Both the position numbers and the translations under genes were made by a program. Positions 1 to 64,000 of a stretch of DNA of 64,000 bases are shown here, one piece after another (position 1 is the first letter of the stretch; the number at the start of each line of letters is the position of its first letter). The notes under the pieces were generated by a model. It was given only the letters and a program-made list of their open reading frames with translations, did no database searches and was not told the origin of the DNA. Source of the stretch: Paramecium tetraurelia (Eukaryota); NCBI GenBank assembly GCA_000165425.1, contig CT868047.1, positions 62,001 to 126,000 of the forward strand, read 5' to 3'.

Positions 1-953
1 TTCCAGATGGAGGATATGGATAAATAATCAAGGAGTAAGGTAGGATAATAAGATTTAAGAGTATCAAAATCAAAATAGCAAACCTATTCATCATTATCTT
101 TACATTTGAATACAAGTAATTTGTTTTACATAAGATGATGAGAGATGATGCATTCTATTCGAATTTTGCCATCACTTACCTAACACTTAGAATTCTTATC
201 ATAATACTTTTGATTCAGTAAATTAAACTTTGGTAAATCCGTATATTGACTTTTATATCCAGGTGGTAAGGAAGCTTGTGGTTTGTAAATAAAGACTTCA
301 TCATCTCTTCTTTTCTTTTATTCCTTCTTCCTAATTACAGTTAACATCTCTTAAATGAATTCTTTTTCTGTTTTGTAATGGCCATATTTAAAGCTGCATT
401 CTGTATTTTGTAATGGATACTATTTTTGTAAATACTTCTATGATTCTATTTTGTAGTCATTCTTATAAGAAAGGAATTCTCTATCAGATTCACTCTTCCT
501 TGGTCGCCCTCTGCCTCTTCTTATGTAAAATTCATAATCTTCTTTATCATCATATCTATCTATAAAATGTGTTTGAATCGAAATGCTATCCTAATTTTTG
601 TAATGGTTAGTTTCTGGTAAGAGTTTATAATTCTATCCATTGGTTTGGCCTAGGAGAGCATATTTGTTTTCAGATGTGTATTTCCTATACACTTGACAAC
701 CTTTGTGCATGATGTGAACTCTAATTTTAATATGGCTATTTGCTTTGTAAATTTTAGTATGATAATTTTTATAATTTTGGCATCTTTCAAATCTGGTGAT
801 CAATTAATTCGAAATTCCCTCAAATGCAGTTTCTGGTTCCCAAGTTGATTCCTATTTTGAATATCCTACCCATTTAATATAGTATTCAAAGCTGTTTTGA
901 TATCTTTTGCCGTGAACAAATTCGACATCGAATTGTTATTATTGAAATTCCAT
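1..953 (-). CDS. Chromodomain + AT-hook protein with possible C-terminal chromo-shadow-like domain (3' end runs off window)
   Basis: TAR=Gln translation MEFQQQQFDVEFVHGKRYQNSFEYYIKWVGYSKQESTWEPETAF (chromodomain). In-frame RRGRGRPRK AT-hook at ~495-521. C-terminal ...YFDFDTLKSYYPTLLLDYLS. One continuous frame. Confidence 0.85.
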
Positions 954-1033
954 GTTGTAAATAGTTACTAAATGGTTCCTTTATTTCCATGATTATTTTA
1001 ATAAGAATAATTAATATATAATATATATATAGA

Positions 1034-3107
1034 TCATTTAGGTTTTTTATCCTTTTTGGGTGGGACTACTACTGAAGGTTTGTCTTCTTAAGCTCTTGAT
1101 TTGACTTGTTGTCTGACTTCATCCATATCTTTGCAATCTTCATCTGAACTGTCCTCCTCCTTATATACAAATTTGATGTTCGTTTCGCCATTCTCATTGA
1201 TTTCTTGAGAGATGTAACTCTACAATAGAGAGAAAGATTACCTTTGGATTGAGACAAATAAAATCTTCAACTTTGTTATATCTGGGATTAGTATTAATGG
1301 ACTCTTCATTAAGAAATTCCTAAGTTTTGGACAAGACAGTGAGCATTCTCTCAAGTCTCAGTTGAATGGTGGATGCAGTAGCAACCAAAGCATGTCTCTT
1401 AATTTCGATATTCTTGGGTTTCAGTCCCTTGCCACTCAATTGATACATGATTCTTGACAATGACATGGTGACTTCATCAATAGACTTTTCAACCTTTTTG
1501 ACTGACTTCTCCTTTTCTTAGAGTAGATCCTATTATTTGGTGACTTCTCTTTCTTATTCATCCAAATTGATTTAGGCATCCAAAATAGAATTCTCCTATT
1601 CATATTTCAATTTTTTGATTTCAGCCCTTAATTCCTCATTTTGTCTTTCATATCTTTCGATTTCCTTGCCTACATATTCTTAGATGTTTTTCAATTCCTG
1701 CTAATCTAAATCCATATTGAGTTTGTACTTCTGCATGTCTTCCTAACTAGCAATGCTGGTGACTACTCTCAATTTTTGAAACATTTATTTCTACATTATT
1801 CACATACTTACTTTCTTTTCCAATTCCTATTGAATATCATTTTTTTATTTATTGATATTTTGAGTGGCATTCTCAATAGCCAATTTAGCCTTATCCTTTT
1901 ATTCACCCTTCTTCTTCTTTTCATTCTCCTCCTTGATGGCAATGATCTTCTTCTCCCCCTATTACACAATTTCCAATGCTTATAGATCACCACATTTTGA
2001 TAATTCATCTTCTAAAATCTCTTCAAGCATGGGATCAAACCCTCTTTTAAGACTTGCACCAAAAAAGTTCTGTTAATTTTGAAATTCATTTCTATATTTT
2101 GAAACAATCTTTGACAAAGACTCCAATTGCTTCTTGCGACTCATCATACTCTACGAAGAAGCCTCATATTATTGGTATTTGATTTTCAATCCATCATAGG
2201 TGATTTAACATTGTTTTTGGACTTCCAATAGCAATTTTCCTTGATTTAATTATTCTAATTACTTCGCTTTCCAAACATATCCCTGAGTTTAGCAATTTCA
2301 TAGGCTTGCTTGGCCATCTTCTCCTCTTGCATTTATTCCTTCTGCATTAATTCCTCAATTGATTCTTTGACTTCAGTGTCATCATTTTGAATCGCCAAAT
2401 CGTTCAATAACTCATCCATCCTTCGACTCTTAATTATCATCTGCTTGATTTCATACAGCAACCTATCCTTATACAATCGCTATTTATTCAATTATTCCTC
2501 CTTTCTTTCCAAAGCTCCTTAGATTTTTGGCCTTGATTCCAAATTTTGTAAAGCTGTAACGATTCTTTTATTATATAAATCATGGCAAACTTTTTTATTG
2601 TTTCATTTCCAATGTGAGCATATAAATCTTTATAATGATTTTACACTAAATCCTCATACTCCTTCTTTATCTCCTCAATCTGTTACTACTGAGATTCCTG
2701 CAGAGGTTTGGGTTTCTGTGTCTTATCCTTATCCTTTTTCCCAGGTGCTACATTAAACACTACCACATACGTAGTAATTTAGTAGTTGCCTGTTGCAATG
2801 CATCTCGGAACAATTCAATCTTTTTTACTTTCGAAAGGGACTTCGGAGATTGCTGATGTCCTGGCTACGACGACTTTTGATTCACACTTTTAGAAGCATT
2901 CTGATTGTTCCCCAATTACGGCAGTTTTGAATTAGATGTTTAAGTCTTTTGTGGCTGTAACTGATTTAATCAATGCTTAATTACTTCCTTCTATCCTTTG
3001 TTGATTGTTTGCTCTGGTTGTTTCGAAACATTTATTTTCGGTTACACCAATGATACTGGTGCTGTGAGATCAAATGTAGAACCGCCTCCATCCATTAGTT
3101 ATGTCAT
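1034..3107 (-). CDS. Coiled-coil hypothetical protein, intron-containing
   Basis: Long E/K/Q-rich frame from MTQLMDGGGSTFDLTAP to ...PKKDKKPK-TGA. No family recognised with confidence. Confidence 0.6.
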
Positions 3108-3645
3108 TTATAATTAATACTAATTGAAATTTATTCAAATCCCTTACTTATCATTATAGGCAACCTTTAAGAAAAGAGTAACATGATTGATTACTCATTT
3201 AGAGTACAAAAATCATCATAATCTTGAAATACACTGTAAAATTACAATGAATTAAACTTATATTAGTTGATGTTCAAAAACACATAATAAAATTGAATCA
3301 TGAGGGATGGTTAATTCAAATTAAATAAGTCGATTTCAGAATGATTGATTTCTTAGACATGAAGAATAATTCTATGAGATTTATAAATTATTATGTTTTC
3401 TTAATGAAATACTATTTTGGAATAATATTTTTGGTAATCATTAGGATTATTGTTGATTTAATGAATAGATACCTGAAGAATGTAAAGAAATAGTCAATGA
3501 TTCTCTTTTGGAAATTTTATACAAAGAAGACTTTTAATTATTTAATTTAATCTATTTATATACTTTTTTAAAGTAGGTTGATGATCATGTTAAAATTGGA
3601 ATAAATGTTAATACTATTATTATTTTAATATAAAGGTAGAAATCT

Positions 3646-4816
3646 TCATTTAGGTTGTCCTAAATAAGCGAAAACAATGTCATTGATGTTATCCTCACTT
3701 CCATACATTTCTAAAAATTCCGTTGCTTATTCGAATGATATTTGTACACTTTCCATCAATTACAAGATTTTCTCATCCTTAATTTATTACAAATCCTTTT
3801 TCACTGTGATTACTAATGATATTTTTTTGCCAAAGAATTTGGTTTAATTCTACTCATCTTAATAAGTCAACTATTTCAATCAATGATGTATAATTACTTA
3901 AAATTCGTGTTTTAAATTCTAAACTTCTTTTTTTGGCATCTAATAAAGAAGTGAGAATTTAGCTGTTTATCCTGGATAGACATCATTTGTTAACTAATAC
4001 TTAAATTATTTAATTTACTTGGATTTTAACGTTTTTAAAAAGTCCATTAAGACCCACAAATGCTACTTGATTTCTTCTCCAAACTTAGTTACCTGTATTG
4101 AAAACTTCAAAATTCCATTCAAATTTTTCATTTGCTTTTTTGGTTATGATAAAGTCTTGTTGCTTTAATTCCATTTTATACTGTGGGTATTATTAAGCCT
4201 ATGAATTCTTAGGTTATAATATTCCATGATATTTCAATCTATTATCGATTCGTTAAATGATAAATTATTTAAACTCCTCAGAGTGATAATCGAATCCCAA
4301 AAACTCCTACTTTTCAATTTGTTTGATAATTCTAATTTATATATTCAATATACTCTTAGGCTAAATTAGTTTCAGGCTTATTTTCCTCAATTACAATTTA
4401 CTATTTCTAATCTGTGAATTGTTCTTGGTTTTGTTGTTTGGATTCTTGAAGGAAATTCATGACTGTAGATAGTTGGACATTGGATTGAGTGATTACACTC
4501 TGATTGAGTAAGGAAAGGTCGTCATTGGTTAGATTAGGATTGGTGGAATCCTTAACTAGAAATTTAATGGAAGTCCAATTCATCTGGGTGTAGATTTATT
4601 GGATTCTAAGCAAGGCTTCTTGGTCCTAAATTTTGAAGGGCTCCATTTCTATAAATATTTAAAAGTTTTACAGGGATGCAATGTGACATAGAGGTCGAAT
4701 CCTTTCTCTAGATGTTTCGGGTAGAGGTTTTGGATTGCGTTTTTGATAGTCTCTAGGGTTTTATGTGTTGTTGAGATTTTGTGGGTTTTGGTGTTATATA
4801 CTATTTTAATATTCAT
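3646..4816 (-). CDS. NBR1-like protein (PB1-like N-terminus, FW/Ig-like domain, UBA-like C-terminus)
   Basis: N-term MNIKIVYNTKTHKI...; middle EKFEWNFEVFNTGNQVWRR...DVYPGQTAKFSL resembles the NBR1 FW domain; C-term QLMESVQISFEQATEFLEMYGSEDNINDIVFAYL. Confidence 0.6.
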
Positions 4817-4926
4817 ATCAATTTAAATATTGATTAGTGCAATTTAATAATAAATATTGAAAATGTAGAATATATTGATGAAAATATTTATGCATATTAA
4901 GAAATGAAAAATATAAATATAAATAT

Positions 4927-7900
4927 ATGAATATTTCAAAAAGAATAATAAATTATTTTTGTGTTGTGGGAACAGGAAATAAATTAATCCCTCAGAATAC
5001 AGAGTTCTAAAAATGTACTAAATAACATTCTCAAACATAGAGCACACCTTGACATCTTTGGAAATATAGATAAGTCAATTGAGTGAGGACATCCCCATCA
5101 AGGATAACGAAAAATGGGTGGATCTCTGCGGCAACAAGCAAGTGTGGTTGAGGTGCATTTACGATCAGAATTCTTAACCAATCACATCTCTAACTATAAA
5201 AGAATTAAAAGTTGAAGACAATGAATTAGTATTTGAGTTTTATAATAATACAGAAAATACCATTAACAGAAGACATCTATCCTGTGCCAATCAAGCGTAA
5301 ATTCGATTAGCTCACACATCAATTCAAGGGAATCAATAATGGGTATTCCTTATATTAAGGATTTTATGACATCTCCCAATACACAGATCAATAATAAAAA
5401 AAAAATCATCATCTCGTCCTATGCTATAAGACCCAGAACTAAAACAACTATCAGCAACCAATTTGTGACATCCAAATGATATTGGCAGATAAAATTGATA
5501 AGAAGAAATACACGTCCTCATTCAGCGACATGAGACTAGTGATCCCTAAGGATTTTCATGCAATTCAATTTCCATTAAGCAACTTTCGCTTCATCATTTT
5601 CAAATAAAGTAAACCTACTAAACTATAAAATTTATTAAGAATAGTCCCCATTCAAAGTAGCTTACATGCCCAAAATAATTGATAGATATCCTCTAGTAGA
5701 TCATCATGAGAGTCCGTTATCTCACATGATAACTATGATCCCAATGGTAATTAATATAAGTGAAAATCTAGTTTTGTTTTCCGCAAGGCATATACGTTGA
5801 GAAAAGCGAGATAGATCCCATCTCTAAGGGTCAATAAATCTTCAACTTTGTATTGACATCAGAAACTGGAAAAAGGACATATTGTATATGTTTGATTTTT
5901 CATGAAATCATACCTGCAGATATAATGGAATAATTGGGACATATAGATAAACAATAGTTAATTTGCTATCCTAAATCATTGTGCTTACTGAGTTCGCATA
6001 ATTACCCTGAGTAGATGAGAGAACTGATCAAATATATTTACAGATGCTCACTCTCTAAAAACAACATCCCAATTGAGAGTACAATATGCAACATCATCAA
6101 TAAGATTAAATTCCCTCAGCAGATCTTTGAGTAAGAAAATATATGCTTGAAGTATGTATTGCCTTCCTATGATATCTGTTTTTACACCAATTACAAATAT
6201 CCAGTAGGATACAATGAGGCTTTGGAATGTCTGTTCAGATTATTGGATATAAACAGAATCATAAACATTTACAGTGCAATTCTATTGGAGAAGAAGATAC
6301 ATTTTATTTCAAATCACTTATCAGTGCCAGGACTGGTCATCGATGCATTTTTATAATTATTGTTCCCATTTCAATTCACGTCTATTTTGATTCCAGTCTT
6401 GCCTGATAGTTTGAGAGGGTATATTGAGGCTCCTGTGCCTTTCTTGATCGGATATAGCCAAAAGAACATAATAGAGCAGAATCAGCATACTTAGGTTGAC
6501 AGTTTGTATGTGTATTTGGATACTAATTTTATTGTGAATTGCGAAAATTTAACTGCTATACCTGAAAAAGCCTTAAAGAAACTAAAATCTAGTTTAAAGC
6601 CTTTCAATAATTTATTTAATGATGATTACTCGAAACAATACTTAAGAAGAGTAGATTAGGCTTATCATATTTATATGGATGATGACAATTACGATCCTGA
6701 ATTCAATAAAAACATAGATTGGTATTAAATAAGAAATGCATTTTTAGAATGTAACAGTATTCTAATGAAGCAATATAAAAAATACATTATTTCCAATTCA
6801 AATAATGAAGGTGATTTCACTGAGATCTTCTAGGTTCAGGGTTATTATGATCATTGGAAGAAGGATAAATTTATTTAATAATTCATGGAAACAAGAATAT
6901 TCCAGTATTTCATCTAAGAACGCATAAAGTTCAGTGAAAATGAATCACAATACCAATTCTTCGATAAATACATAGAGGGCAAGGATCAGAAACTGAAATT
7001 CATGCTCCCAAAATAAATAATCGAAATTTAAGTGCCTGATGAGGACTAACTCACAGACACCATTCATAAATATGACAAGTTTCCATAATTGAATCACGAT
7101 CTTATGAAGGATTTCTAAGTAGATGAATAGGAGATAAATCAAGAAATATTACAAGAAGACATTCCTTAATTGGATCAGTAGAAATGGTCAAAGTATTTGT
7201 TAGAAACCATGTACAAGATTTGGTTCTTAATTTTTATTGTCAACGTGAGGAATAATCAAGACAACAAGATATTCCAACAGATGACTGAAGTAGCAATCTT
7301 AGTCTTGGAGTACATGAGAGAAAAACATTTGAATTTGACTGAGAAACTATTTCGATATGTACTAGAATCATGTGGCTATTTTCAAATGGATTCAAAGGCT
7401 TTGTATTTAGTGAAGTTAATGAAAGAAATCAAATTGGAAGCATCCCCAGCAACTCATGGAGTCTATTTCTAAGCTGTAGCCCAAGCGATGAATCAAAAAG
7501 GATTGCCAAGTGATCAACAACAACCCTAGGAAATTCACCAAACAGATGTAGTCTTATTGTAAAGAAATGATGGATAAAATGCTTATACTAATTCAGTATA
7601 CTCTCTACATTCCAACTGTCCAAGTTGCAAGAGGAAATTGCATTTTGAAGAGATCCTAGATTCCTATAGAAAGAGTTACTATGAGAATACCATTGAGTGT
7701 TTGAAGATCAATTAGGGTTGTGGGTCCACTTTCATACCCAAAATACAAATCACATTCTATTAAGAGGAAAACCCAATTGAGGCCGAATTGTATGATATTT
7801 ACAATCCGATACAAATACTCAAGAATCTTGAGAACATTGTTAACATCAAAGGAGATGCTTTCTTGATGAGTGACTAATTCGAAAAACAGTATAAGAATTT

Positions 7901-8294
7901 ATATGTTAATGTCATATTTTATATCAGACTAGTGAAGTTGCCATATTGCCATTTGGTAAAATTGTAGGATACAAACGAACTGTAAAGCCAAGTTGATTAG
8001 ACAATGAAGATGTTGCAGATGAAGAAGTCAAAAACCATTTTCTAAAGAGTGGCTCAAGAATTTGATTAGTACAGAGGAAAGTTGTCTTAGCAAGGAGATT
8101 CATCGGGAAACTCAAGTTCAAAATTCAAGTAGGATGATTACAATACAGCATAAAACTATGGGAGCAAATATATGAAGAAAATGTTCTCATCTCTTATTAA
8201 TGATTAATTTTCACTCCAGAACAAACGACAAAGCTCAAGCAATTTCTAATCATTACAACAGTTTGATGAGACCAAAGCCGAAAGCCCAAAATGA
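4927..8294 (+). CDS. DENN-domain Rab GEF with DENND4-like architecture (MABP-like, DENN, PPR-like, C-terminal Cys motif)
   Basis: NYFCVVG start; LVLCYK...PICDI; FNFVLTSETGKRTYCICL; AILLEKKIHFIS; LFPFQF..ILIPVLP...YIEAPVPFLIG; PPR-like FRYVLESCGYFQMDSKALYLVKLMKE; CPSC...GCGSTFIPKI. Confidence 0.85.
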
Positions 8295-8328
8295 ACCTAT
8301 ATAATTTATTATTTAAATATGCTTATTT

Positions 8329-9014
8329 TCATGTCTTTCTATTGTGGAATAGGGGATGTTTAACTTGATTCAAACGTGATGAAATTTTGAAAGATTTTGA
8401 AGAATTTATACAAACTTAATTATTTGCGGAGAGTCTCCAAATTAAATGACAGATTAATAAAGGATGTTTTTCTAACATTAAGACACAATATTTATAGTTC
8501 AAGTTCAAGATTTTCAACACATGATTCTGTTTTTACGCAATGATTTGAGAAATTATATAGCTTATTAAGGAGATTTATTAGTTTATATTAGTTTTTTCTT
8601 TAATCTTTAATTTGTCCGTTCTTTTTTTCCATTTAATATGGATTTTATTATTTCTAATATGCTCATTATTTGTTGCTCCTTCTCATGTTTGCTCTGTCCT
8701 TCCAAGAGACTCATGCACTTTTTAGCCTTTAGTTGTAAATTAACTTCTAATGGAGTTTACAATTCATTATTCAGAATCAAAGTCTATTCCTTTTGTATGA
8801 TTGACGAGTCATCCTTTTGATCATTCACTTCGCTTAGCGAAACTATCTCGAAAGGCATGGGTTTATATTTCAAAGGGTTTTCGATCTATTGCGAAGTTAT
8901 TTAGGTTAATTTATTTTTGCTGATATATAATTATGGGAAGGTTCTGATGTATGATTATTGCTTTAATTAAATGATCGATTCCTTCAGACTGTAAAATCTA
9001 AGCGCATCCTCCAT
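8329..9014 (-). CDS. Hypothetical protein
   Basis: Frame MEDALRFYSLKESII... ending HPLFHNRKT-TGA in the ciliate code. Confidence 0.5.
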
Positions 9015-9165
9015 GTATTAATTATTATTAATTATTAAATCAACATGATTTTCATTATTTTACTAATAAATATTCAATCATCATAAAATAATCAAATTTT
9101 ATATGTTATTTCAATGAACATAGCATAATAATTTAATAAATCAAATATCTTTACAAATAATTATA

Positions 9166-10756
9166 ATGGATAATTAATTGTTGATCAAGAAGTAATGGCT
9201 TATTAAATCGAGACCTGAGAGGATCGAAGATATTTATGAATCTGATAAGAAAGTAAGGCTAACATATGAAAGTCTAGGAATTAGGTTCTGGAGCCTATGG
9301 CAGAGTCTTCAAGGCTAAACACAAGGAATTGGGATTGGAGAGAGCCATAAAGATGATTCCTAAAAAATTAATTGCAAGTCCAGATAGATTCAAAAGAGAA
9401 ATCGAAATTATGCAAAATTTAGTATTGAAATTTAGAATCAATATAGGATCATCCAAACATCATTAAACTATTTGAAAGCTTTGAGGATTAAAGGAATATC
9501 TATTTAGTCATGGAGTATGAATATATATCATTTATACTAAAGAATTTGTACTGGTGGAGAATTATTCGATACAATCATTGAGAAAGGCCATTTCACTGAA
9601 AAGGAAGCTTAACAAACATTCCTGTAAATAATGTAAGCAATTCACTATTGCCACACTCATGGAATATGTCATAGGGATCTTAAACCCGAAAACTTTTTAC
9701 TCCTTAGCAAATAACCAGATGCTCCAATTAAAGTCATTGATTTCGGACTTAGTGTGTTGTTCCATGATAGCCACTACAAAAATGTAGATGGAAAGACACA
9801 GATGAAATCAAAGGCAGGAACTGTATGACTATCAAACCTAAAATAGCCTTATTACATATCACCAGAAGTTCTAGATGGAAAATATGATGAACTCTGTGAT
9901 GTTTGGTCAGCCGGTGTTATTTTATACATTCTGCTGACAGGATTACCTCCCTTCAACGGTAGAACTGATGCAGAAATTTTGAAGGCTGTTAAGTCTGGCG
10001 TTTATAAATTGGATATTCCTCAATTAGAGGGAGTTTCAAATGACGTTAAGGATTTGATTTAAAAGATGTTAACCAAACCTGATCAAAGATTAACAGCTGG
10101 ACAAGTATTATAACATCCTTGGCTTACCTCAGTAGAAATCCCTCATTCCATATTAACTTTAGATTTCAAATCATTCAAAGGATTCAGTGCCAGCAACAAA
10201 TTAAAAAAAGTAAATTATACCTCCTAATCAGGTAACACTAACCTATATTGCATCCTAATTATCTGAAGTAGAAATCCAAGAATTAGGAAAGTTGTTTAAG
10301 GAATTAGATATAAATGGAGATGGCATTCTTACCTTGGAAGAAGTTAAAAAAGGGTTGCATAATTTCCAATAAGAGAGTTGGGGTGAAGTCATTTAAATTT
10401 TGAAAGCTATTGACACTGATTGCAATGGAGTCATTAATTATACTGGTAAAATCTATATTATTAATGAGATTAGAGTTTGTTGCTGCAACAATGGAGAGAA
10501 ATATGTATATGAAAAAGGAGAAATTATTGTAAGCTTTCAAGATGTTCGATGTTGATGGAAGTGGCAAAATTAGCAGTGAAGAATTAAAGAAATGTTTGGG
10601 AAGTATTATTTAATATATTTTACAGATAATGAAATTTATGGTTAATCTGATCCATAATTATGGCAAAATTTGATCAATGAAGCAGACTAGAATAAGGATG
10701 GAGAAATAGATTATCTTGAGTTTGTAGAGATGATGGACAAAGTTGATGCTAAATGA
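9166..10756 (+). CDS. Calcium-dependent protein kinase (CDPK; kinase + 4 EF-hands)
   Basis: [36 protein letters not shown]-hands DINGDG, DTDCNG, DVDGSG, DQNKDG. Several tiny introns, e.g. 9253-9277 (25 nt). Confidence 0.95.
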
Positions 10757-11821
10757 TTTATTATTGGTTCAAATCATATAAAATTAGTATTGTTATTAGT
10801 TATCAATAATATGATATAAGATCTATATGACAAAACCATTATCAATATTCCATACTATTTCATTAATTTTATGTAACTATTATTGGGGATGATCAAATAA
10901 TTAAACTTATAAATAATAAACAATTTTCAAAATCTTAAAATTCTCTAGAGAAATTCATAAAAAATCTCCTATACCTTTTTGAACTAATTTAATAATGGAA
11001 GTAGCTACTTTTGTATTTTGTTGTTCATTAGTAGTTAAAATAGTTTGAAGTATATTTGATAAGCATTTTGGTTATGTAAGTAAAGATAAATGGAAATCTT
11101 GTTTTAGTTTTGAATCTTTGATTAGATAATAGAAAAGTGGTTTTTTTAAGTGAAAAAAATTAAATATATTGTAATATTGATTCAGTGTCCACTTTGGAAT
11201 AATTTTATCCGTAATGTTTAATTTTAAAAAACATAAAGCTAATTTTTTTCAGTTAAATAATAAACTAAAAATTGATAGTAAACATAGTCTCTTTTGAATT
11301 ATAATAATAATTGGTATTTGTCTAATTGTTTTGCTTGATTGATGGAAATATCACTAAATTGACCTAGAAAATCTTATATAGGTTAAAAATGAAAAATTCT
11401 AAATGTATTCATTACACAAAGTGTTTCTAAGTAATATGATTAGTTTTCCTAAGATGAATATCAACTCTATTACTTCTGTTGTCCTACCTTTTGTAAAATT
11501 AATTTAATATATATAGGTATATTCTAATTTCAAAAATAATTGTGTTTCTATTTTAAACTTCGTTTTAATTTAACGAATCTATCATAATTATATGTTAATC
11601 TTGTGATTCATCTAGATACTTAAAAAAAGGCGAAACATTTGGCTATCAATAGCTAGGTCAAAATTAAGTAATTTTAATGTTTTGTTATTAAACCTTTATG
11701 TATTATATTCTAAATAATAATTTATAATATTCTCTAAAGATAATTTAATTTATATATAAATAATGAGATCTAAGCAATAATTTTATAATTATCATGTTAT
11801 TATATAATCATTATAATATGT

Positions 11822-12316
11822 TCAATAATTGGATTTTGAGGCTTAGATGAAATCTATTCTTCTCAACATTGAGCTAACTGTGTGTTCTAATTCTTGAATT
11901 TAGTGGTAATATTGGCCACTCAGATTTTAGATTTCTTTAGTACTCAATCCTGAGAGTGTTCGATTCACTTTAATTAAGTCAGCTGCATTCAAAGATGGTG
12001 TTTACAGCTTTCTTTACCTCATACTGTTTTGATCTTCTTTCCAAGTATTGGCGTCAAAAGAAACATAACTTTGTGATGTAGATCTGTCAAATTTCTTCCA
12101 ATCTGATAAGGATGCTAAGTGATGGTGTTATGATATGTCATGATCGACATGCAACTTCTTACTTTGTAATGGGCTCTAATTTAATGACATCAAATTTTTA
12201 TGATCCAAATGAAATGTTTTAGCAATTTATCTTTACTTATCTTCTGTTCCATCCATTTTAGCTTAAGCAGCTTTACGCACATAATTTCTAAACTCTTGCA
12301 ATTCTTAACGGTTCAT
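11822..12316 (-). CDS. Hypothetical 164-aa protein, divergent partner of the Ubl gene; 5' relics recur at ~31.9 kb and ~34.0 kb
   Basis: Intronless MNRQELQEFRNYVRKAAQAKMDGTEDK...ASKSNY-TGA. Confidence 0.7.
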
Positions 12317-12500
12317 ATTATTTGTATTTGTGTATGATAGATTGGAATGATTGTACATTTGAAGGATTTTATATAAAATAAAAATTTATTTATGAATAAA
12401 TATCTAAATATTGCTACTCCATTTAATGAGAAAGATTTAATAATATTATTTTTCAGAGACGTGAGTAGATATATCTATAGAAATAAAAAATTAATATATT

Positions 12501-12514
12501 CTACTCATATTTTG
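12501..12514 (+). promoter_or_regulatory. Candidate promoter motif TAYTCATATTTTG shared by three paralogous genes
   Basis: Same motif lies 20-31 nt before the ATGs at 12546, 31983 (31950-31962) and 34223 (34181-34193). Confidence 0.45.
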
Positions 12515-12545
12515 ATATCTTAGATTACAATATTAATAAATTAAT

Positions 12546-13793
12546 ATGAGTTCATAGAAAAAGGATTACAATATCACCCTTTCTTTCTTTGGAAAGTCAA
12601 CCTAAGTTACTATAGAAAAAAGTACTACAACCTTAGAACTTTACTAATTTTTAGAGGAAGCCTATCCATAGTATTCATCCATTGTATTATATTAGGGAGT
12701 TTGAAAAAGTAAAATACAAGAGTCTTAAATTCTTCTTGCCTGCTCAGAATAAATTTTTAAACATTAATCAGTCGACTTTAGAAACCGTTTTTGATAATTA
12801 CAACAATTATATAATGGAGTTGAAAGAAGATCTGCCTAGGAATGACTCTAATTGTTTTGCATCATCTAATGCAATTCCTAAAAAGCAAGTACAGACTGAA
12901 TAAGAGATCCAACAGAATTTCTAACCTTAAGACATCTAGCATTAATAGAATTAGTAAAATTAAATATATGCATAATAATGGGAATAACAATAATAACTCT
13001 ATAATTAGAATGTAATTTAAAACAACAATCAATAAAATTAATAATTCTAATATAATGATTAGACTCAATAACTGAATCAATAAGCATAAAATTAAGACTA
13101 TAATCAATAATAATTTTAATAATGGAGTATGCAATAAGATAATACAAATAATTAGAAGAATTAAAAAAAGTAAATTCAATATAATCATTTTTAGGACTCT
13201 CAGACTCCAATACAAAAATAATTAAATCCAATAAGTTGTTGATGAAACACTAACAGTAGATGAATTATATGCTCACTTTTATGATTAATTTAATATTGAA
13301 GGGGAAGTTAAATTGTTTTGGCAAGATTTGGAGTTATCTTGTTTGGAGCAATATGGAAGTATTTTTAACCAAGGAATTCAAAACGACTCCATAATTGAAT
13401 GCATAAGGTTTAATATTGATATAATTATTGAAATTTTTGATCGTCAGAGATAAGTGAGCCTCTAATAGAACAACCATTCATCTTTATCAACAATAAACGA
13501 AATCATATAAGTCATTTATATATACCTAGGGAAGACAGAGTACTTTATTTAATAATTCTAGAGAAACCATTAGTATAGAACTCTATCTCAGTAAAGACAA
13601 TTCTCCAATATAACAGCAGAATCAAAACAATTCATCAGCAACATAACTAAGTCAATCTTTTGAAAATGAATAACAAATAAGAGCCAATAAATATAATTGT
13701 ACCCTTAAAGAGTTGAATTTAATTGACAGCCCTCTAAAATTTAAGGCTAAAGTAAGGTATAATGGAGGATCAATAAAATCAATTTTAAATTGA
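12546..13793 (+). CDS. Protein with ubiquitin-like domains, Q/N-rich linker and C-terminal di-glycine (RYNGG + 7-aa tail)
   Basis: Introns 12671-12695, 13170-13194 and ~13540-13561. N-terminal domain shared with the 31983/34223 genes. Ubl-like TLTVDELY...VKLFW..LELS...GIQNDSIIEC. Ends KFKAKVRYNGGSIKSILN-TGA. Confidence 0.65.
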
Positions 13794-14448
13794 TTTTTTT
13801 CAAGTATTTTATTTGATAACAAAAAAAATCTATTTTAATTTCTGAAAGTCTTTAAAGCAATTATTGAACTGAGTCTTCATGATTTAATTAAGAACTTTTA
13901 GGGAATCTGCATACTCTTCAGAATTCAAATACTTAAGTTTGTAAAATCTTCATGAATCTGCTTTAAAAGTAAAATGGTTTTACTTGTTCCATTAAAATGC
14001 GTCAGTAAGTTCCATTATATGTATTATGCGTTGAATTAGCTGCATAAATTGTAAATCATACAAAATATCTGAAGTTGATGCTTGAAAATAAATTCCTGAA
14101 TTTGAAGTATGCAATCTATGAGATGGCTGCTCTAAAGCCACTCTGTTAAGAAGAAAGTATATAGGACTTATCTAAGAGTATCACCAGTGATGGCTCTCAA
14201 CTTAGAACTCTATTGAAAAGGGAGTTTAATTTTTTAAAGAAATCATTAACTTGAAGTTTTAATAATGCTCGAATAGCACTGGATAGGATTATTTAAACTT
14301 GAAATAATGGATTTCATTAGGAAATCATATGCTTCTGATTTCTCAGAATAAAAATTACAACCTATAAAGAGTTAACATATTTCTAATCTATTCTCACTTA
14401 TTCAAGCATGTGTTTAAAAATGAATATTATAATTAAAATTATTATCAT

Positions 14449-15790
14449 ATGATTCATAATTCGAATAGAAATCCAATCACAGATCCTTATTCTTTAGAGG
14501 ATCAATTAGCAAGAGAATTGCAAAAACGAAAAGTTGAAGAGGAGAAAAGGAGAAGAGAAATTGAAAGAATTTGCGCTGAGAGTGAGGAAATCAAACTACT
14601 TAAATAAAAAGTTTAGACTGCATATGTGACCAAAGAGAGAACTTAATAATTGGCTGAATAATAGTTGAGAAGAATTTAAGAGTTGGTATATATAGTCAGT
14701 TATATTTTCAAAATAGAAATAAGAAAGTGAAATAGAAGCAGCGATTCTTGAAAAGTTGAAAAGAGAACAAGAGGAAGAAAGATCCAAAGAGAAATTTAGA
14801 CTCCAATAAAGACTAGAGGGGAAATATGTATTTGAATTCATCATCATCAATAGACATTATAAAAATAAATGAAAGAACATGAGCAATTAAGAGATGAAGC
14901 TAGAGAATAATACATTTATGAGAAGGAACAAGTTAATAGAGTCATTCACTAATTAATTAATGAGGATCGCAAGTTTTTAGAGGATTAGGCAAAAAAGAAG
15001 AAAATTGCTTTCTCAGACATGTAAAATGCTTTAAGAGAAAAGGCAGAATTGATATTTAGAATGAAATAACGAGAAAGAGAGGAGAATCAGAAATATTTGG
15101 ATTTTATAAAAGAAAAGGATAGATAGGCTCATGAAATTAAGGTGAAAAAATAAGAAGAAAATGCAGCTAAGTATAAGTTTTTACAATTTCTTTAGAGATA
15201 AGATATTTCAAAAATTGAAGGAAGAGGAGGAAAGAAGAAGATAAGAAGCAGAATTATTGACTGAACTTAGATTTCAACTCTATCAAGAATAATATGATGC
15301 TTAGTAGAGATAAAAAGATATTGATGAAGCTAATAAGAGAGAATTTCAAAAAAGAGAGATGTAGTAGGCTGAACAAGAAGCAAGATTAAAAAAGTAAAGA
15401 TAGAAGGAGGAAGAATAATAGATGGAAAGAGATTTCAGAGATCAAATGATGAGAAAGTTTGCTGAAGATGATAAACTTGAATAATTAGGATAATAAAAAC
15501 GAAGAATGAAGGAAATAGAACATAAAAGAGAAGTTGAAAGATTATGGCAATAGAAATTGGAAATGTATTAAATGGAAAAGCAGAAAGAACTTGAATAACT
15601 AGAAAGATAAAGAAGAGAAGAGGCTTATAAATAATTAGTGGTAGAGGAGGAAAAAAATCGTATTCTTCAAGAACATTTACAATAAGTTGGAGAATTCATT
15701 CCAAAAGGACTCCTATTAAAATAAGGAGATTCTCAATTTATTAAGTAAGGATAATCAAATGCAAGTTATTAATCTGGTTTTAGAATATGA
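14449..15790 (+). CDS. MNS1: MNS1/CFAP127-like axonemal coiled-coil (TPH domain) protein
   Basis: ICAESEEIKLLKQKVQTAYVTKERTQQLAE, KFAEDDKLEQ, C-terminal HLQQVGEFIPKG match recalled MNS1 motifs. Confidence 0.8.
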
Positions 15791-15991
15791 AATTATAAAT
15801 TTTAAATATTTACAATATAAACATATAAGATTTTGTTAAAATAATCATTTTTATTACATTTTAATCTTCTTATATTGTAGATGTGATAAATTTATAATTT
15901 AATTGGAAAGTTAAAATTAGAGTAAATATTGTAGAAGAATATATGATTATGATAAAATCTAATAGATTTATTAAACATATCCTTTTCCAAC

Positions 15992-17560
15992 TCAACAAAG
16001 TATATTATAATCAAATTATTATATTAACATAGGACCAGAGCTTTATATTTAAAATTCGTTAATTTCAGGGATTTAATCATATCCTAGACCGTTGTTGTAG
16101 ATCATTGTTTTTTGAAGAGCTTTTTTGAGCATACCTTTAGAATAAATACTATAAATACTTAGATTTATGTAAAAGTGCTCTCTCTTGCTTTTTACGAAAG
16201 CAATTGCTTGATCTAAGGGAATTTGTAAGACAGATGCCAAATATATCACTGCAAGTGAGGGTGCTCTTCCAATTCCTGAAGTACAATGAATGTACACAAA
16301 TTCATACTGGTTAATTAGTTTTTTGAGAATTTATACTGCTTTAGTTATTTTTTTTTCAAAATCTTAGGGATCCATATCAAAGATTTCAAAGTTCTTCATA
16401 TAAATATTGTGTTTCTTATAACTAGCTAATATTTCATCCCAATCTACTCCTCGGTGATAGACATCCAATCTTGTTTGTAGATTTAGGACAGCTCTGATTC
16501 CATAGTTACTCAAGTTGATTATATCTTATTCATTTTATGGATAAGGACCTATAATAATGTTTTCATTTATTTGAGTGATGGAGAATTGAACAACGAAGTT
16601 CCAATCCAGTTTGTTCAGTCTTCCAAAGGACTCATAGTAAAAAAACGAAGGTTCCTTATCCGAAAATGAATAACCCATACTAGTTTCTTTGTTAGATTTT
16701 TGTTGCTTTTCTGAACAAAATGATCCATTTTTTTTATTGTGATGTCTCAAATGTTAACAGGCAGTCAACAATTGAGTTTTGATTTTGATTGGAGATTTGG
16801 CATACTGATCCTGAACTTATCGAAAGGATCTGAGATCGCTTGACTTCAAAAATCTTCCATTGCCTCTTTCCCATATCATTGAACCCGTGTCATCATTCCT
16901 AATGACGTAAAAATATCGGAATGAGAAATTCATTGAGTCTACGATGAAGGAGATGGACCATTGTTACACTGACTCCCCGTTTACTAATGTTACTGAATCA
17001 AAAATTACATATGTCTATTTTGGTTTATTATTTCATTAGTACTGGGTGAATCCATTAGCCCAATTACTCAATACTGCCTATAACCATCATTCTTTGTTTT
17101 TCAGGTAAGTTGTAATTTAATTTCAATTTAATTGTTCTATACCCCCAATATTCACCTTTAATAATTAATTATAGTAAATACAATTAAAATATTCAGACTT
17201 TGTCTCATTCTAAATCATATGGTTGGTGATTACTCTATTTTCTCCAGGTTCCCATAGTATATCATTCATAGTGGGATAATCGTAATTGTTAACTATGAAT
17301 TTGTACTCAATTTTGGAATATTTAGATCGATCTATTTTTATACATATTGTCCATTCATCATTCTTTTTTAAATATTATTCAAATAATACCTCATTCCATT
17401 ATAGTCGTAGTCCTTTAGTAGGAACCCAATTGCCAAGAATACTGCAATCTCCTACAATATAAATTGCTCTTCCAGGTTGAGTGTGATAATGAATTTTGAA
17501 ATACACCTTAAAATATGGTATTGGAAGCGTTGCAGTTGTAGATATTGATTGCTTTTTCAT
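15992..17560 (-). CDS. Laforin/SEX4-like glucan phosphatase with two CBM20 domains and a DSP domain
   Basis: CBM20-1 IYIVGDCSILGNW...EYKF...WEPGENR; CBM20-2 VIGSIEQLGQW...YFYVI...WERGNGR; DSP IIIGPYP, AVLNLQT, DMD, HCTSGIGRA. Confidence 0.85.
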
Positions 17561-18071
17561 TTAATATTTCTTTTGAAAATTAATTTATTATATAATCAAA
17601 ATCAATCTAGCTCTTCGTCGTAAAATCTAGAAAATTAAAGGAAATAGCTTAAACAATGTGTGGAGAATGTAAACCTTTAATTTCTAAAACAAGGAGTGGC
17701 TAGCTCCATATACTTGGAATTTTTAAATTTCTTCTTCAATTAAATCCTGAAATTAAGATTATATTTCATAACTCATTTTCATGATTCGTACTTAATTTGT
17801 TCCCTTAGTGATAATATATAATCTATTTTCATAATTATTAAATTCGAACTTTAATAAAGCATTTTATAAATTCCATCTTGTATAATATTCTTAAAATGTA
17901 ATTTCAAATAAGTAAATAATAAAGGCGATATCATTTCAAAACGAATAATAATCAAATAAACAAATGACTGATGTGTCGCAAAAAATAAAAATATTGTTCA
18001 TTAAAATATAAATTCTGATTTTTTAAGTAAGTACCTAAGATGAAGATATAAATCTAAATATTTATCATAAA

Positions 18072-19607
18072 TCATTCAGTTTTCAATCTTCCTTTAGTAG
18101 GTTAAAGAAATTCAATAATAGTATGAGGAGCTATTCTTTTATCAGGATCAATAGTAAGCATTTCTCGAAGTAAGAGTCTAATTTCTAAATCAACTTTAAT
18201 TCCTGTTAATAAGCAAAATAGCAATACCTGAATAATTATTGTCCAGATAATAGTCTAAATTTTTGACCACATGAATTTGTTTGTTTATAATTTAATCAAA
18301 AGCCCTATTCTTAACAGCAAATAAGCCTTGCTCAATTACTTCCTTATTGTGATGCTTTACAATGATTTTATTGTTCAACCAGAGAGGAATCCCATAAACA
18401 ATTTCTAAAATTACACAACCTAATGACCATATGTCTATAACCCAAGGTTTATAGTAATTTTGTAAGACTTTGAATAGTTTTACATCATAATCCTTGCCAT
18501 TTTCATAGAGGACGTAATTTAGGATTTCTGGAGACATATATTCAGGAGTCGCCATAGAGAACTGGGAGAGATCATCAAATATGAAACTACTCCCATAATC
18601 GATCAATTTGGTTTAGGTAATTTGATAAGATCCATTAAGACATTTAGATTTTTTAATGAGTATGTTTTCTGTTTTAAGATCGCAATGGACAATCCGTTAT
18701 TCAGTTAATAATATTAAAGCATGAGCGACATCTTTGATTATCCTCTTTAAAATATTGAGATCTTATTTTAAACTTATGTATAATGGTTTTTAGATCATCT
18801 TGAATATTGACATGATTAATTACTTTGTATACAATTTCATTTTTAATTTGTTATCCTTTCAACTCATACAGAGTATTTTTCAGATTCTCTCCACATACCT
18901 CTGTGAAAATCCAGGTATCAGTACTTCCGATTTCAAATCCCAAATATTATACTAGACTTTTGATTCCTAAGGTTGACTTGAGTTAAGGTTTTGGAATCCC
19001 ATTGTCAAAAAAATGAGATCCAAACCAAATTTCACGGAGGTAAGTTTGATTTGTGGTGGATTATTTAATTTATTTAATTGCAACCCTCATTTTGGTAGTT
19101 TTATGTTCTCCCAGCCAAACCAAGGAGAAGCCACCCTTCCCAAGAAGTTTAATCTTTTGAAACTGCAAAGGGAAATTATCAGGACCTGTATCATCCTCAA
19201 GGGAATGCTTCTGACTACTACTTTTCTGTCTTTTACTAGTGTTATTAAGAATATTGTTTTTTCTATCTGCACTTTTAGTAGATGTGAATGCATTGCTGAA
19301 TGATCTAGATTTAGATTATTTATTAGTAATGTAGGAGTCTAAATATAAGTAATCATCTAATGTGTCCATTCCTTATTCTGTTTTCTAAGTTAACCAATAT
19401 CATTACGAGTCTTTTGCTAACGGATTTCTTTTTGCTATTCATCATACTCACTATCGCTTCCTTTTCGAATTAATCAATTTTGCTAGATAACTATGGTCGT
19501 GGTCTGTCCTTCTTTGCTTTCTCAATCGAGCTCTAACGCATTTATGGCTTTGTTCTCCCATTGTGAGGACTCTGATTCTTCGTTTTAAAAAAACTATTAT
19601 AAAGCAT
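18072..19607 (-). CDS. Ser/Thr protein kinase (CMGC/DYRK-like)
   Basis: LGKGGFSLV, VAIK, HCDLKTEN, IDYG, TPEYMSPE, DIWSLGC, DPDKR. Start is approximate. Confidence 0.85.
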
Positions 19608-20904
19608 AAATTAATTAGAATTAAACCCATATTATTTCGTGGATGTTCTAACTATATAATTATTTATAATCAATTCATTCACAATAATTATGATGACTTT
19701 AAACGCTTCGACATGAATATAATGATATAACACTTCCCGACTGAAATATATTTTTATTTTCAACTCCCTTAGAATACATCAATGCCAGTAATAATCATAA
19801 TCCAGTTTGCTTCAAGCCCCACTAATCCAAGCCATCTCCAGTATTATCTACAGCCCGACAATCCACTACATCATGGATAGGCTTCAAGTAGTCCTGCATC
19901 AGTTTAGCACTCTAAGCCTTCTCCCTTTCATTACTGGCTGTATACAGAATCTTGGCATTCTAAATCTTGCTTATGATAAATTACTCATCAAAAAACTGTC
20001 TATTTTAAGTATAAAACCAATACTTTTGATTGAAATTCAAATTCTGAATGAATGTATGAATACTTGTCTTTGCCCATTAATATTTGAATTGATTTACCAA
20101 CACTTCCAGGCAATTTAACACATATTATTATCTTTATTTCATATGAAACTCTTTGTTATTATACTATAAATGAATAATATTACTAGAAACTATTCAAAAT
20201 CATACAGAATTTCATATTCATATGTTTCGATTTATTACAATGAGTTTTGTTATTCAATATCAACAAGTTCCAACATTTAGGCAGTATTTAAATCATCTAT
20301 AATTTTCTTGAATTCCTTCAGTGCGTTGTTAAATTAAAAGGTTTTAATATTCAATTGAATTTTTAGTATTTCTATAATTTAAATGTGCTTAGGAAGTTAA
20401 CAGAGTTCAAAAATTTCAATAACCAATTGATCACATTCATGTTACTTCAATTGATACTTTGTGATTGACAAACAATAAAGGATCTACAATAAATGATAAT
20501 CATAGAATTTGTTTTTAAATTCCTTAATTAGTAACTTAATTTTATTCAAAGCTGTGAATATTTTATTATCATTAGTTAGATATTTGAGTACTAAGCACAT
20601 AGCTTATTAGCAACTCATCTATTCTTTTTATGAACTCTCTTCTGCTTTCACTTTTTTGTTCTAATCTCCATAAATCTATTTCTCCACTTGATGCAATTGT
20701 TAACCCTACTTAACTTATTAATTTACTTTAGTCTTTTTGAAAAGTTGTTTGTCCAAAACTCTCTCTGCTTCCGTTCTGCAGTATTGCTCCCTATCAGTTC
20801 CTCATTTCGATTATTATTCTTATTCAAAAAATATATATTATAAACTTAGAGTAAAATAATCAAGCAAATTTAATAAAGATATAAATAATTTATTAGAATA
20901 ACAA

Positions 20905-22030
20905 ATGTCCCCATTACCAGAACCAAACAATAATGGAATTCAAACACCTGAGAATAGAGAAGTAAATTTAACACTAAATGTTAGGCCTACAGATTTATTT
21001 ACAAGAACAAGGAATATGATTTTACAGAATATGTTCCTAAACACCCTGCAGGAAGAAGTTTCTTTGATAAAATGAAAGATGAGAAATAAGACATTACCGA
21101 ATATTTTAGGTACAATTATCCCTATATTTTAGCTGTCTACATTCAAAAAAGGCATTGAAAATATTAAAGTCCTAAAAAGTTGTGCGTACTGATCTTAAGG
21201 AATCAGAAGACAGCAAACGTTATTCTCATATCAAGAAGTAAGTCAAAGATCTTTTCTAACCAGATTGGACCATTGAAATCCTTCTCCTCGTAGCATTGAG
21301 TCTTGGATTATATCTTGGTGTCACAACTGATTGGTACATAGCCATACCGACAATTGCACTAACTTAGATAGTGGCTGGGTATTTATATGTATCATATATC
21401 ACTTAGATGGTAAGGCCATTCCACCAATCATAATCGACATCCATTGTTGTATAAGTTCTCCATTCCCTATGGTATCCTCCATGGCTTCTCCGCAGACTGG
21501 TGGTAATTCAAACATAATAACCATCATATCTTCACTAACAGAATTGGAAAGGATGATGACATCGATCACACATATTAAATGTGGTAATACGGATTCCTCT
21601 ATTTAAAATGGAAGGTTGATTCAGTCATTGCATCCTATAATAAAATTGACATTCTCTACGTGTTGATGCATCAAGTTATTGTATTCTAATAAAAAATTTG
21701 GATCTATTTGGTTGCACAATATATCGCAGGATTCTTCAGTGCATGCATTCTCATTGGAAATCATGAAAGAGAATATAAATTCTACAAAAAGATTGACAAG
21801 CCATTCATTGAACATTAAATCATCACCTCCAGAAATTATGACTGGACAGGTATTTTAATTAAATCTATATAGATTGGTTATCCAATTTGATAATGGGAGG
21901 CATGCAATTCTAAACAGAACATCATTTATTTCCTCAAATCCCATTTTATAGATTGCCTCATGCAGCCAAAATTATTAACAGAGAATTGAATAAATTTGGA
22001 TATAAAATTCGTGTGGATAAGATATTGTGA
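20905..22030 (+). CDS. Front-end (delta-5/6/8-type) fatty-acid desaturase with N-terminal cytochrome b5 domain
   Basis: YDFTEYVPKHPAG; His boxes GHSTNH, HNNHH and QTEHHLFP. Confidence 0.9.
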
Positions 22031-22834
22031 TATATTTTTATTAAAATAAATAAAATTTGAAAATTTATATTCAAATATAGTCTAATGATTCAATTTAGTA
22101 ATTCTCTCTACTCTTCAGTTCATTTGAAATAAAATACATTTTAACCATAATCCTATAATTTTTATTGATTATTTTTAAATACTAATAATAATAAAAGATT
22201 CTTATCAAGTTGCATCATATTCATTTTCCTAAAATGTAGTCTTACTTTTGCCTTTATTAGTTATCCAAAAAATCATTAAACTCCAAATACTAGTCAACAA
22301 ATTAATTGCATAATTCATTTTTTACTACTGTTTAGTAAATTAGAGATTTTTTAAAAAGTTGATTATTATATATTTAAAATCTAATATCAATAAAATTTTA
22401 CTTCTTTAAAATTAAATTATAATTTTTATTTCATATTAATTAAGTTTATCGTTTTATTTATGAAGTGTTGCATGATCTAAAACAACTGTTTTTTTAATGA
22501 TAGCAATGCTTATGAGACTTTCTAGATACATAGATACTATCTAATTTATTATTCATACTTATCTTTATTTGTTAATAGATATTTCTAATTGATAAAATAA
22601 TTGTTATATTAATGTTGATTTTAAGTTTTTGATCAAAAATTATCCAATCCTGATTAGAAAATCTGTAATTTATAACTTATTTCATCTAAAAATTTATTGT
22701 TTAGAATCAAAAAACCATAAAAAAATTTATAAATTTGATTTTGGAAATTACACTATTTTGTGGGGAGTATAATAATTCTAGATTTAAGAGACTCTGTTAA
22801 TAAATATAAAATAGACTATTTATATAGTTTAATG

Positions 22835-23987
22835 TCAATCTTTTTTAGTTTTCTTAAGATTCAAATATCGAACTTCATTTTCTTCATCTAAATCGTTATA
22901 AAAAGTAAATGATTATTTTCTACTTTTTTATCCTTCTGCCTCTTACTATACATCAGGTATTTAGGGATGAGAATCTTTTTAGGCTTCTTTTTCCGATTTT
23001 GGTACATTTATTAAATCAGATAAACTCAATTTTCTGTTGTTTAAATACTTTGAAATTTTTACCCTGGGTTATTATGAGATATTGAATACATGATAAAATG
23101 AAAGAAGGACTCGTCATTTCCTGGTCTTGATTCTTCACTTAATTTGTGATCAGAATTTGTAGGGTTATTTTTTTCTTGCTGCATTGATTACTGTTGTATT
23201 TATTATTCATCATTTTGATCAATTTGTTCAATTTCTGAAATAGACTTATAAGCATTTTGAATCTATTGGAGAGCCATGATCTATCCCTTTTCCTTATGTA
23301 GATTGCATATTTCTTTCAGAAGTTCATCTGGTATTTGAGACATATCTGATACATCTTAGAGTTTTTTTTGTATTTTCAATTATTATTACCAATATAATGT
23401 GACTTATTCCTTAGTGGGATTATATATTTGTTATTCAGGCAAATTGAGGTCTAGGATACCCTATTGCAATTGGGCTTTGATTTATTATTATTGTTGATTA
23501 GACTCCGCCTACATAGACTCTGCGTTTAATTGGATTTCATCTTCGGATACATCTAAAAATAAATATATAAAATATAAGTGCATACCCATAATAGAGTTAT
23601 TCTTCTATTTTATTTACATTTATTCATCTTCAGAATATTAATGGAACATCTTATTCACAAAGATTTCTTTAATCTCGGAACTCTTCAGTCCATTAATTTG
23701 TTTGTGAAATTCTTTCTCCAAACGATTGAAAAATTTCTGAGCATGAGACCTGAAGTAGTTATCATTTGTTAAGATACCTTATTTATGCTCCACTTCTTGT
23801 ACCAACATATTCTTCTACTTTCTTCCAATTCTTTCCATGTAAACTCAATGCTTCAACAAATCTCTGATGTTCTTCCTTAACCCACCTACCTTATACTACT
23901 TCACCCTATACTATCTCTTAATTTGATAATTGCTACTTCACTATCATCCAAAGATTTAGATTACTTCCTTTTATTAAGTTAAGCCAT
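22835..23987 (-). CDS. SHAQKY-class Myb DNA-binding protein
   Basis: GRWVKEEHQRFVEALSLHGKNWKKVEEYVGTRSGAQI-(intron)-RSHAQKFF. Confidence 0.9.
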
Positions 23988-24628
23988 ATTAATTAATTTT
24001 ATTAAAATTGAATTCAAACATTTCTAAACCATAAATTAAAAGATGATCAATTCAGACAATAGAAACCACACAATCTGGAAGTTCTTCAAATATGACTATT
24101 CTTGATAGTTATTGTCTACTCACACTGAATTGACTACAGGAAGGTGATTAAATAAGAGATGGCTGATAAAAACACATGAATATAAAATAACTTCTCATCC
24201 CATTAGAAATAATCATAACAAGAATCTACATGGATAAATCAGACAATAGGTGTCAGTCATTGATTAATATTATAAATATAGTTATATTAGAAACTCAACC
24301 TTATATAACCATTTGGTTAGATAAACTTCTTGAGATATTTGTTTCTTTTGATAACTAATAATAATTATTGTAATTTAAGCACATTAAGCATGCTTAACTA
24401 AATGATTGCAGCTTAATTTTACTCAAACAGTGTTTAGAAAGACAATAAATTATATAATGCATTTTTGATTGTCTTAAGAAACTGCTAAATTTAGAATTAT
24501 TGATATTTTATTGCAATTCAAAAATTAATTTAAGATTTGATAAATGATTGTATCTAGATTCAAACTAAGGATGATATCTTCAATTAAAATATTCATGGCA
24601 AGTAAATACAAATAATTAATCATACTGA

Positions 24629-25122
24629 TCATTTACAAAGTTTATAAGGTTTCATTCCAATAATTTCTTCGCAGGATGGACAATAATGTATAATGTCCCT
24701 GCATTCCGAAACAAAGCATGGAATCCAAAATAATGGCCAGAAAATCAGTAATATCAAGAGAGTGACAATTAGTGCACCACAACCATATTATTTCTCGATT
24801 CTAGAGATGACTTATTTTTAACATTTTTGACAGAATACTTTGGTTGGTTGTTCTTAGTCATTAGCATTCGTTGGCAAGTTTTTACTAGCATTTAATGCAT
24901 TATTTACCCTTTCGATTCTATAATGCTTTATTCGATTATTCTGTCGAAAGAATAATCTACCCGACTGGGACTATACGGAAGTGATTTCGATAAACAATTG
25001 CTCTATTCATTGAGAAACCCTATCGAGGTACTTTGTGATATAATTAACTTCGGACTGTTCTAATTACTATTATTTAATTATTTAGTTGTATTGGCTCTCT
25101 AGAATTCAGACTTCTTATTCAT
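24629..25122 (-). CDS. LITAF-domain protein
   Basis: PTKVFCQKC...hydrophobic LIVTLLILLIFWPLFWIP...DIIHYCPSCEEIIG; one 23-nt intron. Confidence 0.9.
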
Positions 25123-26466
25123 TTTATTTAAATATATTTAAATTCTTTATAAAGTTTTAAAGAGCTTAAATTAATCAATCATTGTATCCGAACCCAATTA
25201 CGAAAAAATTGTTTCTATTTATATTTTGTTCAATTAAGAGAAAATTTTGAAATCAAGCTAAACAATAATCATACCTTAGCTAAATTATCTAAATTTACTA
25301 CATTTTTCCTAGTTATTACTTAATTAATCGTTAGAGACTTATCTAAGTATCACCAGTTGAAATATTTATGAGGAACTTCCTAATAATTTACTGAACGGAA
25401 TCTTTCCATTTTTTTAATCATTGCTTCTCAAAATCTACTCGTTATCTTTATTAAAATAACAAATCCCCACTAATATTTTCTATTATTTATCCTCATCATC
25501 TAATATATAATTTCTGATTCTTATATTTGAAAATTATATTAATGGAAAAATTACTATTTTCTTAATTCCCTACATTAAATCGTCTTCCTTATATAGATCA
25601 AGCAAATTACAACAGAATATTGACACATCAGCACCTGCTAATGTGGTAGATAAAATGCATTATCATTAGTTTATCATTGATCTTTATCTGCAATCAATAG
25701 GAATAATTACTTGCTTTGAAGTCAAGACTTATAATTGAGAAAACTTCCATTCCCTTCTTATTTATTGTATTACTACTCTCTATTCATTTTGATTCTGAAA
25801 AAGTCACTCATTCCATAATATGCCGGTAGGACATTAAATTTGATGGTAAGCAAAACGAATTTTTAATTCATATATTTATTGAACTTTAATTATCACCTTC
25901 TTATTATAAGATTATAATATATTCTCAGCTTAATATATAATAGCACTAACAAAAAATACATATCTATCTTTTTATCCAATAAGAACTGTAAATGTATGGA
26001 TTGGTCTAATGAGAGATAAATAAGTAATAAGCTAAAAATAATATAAATTCTGTTTTACCCTAAAAATCAAAGTTCTCCTTAAAGGATCGATCGAAATATA
26101 CCTAGTTTGTGTGAAGTGTAATTGTCTATGAGAATCACATGTCTATTCAATTAATAAATATTCTAAATTAAGATTAATTATATCTATTGTCCTATACTAT
26201 AGAACTAATGATTTTTTATATTAATTTATTGTTAGGTAATTTTAAAAGTCATAAGTTAAGTTTACGTTAATTAAATTGATATGATAAAGTAAAAATAATT
26301 TGACTAATTTGACTAAGCATTTCTAATTACTTTTAATGTTGGAATTGTTCAATACACAACGAAATTGGATATAAATTAAAATTGCATTTCATAATAAAAT
26401 CATAGATTTAGAATTAATAGTCAATTGTAAAGAATATATTGATACTTATAATAGAGGATTTAATAA

Positions 26467-27598
26467 TCAAATAATTTTAATTTCACTCAAGTCTAACCAA
26501 ACAATAAATATAATATCGGTTAAGGTAACTTTCATTGTATATGAGGAGTTGGTTTTCAAATTTAAAAAGGTCAGTTGTCCTTATGAATAAGTGCAGAGAA
26601 CTATGATAATGATTGAAATTCAATATACTTTTATCCCCATCTTAAAATGAAATACCTTTGTCCTTTCCTTAAACAGCCCCATTTTCAATTTCACTATGGT
26701 AAATACATTTGTCATTAAAATTCATGTACACGCCATGGCCAACTGTTTAGAGCTACTCTCCAGTAAGGATCAATCCATTTTTTTCAATAGATACTCGTTC
26801 CATAGCTCCTATACCTATTCCTACATAGTCACTCTATATCTTAATGATCTCAAATCTAATTTGAGTGCCCTCTTTGAGTAATTGGTTGGTCATGACGAAG
26901 GAAGGATCTTAAATGGTATGGTATTAATACATCCTTCTAAGTGTTTTGCTTTTTGATTGACGATTTCAAATTTGGTAAGTTAATCATAGGCTTGTGGCAT
27001 TTTTATGAATTGTGGTTTCTCAGTGATGGCGATTGGGATTGCTGCAGTTTGAATTTGGGATATTTTCTTTTTTGGTGATTGAACTTATTGGACAGGTTAA
27101 ATTGATTCTTATTTTGTATCTGCACTAATTAAATGAAATAAATCATCCAATTCTTTTTGAATTTGAATTTGTAATTCACAATATTAAGCAGTCTGCAATT
27201 CTAGGGTTTCTGAAATGTTATTGGGCAGTGCTTTGACTATTAAATCTATTGCCCGTTCATTTAATAAGGAGTATTCGGAATTGATAAATTTGGATGCTGC
27301 CTCAATCAATTCATATTTTTCACATTTCCTTTATTTTAAATATTTGTGATTCATACTTCTGATAAATTTCTTATTTCTTCTGCAAGTATTCCGAAATAAT
27401 TTGAAATTTAGATTCAATAATTTGTTTGGTGCTTGCAGTGATTGGGAATTCAGGTATGACATCTTTCAATTTCTTGGTGAGTTATCCCAGACTGGAGGAA
27501 CTATGGCCTTTGTGATAATCGAGTTCCTTTATGGATTAAATTAATCGGGATTATGCTTGACAATTCGGGGCTATACAAATTCGAGTCGAGGGTATCAT
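26467..27598 (-). CDS. Hypothetical protein (N-terminal Cys/His motif, coiled coil, possibly SPRY-like C-terminus)
   Basis: MIPSTRICIAPNCQAQSRLI...HKGH; C-terminal beta-rich region (YVGIGI, ISFQDGD). 3' end approximate. Confidence 0.5.
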
Positions 27599-27624
27599 AA
27601 TTAATTAATAATAATTCGATAATA

Positions 27625-28340
27625 ATGAATAGTAGCTCAAAAATCCGAAAGGGGTCTCGCAATATGAAGTAGAACAATCCAACTTAATCAATAGGTACAA
27701 GAAAATCAGTCACGACCAAAGAACTCACATAATAAACGAACTTACTAAAAATGGAAAGACCCTAAAAGAAGTAGATTTAAGAACCATATGACTGTAGGTA
27801 TCCGAAGATACTCAATTGAAACCATCAACTGTGAAGGCAATTCTATAGGTCTATTTGAAGGAGGGCAGAATAGGGAAAAAATCCACCAGGGATAGAAAAG
27901 TCAAATTACTCAACACTACAGTGATCGCATTAATAGACAAAACTAAGTAATTTTCTATTTTTAACCTAATTTCAAATAGAAATAGCGAATATGCTATCGA
28001 AAACTTATAGTTCATCCACCCTCTGATTCGCATAAATTAGCAATCTTCTGAGATTTCTCATAATGGTTAAACACTCACTGAGACTCAATAGAATCTAGAT
28101 TAGTATTCGAAATAGCTTGTGATGATGCAAGTCAAGGATTTCCTACGAGAAAAGAAATCAGAAATAGTGGACTAGTTGGCTAACCCTTTGGCTAAATAAA
28201 ATTTCCTAAATTAGTTAGCCTAATTTGAAGTGAGTGAGCAATTGCCATTTCAAGAATTAAAGAAAGAGTAATTGTCTGCTGAAGATGAATCGTTTTTAGA
28301 GAAGATAACATATCATTTAAAATCGAAAGTAAAAATCTGA
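27625..28340 (+). CDS. Helix-turn-helix (Tc1/paired-like) DNA-binding protein
   Basis: After two tiny introns: YKKISHDQRTHIINELTKNGKTLKEVSEDTQLKPSTVKAILQVYLKEGRIGKK. Confidence 0.7.
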
Positions 28341-28629
28341 TATAAATAAATAAATAATATTTTTATTAAGATCATAATAAGTTAATTTTTTCAACCTTTG
28401 CATCTTCAATGACATTGATTTCTGCATTCTAATTAGAAATGAGTAAAGAATCTAGGTAATTTTCACAATTTTTTCCATTTTTTCCATATTTTACTTTGTC
28501 TATAAATGTAATAACCAATAAAATTGATTGAAATAATTTAATTTATCAAGATATTTCTGTCAAAATAGTAATCACCTTGAATTTCAGAAGAATATTCTAG
28601 TATATTACTTTTTTCAAAATCGATAATCG

Positions 28630-31480
28630 ATGAATTATAGATGATTTTTATATTTGGATCGAGATCATTAATTTATTTATTATGATTTTATAATATCATA
28701 TTCCTAAAGAGTATTGTTTAATTATCAATATTTTTTTGTTACAAATACTACCTTTCATTTGAGGTATCCTAAGGAATATTAGGAATCCTTTTGGGTAAAT
28801 CTGAATAAGTGAAAATCTTTTATTTACAATTATTCTTAATAATTCGATTTTTCAAAATCAATTGGAGAGTAAAAGTAATCGAAAGCGATGGTAAAAAATA
28901 TTCAATTCCTAATCAGAATGAAGATCCTTCTATAATATTTCCAAATAAAAACATTTATTATTTATGTTAAAATTAATTCAGCCAATACTTGATTGTACAT
29001 TTTATATGACTTTTGGAATTTACTTTTCAGGTCAAACGAATTATGAGCAATGTTATCGAATATTTGCATTAAGTAAATACCATCTTATACAATTAGTTGC
29101 TAGTCTATACTACATACTTTTCTTTCTTCCTTATAAATTCAACAAGATCAACCTAAGTTCTAGATTAGTGTCAATTTGTACGGGAGGTATTGGCATAATC
29201 AGCTTCATTCTGAGTGTGTTTCTCAGTTATGAAGATGCATTTTTTGCTCGTTGCTATTGGACAACACTTGCAATAAGTACTGTAATTGGCACATACTTGG
29301 TTAAAACAAAAATGAAATCAGAGTGAATTAATAATAAATAATTATATACATCTACATTTTCTAACTGAAATTAAATCCTAAAGAGAAGCCTTAAGTCAGA
29401 TCGTTTTAGGAGATTGGAGTAGAGTCAATAAGAATAATCCTCATTTTCGAAGCATTAGTATAAGAGTATTATTCCTGAATTTTGTGATTTTGTTACTAAT
29501 TATTCTTTAATTGATAATTTTAGAGTCAATTTTGTATATTCAAATATTAAGAAGATTATAATACCTGAAGCTTTGTCTAAAATCAAACTTTAGACTATTT
29601 TGTTATAACATAATAGTGATATAATTGAAAGAAATTAAATGTGTGTGAAATATTTTCTTGAGATAATAACATATCAATTACCAATAAATTCTACTAAAAT
29701 TTTATCAGATATCAAATAAATTTATGATGCTCTTTATTTTGGTTGATTTTAAATCCAAAGAAATAATGATGAAAATCAACAAATTATCTACCATAAGGAA
29801 TTAGAATAAATATATTATAAATTCATATATCTAAGATTGATAAATTAAATTGAACTAGCTTGCAGGTCTATAGTATAATAGATTATTATATATGCATTGA
29901 AATATCTTCTAAATTTTAAATGTGAACAAATTTAATTATACAATCAAGATACTTGGATTATTCAATTTCATATTGATTACAATTTTTAAATATGCTATTT
30001 TGATTAAATGTGATAATCAAAGAGTTGAACTCTCAATCTTAAAATTTATAGTAGTCCTAAGCGAATATATTGTTTTATATTTTGTATTTGAAAATCATCC
30101 ATTCTATAAACTTCACTATTACATAACTATGTTAGTATTGTTAAAGGAGTACCTCAAGGTATGAAAAGATATAAGCTAATTTATAGAAATGGAAACAGCT
30201 GTTAAAATAGAATAGAGATTATTAAGGTTCAGAGAATTTTAATAGACAACGTATTAAAACGATTTCTTTATTCGTGAATTTAATCTAAGGTTTATAGGGT
30301 TGCTTACAATATTTAGCATATTATTTGATTCAATAGATAAGAATGAGGAAATAACAGAAATTGTGTTGCCAATTGCAAACAAAAAATGTAGAAGATTATT
30401 CAAAAAATGATGAACAAAGTTAGATGAATTCATTTTAAGTTAAATCTAGTATAAAAATTAAATAATTATAGATTATTGATATTGGTTTTATGATTCATCA
30501 CAAAAGCAATGCATTTATAGTTTACTCTATTTTTTTCATTTGATCTTCTATATAATTTAAATCCTCTTCATTTATCTCGAATGTATGAAATTTATAAGTT
30601 TTATTCACGACATCTTTAGACTATAGCACATTTTTAGATGTATTACCTTAAGATTCATAATGCAAACAGGTTTATTTATGTTTTTTGCTTTTTTTGAGTA
30701 GAATTGGTTATTAACTGACCACTGAAATTTTTCAATCTAATATTCATTGTATTAATAATTACTTTTTATCCTTGGGTCCTCTTTTTTATGTAATAGGATA
30801 ACACTCTATCTTTCTCAGTTAACCATGTCTAGTGTAATTCTTAGGGTGAGATTCCCTAAAACAAATATAATGATTTCATACATATTGCTCATAGGTTTGC
30901 TCTGAATCATTTTAGATGAGATCATCGATCAACTATTGGAAAATATCTACATTTTGAGAAAATGTTTCTTCATTGTAATTTCCTGACTCTTTCAGATATT
31001 CCTTCAGTTAATCAAGAGTAATTTCCTCTTAATTGTCTGTATATTTCATTATTAAGACACCACGAAATATTGGTTTCATTATAATTTTAATAATTCAGTT
31101 TATCTTAATTAAATCACTTTTCTGTTTATATTGTGAAAGAACTTGATATAAGTACATTCATTATGTGATGAGCATTGATATTATTGGAAATCAAAATAGT
31201 CTCTCATAAATCAAAATTTTAGTATTCGCCTTTTTTCAAAATTTGTTTATAGCCATGATAACTACGATAATTTCAGAACAGTCATATAGCATTTATGGAA
31301 ATTATGTCCCTCCTTAAAGTATACAAATGATAATAAATAAACAAAGAGAACCTGAAATTAAAGGATGCATATCTTGAATAATAAATTTTTAATTCTATTA
31401 AGGAGGAATAAGAGATCATTGAATAGATTTCTTAATCAGATGAAATAAAAAATTTAGATTATTGGAAATCTATAAAATGA
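28630..31480 (+). pseudogene. Decayed large multi-pass membrane protein gene
   Basis: Hydrophobic coding-like stretches (28964-29326, 29922-30164) with in-frame TGA at 29324, 29366 and 29744, and frame changes downstream. Ends approximate. Confidence 0.55.
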
Positions 31481-31828
31481 AAGCATGTTTCAATTAAGAC
31501 ATGTCTTTAATTCAATATTTCAATTGAATTATAAATTCTTATTTATACTAATAAATAGATCAATGGTAATTAAATCATAATAAATTTAGTTAAATTAATT
31601 TGTCGTTTAGTTTTCGTAATCATTATAGAATATAAACTAATAAGAAATTATTATTTTTAATTTGTTAAAATGCTATAATTTTTAATTTAGCATACATTTC
31701 TCATAATGTAAAGATCAAATATAGCCTACCAAGGAACTTGATCGTCAAAGATTATCTATAGCATAAAACATATCATTGAGAAACAAATAAAAACTATCCC
31801 AAAAAAGGTATAATCAGATTAGCCTTCT

Positions 31829-31930
31829 CAAAATTTTTGTTTTCCAAATGAGAAATTTAGAAATCTATGTTTACTTATTATCTGTTCTATACATTTTAAC
31901 CTCTACTGATTAAAGTATGTAATCTCTAAA
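31829..31930 (-). pseudogene. Relic of the 5' part of the 11822-12316 gene
   Basis: Alignable by eye to 12191-12291 (caaattttt...caaatga...ttag...acttat...ctgtt...ctaaa). Confidence 0.6.
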
Positions 31931-31982
31931 GTATAAAATTAAAACGGGCTATTCATATTTTGTTAAATATTAATTTATTGAT

Positions 31983-33675
31983 ATGATGTTTCCAGAATAT
32001 TATGAAATCGACATTTCTTGCTTTGAGGTAAAATCTTAAACTTCTTTAGCCTAAAATACCTCTACTTTAGACCTTTTTGAATTGTTAACAATAAAATTTC
32101 TAAAGTATTCAGAACTTTAATTAATTTTAGCATGTTAGGAAATAGCAAGGATTATAAATTTTTCTTACCCACTTTGAATAAATATGTAAGCATTAATGGA
32201 ACGACATTAAACAGAATTTTGGGAAATAATAAAAAATGTGTATTTGAATTGAAGCAAATTCTTAAATACCTAATAGATATATTAATAGATAATAACGAAT
32301 TATTTATTTTAGACGGTAAGACTTATAACCAACAAGTGAATAAACTTTAAATGAATAAAAAAAGTTGTTTCAGAACTGAAAGATTAATTTGAGAAAAAGG
32401 AAATTTTTATATAACACTTGTTATTAGTTTGTTAATAAATATATTTATAATAAGAAATTCGTTCAAAATCAGTTGAGGAATAAATTGATATATTAAATAA
32501 AGAACTTAAATAATTAGATAATAATAAGAATCTTACAAATAATTAAAAATAGTATCTTTAACATTAATATTAATAATAACTAATTACAAAATTAAAAGAT
32601 TATGGCAAAACTAAATCAATCCCTCATGTGAATTAGAATATTGATGTCTCAAATCCTGAATTGGCACTTTTTGTTTTAAAAGAATCATTATTGAGAGACA
32701 AAATCTAGAATTATTAGTAACAAGTAAAAAATATTCCTTTGGATTTGATTCAATAATTGGATATTATGGCTAAGATTAATCTTGTTTAAAAATAAGAAAT
32801 ACAAATCTTGATTATGATAAAATTGTTAATGATTAACAATTATTGTAATAACATTTATTAGAATTTAAGTAAAAGCTATCAAGTTCACTCAATATTTCAA
32901 CTGATTAAATTGAAATTTTAGGAGTATCAAAGGGTAACTTTGAAATTAGCTTTAATATTTTAGGAAATGATATGAAATCGATTTCATAATAGATTTAAAA
33001 TAATCCAGAAGCAAAGAAATTCTTAAATGAGTATTGTAATGGAAATGTAGAATATGTAGCATACTTTGATCAAGCAAATATCTAATCAAAGGGAGTCACT
33101 CTTTCTTTTGATGATTTTAATCCTTCACACAATATGAGTTTGGATAATTATCAAGAAAAAAAGAATAGAGAGGGCCTCCTTATCATAGATATGATTATTA
33201 TTTTCCAATAGGTTGTTATGGATTTGGGTTAAATGTAGAAAAGTAAGTAAAATAATATGGAAATGATTGGTTAAAAACGGATGGTAATCCTAATGAATGG
33301 AGAATTATGTATTATGGTACCAAGTAAGCTGCTGTTAATCAAATTTTGAGAAATAATTTAATTGCAGGTGGAGCATAAGATTACTAAAATACTGAATGTA
33401 TTGATGAATTTGGAAATAAAGTTAAAGTAGGACGTGGAATTTATTTTTCAAATAATATTAAGGTCTGTATTGATTATCGATATACTAATTACACTTAGAT
33501 TGGTAATAAATAATTTGCAGCTATTTTAATGACAAGAGTAAGCCGAAAAAAAATTAAATAAAGTGAAGGTATGAAATTGTTAAATTATTTCGTTGTTAAT
33601 AATTCAAAAGATGTGAGACCATATAGACTCTTATTGCATGAAAAACTAAAAGAAGGATATTGTTTTTAATTTTGA
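31983..33675 (+). pseudogene. N-terminal Ubl-like domain + PARP-like ADP-ribosyltransferase (NEURL4/Gig2-like), copy A; frameshifted as given
   Basis: RGPPYHRYDYYFPIGCYGFGLNV...EWRIMYYGT...GRGIYFS...YFVVNNSKDVRPYRLL, ends CFQF-TGA. Frameshifts in A7 runs at 32357-32363 and 33156-33162. Confidence 0.75.
33291..33449 (+). repeat. 159-bp exact duplicate of 35046-35204 within the tandem ART genes
   Basis: Base-by-base identical by eye; sequence 3' of it diverges abruptly. Confidence 0.85.
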
Positions 33676-33924
33676 AAAGGAATTAAATTAATATATATCT
33701 ATAAGTAATTTTAATAATACCATCTATCAACACTAACATTAAAATTTGTTATTTAAATAGGAAAGCAAGATTAAATATTAGAAGATTGATTGAGCACAAA
33801 TCTCTCAAATTGTAAAATCCAAATAGCTCTGCCAACAGACATGATTAACAAAGATAGTCAATAGCATAAAACAAATCGTAGAGAAATCTCAGCATTTTAA
33901 AAATATATTTTCGAGTAAACTCCT

Positions 33925-34222
33925 CAAAATTTTGTTAAGCAAATGAAAAGTTTTAGATATTATCTTAACTTATCTTTCTGTTCCATACATTTAACCGTGG
34001 CAGCTTTATGTACATAATCTCTAAATTCTTACTATTCATAACTGTTAATATTATTTGAATCATTGTACCTATGAAGGATTTTCTACAAAATAACATTTTA
34101 TTTATATATAAATATCTAAAAATGCTGTTCCATTTAATTCGAGAAAAATATAAAACAATGTAAAATATTTAATATAGGCTTATTCATATTTTGTTAAAAT
34201 ATTAATAATTTAATAGAATTCG
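33925..34222. repeat. Diverged copy of 12191-12545 (5' relic of the hypothetical gene plus the bidirectional spacer)
   Basis: attgtacctatgaaggattttctacaaaataacattttatttat...tatctaaaaatgctgttccatttaat versus attgtacatttgaaggattttatataaaataaaaatttatttat...tatctaaatattgctactccatttaat. Confidence 0.8.
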
Positions 34223-35399
34223 ATGCAACAATATTATAAAATCAAAATTATTTTAGTTGGGAAAACAAAGCCACTTGTGTTAGAAAAATAAGACACAACC
34301 TTGAAAGTTTTCTAAATTTTATAAGCAGAAGAAGAGTATTTATAATAGTAATTAATATTAGGAATGTAGAAAATTTACAAAAAGAAGAAATTTGAATTTC
34401 TTCGTTCCAGTTTTGAATAGATTTGTCAACATTGATGAAACAAAATTAGAATACATTTTGGAAAATACGGAAAGCTGGTCATTTGAATTGAAGGAAGATC
34501 AATCATAGAAAAAGCAAACTAATAAATACAGTTGAATTGACAAAAGTATTAATACTGATTAGATATATTAATAAATAATATTAGCTACTTAATTATTTTT
34601 ACAGTAAGGTTTAAATTCATCAATTAAATTAATAATAACATTTATTAGAATTTGAGTAAAAGCTATCAATTTCACTCAATATTTCAATTAATTAAATCGA
34701 AATTAATTTTTAAATTATAGGAACTGATATGAAATCGACTTCATTATATATTTAAAATAATCCAGAAGCAAAGAAATTCTTAAATGAGTCTTGTAATGGA
34801 AAAGTAGAATATGTAGCATACTTTGATCAAACAAATAGCTAACCAAATGGAGTCACTCTTTCTTTTGATGATTTTGATCCTTCACAAAATATGGGTTTAG
34901 ATGGTTTTCGTTAGAAAGTATAGAGAGGGCCTCCTTATCATAGATTTGAGTATTATTTTCCAATAGGTTGCTATGGATTTGGGTTAAATGTAGATAAGTA
35001 TGTAAAATAATATGGAAATGATTGGTTAAAAAAGGATGGTAATCTTAATGAATGGAGAATTATGTATTATGGTACCAAGTAAGCTGCTGTTAATCAAATT
35101 TTGAGAAATAATTTAATTGCAGGTGGAGCATAAGATTACTAAAATACTGAATGTATTGATGAATTTGGAAATAAAGTTAAAGTAGGACGTGGAATTTATT
35201 TTTCTGATAGATTATCAGTTTCCAAAGGATATAAAAACCCTGTTTAGACAGGAAATAAGAAATTTAGTGTTTATTTCATGTCTAGGGTAAATCCCAGAAA
35301 ATTAGATAAAGTGAGAGCGTGAAATCGATTTATTATTTTGTTGTTAATTAATCAGAAGATTTTAGACCATATAGAATTCTAATTTAGGAAATCAAATGA
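34223..35399 (+). pseudogene. N-terminal Ubl-like domain + PARP-like ADP-ribosyltransferase, copy B; frameshifted and internally deleted
   Basis: Same phase-2 first intron (34336-34361). FFVPVLNRFVNIDETKLEYILEN...FELKED. ART motifs YYGT, GRGIYFS, YFVVNQSEDFRPYRIL. Frameshift at 35298-35301 gives TGA at 35320. Confidence 0.75.
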
Positions 35400-35693
35400 A
35401 ATGAAGTTTTAATTATAAATGTGTATTATTATTCTTATTTGATCGAAGTATATTTCAATATATAACTTATACTCAATTTATTTTTCTTTACTTTCATTAC
35501 TTTAACTTATAAATACTGACATATTATTAATATTATTATACACTCCTGATAATTTTATGTAAATTAAAAATATTATTACTGTATTAGAACTATTACATTC
35601 AGCATAGATAAGTACATAATTACGCTCTCTTTTTAAATATCTATGATTTTACTGATAATATATAAAAATATATATAAATTATTAATCAACAAT

Positions 35694-38523
<2,830 letters not shown>

Positions 38524-38839
38524 TTTTACTTCAAATTATATTATTATATTATTAAAAAAGTTAGGAACAAATTTTCATAATTTTGAAATCACTAAACCCC
38601 AAAAGTATTTACACCGAATTTCTTAAACGCCCATTTCAAAGTTGAACTCCAAATATTAATAATTTTATTGATACTAATTTTAAATGCCAAATAGTTGTAA
38701 TTTGATCTAAAATTGTAAGAGATCTTAAGTATAATATATAAAAATTGGTAGGATAATCAATAGCAGGAGATTTGATTTCTGATTCTAATTTTAATTCAAT
38801 GATAGGTATAATTAATATAAATAAATATAAATACATTAG

Positions 38840-40007
38840 TCATTTTAGTTTAAGTAATCTCTGAATGGCTTCATTAGTCTTAGAGGTCTCTTGTATAATT
38901 TTTTAGGTAGTAGATTTATTGCTGGCATTGATATTGTTTTAAGAGTTTGTATTTCCTGCTTTTGCACTGTTTCCCTGGCTCTTATTTCTTTGTGAGGACT
39001 TGTGCATTTAAGCATTGCAAATATCAGATATGACATTGAGTGTGCTTCTCTGTTTTTTGGTATTGGCAAATCCTCCTTTGAGTAAGTATTGACTTGCTTA
39101 AATAATCTGAGATCTTTGAGTGATTGATTAGGCATGTGATTTTAAGAGTTGATTATATTTGATAAATAAGTCTTATTCTTAGGAATTGCGATGCTGGATC
39201 TGATTGTTGAGTTTGCCTGATTTGTGATGTTAAGACTGGGATTTGAAAGGAGCGGAGTGTCTCATGGAGTTTTGGGAGTGCAAATTAACACTGGAAGTGG
39301 GATACTCACTACTATAATCAACCTTCTTTAATCTGTGATCTGAATGACAAAACTAATAGATTTATGTCAGAGTACTTTTTGTCTTTGATTCTTCCATTGA
39401 CTTCTCCTTCAGTGTGCATGATGGCTTTGGGAGGGTGTTCGACAGATTCTCTTAATTGTTCATTTTCTTTGATGAGTTAACGATAAGTCTCGTTGGATTT
39501 GCCCAGATCCTTTTTCAATAGATGCATTTGCTTATGCATTTATTCAATAGTCTCTTTGTGTTGTTTTTCCAAGTCTTCAATTTTTTGCTGCAGAGTTTCA
39601 CTATACAACTTGAGTTGTTATTCGATCTTAGAATAAGTATGGAGAGTCTTACACTGATGTGTCCTCTGATTTCAGCTTCGTGCTTTTGGATGATTTGCTC
39701 TAATTTCTCATACTCCTCTTCAGGATGATAACTTCTATAGGAACTGTTATCATTGATATTCAGTTTGAGTTGCGTGATTTTTTTATCGACTTTCTTCATA
39801 AGGGTTTTGAAAACGTTGCCGATGATTTTCACAAGGCCTGCCAATGAATCGTAGTCTTTCAATTGGTGTTCGATCATCTTCAAATCATTTTATCCCTCAA
39901 GATAGCCTTCCAAACAGAACAACACCTTAAATGATGATTGATTTGGTTACATCTTCAAGCAAGGCCTTCAGAGGAGCCTCAATTAGGGATTCATTGATTT
40001 CACTCAT
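38840..40007 (-). CDS. Hypothetical coiled-coil protein
   Basis: MSEINESLIEAPLKALLE...YEKLEQIIQKHEAEIRGHIS...RLLKLK-TGA. Confidence 0.65.
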
Positions 40008-40035
40008 TCAAAATATAAATTCAGTTATTTAATAA

Positions 40036-40829
40036 ATGAATACAGAATCGAATGGAGCTTCTTTTGGTGATGTACCACAACCTGAATATTTTCAGAAATT
40101 TTTGGTCGGATAGAATCTAGTTGATTCTTCTACCTCATTCGCAAGACTCAATAGCAAGACAGTGACTGAGAGGAGTATTCGGGAATCATTTTGGGAAGAG
40201 CAGAATTATGAAGTCATCCTCCAATAGATGTTGGCTAGTAATATAAGATTGATGGATGAGATTGCCAAATGTTAAGTAACTGTGATCGAATTCATCAGCA
40301 GAACCTTGAAACCCAGGTTCAGTAGTTACAACGAAAGAATTCCGAACTCGCCACTTAAATTCAGCATTTGCAAGACACTAACGCCAAGCTACTACACGAA
40401 CTAGACTCTTGTAAGAAGGACAAACAGACTCTTCAAGAAGAGATCAAGAAAATGGAAAGAGAGAATAAGAAACTCTACTTACCTGAATCTAAATTTAAAT
40501 ACAACAATTTGATGGATCTCAACAAAATCCTAATGAACAAGACTGAGTCCTCCTTTCAATTCTACAAGGACCATCTGCTTTCCTCCAAATTCACCAGTCC
40601 AAAAATACACAACTCTAATCCCTTTATCTACACCACCAGACCTCAAAGTCCTTCGACCAGTGTCAGATAGAGTACACCAACCAAATCCGAAATAAAGTCC
40701 CCATTCCTCGTGTTTAACAACACTGCCAATTCCTGGAGAGACTCTTAACAAAATCGAAATGCTGTTGAATTTAAGAAATTTCAAAAGACTATGGAACAAT
40801 TAATGAGAAAACCCAAGAAAATCACTTGA
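40036..40829 (+). CDS. Hypothetical coiled-coil protein
   Basis: MNTESNGASFGDVPQPEYF...; includes ORF-track segment 40368-40670; ends RKPKKIT-TGA. Confidence 0.65.
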
Positions 40830-40893
40830 ATATATTGAATTCATGCATCACTCAATACATATTCTTAACTTATTTAACAAAATACAATGATAA

Positions 40894-42255
40894 TCAAATA
40901 AAATCTTCATCTTCATCCTTCCAATCTTCCTATTACACCAAATAATCCATGTCTATTTTGAATCGTAAAAATCCTCCCAATCCACTAAAACCTTTCATAA
41001 ATTGATTTCCTTCAACACTGTGATCTGTAATTAATTGGAAATCTAATCCATAATCCTTAAATTTCTCAGACAGATGCTCAACCAGATCCTCCTTTACTGA
41101 AATGACAAACTATTCCCCATTCTTCTCCTCAATTAAACTGCCTGGTTCATATCCCTCGTTTCCTTTCACGTATTTAATTGCTTTTTCTAAAAAATAACAT
41201 GTGATATCATACATTCAGTCTATTTGCTCTAACATTCCAAACGTAAATACTAAAGAGTGTCTACACAGACTAAAGTTTTGATTGTCTATGACTCAACAGC
41301 TCTCATCGTGTCCTAAACACCATACACCACCAAACCTGTATCTTTATCGATGTTTTCAAAGAACTATCCTACCAGATTCTTTTCTCTGATATATTTGACT
41401 TCCAACAAGGACTCTTAACTCAATTAAACTGCTTGATTCAATCCCTATTCACCACCGTAATTGATGTCCACAATTGAAATAATCAATGGTTATAATCTCT
41501 TATCAAAGAATTGACTTCCAGCTAAGTCGTTTTTGAAATCAGCTGAACCTGCCAAGACCAAACCCTTCACATTGGGTCTGTCCTCAGCAATGAAACAGGT
41601 CGTGGCTGTTTCACATACCTTTCTTAAGTAATTATGTCTTTTTTCCATACGGAGACGTGCAAATCTGACTGAAGATTGACCTCCCTTGTTGTGCTTCTTT
41701 GGCAAATCAACGTCAAAGGATTTGATAATTTACTTGCTGTTTCCTTGGATTGTGGCAAACAAGGATCCATTACCATCCATGATGATGAATCCAAAGGGGG
41801 GATCAATGTTTAGCAGTGCCCTTAGTTCTTCCACGTGGAATTGGGGATCACAAAAATAGAGAGACAAATCCAAAGGTCTGTATGGTTCAATGACAACTGA
41901 AATTTTCTTCTCTCCTTTGCCATCTGCTTATTACACAATACCACAAAAAACCACTAATCCATTATTTGGAGCCTTATTGTATGGTCTTAGTCCTTGAATA
42001 GATAATGTATATACTTAGTATGGCTGCTTAAATAGCTTCTTGCACAGATATTCTGTTTCCTTTGTCCTTAATGGATGCTGCTTCTGCATATTAGGTATTG
42101 AGTCTATTCGTGATATCTGAAATGATTCTTTTTGGAGGAATATACACAGACACAACACTTGTGCCAGCAGTTCTTTCTTGACTCAAAGTTTTGATGAGTT
42201 TCTTAAGTCTGAATTGTTCAAGTGCTATTTCAGCATCGCTAAGTTTCTAATCCAT
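40894..42255 (-). CDS. eRF1: Eukaryotic release factor 1, Paramecium-type
   Basis: [19 protein letters not shown] (in place of TASNIKS), [52 protein letters not shown]. Confidence 0.97.
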
Positions 42256-42344
42256 AATTAAATAAATTATTCAAATAAATTATACTCAGATATTCCAATT
42301 TAATTATGACAATATTTAATTATATTATTAATATGAATAACAAT

Positions 42345-43460
42345 TCATTCTCCACCAACTGCTTACTCAATAAACCATAAACTTGATACAAATGCTATGG
42401 CAACCAAAAAGATTATGTACTTTTCCCATTTGTACTGTGAAATTGAAAACTCCTCTGTCAATGTCTCCATGGTTGAAATGTAAATAAATGTCCCAACTGA
42501 GATCGATACAAATATCCCAGTGTACAATGGCCCTTTGTCTGCCATGATCCATCCAATTCCTATCCCAACCGGATTCATTATAGCCTGAATCATTATCATG
42601 TAGGTTGATGTCGTCTTATTTACCCCTGCTTTCCTAAACGCAAGACCCAACGTCATCCCTTCAGCCTATAATATAATTTCACATTTCTAATTACCCATTT
42701 GTGACAACAAACCACCACGGCTATCCCTATACACAAAGAGACCTCCTCCTGAATGCCTATTGACAATCCCTCAAAAACCGCATGGATACCCACAGCTATT
42801 TATAAGATGTAAGGAGCCCATGTATTGACATCCTAATAAACTATTGAATTTTTAGGATCTTGTGCTATTGATTTTCTCACCATTTGTACGAATGAGGCTT
42901 TCTTTGCTACAATTAACTAACAAAATTGACAATTTTAATACCTAAGTGTTGAGAGCATCCTTGAATGTTTCCTCAGTATCCTTTTTGTTGCTAACAAAGC
43001 TTCTGCATCCACACTCCCATTCACAAATAGTTGATTTTAATCTTATATCTAAGTATTTTTAGAATTGCTCCCGTGATGATGGAGGTCCTCATCGTGTCCG
43101 TGATCGTGATGATGATCTGTTATTATTTTTTCAATAAAAAGGATCAGAGCAAAACTAGCTATAGATATTGCATATGCAAATGGAAAATGCTCCTCATCGT
43201 CATCAAAAGATTATTCAAAGTTCTCTGCTGCCTCTGGTAACAAATGAACCAAACCTACTGCCAGAAATAGACCCCCAGAAAATGCCCCCATGTATGCCAA
43301 AAGTTTCTATCCGTTCATGATTTACTTGTACCTTATTTGACTTGAATGCTTTGAGTCTTATTGGGAGACTACCCACAATAAGAATTAACATAAAAAAGGT
43401 GATCATGCATCCCACTTTGGTGATTGCAAGAACAACTTGATTCGAATCGTCATCACTCAT
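42345..43460 (-). CDS. ZIP (SLC39) zinc/metal transporter
   Basis: GGLFLAVGLVHLLPE, His loop DHHHDHGHDEDLHHHG, GIHAVFEGLSIG, HKW-AEG, GTFIYIS. Confidence 0.92.
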
Positions 43461-44511
43461 TGATTTAATTAAATGCCAACATTATACTATATTTATGATT
43501 CTTATAATAACTCTTCATTAAACTATGAATCACTTTCTATATCCAATCTATGAACCAACAAATTACCCCCCCCCCATATATTCTACTCATTCAAATAATA
43601 TTACTATACTCAAACACTTTTGTTGATTCCTAATATTATCATAGATAGAAGTGTTGAATTGAAATTGCATATCTATATATTGGATCTAAATAGAACTATT
43701 AGTAAACTGGAGATTTCAAAATCACAACAAAATGGTATAATTATGCATTAATAGTTTATCAACATATAAAAGTCAAAATAAATTCTGTATTTAAATGAAA
43801 AGTTATTCTCTCACATCTAAATTCAGATTTTCTGTTGACTTTAATTATCATACAATATAGTCAGTATCTGATTATGCTAAAAGTAGGATTGATAGAAGTA
43901 CTTTACTAAGATTATGCTAAATTATACACTCAAATTTCTCAGATATGCTATATTATTTTACACATATTCTAAAAATATGAATTGTAATAATTTGCTAATG
44001 AAAGAAGACTCAAAAAGACTCAAAAACCTTCAGATTTTCAAGATAGAGAGAGGGGATTTTATATAAGTGATGGATTTACATATAATTATTTATATACAGT
44101 GATCAAGTTTAAATCTAATATTAGTGTATTTTGTGTATGCTTATAACAATAAATGCACTAATCCTTGGTTGCTATATGAAATGCAAGAATAATTCAGAAT
44201 AAGAATAAAAAATTGCAGAAAATTGATATTTCAAGAGAAGCAAGGAACAATTTCAAAAAGAGACTTGTGAAGGATTAGAAAATTATAATTTGATTCCTTC
44301 ATAAATATCAAAATATAAGGCTAAAATTTTTGAATCCTTTTTAAATAATGACTATTTAGTTAAGCTAAGTAGTATGATGAATCATTCAGGATATTCTATA
44401 AAATGGAAAAAGTAATAAGGAGATGGATAAACCTTAAAATTAAGTGAATTTTAATTATAATGAATATTGTATATTTATAAATATATATTAATTATATAGA
44501 AAGAAATACTG

Positions 44512-45642
44512 TCACTCTTCAATTTTTACTTTCTATTTTAATTTACTTCTTTCTAAATAATAGACAGGGTTGAGATGAAACTATTTAAAGCATTTAATTG
44601 TACAAAGCGTTACATTTATTTTATAGTATTTATGACAGCTTTCACAAATAAAACTTGATTTGTGGACTTTTTGATTATTCTATTTTTAACACACTTTACA
44701 TCTATTATAACAATTGTACACATACTTCTAGGAATGCAGACCTCTCATAGGGAAATGCAGATTCTTTTCATCCTTGAAAGGAGCTAAATGTGTTGAAATC
44801 ACTTATTTAATTAATTTTGTTGCTTTAATTTTTTTTGTGTATTTTTTAGGGTATTAATTTTGTTAGATTAGTTGGAGATTAAAGATCATGGTATCAGTCT
44901 CTTAATAGGTAAATTTAGGCAAATTTACAAGTAATCTAGCTAAATAATAGATAGAATTTGGTATATCATGTATTAATGTAACATCTTTTATTAAAGAATA
45001 TATGTTATACATTTTTACATATTACTCGTTCTAATCTAATTACTTAGCAAATTTCTCGTGGATCTCATCTACTTTTTTTAATTAATTTAAAGTGAATTTC
45101 TCATAGTCTTCTAGTTTTTCATTATCCTACTAATATTTAAGGATCACATGTTAATTGGAATGTTTAATCGTCAAATAACCATTCGACGAATTGGCTTAAT
45201 CTGTATTCTTTATCCAGATGAAAGCCTTACAGCTGGGATGAGGTAATTCTAACAATCGAAGTGCATGCTGAATTGTTTCTTTTTGTTCTCCCAAGAAATC
45301 TGGACCATAATTTTTAAAATGCAAGCAAACGAAAATCCTATTAACAAGAATTTCAAGAAGAAAGAGCTTAATAGCATCATAGTACCCATTTTCTTTGGAT
45401 TTAAGTTAATCTACATCAAATTGTTGTTGTTTAATAAGAGTGGAAGAGTTGGAATTGTAAGCATAAAGGAATATTGAGTTAATTTCTGATATAAGTCTTT
45501 AGAAAACTATTATTGTAACAAAATTGTTATCCTCTGACTCATATTTATTAGACAATTGTATTTTTGATTAATAGGCTAATTTTACATATAATGCAGCCTC
45601 GACGGTGTCCATAATATAAGCAACATCAGCAGATGAACTCAT
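44512..45642 (-). CDS. Intronless 376-aa protein with C-terminal piggyBac-transposase-type cysteine-rich domain
   Basis: Open frame MSSSADVAY...KVKIEE-TGA. C-term LHFP...RCKVC...SSFICESC...VTLCTIKCFKQFH at 44575-44757. Confidence 0.8.
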
Positions 45643-46540
45643 CTATTTATCTTTAATATTTTTTAATCAAATTTCACTCAGTGTTAATTTAAATAACTAA
45701 AATCAAATATTCATACATCCCCCGAGAAATATGTTTTTTCAATTCAGCCCTTAAATTTTTGGGCCATACTATTTATGAAGCAAAATAGAACGTGTATAAT
45801 TTACTGTAATATTAAATCATATTCAATGAATTGCATTTTATTAGAATGATTTTTGTGCTGTGATAATAATTTGATTAATATTCTCTAATCAGCAAATCTT
45901 TGATTTATTTCCTAGAATTCATAATCTAAATAAATTATATCCTTTCTAATAATTCCAGTGTTATAGGTCTCACTTATTTGAAGTAACCAAACACATTAGA
46001 TTCAGAAGATCCAATTTCAATTAATCATACATTTGTATTCCCTCAAAAGCTTACTACTTTCTTTATGGATATACTATTTTATCTTAAAAACTAAAATATA
46101 ACAATTTTCCCATTTTCCATAAAAAAGCTTCTACTACTTTCTTTTCAAGTATTTTTACATATATTTTATATTTTTATTTTCATATTTATATACATAAGCA
46201 TACTAAATAATTCATTTATTTTTTGTTTTTAAATAAAATTTATAAACTTGAAATAAGAATTTCTTTACATCAGACACACACTTTTATATATATTATTTTT
46301 AATAATTCTATTTCCTATGCAACATAATTAACCTGCATATTATGTTACTGTTATAAAACTCAATAATAACAAGTAATGTGTGAATGTAGTTTTAAAATTA
46401 TTTAGAGACTGATCCACCTAGAAGTCTAATTAGAATGTTGATTCTTGTGTAAGTCAACATTCTAATTATTATACAATCATACTCTAGTTAGTTATCTATT
46501 AAATTAATTAAAAAACTTTGATATATTATATTAAGAAAGT

Positions 46541-49191
46541 ATGTAAAATGAGATAGATTAAATACACAGTCCCTTACTAAAAAATGATAGAGAATCAGAA
46601 CAGAGAGCGTAAATGATAGAGATGCAAGTCTTTAGGAGTTTGAATTAGAATGATTTAGAGAAACATTAGAAAAAAGATGAAATATTAGAAATTGAATCAA
46701 ATAAATTATAATAGATATTGGAAGCAAAAAGTTAATGGAAAACACTCCTAAAAGGATGGAAGAAAGATGGAAATAAATAATAGTAAAATGATGATAATTA
46801 TTTTGGATTTTAATATAATAAATTATTAGAAATCTTTGATCTGAATTAAATAATTAAAGAGGCTCAAAGCTCTTTATAAAAACATGATCAAGAGAAGGAC
46901 TTGATAGAGAAAAGATTGAAAATTTAGATTGAAAAATTAAATTAATTGGGAGGTATTTATGGTCTACAGAACTTTTTGAAAACTTGTATAAAGCAGGGTT
47001 TGGATGATACGAATGATTACGATTTGAAAATGAGAGAGAAATATTTTGGTAAGAATGAGAAACCTCAAATAGCAATAAAAAGTGTACTACAAATAATAAT
47101 TGAATAATTTCAAAAGGAAAGGTTGTTTTAATTATTATTGATAATAACAACTATTAACTTAATAATCTATTTCCATGAGAATGTGTAGATTTACTCATTG
47201 TACATAATAATGCTAATAATAATGGTAGTGTATAAAGGAGTGATAAAATAACAGTATAATAAGGAGATAGTGTAGCATTAAAACGACATCAAGGAGAGGA
47301 GTAAACATTTAATAAAGAGATGTAATGTATTAAGAAATGGAGATGACTCAATTTAGATTCATAATAGTTAATTGGTGGTTGGAGACATATTGATTTTCAA
47401 GCAAGGAGATTTCATATAATGTGATGGTATAATCACTAAGCTATCAAATTGCAATGGAATCGAAGTATTGCAACCATTCCCTAATCTTTTTAACACTCAC
47501 GAGGTTAAAAACGTAGATGAAGTAAAAGATTTACAAGTTATGCATGATGAATAGATGCAGCCTAATATATGTCTGATTGATAATTTCATTTTTGCTGGTT
47601 CTCAAATAATAAAGGGGTCTCTGGACAATTGCTAGTGTGTAGTGTTGGGTAGAAATCATCTGATTACATATAGTACAAGTAGTCCTTTTTGGAGGACACA
47701 AAAACAGAAAAATAAAGAACAACTTATTTGAAATAGAATTCTATGTATAATCCTTTTGCTTTTAAAATTGAATCACTCATGAATAAAATTGGAATACAAT
47801 GCATAATCAGTCTACTTATTTTACTGATAATATTGCTATTCAGGAATACTTATTTAATTAATATTACTCAAATTCTTTTGTATTTGTCATAGCTATCAAT
47901 AATTACTATACCATCTTAACTACTCCAATTGATAAACTTGTTTATGATCTATGTAATAAAGAAATGCAGACAAAGAAGTATTTATATCTAGGACTATTTA
48001 TCGTTGTATTGGTTGGGGTAAGTTAATGAAATAATTATTGATAAAATAGATAACAAAGTTTCAATGTTCAATAAATCATAAATAAATATTAGATATTTCA
48101 CCCAATCGCAATTAGAGGATGCATAAAAAATAGCAATTCAAACAGATCTTGTGAAAGAGGATGAAGTAAATGATAGGTATATCGAAGGTAATTTGTTAAG
48201 CAGTAGTTTCGAATAGAAAAACAAATTTATGTTTCTGAGTAGAAGACTTGTTTGCCCAACTTTGGATCATTTAAAATTAGAAAGGATTTAGTCAAGTAAG
48301 ACATTGGAGTGGCTAGAATAACAGAAATAGAAATTCTAGTTTTAAGGAATTGTTGATTAATAAAAGCTGTATGAGGAGATTAAAAATAAGAACATTATCA
48401 TTGGAGGAAATGCTGATAGAAAAGAACAATTGATAAATTTACTTAAACTCTATGACAAAATTATATTCATAAAGGGAGAAGAAAATGATGGCAAAGCTAT
48501 GGAAATGGCCCATGTTAGTATTGGACCTCATGAGTCTAGATCATGCATCAAACTGTTCAATCATCTAGAGTAAAGCGATCATAGTTACATATCATCCATG
48601 TATGAATGCATCAGTTAAGGGAGGGCAGTTTATTTTTATATTCTGTCATATTCTTATGCTTTGGCTTGCACTTCATAAACCATCATGATCTTTGCAATCT
48701 CTTCAGCCATTTTATCTGATGATATTTTTATTATGCCTATTCCAACTTTCATCATTTTCTATCTCACTTTGAATCATTTTTCACATTAGATTTAAAAACA
48801 ATGCAATTAGGATGTCTAGACCTACGTAATGCATCGAAGTCCCTATACGAAGTAGGGTAGAATTATTGATAGACATACAATGAGGAAACTATACAAATTG
48901 CATTCCATTTTAATTGTTGAGTTACTTATCGCTTCTTACTATGGCTTTTTTCAATCTGTTTAGGATATCTACATTGGATTATTATTTAGCAAACATGTCT
49001 TTATTATGGTTAGACCTATTAAATAAGTGTTACAATAAATTGAAGGCATTATATATGGATTATTAATCAATCTAATCAATTAATTCATAACTTATTCAAA
49101 TTAAGATTATCAAAGCATCTCAATACTCTTAAGAAACTATTCAATTGGTTTAATTGTTGTAGCATTTAATTTATTTGTTGGTTATAGATGA
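46541..49191 (+). CDS. Degenerate PMCA-like (P2B) P-type ATPase homologue lacking the N domain; one 2-nt frameshift
   Basis: LGGIYGL..LKT...MREKYFGKN, VLRNG..LVVGDIL..GDFIQCDG, IPSQL (for VPEGL), DKIDN (for DKTGT), KGEENDGKAMEMAHVSIG, SQGRAVY. Extra CT at ~47619-47622. Confidence 0.75.
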
Positions 49192-49257
49192 TCGCAATAT
49201 ATCATTTTAATAATAATTAATAAATTTGATATCTGTTTAATGATTTTTACATTTAAA

Positions 49258-50198
49258 TCATTTTTATTCTTGCTATTATTCATTTTCAAGTTATTGATTT
49301 TAATCGGCTCCTTCCTCTTAATCCTCTATTTCTTCCTAATTATCATTGTCTTCCTCATATTCCTCATCTTGCTCATCTACCTATTAAGTATTTTTGAGTT
49401 TCTGCATCCTCGATAATTTATCCAAAAAATCAACATTGATACCAAACTCAGGTAGACTCTTTTTACATAGGTTTTTTATTGATTCCAATTATTTTACAAT
49501 CTTTTGATTCTCCTCACTTATCAAATCTCTCTCTACTTATTATTATTATAATAACTCCTTATACTAATTCATTAGTTTCTCTTTCTAGGCAATTTCCTTT
49601 GAGCAAAACTCCTCTGTTTGGATCATGTCTTTCAGTAATGTTTCTTTTTCTACGAGTTTAGCTTTTTTATCATTCAACTCTTTCCATGCTTATCTATTGA
49701 TTATATAGATTCTTACTGCATTTATGTCTCCATTTATTTCTTGATATCAGCAATCTAGAAAGTAGTATTTCCACTTGAATAATAATTTTTTAAGGAATCC
49801 TCATTATTTTCAATTTCCTTTTCAAAGTCTTTTAATTTCTTTTCATATTGGATTTCAAGAGAACCGATTTAAGTACTCCACTTTTCTTCTTGTTTGGCTA
49901 GAAATTGCTTTTTGGTTTCAATAATTGATTCCAATTCACAAAGTTCTTGCTTTAATTCCTATGAGGCATTGGAGTGGTCTGAAATGCCACCGATGATAGA
50001 TTAGGTCGATTTAATCTGTTTCATCTCTTTTTTAATAAATGCTTTACATGAATAGGGAATGATGTCTGTTCTGTGTTATTTCAATTTTTAATGTACTTTC
50101 TATTCACATGAGTAACACATCTTTTCATTACAATCTATACACTGGATTGTAGCTGGATTTATTTGGCATTTTGGACATATCCTTAGAATATTAGACAT
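49258..50198 (-). CDS. B-box zinc finger + coiled-coil protein
   Basis: CPKCQINPATIQCIDCNEKMCYSCEQKVHQKLKQH followed by coiled coil. Confidence 0.8.
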
Positions 50199-50304
50199 TA
50201 TTATTTAATTAAAATAAAATTTAGAATTAAGTTGAATGACTAATATCAAATTTTATAATTTAGAAACAATTTATTATACAAAATAGAAATCAGGGGTTCA
50301 TTCT

Positions 50305-50635
50305 TCATCTTTTGTTTTTTGTAATCTTTCTCTTGAATAACAAAACGTATGGTTCCTTCTCAAAAATTGCATAGTGCAACCATCCTCGACTCTACTACAC
50401 TTTCAGCTTTCTCCATTCTTTCTCTTTGAGAAGTCTTTCTAGAAAATAATAAGGAAAAATTACATTCCCACTTGTAATCTTGCATGAGTTTGACCGATTC
50501 CTTGCCCAATCTGATAATGCGATATACGTGAGTGTCATCTTCATAATCTTAGGATATCTAATTTGTGAGTGGATAATTATCTTTTTATTTGTTCTCAAAG
50601 ACATTCAACACCTTTTCTTGTGAATTTTTTTCCAT
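50305..50635 (-). CDS. Cks/Suc1-like CDK regulatory subunit
   Basis: SQDYEDDTHVYRIIRL...[35 protein letters not shown]. Confidence 0.85.
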
Positions 50636-50897
50636 TTTTTAAATTATTTAATTACCATAATGTTAAATTCTACATGACAAATTGATTTTCTGATCAGACT
50701 TAATGTATTTCTGTTGATATTAAGGATCATAAGACTAAGAATGCATTTATAGTAAGAACTAAGATAATTTATCTATTGGATTGGAGAGTATTTACAATTG
50801 ATGACATTATTGTGGAGGGAGAGTAGAATATATTGAATTGAGCAGAGAGAGAGTAAAAATATTGAAAAATTTAGTAATTACATATATAAAAATAATT

Positions 50898-52205
50898 ATG
50901 CAAAATAAAGAAGTTTTACAAAGAGTTTTTGACTTCTATTGCAAACAATAATATATTTAGGGATAGTTCGCCAGCTTTGAAAGATAATAATATGAGGCAT
51001 CTATTTTTACTATTGGTAAGTGGATGCATTTCTGTAGAGATTTTTAAGTGAAAATAAATAGTTCAAGGTTACTAGAGCTATTCAAAAAGTAAGCCAAAAA
51101 TTCGAAGGAACTTGATTTTGATTAGTTTATTTAATTGTTAAATGTCTTAGCAGTTGAGGAAGGACATGATTGTGGATAATACTAAGCAAATTTAGGATTA
51201 GACAACTGGAAGGTTTGTGTTTCAAAAATGAAAACCTTCCAAAGGCCCTTTTAAATGAAAGAGTAATCTGAAAGGATTAAAGATATCAAATATCAATTTA
51301 AAATATATCACCCAGAAGTCAAAAATGATGAATAAATCAAATAAATTTTATTATAAAGAAAACAATAAAATGAATAATTAAAGCTCATAGAAAGAAAAAA
51401 GAAAGCCTTTTATAAGTTGTAATTTGAATTAAAGCATTATACTAAATCTTAACTTTTAATAAAATACCCAACCTTAAAGGAACTTATTGAAAAACTACCA
51501 GATCCTTCCAAGACTAAGACTCTTTCAAGTTAAACCAAGGAACATGATTAAAGTGTGAACATATCCCAATAAATGTAATCTGCTCTTACATGGGAAAATC
51601 TCAATCATTTCCCACTGGCAACAGACTTTATTAATGATTTAATGGAATAAGAAGGGGAGGATGACGATTAATATTTGAAGGAATATTAGGAGTAGAGAGG
51701 ACTTGAGAATTCTCAAAAAATAGCTATTTCAAAAAATAGATAACCTAGTAATTTGGATTATCGCAATGAGAGATAACAAAGGTCTGTCTCAGATCATAAA
51801 TAAATTATCAAGGGTTAACGTTATGATGAACAACTGCACTCAATGGAAAGACAATACGATTAAAATAAGATGTCCAAGCTGAAAACGACAAGCAATACTT
51901 CAGAGGGCAATAATTACACATCCTTACAATACATTGATTCTAGTTTAATCAGATAACAAATACTAAAACAATAAAGATAGCAATTGCAGAATCACAACTA
52001 TTCAGTTGAATTGCCAAGGTAGAACTTATCATAAGGATATCCAGAAATTCTTATTGTGAAAGAGAAGCCTACTACAAGCAAATTGAATATTTCAATGTTA
52101 AAGAGAGTGCAATAGCTCTCTGGATTGGAAGCCATTAAGGAGTAGAACTTGCTCAACAAGATTATTTCTTAGTAGAGAGAGAAAACCAAAATTGCCTAGA
52201 AATGA
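50898..52205 (+). CDS. Hypothetical protein with N-terminal EF-hand-like helical domain
   Basis: MQNKEVLQRVFDFYCKQ...KWMHFCRDF...LELFKK; long Q-rich C-terminus. Confidence 0.6.
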
Positions 52206-52263
52206 CTCTAGTAACTTATTTATATATTTTCCATTTTGTTTTATATAATATTATAATAAATCA

Positions 52264-53417
52264 TCATTTGAGAATGATGTTTAACTTCTAATTCTTAAAT
52301 TCATAATCTGAAAATACTGCCATTATTTTGAGCGTATCTGCAATTGAACACATTGATAGCTGAAGACTATTTACATGGATTTTGATGTCTATAGATATTA
52401 ATTATTTTTGGATTACCTTTGATTTTGGCAAACATTTTGATTAATTCCGAGATTTCCGTAGGATCTTAGACTCCTGTGATTATGAGATTAGGTGAGAGTG
52501 GCATAATTTTCTATGTACAGTTTTCATTGTAGTAAATCATATATTCATCTTGTAAGGAAGTTGGCTATAAAGGTTGTAAGGGTTCAAAGTAGATACGCAA
52601 CTAGACGATAGATAAGGGATTGTTACTATTGAATCAAAGAATTGAGTGTTATTGAGATATTCTTTAGCTATGGTTGCTTAATTAAAGGTCTAGAATTTGA
52701 CGTAAGCCTTCTACTATTGTTTCTAGTAGAGAATCTCTTCAATGTTACCAAATTTAGAAAACACATTGTAAATCATCTTAGCAGTTACTTTAGAATCTAC
52801 TGATGCGATTCTGAGTAGTTTAGATTGCTTCTATCTTAGTAGTGTTTGTATTTCTGGATGCATATCAGTTAAATTAAGTTGAATCTCCTATTTCCAAATA
52901 TCAAAATCATCATCATCATAATCAAGCAATCGATTGATATCCTCATTTCTGACTGGACTTGAGTTGGCCCTGGAAGATGAACTTTGACTAATATGATTGG
53001 TTAAGTTGACTCGGATGTTGTCGTCTGTTTTAGAATGAAGAATAGAATCTGAATTTTGACTATTGCTGCTAGCTTAGGTATAATCCGTTCCTCTTGAATT
53101 ATCCACGATTTCGAGATTAAGATTTTTAAGTCGAGAGTAATGGATTATCATTCTATATACAAATTAAATTAATACTTGCCTCCTTGGATGTTCAACCCAT
53201 TCAATTGCTTTCTGGCTGAGATGGCACTCTTTAAATTGTGATATTCCACAAAAGCCTTGTTTGTCTTTCCTCTTTCGAAAATCAGTATTTTCTTAATGTC
53301 TCCAAACTCATTAAACTTCTTGTGCAAGAACTCATTCGTCAAGGGAAAGGATGGGGGTAATTAAGTTAGAATGAGTAGAAGAATTTAACTTGGAGGATCT
53401 CTGGAATTATTATACAT
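52264..53417 (-). CDS. Multi-RRM RNA-binding protein (PTB/hnRNP-L-like)
   Basis: TNEFLHKKFNEFGDIKKILIF...KAFVEY; KMIYNVFSKFGNIEEI...AYVKF; third RRM near the C-terminus. Confidence 0.8.
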
Positions 53418-53850
53418 TAAAATTTAATTAAAAATAAACCATAGGAATTTCTAAAGTATGCCAAAATCTTATTATAAGAATGAGCAGTTAAATCTTAACC
53501 CTCCTATTCTCCAATTCTTTTTTTATTAATAAACTTATTTAATTTCCAATGACGTAATTATTAAATTTGCTTATATTTCTAAAATATTAATTATCACATT
53601 TCCAATATCAAATAACTTTCAACCTCATTATTTAGTGGTTACAAAAACTGTCATCTGTAAAGCACCTCTCAAAACTCATAATCATTCTTGATCTAGAAAT
53701 TCGAATTAGCTCCATTGATTCAATTGGACATTCGTATAATTTAGCTAATAAATGTGTATGATTTCACTAAGAATAAGCTAAGGTCTAATAATGTATAACG
53801 ATAGTATTATAAAATAATATAATATTCGTAATCCGTATATAGATATTGTT

Positions 53851-56084
53851 TCATTCAACTTTATAGTTTGTAAGCATGCCATCGACAAATTCAGCGCAAG
53901 ATTTAGCATTGTCAACCAAACTTACATTATTAGATTTAAGATATTCATAAGTCTCAGTCCAAATCTTCAATTACACTTCTATCTAGCATTATCTCTACAA
54001 TAAATCGGCCTTCTCCTCTTCCTTCGCATTCTTTTATTTTAACTTTTCCAATTGCTTAGCATATGATGCAGTACTTATCAATCTAATTTCATTGCTTAGA
54101 CAGAACATGAGTAAAGTGAAATATTGGTCATCCTTCAAATTGGATGGTTTATGACTACCTAAGAATTTCTCATCAATCTATAATTTTTATAAAGCATATG
54201 GTTTATATCTGACAGCTCCATTCTTTCTGATTAATTTGCTGGCTTTGTTCATCATCTCAACGATATTATCCATATAATAAGGTATCAGAAACTTTTAATA
54301 TAATCCCATACCAACACCACCTAAGAGACCACCGAAAAAGGCACCCCAAAATGCAATTGGAAATAGAATGCTACCAGCAACAGTCATTCCAACACCTATG
54401 GTAATGATAAGACCCAAATGGCCAAGATTTTTGGCTGTTTGAGAATCATTAATGACTTTATTGGCCAATATGGATTTAACAGCCAAGGCCAAGATTACTT
54501 ATTAAATGATAATACCTACAATTGGTAATCTGGAAGCAAGAATACCAAGGACACCAAAAGAAAGAGCTGTAAATCCAGCATTTTTCAATTTATCATCCCA
54601 AGGAATATCCTCATCGAGACAATCAACAATAAGAACACCAATACCCATGCCAAGTGCTTTTCCACCTATGACTCTGTTAGATGTTCCATATCTAATTGGT
54701 TTTTTTGGTGCACTGATTTTCTTGAATTTAAAGACAGCGTTTTTGAATCCAGATACATCATCAGCAGTTCTATCAATAGATTTTTCACTGGCAACACGCT
54801 TTCTGAATTCAGGATGTCCACAATGAAGGTAATCAAATTGTTCGTTTAGAAATTTAACTAAAAGAATGTTTTATTCTTTTTCCTCATCGAAGGATTCCCA
54901 ACCCTGTTCGTATTTGTGAAACATCAAATAATGATAAGAGAGACTCAAAATAAATTATTGAACTTTATTATTTTTCTCATCTTTGACAACAATTTTTAAT
55001 CCTTTTAAATCATTTTTTTACACTTTTTATGATTTAATTACTTTGATCTCATGACATAATATCATAAGGGGAATATCATCTGCATCTTAAATGACTTAAA
55101 TATTTTGAGGGAGAGGTTTAATGATATTAAATTAGGCATTGTTGATCAATTCATCAAAGTTCTTGTGTTGTTTGCCTGTGAATAATTGTTTACACTCATC
55201 CATTACGTAATAAAAATGTTTAATTGCCTATTTAACAATTACAGAATGTTTCTCCTGATTCACTTGAAATGATTGCCCTATCAAAGTGAATTCACCATAA
55301 TTGATGATGTTCTGTGATATTTCTTTCTACATGTATTTGTAATTTTCCTGATTTGCTAGACTCCCATAGATTTTCAATAGTTTATCGAGTTATTGCATTT
55401 TATAATTGGCATGACAGGCAACATCAATCAGATAGTTGAAGAAGTCAGTAACCAAATCAATAAACAACTTTTGGAGATTGTTCAAAAATTCATTCGTAAG
55501 TTATGTATCGAGATAGGCAAACTCAAATAGATCATATGCAACCCTCTTTAATTGAGATTCCAAAATTTCATTCAACAAGGCATTCAATTGTGCACTATTT
55601 AAATAATCATCACACAATTCAGAGATCAGCGTATCACACAATCTAATAGATGATAAACATTTATTACTCAAATGCATTTTCCTAAAAAGTCTTATAATAC
55701 CCTTTTAATTAAACCTTGATTTCTGGGAGTCGTTATACAAAAAATGCAGGCTCCTTCCATTCTTCGACACTTCTATCGATGAACTCATACACAATATCCT
55801 ATTTTTAGATTGAAAAATACCTCAATAAATTTAGGAGTGACATTCCACCCAATAAACATATACTTTCGAAGTATTTTAATACACTCATTCATTAGATTGA
55901 TTGTTCGTCGGTTAACTCCATCAATCAGGTCCTGGTTTAAGAAATAGTCTTCTATTTATAAAAACTGTTATTCGTTAGAAATTTAACTTAGAGCCTCTTT
56001 GAGATATCGGCAATCTAAGGTTATAGGAACTAAGATTTGTGTTTTCAGTGCATTAATGAGAGAATCGTGATAAATCTAATTCAT
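53851..56084 (-). CDS. Hypothetical protein with helical N-terminus and Gly-zipper hydrophobic C-terminal segments
   Basis: MNQIYHDSLINALK...; GGKALGMGIG; GVGMTVAGSILFPIAFWGAFFGGLLGGVGMG. Confidence 0.7.
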
Positions 56085-56102
56085 CAATTAATAATATATA
56101 TT

Positions 56103-57757
56103 TCACTTATTTAATTAACTCATTATTAAATTGGCTTCGTCTCTCTCCGGCCCATTGAAATCATAAAGCCTTTTCGCCATCTGCATCGCCCTTTCATTCT
56201 CTCCCCTTCTCAAAAACGCCCTTGCCAAATATAGTAATGACTCCGATAATTCCTTGTCCACTATTTACTCCTCATCTTTTCTCTTCAAACTCTCCTCAAA
56301 TGCAGACAACGCCTTATCAGTTTTACCCTAAATCCATAGAACACTAAATTATTTACCACTGCATCATACAGTTTCGCCAACTAATGGATAGCAATTCCTT
56401 CTTTATCTTTACATTGGTTTGCCCTTTCATAACATTTCATCGATTCATTTTTCTTATCCATCTTATCGTAACACTCTGCCATTGCATTCCACATTCTCGC
56501 ATCTTTCGGCCTGCTGATAACTGCCCTACTAAAGTAATACAGAGCATATTGATTCATCCCTTGTAATGCATAGGTCTATCCCAAACCATACCAAGCTCTA
56601 AAGTCCTTTGGATCTATTTCTACAGCATTTCTATAGGACTGTATCGCAGATGCCACATTCTTCATTTCTAAATACTCATGACCCATCAGAGTCCAAGCTG
56701 CCAAACAATCCTTATCTAGTTTTAGAGCCCTTTGGAAATAGTTTATCGCTTTTGCATGTTCATTCATAAGAGAATAATAATTTCCAACTACACAGCAAGT
56801 TTCTGGTACATACTTATTATTGGTAAATGATTATAATGCTAAGTTTGCTAGTTCCCCTTAATTTTCCTTTATATACAAAATATTTGAATATGTATCCAAA
56901 CTCTCAAATCTGTAAGGATCAATACTCAGCAATCTTTCAAACCACTCCAGTGATAATTCAAATTCTTAGTTGTTATAATAGGCATTAGCAATTTGATTTA
57001 TGATAAAATTAGAATTCCTAAAGTAATATAGTAATGTCTAGAATTATTCAACACAATTGGCATTCTTAAACTTCTCCAAATTAAAATTAGAACTCCAAAA
57101 TAATTTCATCCAATGATTTGGTAATTCCTCCAAAGTATCTTCTTCTGTTAGCAATTTACACAACTCCAACCAAACACTCCAAAAACAAGGCATTTGATGT
57201 AAAACCTAGATGAATACTTCTCTCGCTTCTCTTAGTCTCATTGTATCTTTTAAAATCAATCCATAGAGATAGAGATTTAATTAATTTAATTACTTTTGAT
57301 TGTACAATTTTGATAATTCTCTTTCCAATAATTTAAGCTCTGGATTCGTGGCTGTTTTTGAGTTCTCATTCTCAAATATCTCCTCTTCCTTTCTCAACTC
57401 TCCATACATGTATTATGAATAATAATAGAGGAACATTGCTGATTCATTTTTATGGATTAGATTTTATAATAATGATGCACATTTCTTGAACTCTCTTAAA
57501 TCAAATAGATTTCTAGCTACTAAAATGATATCATTGTATTCAGGAACAAATTCTCTTATGAATTGATAATTGTAATCTGTATTGCTTTGGATAAAATGCA
57601 TTGCAAATTATGATTATTATAAATCTTCTTCTTGTGTCAATCCTAATAATAACTCTCCTGTCCATTTGCTAGAATGATAGAGTTTGTTTTCTTGGAAGAA
57701 TCTAGTATAATATTGCAACTCTTTTTGAATTTCTTGCAATTTAGGCATTAATTCCAT
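56103..57757 (-). CDS. CDC23: Anaphase-promoting complex subunit 8 (TPR protein)
   Basis: [50 protein letters not shown]. Confidence 0.95.
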
Positions 57758-57793
57758 TTTTCAAATTTCAAAATTATTACTAATTAAAACATA

Positions 57794-59088
57794 ATGATAA
57801 TTGGAGCAATTAAAGTGAAGGATGGTCTCTTCATAGGAGATGAATTAGCCTCTAAAGTAAGATATAGTCTTAACTTATAAAGGACCTTGAATTCGTGATA
57901 CAGAACAAAGTAACTAGAATTGTTAATTGCGCAGCTAAACAACTACCTTGTGTATTTGCAAACTATGGTGTTACCTATCTGAAATTTAACTGGGTAGAGA
58001 ATGAACAAGTACATCCTATATATCATGAATAAGTAAATACTATTTCCAAATGATACTGTTAATGAAATCTATCAATTTATAGAATAAGCACATAGTAATG
58101 GAGAATCTGTTTTGGTTCATTCAGTCAGAGGACAATCTCGTTCATGTTGTGCACTTGCAGCCTACTTTATGAGAAAATATAAGTGGAAACTTTATAAGAC
58201 CTTGGAGTTTCTCAATTCGAGAAGACCAGATCTTGAAATTAGAGCCAGTTTCTATCATCAGTTAACTCAATTGGAGTCCAAACTAAGTAAGAAGGGAGAA
58301 GGAGGTCTATCAAGTTCATGGCAACCACATGAGGAATAAGATTTACCCCTTGAGGAAGATGAAAATCTTCTCAGGAATACGTTTATGAATGCCAAATCCA
58401 GTCCAGCTGATTCATGTTGGTTAGATAGAAGACTATTCAATTAATATCTAAACGAAAACAGAGTCAGAACCATCACTTGGGCTGATGAAACCTTAGCTAA
58501 AAAGTCCTAAAAAAAGATCAAATAGACTAATCCCAAGAATGCTGTTAAATTGAATAGTTAAAATAATATAAGTGGGAATATCTACCACGTGACAGTTAAT
58601 AATTATGTAACTCTGAAAGAAGAATTAGAAAAATACAATTCCAGTATGAATTCCAGAGAAAATAATAATACACTTATCAAACCAAATAGTGGAACTATCA
58701 AAAGATAGTAAAATGATAGTCTCAAAAAGCATTAAGAATAGAAACTTAAATAAACTGGGAAATCTCAATCCTTAAAGTAATAAAAAAGGGACCCAACAGA
58801 CAGACCTAGATCTGCCTATGTGTACCAATATTAATTATTCTAGATAGCCTGAAATGCAACCCCCTGTTAATATTCCAAAACCAGCACCCTTTCCTTATCG
58901 CCAATTTTCTCCTGTTGTGAAAGGTAGTTAGATTTAATTACTTAAATTTAGGAAACAATGTTCCTAAAGTAACCTAATTGATTCCAACGAATAAAAACAA
59001 AGGGTGGAGATATCCATCACCTGGGTAATTGAAGAACGATGAGGATTTCATACAATCTTTTATCAACAGCAAACCTGTATGGAAATGA
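57794..59088 (+). CDS. Dual-specificity phosphatase-like pseudophosphatase (catalytic Cys replaced by Ser)
   Basis: VKDGLFIGD, IVNCA, VLVHSVRGQSRSCCALAAYFM, F.HQL. Confidence 0.85.
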
Positions 59089-59163
59089 ACAAATTAATAC
59101 TACATTTTATATTTATTTTTAGTATTAATCCCTTTATATATGCTAAGATTTTAATATAAGCAA

Positions 59164-62100
59164 TCAAAGGTTTTCTTCCAAATGTTCAGATTTATCTATC
59201 CTTCTTATTAATTCTTTCTCTGATGTTTAATTTAATTGTCTCTTCATTCTATTTAACTGCTCCAACTGATCATCATTTTCTCTTCTCATTATATTTAGCT
59301 GCTCGCTTTTTGCCTACAACAATGTTTAAGCATCTGACAACTCAAAATTCAGTCTTTATATTTCTTTTGTCAACTTCGCCACATCCTCATTGTCTCCTCT
59401 TCTTTTATTCAATTATTCAAAAGTTTATTCGAACTCTTATTCTTTCAACTCTAGATCACTCTTCAACTTTTCAACTTATCTTCTCAATGATTATTTCTCA
59501 CTATTTGATTTTAGCTAACTGCTCTCTAATTCATGAATCTCATTCAATAAATTGATGTTTTTCTATTTCAATTATTCATAGTCTTCAACATGTACATAAT
59601 TCTAATCAATTTATCTTCTAAGAGAATCATACAATACTTCTTTATCTTAGAGTTGAATTTCTAAATTCGAAAATTATTATTATATTTGATTCAATTTTGA
59701 CTCTTTTTAATCGAGCTTTTATTATAATATTTCAATCTCATTATTCAAAACAGCCTAAATTATCTATTTAAATATATACCTTTTCATTTTCAACTTAGAA
59801 TTCCCAATCTTATCTCTAGTTTTCTCCTTCAGCATAATTTTGGATCTTTTAATTCAATTATTCAATTTCCTCAGTTAACTCATTTTTAACTTCAACTAAT
59901 TTTTCTTTTTGATTTTCTAAACTCTTAATTAAAGAATCCTTCTCTTGAAGCAATTACTCAATTTATTTATTAGATTCCTTATGTTCCTCTTAATATTTAA
60001 TAAATTAATCTTCATTCGATTACAACTACAAATTTAGATTAGCGATTTGATCTAATAGTTTTTACTCTCTCTTTCTTGATTCCTCGATTTTCTTTTAAGA
60101 TTCTAACATAGCATGATCAAGCGATTTTTAGGCTTTGTCAATTTAGTTATTTTGATTGTGAATTTCAATTTCGTATTAGTTAATTGCTTACTTATACTAT
60201 GATATTCTTGTTTCTTAAAAGCCAAATTTTTAGTTAAATTGGCTTCTTTCAAGATCTCTTTGTTGAGTTGATTCTTCTAATTCCTTCAAATAAATATCAG
60301 CACTTTATTTTAATTCTACTACTTGGAATTCTGCTTAGGTCAATCTTTCCTTATTTGATTTTAATAAAGATTCAAACTTCTATTTTTCTGAATTAAATTA
60401 GCTGATCTACCAGTCTTTTTATTTAATTTGTTCTTAATAATTTTAGATCTATTGAGAGGAACTAAATTCCAATTCAATTTTTGCAGTTTCCAATTCCTTT
60501 GCTCTCTATTTTTATTACTTTAATTATTGTTCCATTAATTATTTTTCTTATTGTAACTTGACATTTTATTCCTTTAATTCTTTTTTGAAGTTCTCCAATT
60601 CAAATTAATAATCTTCCAATTCCTTTTATTTTTATTTCTCTGTATCGCTCAATTAATGCTTCAAACCATTAATTGAATTATCTAACAACTGTTAATTAAG
60701 TTTATATTCATTGATTTATTCATCCTTCTTACGACTTTAGATAATTAATTTTTCATTCTCTAAATTTAGGAATTTAATTTATTCTTCTAAATTTTAGAGT
60801 TATTATTGGTTAAAACCTTTCAATTCTTAAATATCAGTTTCCCATTGCTCCCTAATACTGGCTTCAATTTCTTTTGTAACATTCTTTTATAATTCTAATT
60901 CGCTCTTGATATCATTAGCAATAACTTATTGTTTACTTAATTCATGTAATTTAGTCTAGTACTTAGAGGACTATTCTAAAAGTTATTGTTTTAACTTCTA
61001 AAGATCTTCTTATTGTTATTATATTTCTAAATCTTTGAATTTATTGATTCTTTCTAATTCTTACTATAATATTTTGATCTCTTTCTCTTACTCTTGATCT
61101 ATAGCATATAATTTTGCATTTTCAGTCTTCATTACTTAATAATTGTTCTCAGATTGTTACAATTATGCTTACAACTCTCTTATTATTTAATCTTATTGCT
61201 AATTTTCTGTTGAGTGTTTTAATTCGGTTTCATTTAGTCTTCTTTACAAGTTGTTGATTTATTATTATTCATAATATTATTTGAGTTCCTAGATCTATTT
61301 TTGATGTGAGAGTTCTTATTTGGCTTGTTTATCATGAACTAGTTATACTTCCTTATGCAAGCTCATATTTTTTAATCTGAATTCTTCGCACATTTAGTTT
61401 TATTGTTGAAGTTATTATTAAATCACTAACTTCTCGTCTTGAAGATCGTCTATCAACAATTACATCTTATTTTTTTCATTTACTAAATTATCAAATTAAC
61501 CTAAGAGTTTTGAATACTTTTATTATTCCTATATAAGTTAGTCGTTCTTTTTGCTCAAAATTTATTAATGTTATTATTGGATGTCCTTTAATTGTATTTA
61601 GCTTTAATGAGAACAATCATTTTCAACTTTTATTTTTGTTTCCTCAATCTATCTTGCACTTTTGAAATGAGTATCTTGAACTTATTATTTCAAATTTTAT
61701 AATTCATACTCTAAATTTTAGATATAGGCTTTTAAATTCTAATTCTCATCAACACTTTGAACATTCTTGATAATAAATCATAATAATTACATTTTGTGAA
61801 ATCTAAATAAACTTGGTTTCATTTTTTTTCAATTCATTGACTAATAGTTAAATCTCCTCATTCTTCTTTTATAATAACAATTATTATTGTTTAATATTAT
61901 GTTATTCAGTTTATAATTTATAAGTTTGATTAGAGAGTTGAATTTCTAATTCATTGATAATTTTATTGTATTTTTATTGATCAGCTTAGATTTAGTTTTA
62001 AAGTTAAAGATTTTCAGTACTCAATTTACCATATCTAGCTTCATATGAATCAATAATTTTGATGTTTTCCTTCTTTCTTAAATTCGGAGATTAATCCTAC

Positions 62101-62381
62101 TTTCTTGCAGGAGAAAAAATTCTATCAGCTTATTTTATATAAGTATATATACTCAAATTATAGGATTTCTCTAAATGCTAAGAGGATCTCAAGTGAAAAT
62201 TCTGAGAATCCTATCTCCTCAGTTAGTTTTTGGGATTCTCCATAACACTTAATTATTAAACAGCCTCATCGTTTCTGACTTATTTTGCCACTTATTAGCT
62301 TGGAATAGGATTGTTATCTTGCTCTTTTTGTCTTTTTGGTGTATTGGAAGTTCGCTATCGTTTATGTGACGATCTGTTCAT
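59164..62381 (-). CDS. Large Q/E-rich coiled-coil protein
   Basis: Heptad-rich frame with many TAA/TAG Gln codons, MNRSSHKR... to ...EHLEENL-TGA. Confidence 0.7.
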
Positions 62382-62495
62382 TTAACAGAAATATGATTAT
62401 AATAAATTTATAAATAGTGCAAAGTGGAATTCTTATAATAAAAAATGTAGGTAAGAATACGTAATGTTAATTATTTATAATTTCAATAGAGTAAA

Positions 62496-64000
62496 TCATT
62501 TTTTCATTGTTTTGCTTTTTGGTTTTATTTTTTAGACATATAACTATTAAACTGAGACTTAGGTTTTTTTCTAAGAACTGGCACTCTTCTGAGCACTAGT
62601 AATTCTTTGAGTTTCAATGTTAGATTGTGTTTTTTGTTTTGAATTGATTTTTGGACTTTCAAGCATGGCCTTATACTGTTAGAATGGAGTCTTAATATTT
62701 AAATTATTCATATTAAGTTGATTGATATTGATGTTGATATTAGCTGACAGAGGAACAGATGATTGGGATGTATAGATTTTGAAGAGTTTTTCAGAAGATT
62801 TGGTATGTGTTAATGACTACTTGGCATCTTATCCCATATTAGTGTGCATTTTCATAGAGAGGTGCTTCTAATGCTTATTAGGAGAGTTTATCTCTGTATA
62901 ATGAGTTTATGTCTGACTTTTCTTATGAGTAGGAATTACTAAATTGGGACTATTGCTTTATTTCAATGGTTATTATGATTATATTAATTTTAATTGCTCT
63001 GAAGATATGCTTCTAGTACTAGTGATGTAATGAATGCTGTTTTGTTTAGATTGATAATTCGATATGTGATTAGCTTTTCCTGATTATTTGGAACTGAATA
63101 GACATGGATTTGCGTGATTAACAGTTAAAATCTGTTATTTTAAGAACTTTTGTAAATCCGTATCTCCATTGCTGCTATTGATAAGTTTATTGGAAGAAAC
63201 TAAGGACTTTTGGGAAGTATCTTTACTTAAGGTCTTGAAATGTCCTTTTTGTTGAGGAGACTTTTAGACTGGCCTTTTACTTATTCCTGCAGCATAGATA
63301 TTTTATTTGTCCTTATAAAATTGAGTATTTTTGGATATTAGTTATTTAAGTAATTTCAAGTTAGGGGGATACTAAGATTTCTATTGCTATTATTGAGTCA
63401 TAGTCATCCATGTTGCATCAATATTCTAATATGAGGGGAGATATATTTACAATAATTTCATCACTAGCCTTAGACTTTAAGATCTCTCTTAACACTGAAA
63501 GACTTGACACTTGAGTCTACTGGGTTATGCTATTTAATACTTTGATGTCTTCTTTGAGCTTCTCATATTCTAATTATTTTGATGTGATTACATGTGCAAT
63601 TACTAGCATCTTCCACTGGAATACCAAGCATGAATTTTATCTTCCTATACTCTATCTATCTAATGGTTTAATCTAAAAATAATGTACTTCTTTTTCTCAT
63701 AAAAATAGATTGCCAAATCAGACACTCTTGGCATGAACATTCTTGGAATATCTTTGTGATACTTGTAGTATTCTAACAATTACTCAAACTTCATAGGTTG
63801 ATCATTTTGTGGGTAAAATCTATGAAGCAACATTAATTATCCTGTATATACCTTTTTAGAAATTCATCATAATCTTCAAGAGTCAATCTATCTTTGAATT
63901 TAATAACCCATGATATTGGCTTTGTTGAAAATAAATCCTCGTATTTTCTTCCATTCCATTGCGATTATGAGTATTTCGTGTACAAAGCCTAAATGCCATT
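62496..64000 (-). CDS. Hypothetical ciliate protein (5' end off window)
   Basis: DYDEFLKR-(intron)-FYP...LLEYYKYHKDIPRMFM, then low-complexity tail to KTMKK-TGA. Confidence 0.65.

What the first reader, a model, noticed from the sequence alone, without database searches (positions are those of the whole stretch)
12191..35399. One promoter/first-exon cassette reused three times to drive Ubl-GG and ADP-ribosyltransferase effectors
Seen: genes at 12546, 31983 and 34223 share an N-terminal domain (KFFLPAQNKFLNINQSTLETVF..ELKED / KFFLPTLNKYVSINGTTLNRIL..ELK / NFFVPVLNRFVNIDETKLEYIL..ELKED). They also share a phase-2 first intron at the equivalent place, a TAYTCATATTTTG motif, and upstream DNA homologous to the 5' end of the 11822-12316 gene. 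The C-termini differ: Ubl-like domains ending RYNGG in one, PARP-like ART domains in two. Established: Ubl modifiers and mono-ARTs are fast-turnover defence/stress effectors in animals (ISG15, PARPs, fish Gig2). Inference: a modular, co-regulated protein-modification or defence family built by domain shuffling and undergoing birth-and-death evolution.
Basis: partly seen in the sequence, partly recalled or inferred. Interest (0 to 1): 0.75.

Follow-up and report, generated by a model that had tools for sequence, protein, structure and literature searches.

The report
Duplicated promoter-plus-Ubl fragment beside decayed PARP genes
A 640-base piece of a Paramecium gene (its promoter region and first ubiquitin-like domain) was copied next to a PARP-like gene and then duplicated again, but both PARP-like copies are now broken, so this looks like ordinary gene birth and decay rather than a working family of modular defence effectors.

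Summary
Three + strand genes (ATG 12546, 31983, 34223) share an ~85-residue N-terminal domain, a phase-2 first intron, the motif TAYTCATATTTTG, and upstream DNA matching the 5' end of the minus-strand gene 12316-11822. All of this is far above AT-bias controls.

- **Gene A** (Paramecium tetraurelia, 391 aa) is intact. It is a triple ubiquitin-fold protein ending RYNGG plus 7 residues, and two homologues keep the same build and the GG.
- **The shared N-domain** is itself a ubiquitin fold, the first of gene A's three.
- **Copies B and C** are one ~640-bp 5' fragment of the N/A gene pair, placed at the start codon of a PARP-like gene and then tandemly duplicated with it.
- **The PARP-like parts are decayed.** B reads in four frames. 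C lacks its first ~150 codons and has a frameshift. Both carry Tyr for the NAD-binding His, and neither forms one ORF with the N-domain.
- **No family elsewhere.** A profile search of 1.84 billion proteins found the N-domain in only five proteins, none with an intact ART. Seven ART homologues lack it.

Best reading: a chimeric gene made by partial duplication, now decaying. The more interesting object is gene A, a candidate conjugatable tri-Ubl.

The parts
11822..12316 (-). Gene N: 164-aa ORF, head-to-head with gene A. Its first ~127 bp (12190-12316) belong to the duplicated segment.
   Evidence: Translation. Only a weak Pfam hit (Prefoldin_3, E 0.0012, 19.3 bits, below cut-off). tblastn of its residues 1-35 finds the relic upstream of C.
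12317..12545 (.). 229-bp intergenic region between genes N and A, presumed to be a bidirectional promoter. Holds TACTCATATTTTG at 12502-12514.
   Evidence: Homologous to C 34041-34222 and partly to B. Motif. Promoter function is inferred, not tested.
12546..13793 (+). Gene A (= P0011, 391 aa). Exons 12546-12670, 12696-13169, 13195-13539, 13562-13793; three phase-2 introns. Layout: Ubl1 (residues ~7-86), Q/N-rich linker, Ubl2 (~203-247, low confidence), Ubl3 (~273-381), then NGG + SIKSILN.
   Evidence: Spliced model is identical to P0011. AF2 domains. In Foldseek, 36 PDB hits at E<=0.001; the listed ones are ubiquitin, SUMO, ISG15, USP7-UBL and other beta-grasp chains. Atlas neighbours. Homologues P0014 and P0015.
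12190..12833 (+). Source segment of the duplication (~640 bp): 5' end of gene N, intergenic region, A exon 1, intron 1 and the first ~46 codons of exon 2 (Ubl1, through ELKED).
   Evidence: blastn blocks, three-way alignment, Markov control.
31682..33675 (+). Tandem unit B: flank shared only with C (31682-31830), gene-N relic (31831-31930), promoter block with motif at 31950, N-domain, linker and the full-length but frameshifted PARP-like ORF.
31983..32392 (+). B N-domain ORF: exon 1 31983-32104, intron 32105-32130, exon 2 from 32131, first in-frame TGA at 32390 (127 aa). Runs in frame into the ART ATG at 32351.
   Evidence: P0013 is the annotated form; it goes on through a 19-nt GTTGTT...GAAAG 'intron' at 32364-32382.
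32351..33675 (+). B PARP-like pseudogene. ATG 32351, then frame changes in the A-run at ~32355-32363, at ~32687-32702 and at ~33153-33169. MYYGT at 33307-33321 (Tyr codon TAT 33313-33315 where homologues have His). GIYFS at 33436-33450. YFVVNN from 33586. Stop at 33673-33675.
   Evidence: tblastn of P0004 residues 8-419 falls in three frames. Sequence read. B/C alignment. Motif coordinates.
33786..35399 (+). Tandem unit C: flank shared with B (33786-33921), gene-N relic (33916-34049, minus strand, no ATG, frameshifted), promoter block with motif at 34181, N-domain minigene, and a 5'-truncated PARP-like relic.
34223..34535 (+). C N-domain minigene (= P0012, 92 aa): exon 1 34223-34335, intron 34336-34369, exon 2 34370-34535 (TGA at 34533).
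   Evidence: Model is identical to P0012. Stop position.
34633..35399 (+). C PARP-like relic. Corresponds to P0004 residues ~150-420 only. Has a 1-nt gap relative to B at 35294, so its frame ends at TGA 35320 while the homologous C-terminus continues in another frame to TGA 35397. MYYGT at 35062-35076.
   Evidence: P0001 (197 aa) is its annotated fragment.
33246..33450 (+). Tract almost identical to C 35001-35205. Identity drops to about 60% just beyond it. Probably recent gene conversion between B and C.
   Evidence: Alignment. The chimeric protein P0002 switches from B-type to C-type exactly here.

Best explanation
Gene A is the parent. It is an intact Paramecium gene for a protein with three ubiquitin-fold domains and a C-terminal Gly-Gly followed by a short tail. 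It is transcribed divergently from gene N across a 229-bp shared intergenic region.

A ~640-bp piece of this gene pair was copied about 19 kb downstream. The piece holds the first 127 bp of gene N, the whole intergenic region, and A's exon 1, intron 1 and Ubl1-coding start of exon 2, possibly with ~25 linker codons. It landed directly in front of, and in frame with, the start codon of a PARP-like mono-ART-type gene. That gene belongs to a family which otherwise has no such domain. The result was a chimeric gene (A's promoter and Ubl1 in front of the ART).

The whole composite unit (~2.1 kb) then duplicated in tandem to give B and C. Later the ART halves exchanged sequence by gene conversion, while both copies decayed through frameshifts, a ~500-bp loss in C and loss of the catalytic His. 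What remains are two short N-domain ORFs (127 and 92 aa) behind copied promoter DNA, each followed by an ART pseudogene.

Shown: the homology, the breakpoints, the frame disruptions, the His-to-Tyr change, the absence of the architecture elsewhere, and the Ubl fold of A.

Inferred: the order of events, that the intergenic region is the promoter, that the fusion was once translated as one protein, and that A is a conjugatable modifier.
For: - **Parentage.** A-type architecture (N-domain, Q-rich linker, two Ubl domains, GG) is found in 3 of 3 non-window-duplicate hits (P0011, P0014, P0015). The 7 ART homologues outside this locus carry no N-domain, and none was hit by the N-domain profile.
- **Single origin of B and C.** Both share the same left breakpoint against A (A 12190 and 12192). 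They also share ~130-140 bp further upstream that A lacks (B 31682-31930 matches C 33786-34025). Synonymous distance is smaller for B-C (0.37) than for A-B (0.70) or A-C (0.81).
- **Junction at the ART start.** The ART homologue P0004 aligns from residue 8 at 32412. The ATG at 32351 lies in the same frame as the N-domain exon 2, with no stop between them.
- **Decay.** B's ART matches P0004 residues 8-419 across three frames, plus an A-run shift just after the ATG. C matches only residues 150-403 and then 379-420 in another frame. B/C indels of 2 and 1 nt are seen.
- **Catalytic site.** The window copies read MYYGT, against [YF]HG[TI] in 7 of 7 other homologues. That His aligns with the His of the HGT/HGS motif in PARP3 and PARP1 chains.
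- **No splice rescue.** No GTA...TAG intron of normal size can join the N-domain to the ART frame: 0 of 5 candidates in C and 0 of 6 in B are canonical.
- **Relaxed constraint.** N-domain dN/dS is 0.77 (A-B), 0.63 (A-C) and 1.73 (B-C).
- **Gene conversion.** A near-identical tract (33246-33450 = 35001-35205) has a sharp edge.
- **Ubl fold of A.** AF2 gives pLDDT 71-86 over residues 11-80 and 66-85 over 271-330 and 351-380 (10-residue block means). Foldseek returns 36 PDB hits at E<=0.001, the listed ones being ubiquitin-like folds, with SUMO chain 3v61_A at TM 0.74 and rmsd 2.9 over 83 columns. Atlas structure neighbours are ubiquitin, UBX and YukD families.
Against: - **Signs of retained function in the N-domains.** Both B and C keep an ATG, GTA...TAG splice sites, the intron phase and only in-frame gaps relative to A. 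The block around the motif upstream of the ATG is conserved. This fits continued or long-lasting selection on the short N-domain ORFs.
- **Timing tension.** The protein tree puts B and C outside the A+P0014 pair (bootstrap 86; B+C only 53), suggesting an old split. Yet upstream non-coding DNA is still 73-75% identical. Accelerated evolution of B and C or long-branch effects could explain this, but I did not resolve it.
- **Noisy rates.** The dN/dS values rest on about 46-48 synonymous sites.
- **Possible assembly errors.** Two of B's frame changes lie at or near A-runs. The only cross-check is P0002 from a second small contig, whose model also has to jump frames there, and that contig may share reads.
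- **Weak PARP call.** Pfam PARP scores for the window copies are below the curated cut-off, and the AF2 model of the ART domain was too poor to use.
- **Untested.** Nothing here tests transcription.
Confidence: 0.68

Rival explanations
1. One reading: a functional, co-regulated modular family in which one promoter/first-exon cassette drives different protein-modification effectors (a Ubl-GG protein and ADP-ribosyltransferases) that work in defence or stress.
For: The three cassettes are real and keep the promoter block, start codon, intron and reading frame. In B the N-domain ORF runs in frame into the ART start codon. The public annotation P0013 models B as the N-domain fused to the ART gene's coiled-coil part.
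Against: Only 5 proteins among 1.84 billion representatives carry the N-domain, and none has an intact ART. 7 of 7 other ART homologues lack it. The ART parts are frameshifted or truncated and lack the catalytic His. P0013 needs a 19-nt GTTGTT...GAAAG intron and then runs on in a wrong frame.
Confidence: 0.08
2. The short N-domain ORFs of B and C (127 and 92 aa, one ubiquitin-fold domain without GG) are themselves working genes. They would be stand-alone Ubl-domain proteins expressed from copies of A's promoter, and the ART sequence behind them is irrelevant wreckage.
For: Start codon, splice sites, phase and in-frame-only gaps are preserved across about 80 codons, even though the sequences differ at more than 60% of residues. 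The upstream block with the motif is conserved. Both are annotated as proteins (P0012, P0013).
Against: B-C dN/dS is 1.73, and A-B and A-C are 0.6-0.8, so there is no sign of purifying selection. With TGA as the only stop codon in 75% A+T DNA, an 80-codon open frame is weak evidence. Annotated proteins here come from gene prediction, and no expression data were available.
Confidence: 0.17
3. The frameshifts are assembly or sequencing errors (several lie at A-runs), and B is in truth an intact Ubl1-coiled-coil-PARP fusion gene.
For: The shifts at ~32355-32363 and ~33153-33169 lie in or beside runs of A. Removing the single-base shifts would give one long ORF colinear with P0004.
Against: There are three independent shifts in B and one in C, and the one at ~32690 is not in a long homopolymer. 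C also has a ~500-bp deletion and a stop after the N-domain. The His-to-Tyr change is a substitution, not an indel. P0002, from a second contig, needs the same frame jump. G+C of the B ART (0.235) is below that of neighbouring genes (0.29-0.31).
Confidence: 0.07

Closest known systems
ISG15 and FAT10 (tandem ubiquitin-like modifiers of animals)
   Same: Gene A has several ubiquitin-fold domains in one chain and ends in Gly-Gly followed by a short tail that would need trimming. The GG is kept in 3 of 3 family members. An ISG15 chain (3rt3_B) is among the Foldseek hits. The ISG15/FAT10 properties cited here are recalled from general knowledge.
   Different: There are three domains rather than two, with a ~110-residue Q/N-rich linker. 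There is no detectable sequence similarity: no Pfam ubiquitin hit at E<=10 and no PDB sequence hit at E<=10. The family was seen in only 3 representatives. Conjugation, an E1/E2 pathway and induction are all untested.
Chimeric genes formed by partial (5') gene duplication, e.g. the Drosophila tandem-duplication chimeras
   Same: The parent's promoter and first exon(s) were copied and joined to another gene's body, followed by tandem duplication and rapid decay. The Drosophila papers (PMC5460883, PMC4069613) were seen only as search listings and abstracts.
   Different: Here the copied piece also carries the 5' end of the divergent neighbour gene, so a whole bidirectional promoter moved. The junction sits at the recipient's start codon. 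The products are now broken.
Catalytically dead PARP domains (PARP13/ZAP, PARP9) and ciliate 'clade 3D'-type PARP-like proteins
   Same: The PARP catalytic-domain signature is present: the HG[TS] and GxGIYF[SA] motifs of homologue P0005 align to PARP3 and PARP1. Pfam PF00644 matches 6 of 9 family members at E<=0.01, best 34 bits. An NNS[EK] motif follows the third triad position, like the H/NNSK motif that Citarelli et al. describe for four Tetrahymena proteins (PMC2964712, passages read). Loss of the His as in PARP13 and PARP9 is recalled knowledge.
   Different: That paper places no Paramecium protein in its clade 3, so this family lies outside its survey. The third triad residue appears to be Tyr, by my reading of the alignment, not Glu. 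The two window copies are pseudogenes, not regulated inactive domains.
PB1 domain
   Same: UniRef names P0011 'PB1 domain-containing protein'. PB1 is also a beta-grasp fold (recalled).
   Different: There is no Pfam PB1 hit at E<=10. Foldseek and Atlas neighbours are ubiquitin, SUMO, UBX and YukD, not PB1.

Membership tests
Ubiquitin-like (beta-grasp) fold | beta-beta-alpha-beta-beta-(3-10)-beta topology, with structural similarity to ubiquitin or SUMO | tested here: met
   AF2 of P0011 gives strands 7-14, 17-24, 52-56, 61-63 and 79-86 with helix 29-39, at pLDDT 71-86 (10-residue block means, residues 11-80). It gives the same pattern for residues 273-381. The middle domain (203-247) is below pLDDT 50. 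Foldseek: 36 PDB hits at E<=0.001, the listed ones being Ub, SUMO, ISG15, USP7-UBL or other beta-grasp chains. Atlas structure neighbours have TM 0.68-0.78 for residues 1-90.
Ubiquitin family by sequence (Pfam PF00240 / PF11976) | Match to the family profile | tested here: not met
   No ubiquitin-family Pfam hit for P0011 at E<=10 or for its exon pieces at E<=1. No PDB sequence hit at E<=10.
Conjugatable Ubl modifier (ubiquitin, SUMO, NEDD8, ISG15, FAT10 type) | C-terminal Gly-Gly just after the last strand, exposed directly or after removal of a short tail | tested here: met
   P0011 ends ...KVRYNGG+SIKSILN, P0014 ...RIRYHGG+SNKGILN and P0015 ...KVMYSGG+Q. In the model the last strand (373-381) ends two residues before the GG.
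Conjugatable Ubl modifier (ubiquitin, SUMO, NEDD8, ISG15, FAT10 type) | Activation by an E1 and covalent attachment to substrates | not testable with these tools
   Needs biochemistry or proteomics.
PARP catalytic domain (PF00644) | Profile match at or above the curated cut-off (26.7 bits) | tested here: inconclusive
   The window copies score 25.5 bits (C) and 18.0 bits (B), both below the cut-off. Homologue P0005 scores 34 bits. 6 of 9 family members match at E<=0.01. The only 3 PDB sequence hits at E<=10 are PARP3 and PARP1. The AF2 model of the domain was unusable (pLDDT <50).
Active PARP / mono-ART | H-Y-[E/I/L/Y] triad with the NAD-binding His | tested here: not met
   B and C read MYYGT (TAT at 33313-33315 and 35068-35070). 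7 of 7 other homologues have His there, aligned to the His of PARP3 and PARP1. The Tyr of GIYFS is present.
Active PARP / mono-ART | Uninterrupted coding sequence | tested here: not met
   B needs four frames. C is 5'-truncated and frameshifted.
   The profile search of 1,835,955,588 representatives gave 5 hits at E<=0.001: three of one architecture, plus B and C of this window. A word-based search of residues 1-90 among proteins of 215-685 aa found only P0011 itself. Unannotated genomic copies could not be searched.
Chimeric gene from partial duplication | Identifiable parent with full structure, a recipient family lacking the segment, shared breakpoints, and non-coding flank copied along | tested here: met
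   The copied gene-N fragment has no ATG and is frameshifted.

The most novel reading that the evidence does not exclude
Gene A and its two homologues define a Paramecium-restricted, conjugatable triple-Ubl modifier: an ISG15/FAT10-like system that arose independently in ciliates. Its bidirectional promoter plus first Ubl domain was captured by a PARP-like gene, so that for a time the cell made a Ubl-tagged ADP-ribosyltransferase under the same control. The surviving 92- and 127-aa N-domain ORFs would still be expressed with A as free Ubl-domain proteins.
Probability: 0.12. Interest if true: 0.6.

Novelty: new member of a known kind. Interest (0 to 1): 0.3.

Why it matters
As a family of modular defence effectors it would have been notable, but the evidence points to an ordinary process: a partial duplication made a chimeric gene that then duplicated, underwent gene conversion and decayed.

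It is still a tidy, datable example for Paramecium. A whole bidirectional promoter moved together with a first exon and intron, which is useful for anyone studying promoter content or new-gene birth in a genome with very short intergenic regions.

The part worth following up is gene A. It is an orphan three-domain ubiquitin-fold protein with a conserved GG-plus-tail end, invisible to sequence profiles, and could be a lineage-specific protein modifier.

Tried and rejected
- **Pfam on gene A.** Exon pieces at E<=1 and the whole protein at E<=10 gave no Ubl or PB1 hit. phmmer against PDB gave nothing at E<=10. The Ubl assignment therefore rests on predicted structure.
- **Word-based homologue searches.** A exon 3 (longer proteins) and A residues 1-90 each found only P0011 itself.
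- **Internal repeat test.** The N-domain profile against Ubl2 and Ubl3 of the A family gave only insignificant second stretches (3.7 bits or less). I make no claim that Ubl1 arose by internal duplication.
- **ART-family profile against PDB sequences.** The only hit was a coiled-coil chance match (CENP-Q, E 0.12).
- **AF2 of ART homologue P0005** with a 9-row alignment. Mean pLDDT was 45.9 and the ART domain was below 50. Its Foldseek search gave 0 hits at E<=0.001, only weak ferredoxin-like matches to the middle domain. I did not use it for the PARP call.
- **Block-wise identity with free end gaps.** The shuffle control was meaningless (shuffled identity about equal to observed), so I discarded it.
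- **Search for an intron joining the N-domain to the ART.** No canonical candidate was found.
The species and names of P0014 and P0015, and cluster sizes, therefore stay unknown.
- **Literature.** Three searches found nothing on this gene family. Only PMC2964712 was read, as passages.
- **Not used or not possible.** Genome contigs holds bacteria and archaea only. No eukaryotic genome DNA or RNA-seq was available, so loci of homologues and expression stay unchecked.
- **Considered and rejected: a mobile element as carrier.** There are only three copies in 64 kb, all with gene-derived content, and no terminal repeats were looked for beyond blastn.
- **Considered and rejected: A acquired its 5' end from B/C.** P0014 and P0015 already have the full A architecture.

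Full report
**What the window is.** The sequence is about 70-76% A+T. Read with the ciliate code, it encodes proteins identical to annotated Paramecium tetraurelia macronuclear proteins on a 224,907-bp contig. All gene models below use table 6 and the short GTA...TAG introns typical of Paramecium.

**Checking the observation.**
- Gene A: I built its model from the sequence (exons 12546-12670, 12696-13169, 13195-13539, 13562-13793). Its translation is identical to database protein P0011, 391 aa.
- Genes B and C: the 5' parts are B exon 1 31983-32104, intron 32105-32130, exon 2 from 32131; and C exon 1 34223-34335, intron 34336-34369, exon 2 from 34370. They are identical to the first 118 residues of P0013 and to all 92 residues of P0012.
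- Protein similarity: the three N-terminal domains align with scores of 119, 147 and 101. Shuffle maxima were 53-59, so 0 of 1000 shuffles per pair reached the observed score (z 15-20).
- Introns: all three first introns are phase 2 and fall in the same alignment column.
- DNA similarity: the homology runs from A 12190 to about 12833. That span covers the first 127 bp of the minus-strand gene N (12316-11822), the 229-bp intergenic region, exon 1, intron 1 and the first ~46 codons of exon 2. HSPs score 129, 103, 85 and 69 bits. A first-order Markov model of the AT-richest 8 kb gave best scores of 33.4 +/- 3.6 bits (maximum 42.6) in 50 simulations, so AT bias does not explain the matches.
- Motif: TAYTCATATTTTG occurs exactly three times, each 33-44 nt before one of the ATGs. 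Allowing one mismatch the count (5 against 1.77 expected; 4 of 100 shuffles reach 5) is not impressive on its own, but the motif lies in a larger conserved block.

**What gene A is.** Sequence profiles are blind to it. There is no Pfam hit at E<=10 and no PDB sequence hit, although UniRef labels it 'PB1 domain-containing'.

An N-domain profile, built from A plus the exon pieces of B and C (alignment A2), was run against 1,835,955,588 representative proteins. It returned five proteins at E<=0.001:
- P0011 (gene A);
- P0012 and P0013 (the annotated forms of C and B);
- P0014 (353 aa) and P0015 (437 aa).

P0014 and P0015 align with A end to end: N-domain, Q/N-rich linker, two further conserved blocks, and a C-terminus of RIRYHGG+SNKGILN and KVMYSGG+Q against A's KVRYNGG+SIKSILN.

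AlphaFold2 with this small alignment gave an overall poor model (mean pLDDT 53.8) but two well-formed beta-grasp domains. One covers residues 7-86 (block-mean pLDDT 71-86 over residues 11-80). The other covers residues 273-381 (block-mean pLDDT 66-85 outside an inserted loop). A third, low-confidence beta-beta-alpha-beta-beta unit lies at 203-247.

Foldseek against the PDB gave 36 hits at E<=0.001. The listed ones are ubiquitin chains, SUMO, ISG15, USP7 UBL domains and other beta-grasp proteins; SUMO chain 3v61_A has TM 0.74 and rmsd 2.9 over 83 columns. The ESM Atlas neighbours agree.

So gene A is a triple ubiquitin-fold protein with a conserved GG-plus-tail end, and the 'shared N-terminal domain' is simply its first Ubl domain. 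Whether it is conjugated is inference from the GG. Nothing here tests it.

**What B and C are.** The PARP-like region of C was searched among proteins of 151-482 aa. It found ten proteins: the annotated fragments of C and B (P0001, P0010), a B/C chimera from a 2,072-bp contig (P0002), and seven homologues from P. tetraurelia, primaurelia, pentaurelia, octaurelia and sonneborni (P0003-P0009, 310-436 aa).

*Family assignment.* Pfam PARP (PF00644) matches 6 of 9 family members at E<=0.01, best 34 bits. The window copies score 25.5 and 18.0 bits, under the 26.7 cut-off. The only three PDB sequence hits at E<=10 are PARP3 and PARP1, aligned through HGT and GKGIYFS. The family is thus PARP-like. By my reading of the alignment the triad is H-Y-Y, and an NNS[EK] motif after the third position recalls the H/NNSK motif reported for four Tetrahymena PARP-like proteins (PMC2964712, passages).

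*Architecture of the homologues.* As annotated, six of the seven homologues begin with a coiled-coil region and P0003 starts further in. None has the N-domain, and none was hit by the N-domain profile.

*State of the window copies.* Mapping the homologues back onto the window shows:
- B is colinear with P0004 residues 8-419, but in three different frames, with shifts near 32687-32702 and 33153-33169.
- The likely ancestral ART start, ATG 32351, is followed by a run of seven A after which the frame changes again.
- C matches only P0004 residues ~150-403, then 379-420 in another frame.
- The B/C DNA alignment shows indels of 30, 2, 6 and 1 nt.
- Both copies read MYYGT where all seven other homologues have His.
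- The N-domain reading frames end at TGA 32390 (B, 127 aa) and TGA 34533 (C, 92 aa).
- None of the 6 (B) or 5 (C) GT...AG candidates that could carry the frame into the ART is a canonical Paramecium intron. The one used in annotation P0013 is a 19-nt GTTGTT...GAAAG.

B and C are therefore not intact Ubl-ART effectors. Each is an N-domain stub followed by an ART pseudogene.

**How it probably arose.**
- B and C share the same left breakpoint relative to A (A 12190/12192). They also share a further ~130-140 bp upstream that A lacks (B 31682-31930 matches C 33786-34025).
- Their synonymous distance (0.37) is smaller than either has to A (0.70, 0.81).

That fits one copying event from A, followed by tandem duplication of a ~2.1-kb composite unit.

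In B the copied segment runs without a stop, and in frame, into the ART's own ATG. The fusion may therefore once have been translated as Ubl1-linker-ART. This is inference: the frame would agree by chance one time in three.

The copied fragment of gene N has lost its ATG and is frameshifted, as expected for a passenger.

The ART halves of B and C are far more alike (86% overall, nearly identical over 33246-33450 = 35001-35205, then about 60%) than the cassette halves (63-69%). This points to recent gene conversion. The chimeric protein P0002 switches from B-type to C-type at the edge of that tract.

N-domain dN/dS values (0.77, 0.63, 1.73) show no purifying selection on B and C, though they rest on few sites.

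Between A and B lie unrelated genes: a TPH-domain ORF, a CBM20+DSP phosphatase and a protein kinase. This is a dispersed copy, not a local array with A.

**What argues the other way.**
- The N-domain ORFs of B and C keep their start codon, splice sites, intron phase and only in-frame gaps. The promoter-proximal block is conserved. So selection on these stubs, now or for a long time after the duplication, cannot be excluded.
- The protein tree groups A with P0014 (bootstrap 86) and leaves B and C outside on long branches. This sits uneasily with 73-75% identity in non-coding upstream DNA. Fast evolution of B and C is the simplest reconciliation, but I did not resolve it.
- Two of B's frameshifts are at A-runs and could in principle be assembly errors. 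The second contig behind P0002 needs the same frame jump, but it may not be independent.

**What could not be checked.**
- Expression.
- The genomic loci of P0014, P0015 and the ART orthologues.
- Names and species of P0014 and P0015.

**Verdict.** It reflects one partial duplication that created a chimeric gene, its tandem duplication, gene conversion and decay. It is not a modular, co-regulated effector family. Gene A, a sequence-orphan triple-Ubl protein with a conserved GG end, is the piece that merits an experiment.

Noticed in passing
window 33246-33450 and 35001-35205; protein P0002: B and C are nearly identical over this tract and drop to about 60% identity just after it. P0002, annotated on a separate 2,072-bp P. 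tetraurelia contig, is B-type up to GRGIYFS and C-type afterwards. It is either a real recombinant/deletion form or a collapsed assembly of the tandem repeat.
   Followed up: partly
window 15995-17935, minus strand: A CBM20 starch-binding domain (ORF 17126-17935, E 3.6e-18) lies upstream of a dual-specificity phosphatase domain (ORF 15995-17032, E 4.8e-16). This looks like a laforin-like glucan phosphatase gene. The 'laforin-like' label is recalled.
   Followed up: no
window 15146-15787 (+) and 18193-19399 (-): There is a trichohyalin-plectin-homology domain ORF (E 1.6e-28) and a protein kinase split over two ORFs (E 4.9e-20 and 1.5e-5). These are ordinary unrelated genes between A and B.
   Followed up: no
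window 12546-13793 (gene A): All three introns of gene A are phase 2 (exon lengths 125, 474 and 345 nt) and 22-25 nt long.
   Followed up: no
window 32364-32382: The public model P0013 bridges the frame change after ATG 32351 with a 19-nt GTTGTT...GAAAG intron. It then runs on in a wrong frame past the next frameshift. This is probably a gene-prediction artefact.
   Followed up: partly
protein P0005 residues 94-183 (equivalent to window ~32760-33050 in B): The region between the coiled coil and the PARP-like domain is predicted as a beta-alpha-beta-beta-alpha-beta unit (10-residue block-mean pLDDT 63-82 over residues 91-180). It has no PDB match at E<=0.001, only weak ferredoxin-like resemblances.
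   Followed up: partly
N-domain tree (A, P0014, P0015, B, C): Gene A's N-domain sits on a much shorter branch (0.13) than its closest homologue P0014 (0.64). B and C have branches of 0.9-1.2.
   Followed up: no
window 28000-36000: This stretch has the lowest G+C of the window (0.23-0.25, against 0.29-0.36 in gene-dense parts). The B ART itself is 0.235. This is consistent with non-coding or decaying sequence.
   Followed up: no

Follow-up and report, generated by a model that had tools for sequence, protein, structure and literature searches.

Does a short open reading frame on the minus strand of Paramecium tetraurelia contig CT868047.1 encode a further piggyBac-derived protein, and could that protein belong to the machinery in which, by the published account, Pgm and five PgmL partners excise about 45,000 IESs? 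We addressed this question in a 64,000-nucleotide stretch of the contig (positions 62,001 to 126,000; hereafter the window), to which all coordinates below refer. An earlier note on this DNA had proposed that the frame encodes an overlooked piggyBac derivative with a C-terminal zinc finger and a possibly eroded transposase core.

The gene and its setting

Read with NCBI table 6 (the ciliate nuclear code), the minus strand at 44512..45642 carries a 376-codon ORF from an ATG at 45642 to a TGA at 44512–44514, with 20 TAA/TAG codons read as glutamine and an in-frame TGA 8 codons upstream of the first ATG (45642). The earlier note had described this ORF as intronless. The ORF itself was as described, but it contains an intron: the codons YVYNCYNR are missing in all eight database homologues, which marks an in-frame 24-nt intron, GTATG...AATAG, at 44702–44725 (minus strand). 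A 24-nt GTA..TAG element is a typical tiny Paramecium intron. Consistent with its removal, a contig of 1383 nt from run X5 (RNA status guessed) spans 44511..45917 minus exactly 24 nt at 44702. Contigs with a word share of 0.89–0.96, as expected if the intron is missing, were present in 13 runs from 7 studies (RNA status guessed; X5 alone aligned). The spliced protein has 368 residues. The public model of the gene (P0002) begins at Met11, the second methionine; because the first methionine (MSSS/MNSS) is the start in four of the seven full-length aurelia homologues, the longer predicted form seems the likelier one. The gene and the features of its product are as follows.

44726..45642, minus strand: coding exon 1, codons 1–305 plus 2 nt, starting at the first ATG of the table 6 ORF
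44702..44725, minus strand: intron of 24 nt, GTATG...AATAG, absent in 8 of 8 homologues and in the X5 contig
44512..44701, minus strand: coding exon 2 including the TGA stop (44512–44514), from the ORF, the homologues and the X5 contig
45118..45525, minus strand: predicted RNase H-like region, residues ~40–175 of the 368 (30–165 of P0002), from AF2 and fold searches
44767..45117, minus strand: helical region between this fold and the cysteine-rich domain (CRD), residues ~176–292, with the conserved block MYNIYSLIKD..IPNSIYYLA.FLVNLP
44575..44757 including the intron, minus strand: CRD with predicted zinc ligands, H-x10-CxxC-x14-CxxC-x10-C-x3-C-x4-H, pI 9.6, spliced residues 296–348
44515..44574, minus strand: tail, LNPxxYLxR followed by a basic cluster, with L357, N358, P359, Y362, L363 and R365 invariant in nine sequences

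Stranded oligo-dT RNA-seq placed 24, 27 and 18 reads on the gene in runs X21–X23, out of about 19–22 million reads scanned. In nearly all of these reads the first mate lay on the plus strand, which is the orientation that common stranded protocols give for an mRNA transcribed from the minus strand. Read depth over the gene was low in all three raw RNA runs. The gene is real: it is expressed from the minus strand, spliced and conserved.

The protein encoded in the window is 98% identical to P. tetraurelia CAK66733.1 (XP_001434130.1, GSPATT00035863001; our P0002, 358 aa), which is unnamed or uncharacterised at NCBI and has the automatic UniRef name 'PiggyBac transposable element-derived protein domain-containing protein'. 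The adjoining ORFs encode eRF1, a ZIP transporter and a P-type ATPase. Long chance ORFs occur under the ciliate code in AT-rich DNA, an example being an antisense 328-codon ORF at 46212..47198; the frame described here is set apart from these by its eight homologues and by the stranded reads. The earlier note had seen no terminal repeats, and no convincing flanking terminal inverted repeats were found among the 45 AT-rich inverted pairs between 43000 and 47200, the best flanking pair being 33 nt at 73% complementarity. The gene thus belongs to the host and lies on a somatic (macronuclear) chromosome; it is no copy of a transposon.

In the CC-licensed main texts of PMC and bioRxiv, we found no paper naming GSPATT/GSPATG/GSPATP00035863001, A0C7G6 or XP_001434130, none that mentions PgmL6, PgmL7, mini-PgmL or 'PiggyMac-like 6', and likewise none for zf-Tnp_2. 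The gene identifier was also not found in the searched supplements of Arnaiz 2010 (PMC3091696) and Arnaiz 2017 (PMC5485702). The gene is annotated yet undescribed in the CC-licensed PMC and bioRxiv main texts. The word 'overlooked' in the earlier note holds only in part, since the gene carries both a gene model and a piggyBac-type UniRef name.

Conservation and the C-terminal cysteine-rich domain

A word-indexed search returned eight proteins from P. tetraurelia, P. octaurelia, P. sonneborni and P. primaurelia, with 40–98% identity and E values of 3e-228 to 7e-59. An exhaustive HMMER search of 1.84 billion representative proteins with a seven-sequence family profile gave 37 proteins at the threshold of E<=1e-3. 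Full-length matches in this search came from Paramecium only, namely from the four aurelia species and P. bursaria (KAM3140358.1, P0011, 312 aa; E 6.2e-18, profile positions 56–362). All matches outside Paramecium lay at the CRD, in the C-terminal ~70–100 profile positions, with the exception of P0040, whose envelope reached further upstream. When the 35 non-self matches were scanned with Pfam, zf-Tnp_2 was present in 19 (E<=0.01) and DDE_Tnp_1_7 in 5. No protein of the P. tetraurelia genome with a recognisable core was reached by the family profile at E<=1e-3, so the predicted 368-residue protein and the PgmLs are not close copies of one another. A search for longer or fused relatives gave none among 1357 candidates at E<=0.01, a result of little weight.

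In a tree of the eight full-length members, the P. tetraurelia protein grouped with one P. octaurelia protein (support 98/100), a second pair of paralogues was set apart (93/97) and P. bursaria stood on a very long branch. With its closest P. octaurelia relative, the P. tetraurelia protein shares 73% identity. Conservation rises from the N terminus to the C terminus: identity to P0002 is 19–62% in the first (RNase H-like) domain, 25–85% in the middle and 51–86% in the CRD and tail. The predicted architecture is kept from P. bursaria to the aurelia species.

The C-terminal H..CxxC..CxxC..C..C..H pattern, which the earlier note had read as a piggyBac-family finger, is present as described in the unspliced translation, HFP-x15-RCKVC-x14-CESC...LCTIKCFKQFH, in which CESC is followed by 9 residues before LC and by 10 before the next cysteine. 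After splicing, the finger reads HFP-x8-CKVC-x14-CESC-x10-C-x3-C-x4-H. The Pfam model that the earlier note had singled out, PF13842 (zf-Tnp_2), did match the protein encoded here, but below its gathering cut-off of 24 bits (19.7 bits unspliced; 21.9 bits spliced, as P0002). Across nine members, two passed (P0003 at 24.5 and P0006 at 25.5), six were below the cut-off and the P. bursaria protein had no match at E<=0.1. With zf-Tnp_2 mostly sub-threshold, the assignment is settled by profile–profile alignment, because the match to core-bearing proteins is significant: hhalign of the family against five DDE_Tnp_1_7-bearing proteins gave a probability of 98.8% and an E value of 7.4e-17 over 67 columns. 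A repeat with another alignment gave E values of 8.7e-17 and 9.2e-17, with the last 67–78 columns of the family aligned. The eight-ligand pattern, H-x10-CxxC-x13/14-CxxC-x9/10-C-x3-C-x4-H, is present in all eight family members and in all seven piggyBac-family matches examined, and the domain is strongly basic throughout the family (pI 9.1–9.8). The tail also aligns with the piggyBac-family matches, which carry NxRKK, and the basic cluster after LNPxxYLxR is a possible nuclear localisation signal. PDB sequence searches with the whole protein, the family profile and the CRD peptide returned no Pgm or piggyBac CRD or core, and their best matches were insignificant and unrelated (phmmer of the CRD peptide: best E 0.057, to an unrelated protein). 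AF2 modelled the CRD poorly, with a pLDDT of ~30 in the P. tetraurelia model and ~60 in the P. bursaria model. Together, the profile and ligand comparisons show that the C-terminal ~75 residues are a piggyBac-family CRD of the two-zinc type, with predicted zinc ligands, and a conserved basic tail. On this point the earlier reading held.

Guerineau 2021 (PMC8086355) describes a 'variant' CRD in Pgm and many piggyBac-like elements, in which an upstream His is followed by two CxxC pairs, two lone Cys and a closing His. Compared through this published motif description, the CRD here resembles that of Pgm in the type and order of the eight predicted ligands for two zinc ions. It differs in its last element, which is C-x4-H here and is printed as CxxxH, one residue shorter, for Pgm, and in its charge, with a pI of 9.6 against 5.48 for Pgm. 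Its arrangement also differs from the CxxC-CxxC-CxxH-CxxC of T. ni piggyBac. According to the same study, the piggyBac finger binds DNA in a sequence-specific manner, but no DNA binding was seen with the purified CRDs of Pgm and PgmLs.

The closest relatives of the CRD and tail outside Paramecium are metagenome/Logan proteins of ~490 aa (P0019, P0040, P0045 and P0046; E 9e-7 to 2e-4), which share HFPEK..C..C..; ..YH.....N.RKK with the 368-residue protein (hhalign E 8.7e-17). The cores of these four proteins are degenerate, and PF13843 is matched at no better than E 5e-9 by P0019 and 1e-10 by P0040. By contrast with the protein here, they keep a full-length core including its N-terminal part, and their likeness to it upstream of the CRD is not significant.

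Predicted fold of the N-terminal region

The N-terminal 290 residues matched no Pfam family; PF13843 was absent at E<=10 in the window protein and at E<=1 in nine members. This region had no PDB sequence match, and the exhaustive HMMER search gave nothing for it outside Paramecium. A first AF2 model, built on a seven-sequence alignment, had a mean pLDDT of 48.9, with residues 30–200 of P0002 at 55–79. Its elements run E32-41, E46-53, E59-66, H76-89, E95-101, H110-120 and E129-135, followed by a hairpin and a long helix; further helices (H167-201, H204-212, H219-229 and H233-251) were modelled at low pLDDT. A model of the P. bursaria protein had the same order of elements, with residues 20–110 at pLDDT 56–73 and an overall mean of ~49. 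The two models are not independent, as both rest on the same shallow alignment of 7–10 sequences. The predicted RNase H-like region contains two invariant motifs, IIVF(Q/E)R in strand 1, where F37 and R39 are invariant, and C-x-H-x-x-N-Y after strand 4.

Foldseek gave six matches for model 1 at E<=1e-3, five Argonaute/PIWI chains and 8xih_B ('protein-DNA complex'), and weaker matches to endonuclease V, retroviral RNase H and ribosomal uS11. When model 1 was aligned with 48,161 chains, the best 50 were mostly RNase H-like or DDE-type proteins. Among these 50 were RsAgo (score 9.1, 135 residues aligned), Tn5 transposase (9.1, 179 residues), Med13 (9.1, 150 residues), SIV integrase (7.6, 107 residues) and piggyBat 9c0f_D (6.6, 180 residues); piggyBac 6x67_C scored 7.3 over 184 residues, with an rmsd of 5.5 and model residues 31–250 on chain residues 262–495. 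Two sugar kinases and one protein of the actin-like ATPase fold also figured in these 50. Re-examination of 998 Foldseek candidates gave the same fold classes. piggyBac was not among the best 50 matches listed for the P. bursaria model, nor among the matches listed in the 998-candidate second look.

Sequence comparison upstream of the CRD gave weaker signals. Profile–profile alignment outside the CRD was not significant (hhalign E 0.075 and 0.36, probability below 1%), and the HMMER alignment extended to P0040 had low posterior values there. Non-significant as they are, the hhalign alignments run collinear to the CRD match: FLYAYxSNS falls on the strand 2/3 hairpin and VCLHFxNY on the ..MDNF.. 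strand-4 motif of the core. Language-model features of residues 1–280, from which the CRD is excluded, had three nearest clusters with PF13843 in 23%, 66% and 14% of members (score 0.79), which we treat as a lead only. The distance from strand 1 to the C terminus is ~327 residues here and ~332 in piggyBac, counting from the start of the chain match at residue 262 to residue 594, which we take to be the length of the transposase. Only ~40 residues precede the first predicted strand, and in core-bearing matches PF13843 begins 150–200 residues before the equivalent strands.

These models suggest that the N-terminal region likely adopts an RNase H-like fold. There is moderate support for reading residues ~40–175 as a remnant of the RNase H-like catalytic domain of a transposase that has lost all three catalytic Asp residues. 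No Asp is invariant in the seven aurelia sequences or in an eight-sequence alignment that includes P. bursaria, so there is no catalytic DDD triad, as the earlier note had observed for the single sequence. Because no Asp is invariant in the family, the predicted module, whatever its origin, is not an active DDD nuclease. The eroded core that the earlier note had suspected is plausible from AF2 and the fold searches, but it finds no echo in PF13843 or in significant alignment upstream of the CRD.

Ancestry and possible role

PgmL1–PgmL5 were, as reported by Bischerour 2018 (PMC6143343), found with the PF13843 core HMM, and all five retain this domain in proteins of 578–1085 aa. Like the PgmLs, the protein described here appears to be piggyBac-derived, is macronucleus-encoded, lacks an intact DDD triad, has its CRD towards the C terminus and is conserved in Paramecium species. 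Unlike them, it has 368 residues, no PF13843 match, no core part upstream of strand 1 and no coiled-coil extension. Pgm binding and a requirement in IES excision are demonstrated features of the PgmLs in the published account, and would be conjecture for the 368-residue protein. In agreement with the earlier note, the predicted protein is not one of the described PgmLs. Compared with the piggyBac and piggyBat transposases (PDB 6x67 and 9c0f), it lacks the Asp triad, the N-terminal ~260 residues, terminal repeats and a Pfam core match. As a dead piggyBac derivative kept by its host, it resembles Tetrahymena Lia5 and Tpb7 and Xenopus KOBUTA; unlike the 368-residue protein, these three are full-length and core-bearing. 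Judged by the defining traits that we examined, the protein is neither a PgmL nor a piggyBac transposase, and through its predicted finger it clearly belongs among the wider piggyBac-derived host proteins.

Our working interpretation, which we put forward tentatively as a whole, is that this two-exon host gene encodes a 368-residue, N-terminally truncated and catalytically inert piggyBac derivative, possibly accessory to Pgm/PgmL excision. Its two parts differ in strength: the identity and ancestry as a truncated, inert piggyBac derivative are fairly probable, and a role in DNA elimination, argued by analogy, is plausible but less likely than not. The protein would correspond roughly to the last 330 residues of a piggyBac transposase, minus the N-terminal DNA-binding/dimerisation part, and the helical stretch after the RNase H-like region would correspond to the post-catalytic helices. 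Such a protein would be unable to cut DNA. It could enter the nucleus by means of its basic tail, its strongly basic CRD may contact DNA or chromatin, and its dead core may serve as a protein interaction surface. Its most likely role would be to assist or modulate the Pgm/PgmL excision machinery in macronuclear development, in the way of the non-catalytic PgmLs. We prefer this role because dead piggyBac cores in Paramecium assemble with Pgm and are needed for correct localisation and cleavage, as described in PMC6143343. Alternatively, the truncated derivative could act as a brake, as suggested for KOBUTA, which possibly inactivates an active transposase by heterodimerisation (Bouallegue 2017).

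One rival to this ancestry is that the CRD alone is piggyBac-derived and that the N-terminal ~290 residues are unrelated to it, being a PIWI/Med13-like or integrase-like RNase H or not RNase H-like at all. We consider this unlikely. It requires an extra fusion event, and the RNase H-like module has exactly the place and the distance relative to the CRD that the core has in piggyBac. Among the matches listed, the longest structural alignments are those to Tn5, piggyBac and piggyBat (179–184 residues), the language-model neighbours of residues 1–280 carry PF13843, which is a weak pointer, and the non-significant, sub-optimal alignments are collinear, with C-L-H-F-K-N-Y on the ..M-D-N-F.. strand-4 motif of the core. 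A piggyBac origin of the predicted module is the most economical reading, because the module lies directly upstream of a genuine piggyBac finger, because the distance from strand 1 to the end fits, and because the longest superpositions are those with IS4/piggyBac-type transposases. A decaying transposon relic or a functionless chance ORF would be in keeping with the existence of long chance ORFs under the ciliate code, the low expression in the three raw RNA runs and the fast evolution of the N-terminal half. It is nevertheless highly improbable, as the open frame, the intron position and the eight predicted zinc ligands are kept in four aurelia species and P. bursaria, and the gene is spliced, is transcribed on the sense strand and lies amid ordinary host genes with no terminal repeats.

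A protein of the same ancestry could also function outside programmed DNA elimination, for example in vegetative cells, as a nuclear factor that binds particular sequences or chromatin. Several vertebrate PGBD genes have functions unrelated to transposition. The basic CRD (pI 9.1–9.8) is closer to the DNA-binding type than the acidic Pgm CRD is (PMC8086355), the family profile misses the Pgm and PgmLs of the same genome at E<=1e-3, and contigs of the apparently spliced form occur in 13 runs from 7 studies, with RNA status guessed. In addition, a 2026 paper on the Pgm/PgmL4 proximity proteome (condensin; PMC13092971) still counts Pgm and five PgmL partners. On the other hand, the piggyBac-derived Paramecium genes studied so far all act in DNA elimination, according to PMC6143343, and the fast evolution of the gene, at 73% identity to the closest P. 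octaurelia relative, would fit genome defence. Taken by itself a function elsewhere is less likely than not, and we regard a role unrelated to DNA elimination as about as likely as a role in it.

Returning to an accessory role in excision, its boldest form would make the family a sixth, missed class of piggyBac-derived DNA-elimination component. Such a 'mini-PgmL' would be reduced to a dead RNase H core with post-catalytic helices and a CRD that is basic and may bind DNA. It would serve Pgm/PgmL as a subunit for targeting or limiting excision (dominant-negative-like), and would be older than the split between P. bursaria and the aurelia species. We offer this as speculation. The published piggyBac inventories, in PMC6143343 and in the Blepharisma survey of ciliate piggyBac homologues, which also used PF13843, were made with a transposase-core HMM, and because of this a family that keeps the CRD with an unrecognisable, truncated core would be missed. 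The protein described here falls outside the PgmL and Blepharisma screens because it has 368 residues without a detectable core.

If the protein joins or modulates the excision complex, it would provide a new handle on targeting or regulation and would be an example of how much a domesticated transposase can lose and yet be retained. If its role lies elsewhere, it would be a clean case of a piggyBac fragment exapted independently, in a lineage with six others domesticated.

Start codon and upstream stretch of GSPATT00035863001

The public model of GSPATT00035863001, a 358-residue protein (P0002), begins at the second methionine of the reading frame. The region concerned, at 45613-45642 on the minus strand, precedes this methionine, and the methionine equivalent to the one at 45642 (in the context MSSS/MNSS...) is the start in 4 of the 7 aurelia homologues. 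This suggests that the public model omits the first 10 codons.

Upstream of the start codon, the spliced contig assembled from X5, a sequencing run whose RNA status was guessed, extends for a further 275 nucleotides (45643-45917, minus strand), and a few raw reads mapped at 45850-46071. A small ORF lies in the same region:

45674-45922, minus strand: 82-codon ORF under the ciliate code, upstream of GSPATT00035863001

A Pfam scan of this ORF returned no match. The stretch at 45643-45917 is either a 5' leader, which would be unusually long for Paramecium, or a small transcript of its own, directly adjacent to the gene.

Neighbouring loci

The flanking features, with the Pfam matches of their ORFs or ORF pieces, are as follows:

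41169-42089, minus strand: eRF1, domains 1-3 (domain 2, E 3e-42)
42656-43318, minus strand: ZIP zinc transporter (E 1e-24)
46212-47198, minus strand: 328-codon low-complexity ORF, antisense to the ATPase gene
46541-47728, plus strand: long ORF matching the N terminus of P-type cation ATPases (Cation_ATPase_N, E1-E2_ATPase)
47743-49188, plus strand: second long ORF, directly after the preceding one

Downstream of GSPATT00035863001, the eRF1 and ZIP transporter loci are ordinary host genes. The two plus-strand ORFs are probably one gene, broken by a small intron or a frame change near 47730-47742. The 328-codon ORF antisense to it, for which a Pfam scan found no match, is a chance ORF of the ciliate code in AT-rich DNA.

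Short and degenerate relatives

Two short database entries, from P. primaurelia (P0010, 103 residues) and P. sonneborni (P0008, 227 residues), match the Paramecium family in its interior or at its C-terminal end; they may represent incomplete gene models or paralogues undergoing decay. Four metagenome or Logan records (P0019, P0040, P0045 and P0046) form a group of proteins of about 490 residues with a degenerate piggyBac core; the core domain PF13843 was matched only at E 5e-9 (P0019) and 1e-10 (P0040). P0045 and P0046 are each present on 4 contigs, the longest being 60,819 bases for both. The finger and tail of these four proteins closely resemble those of the Paramecium family, and the proteins may be dead PGBDs of other AT-rich eukaryotes.
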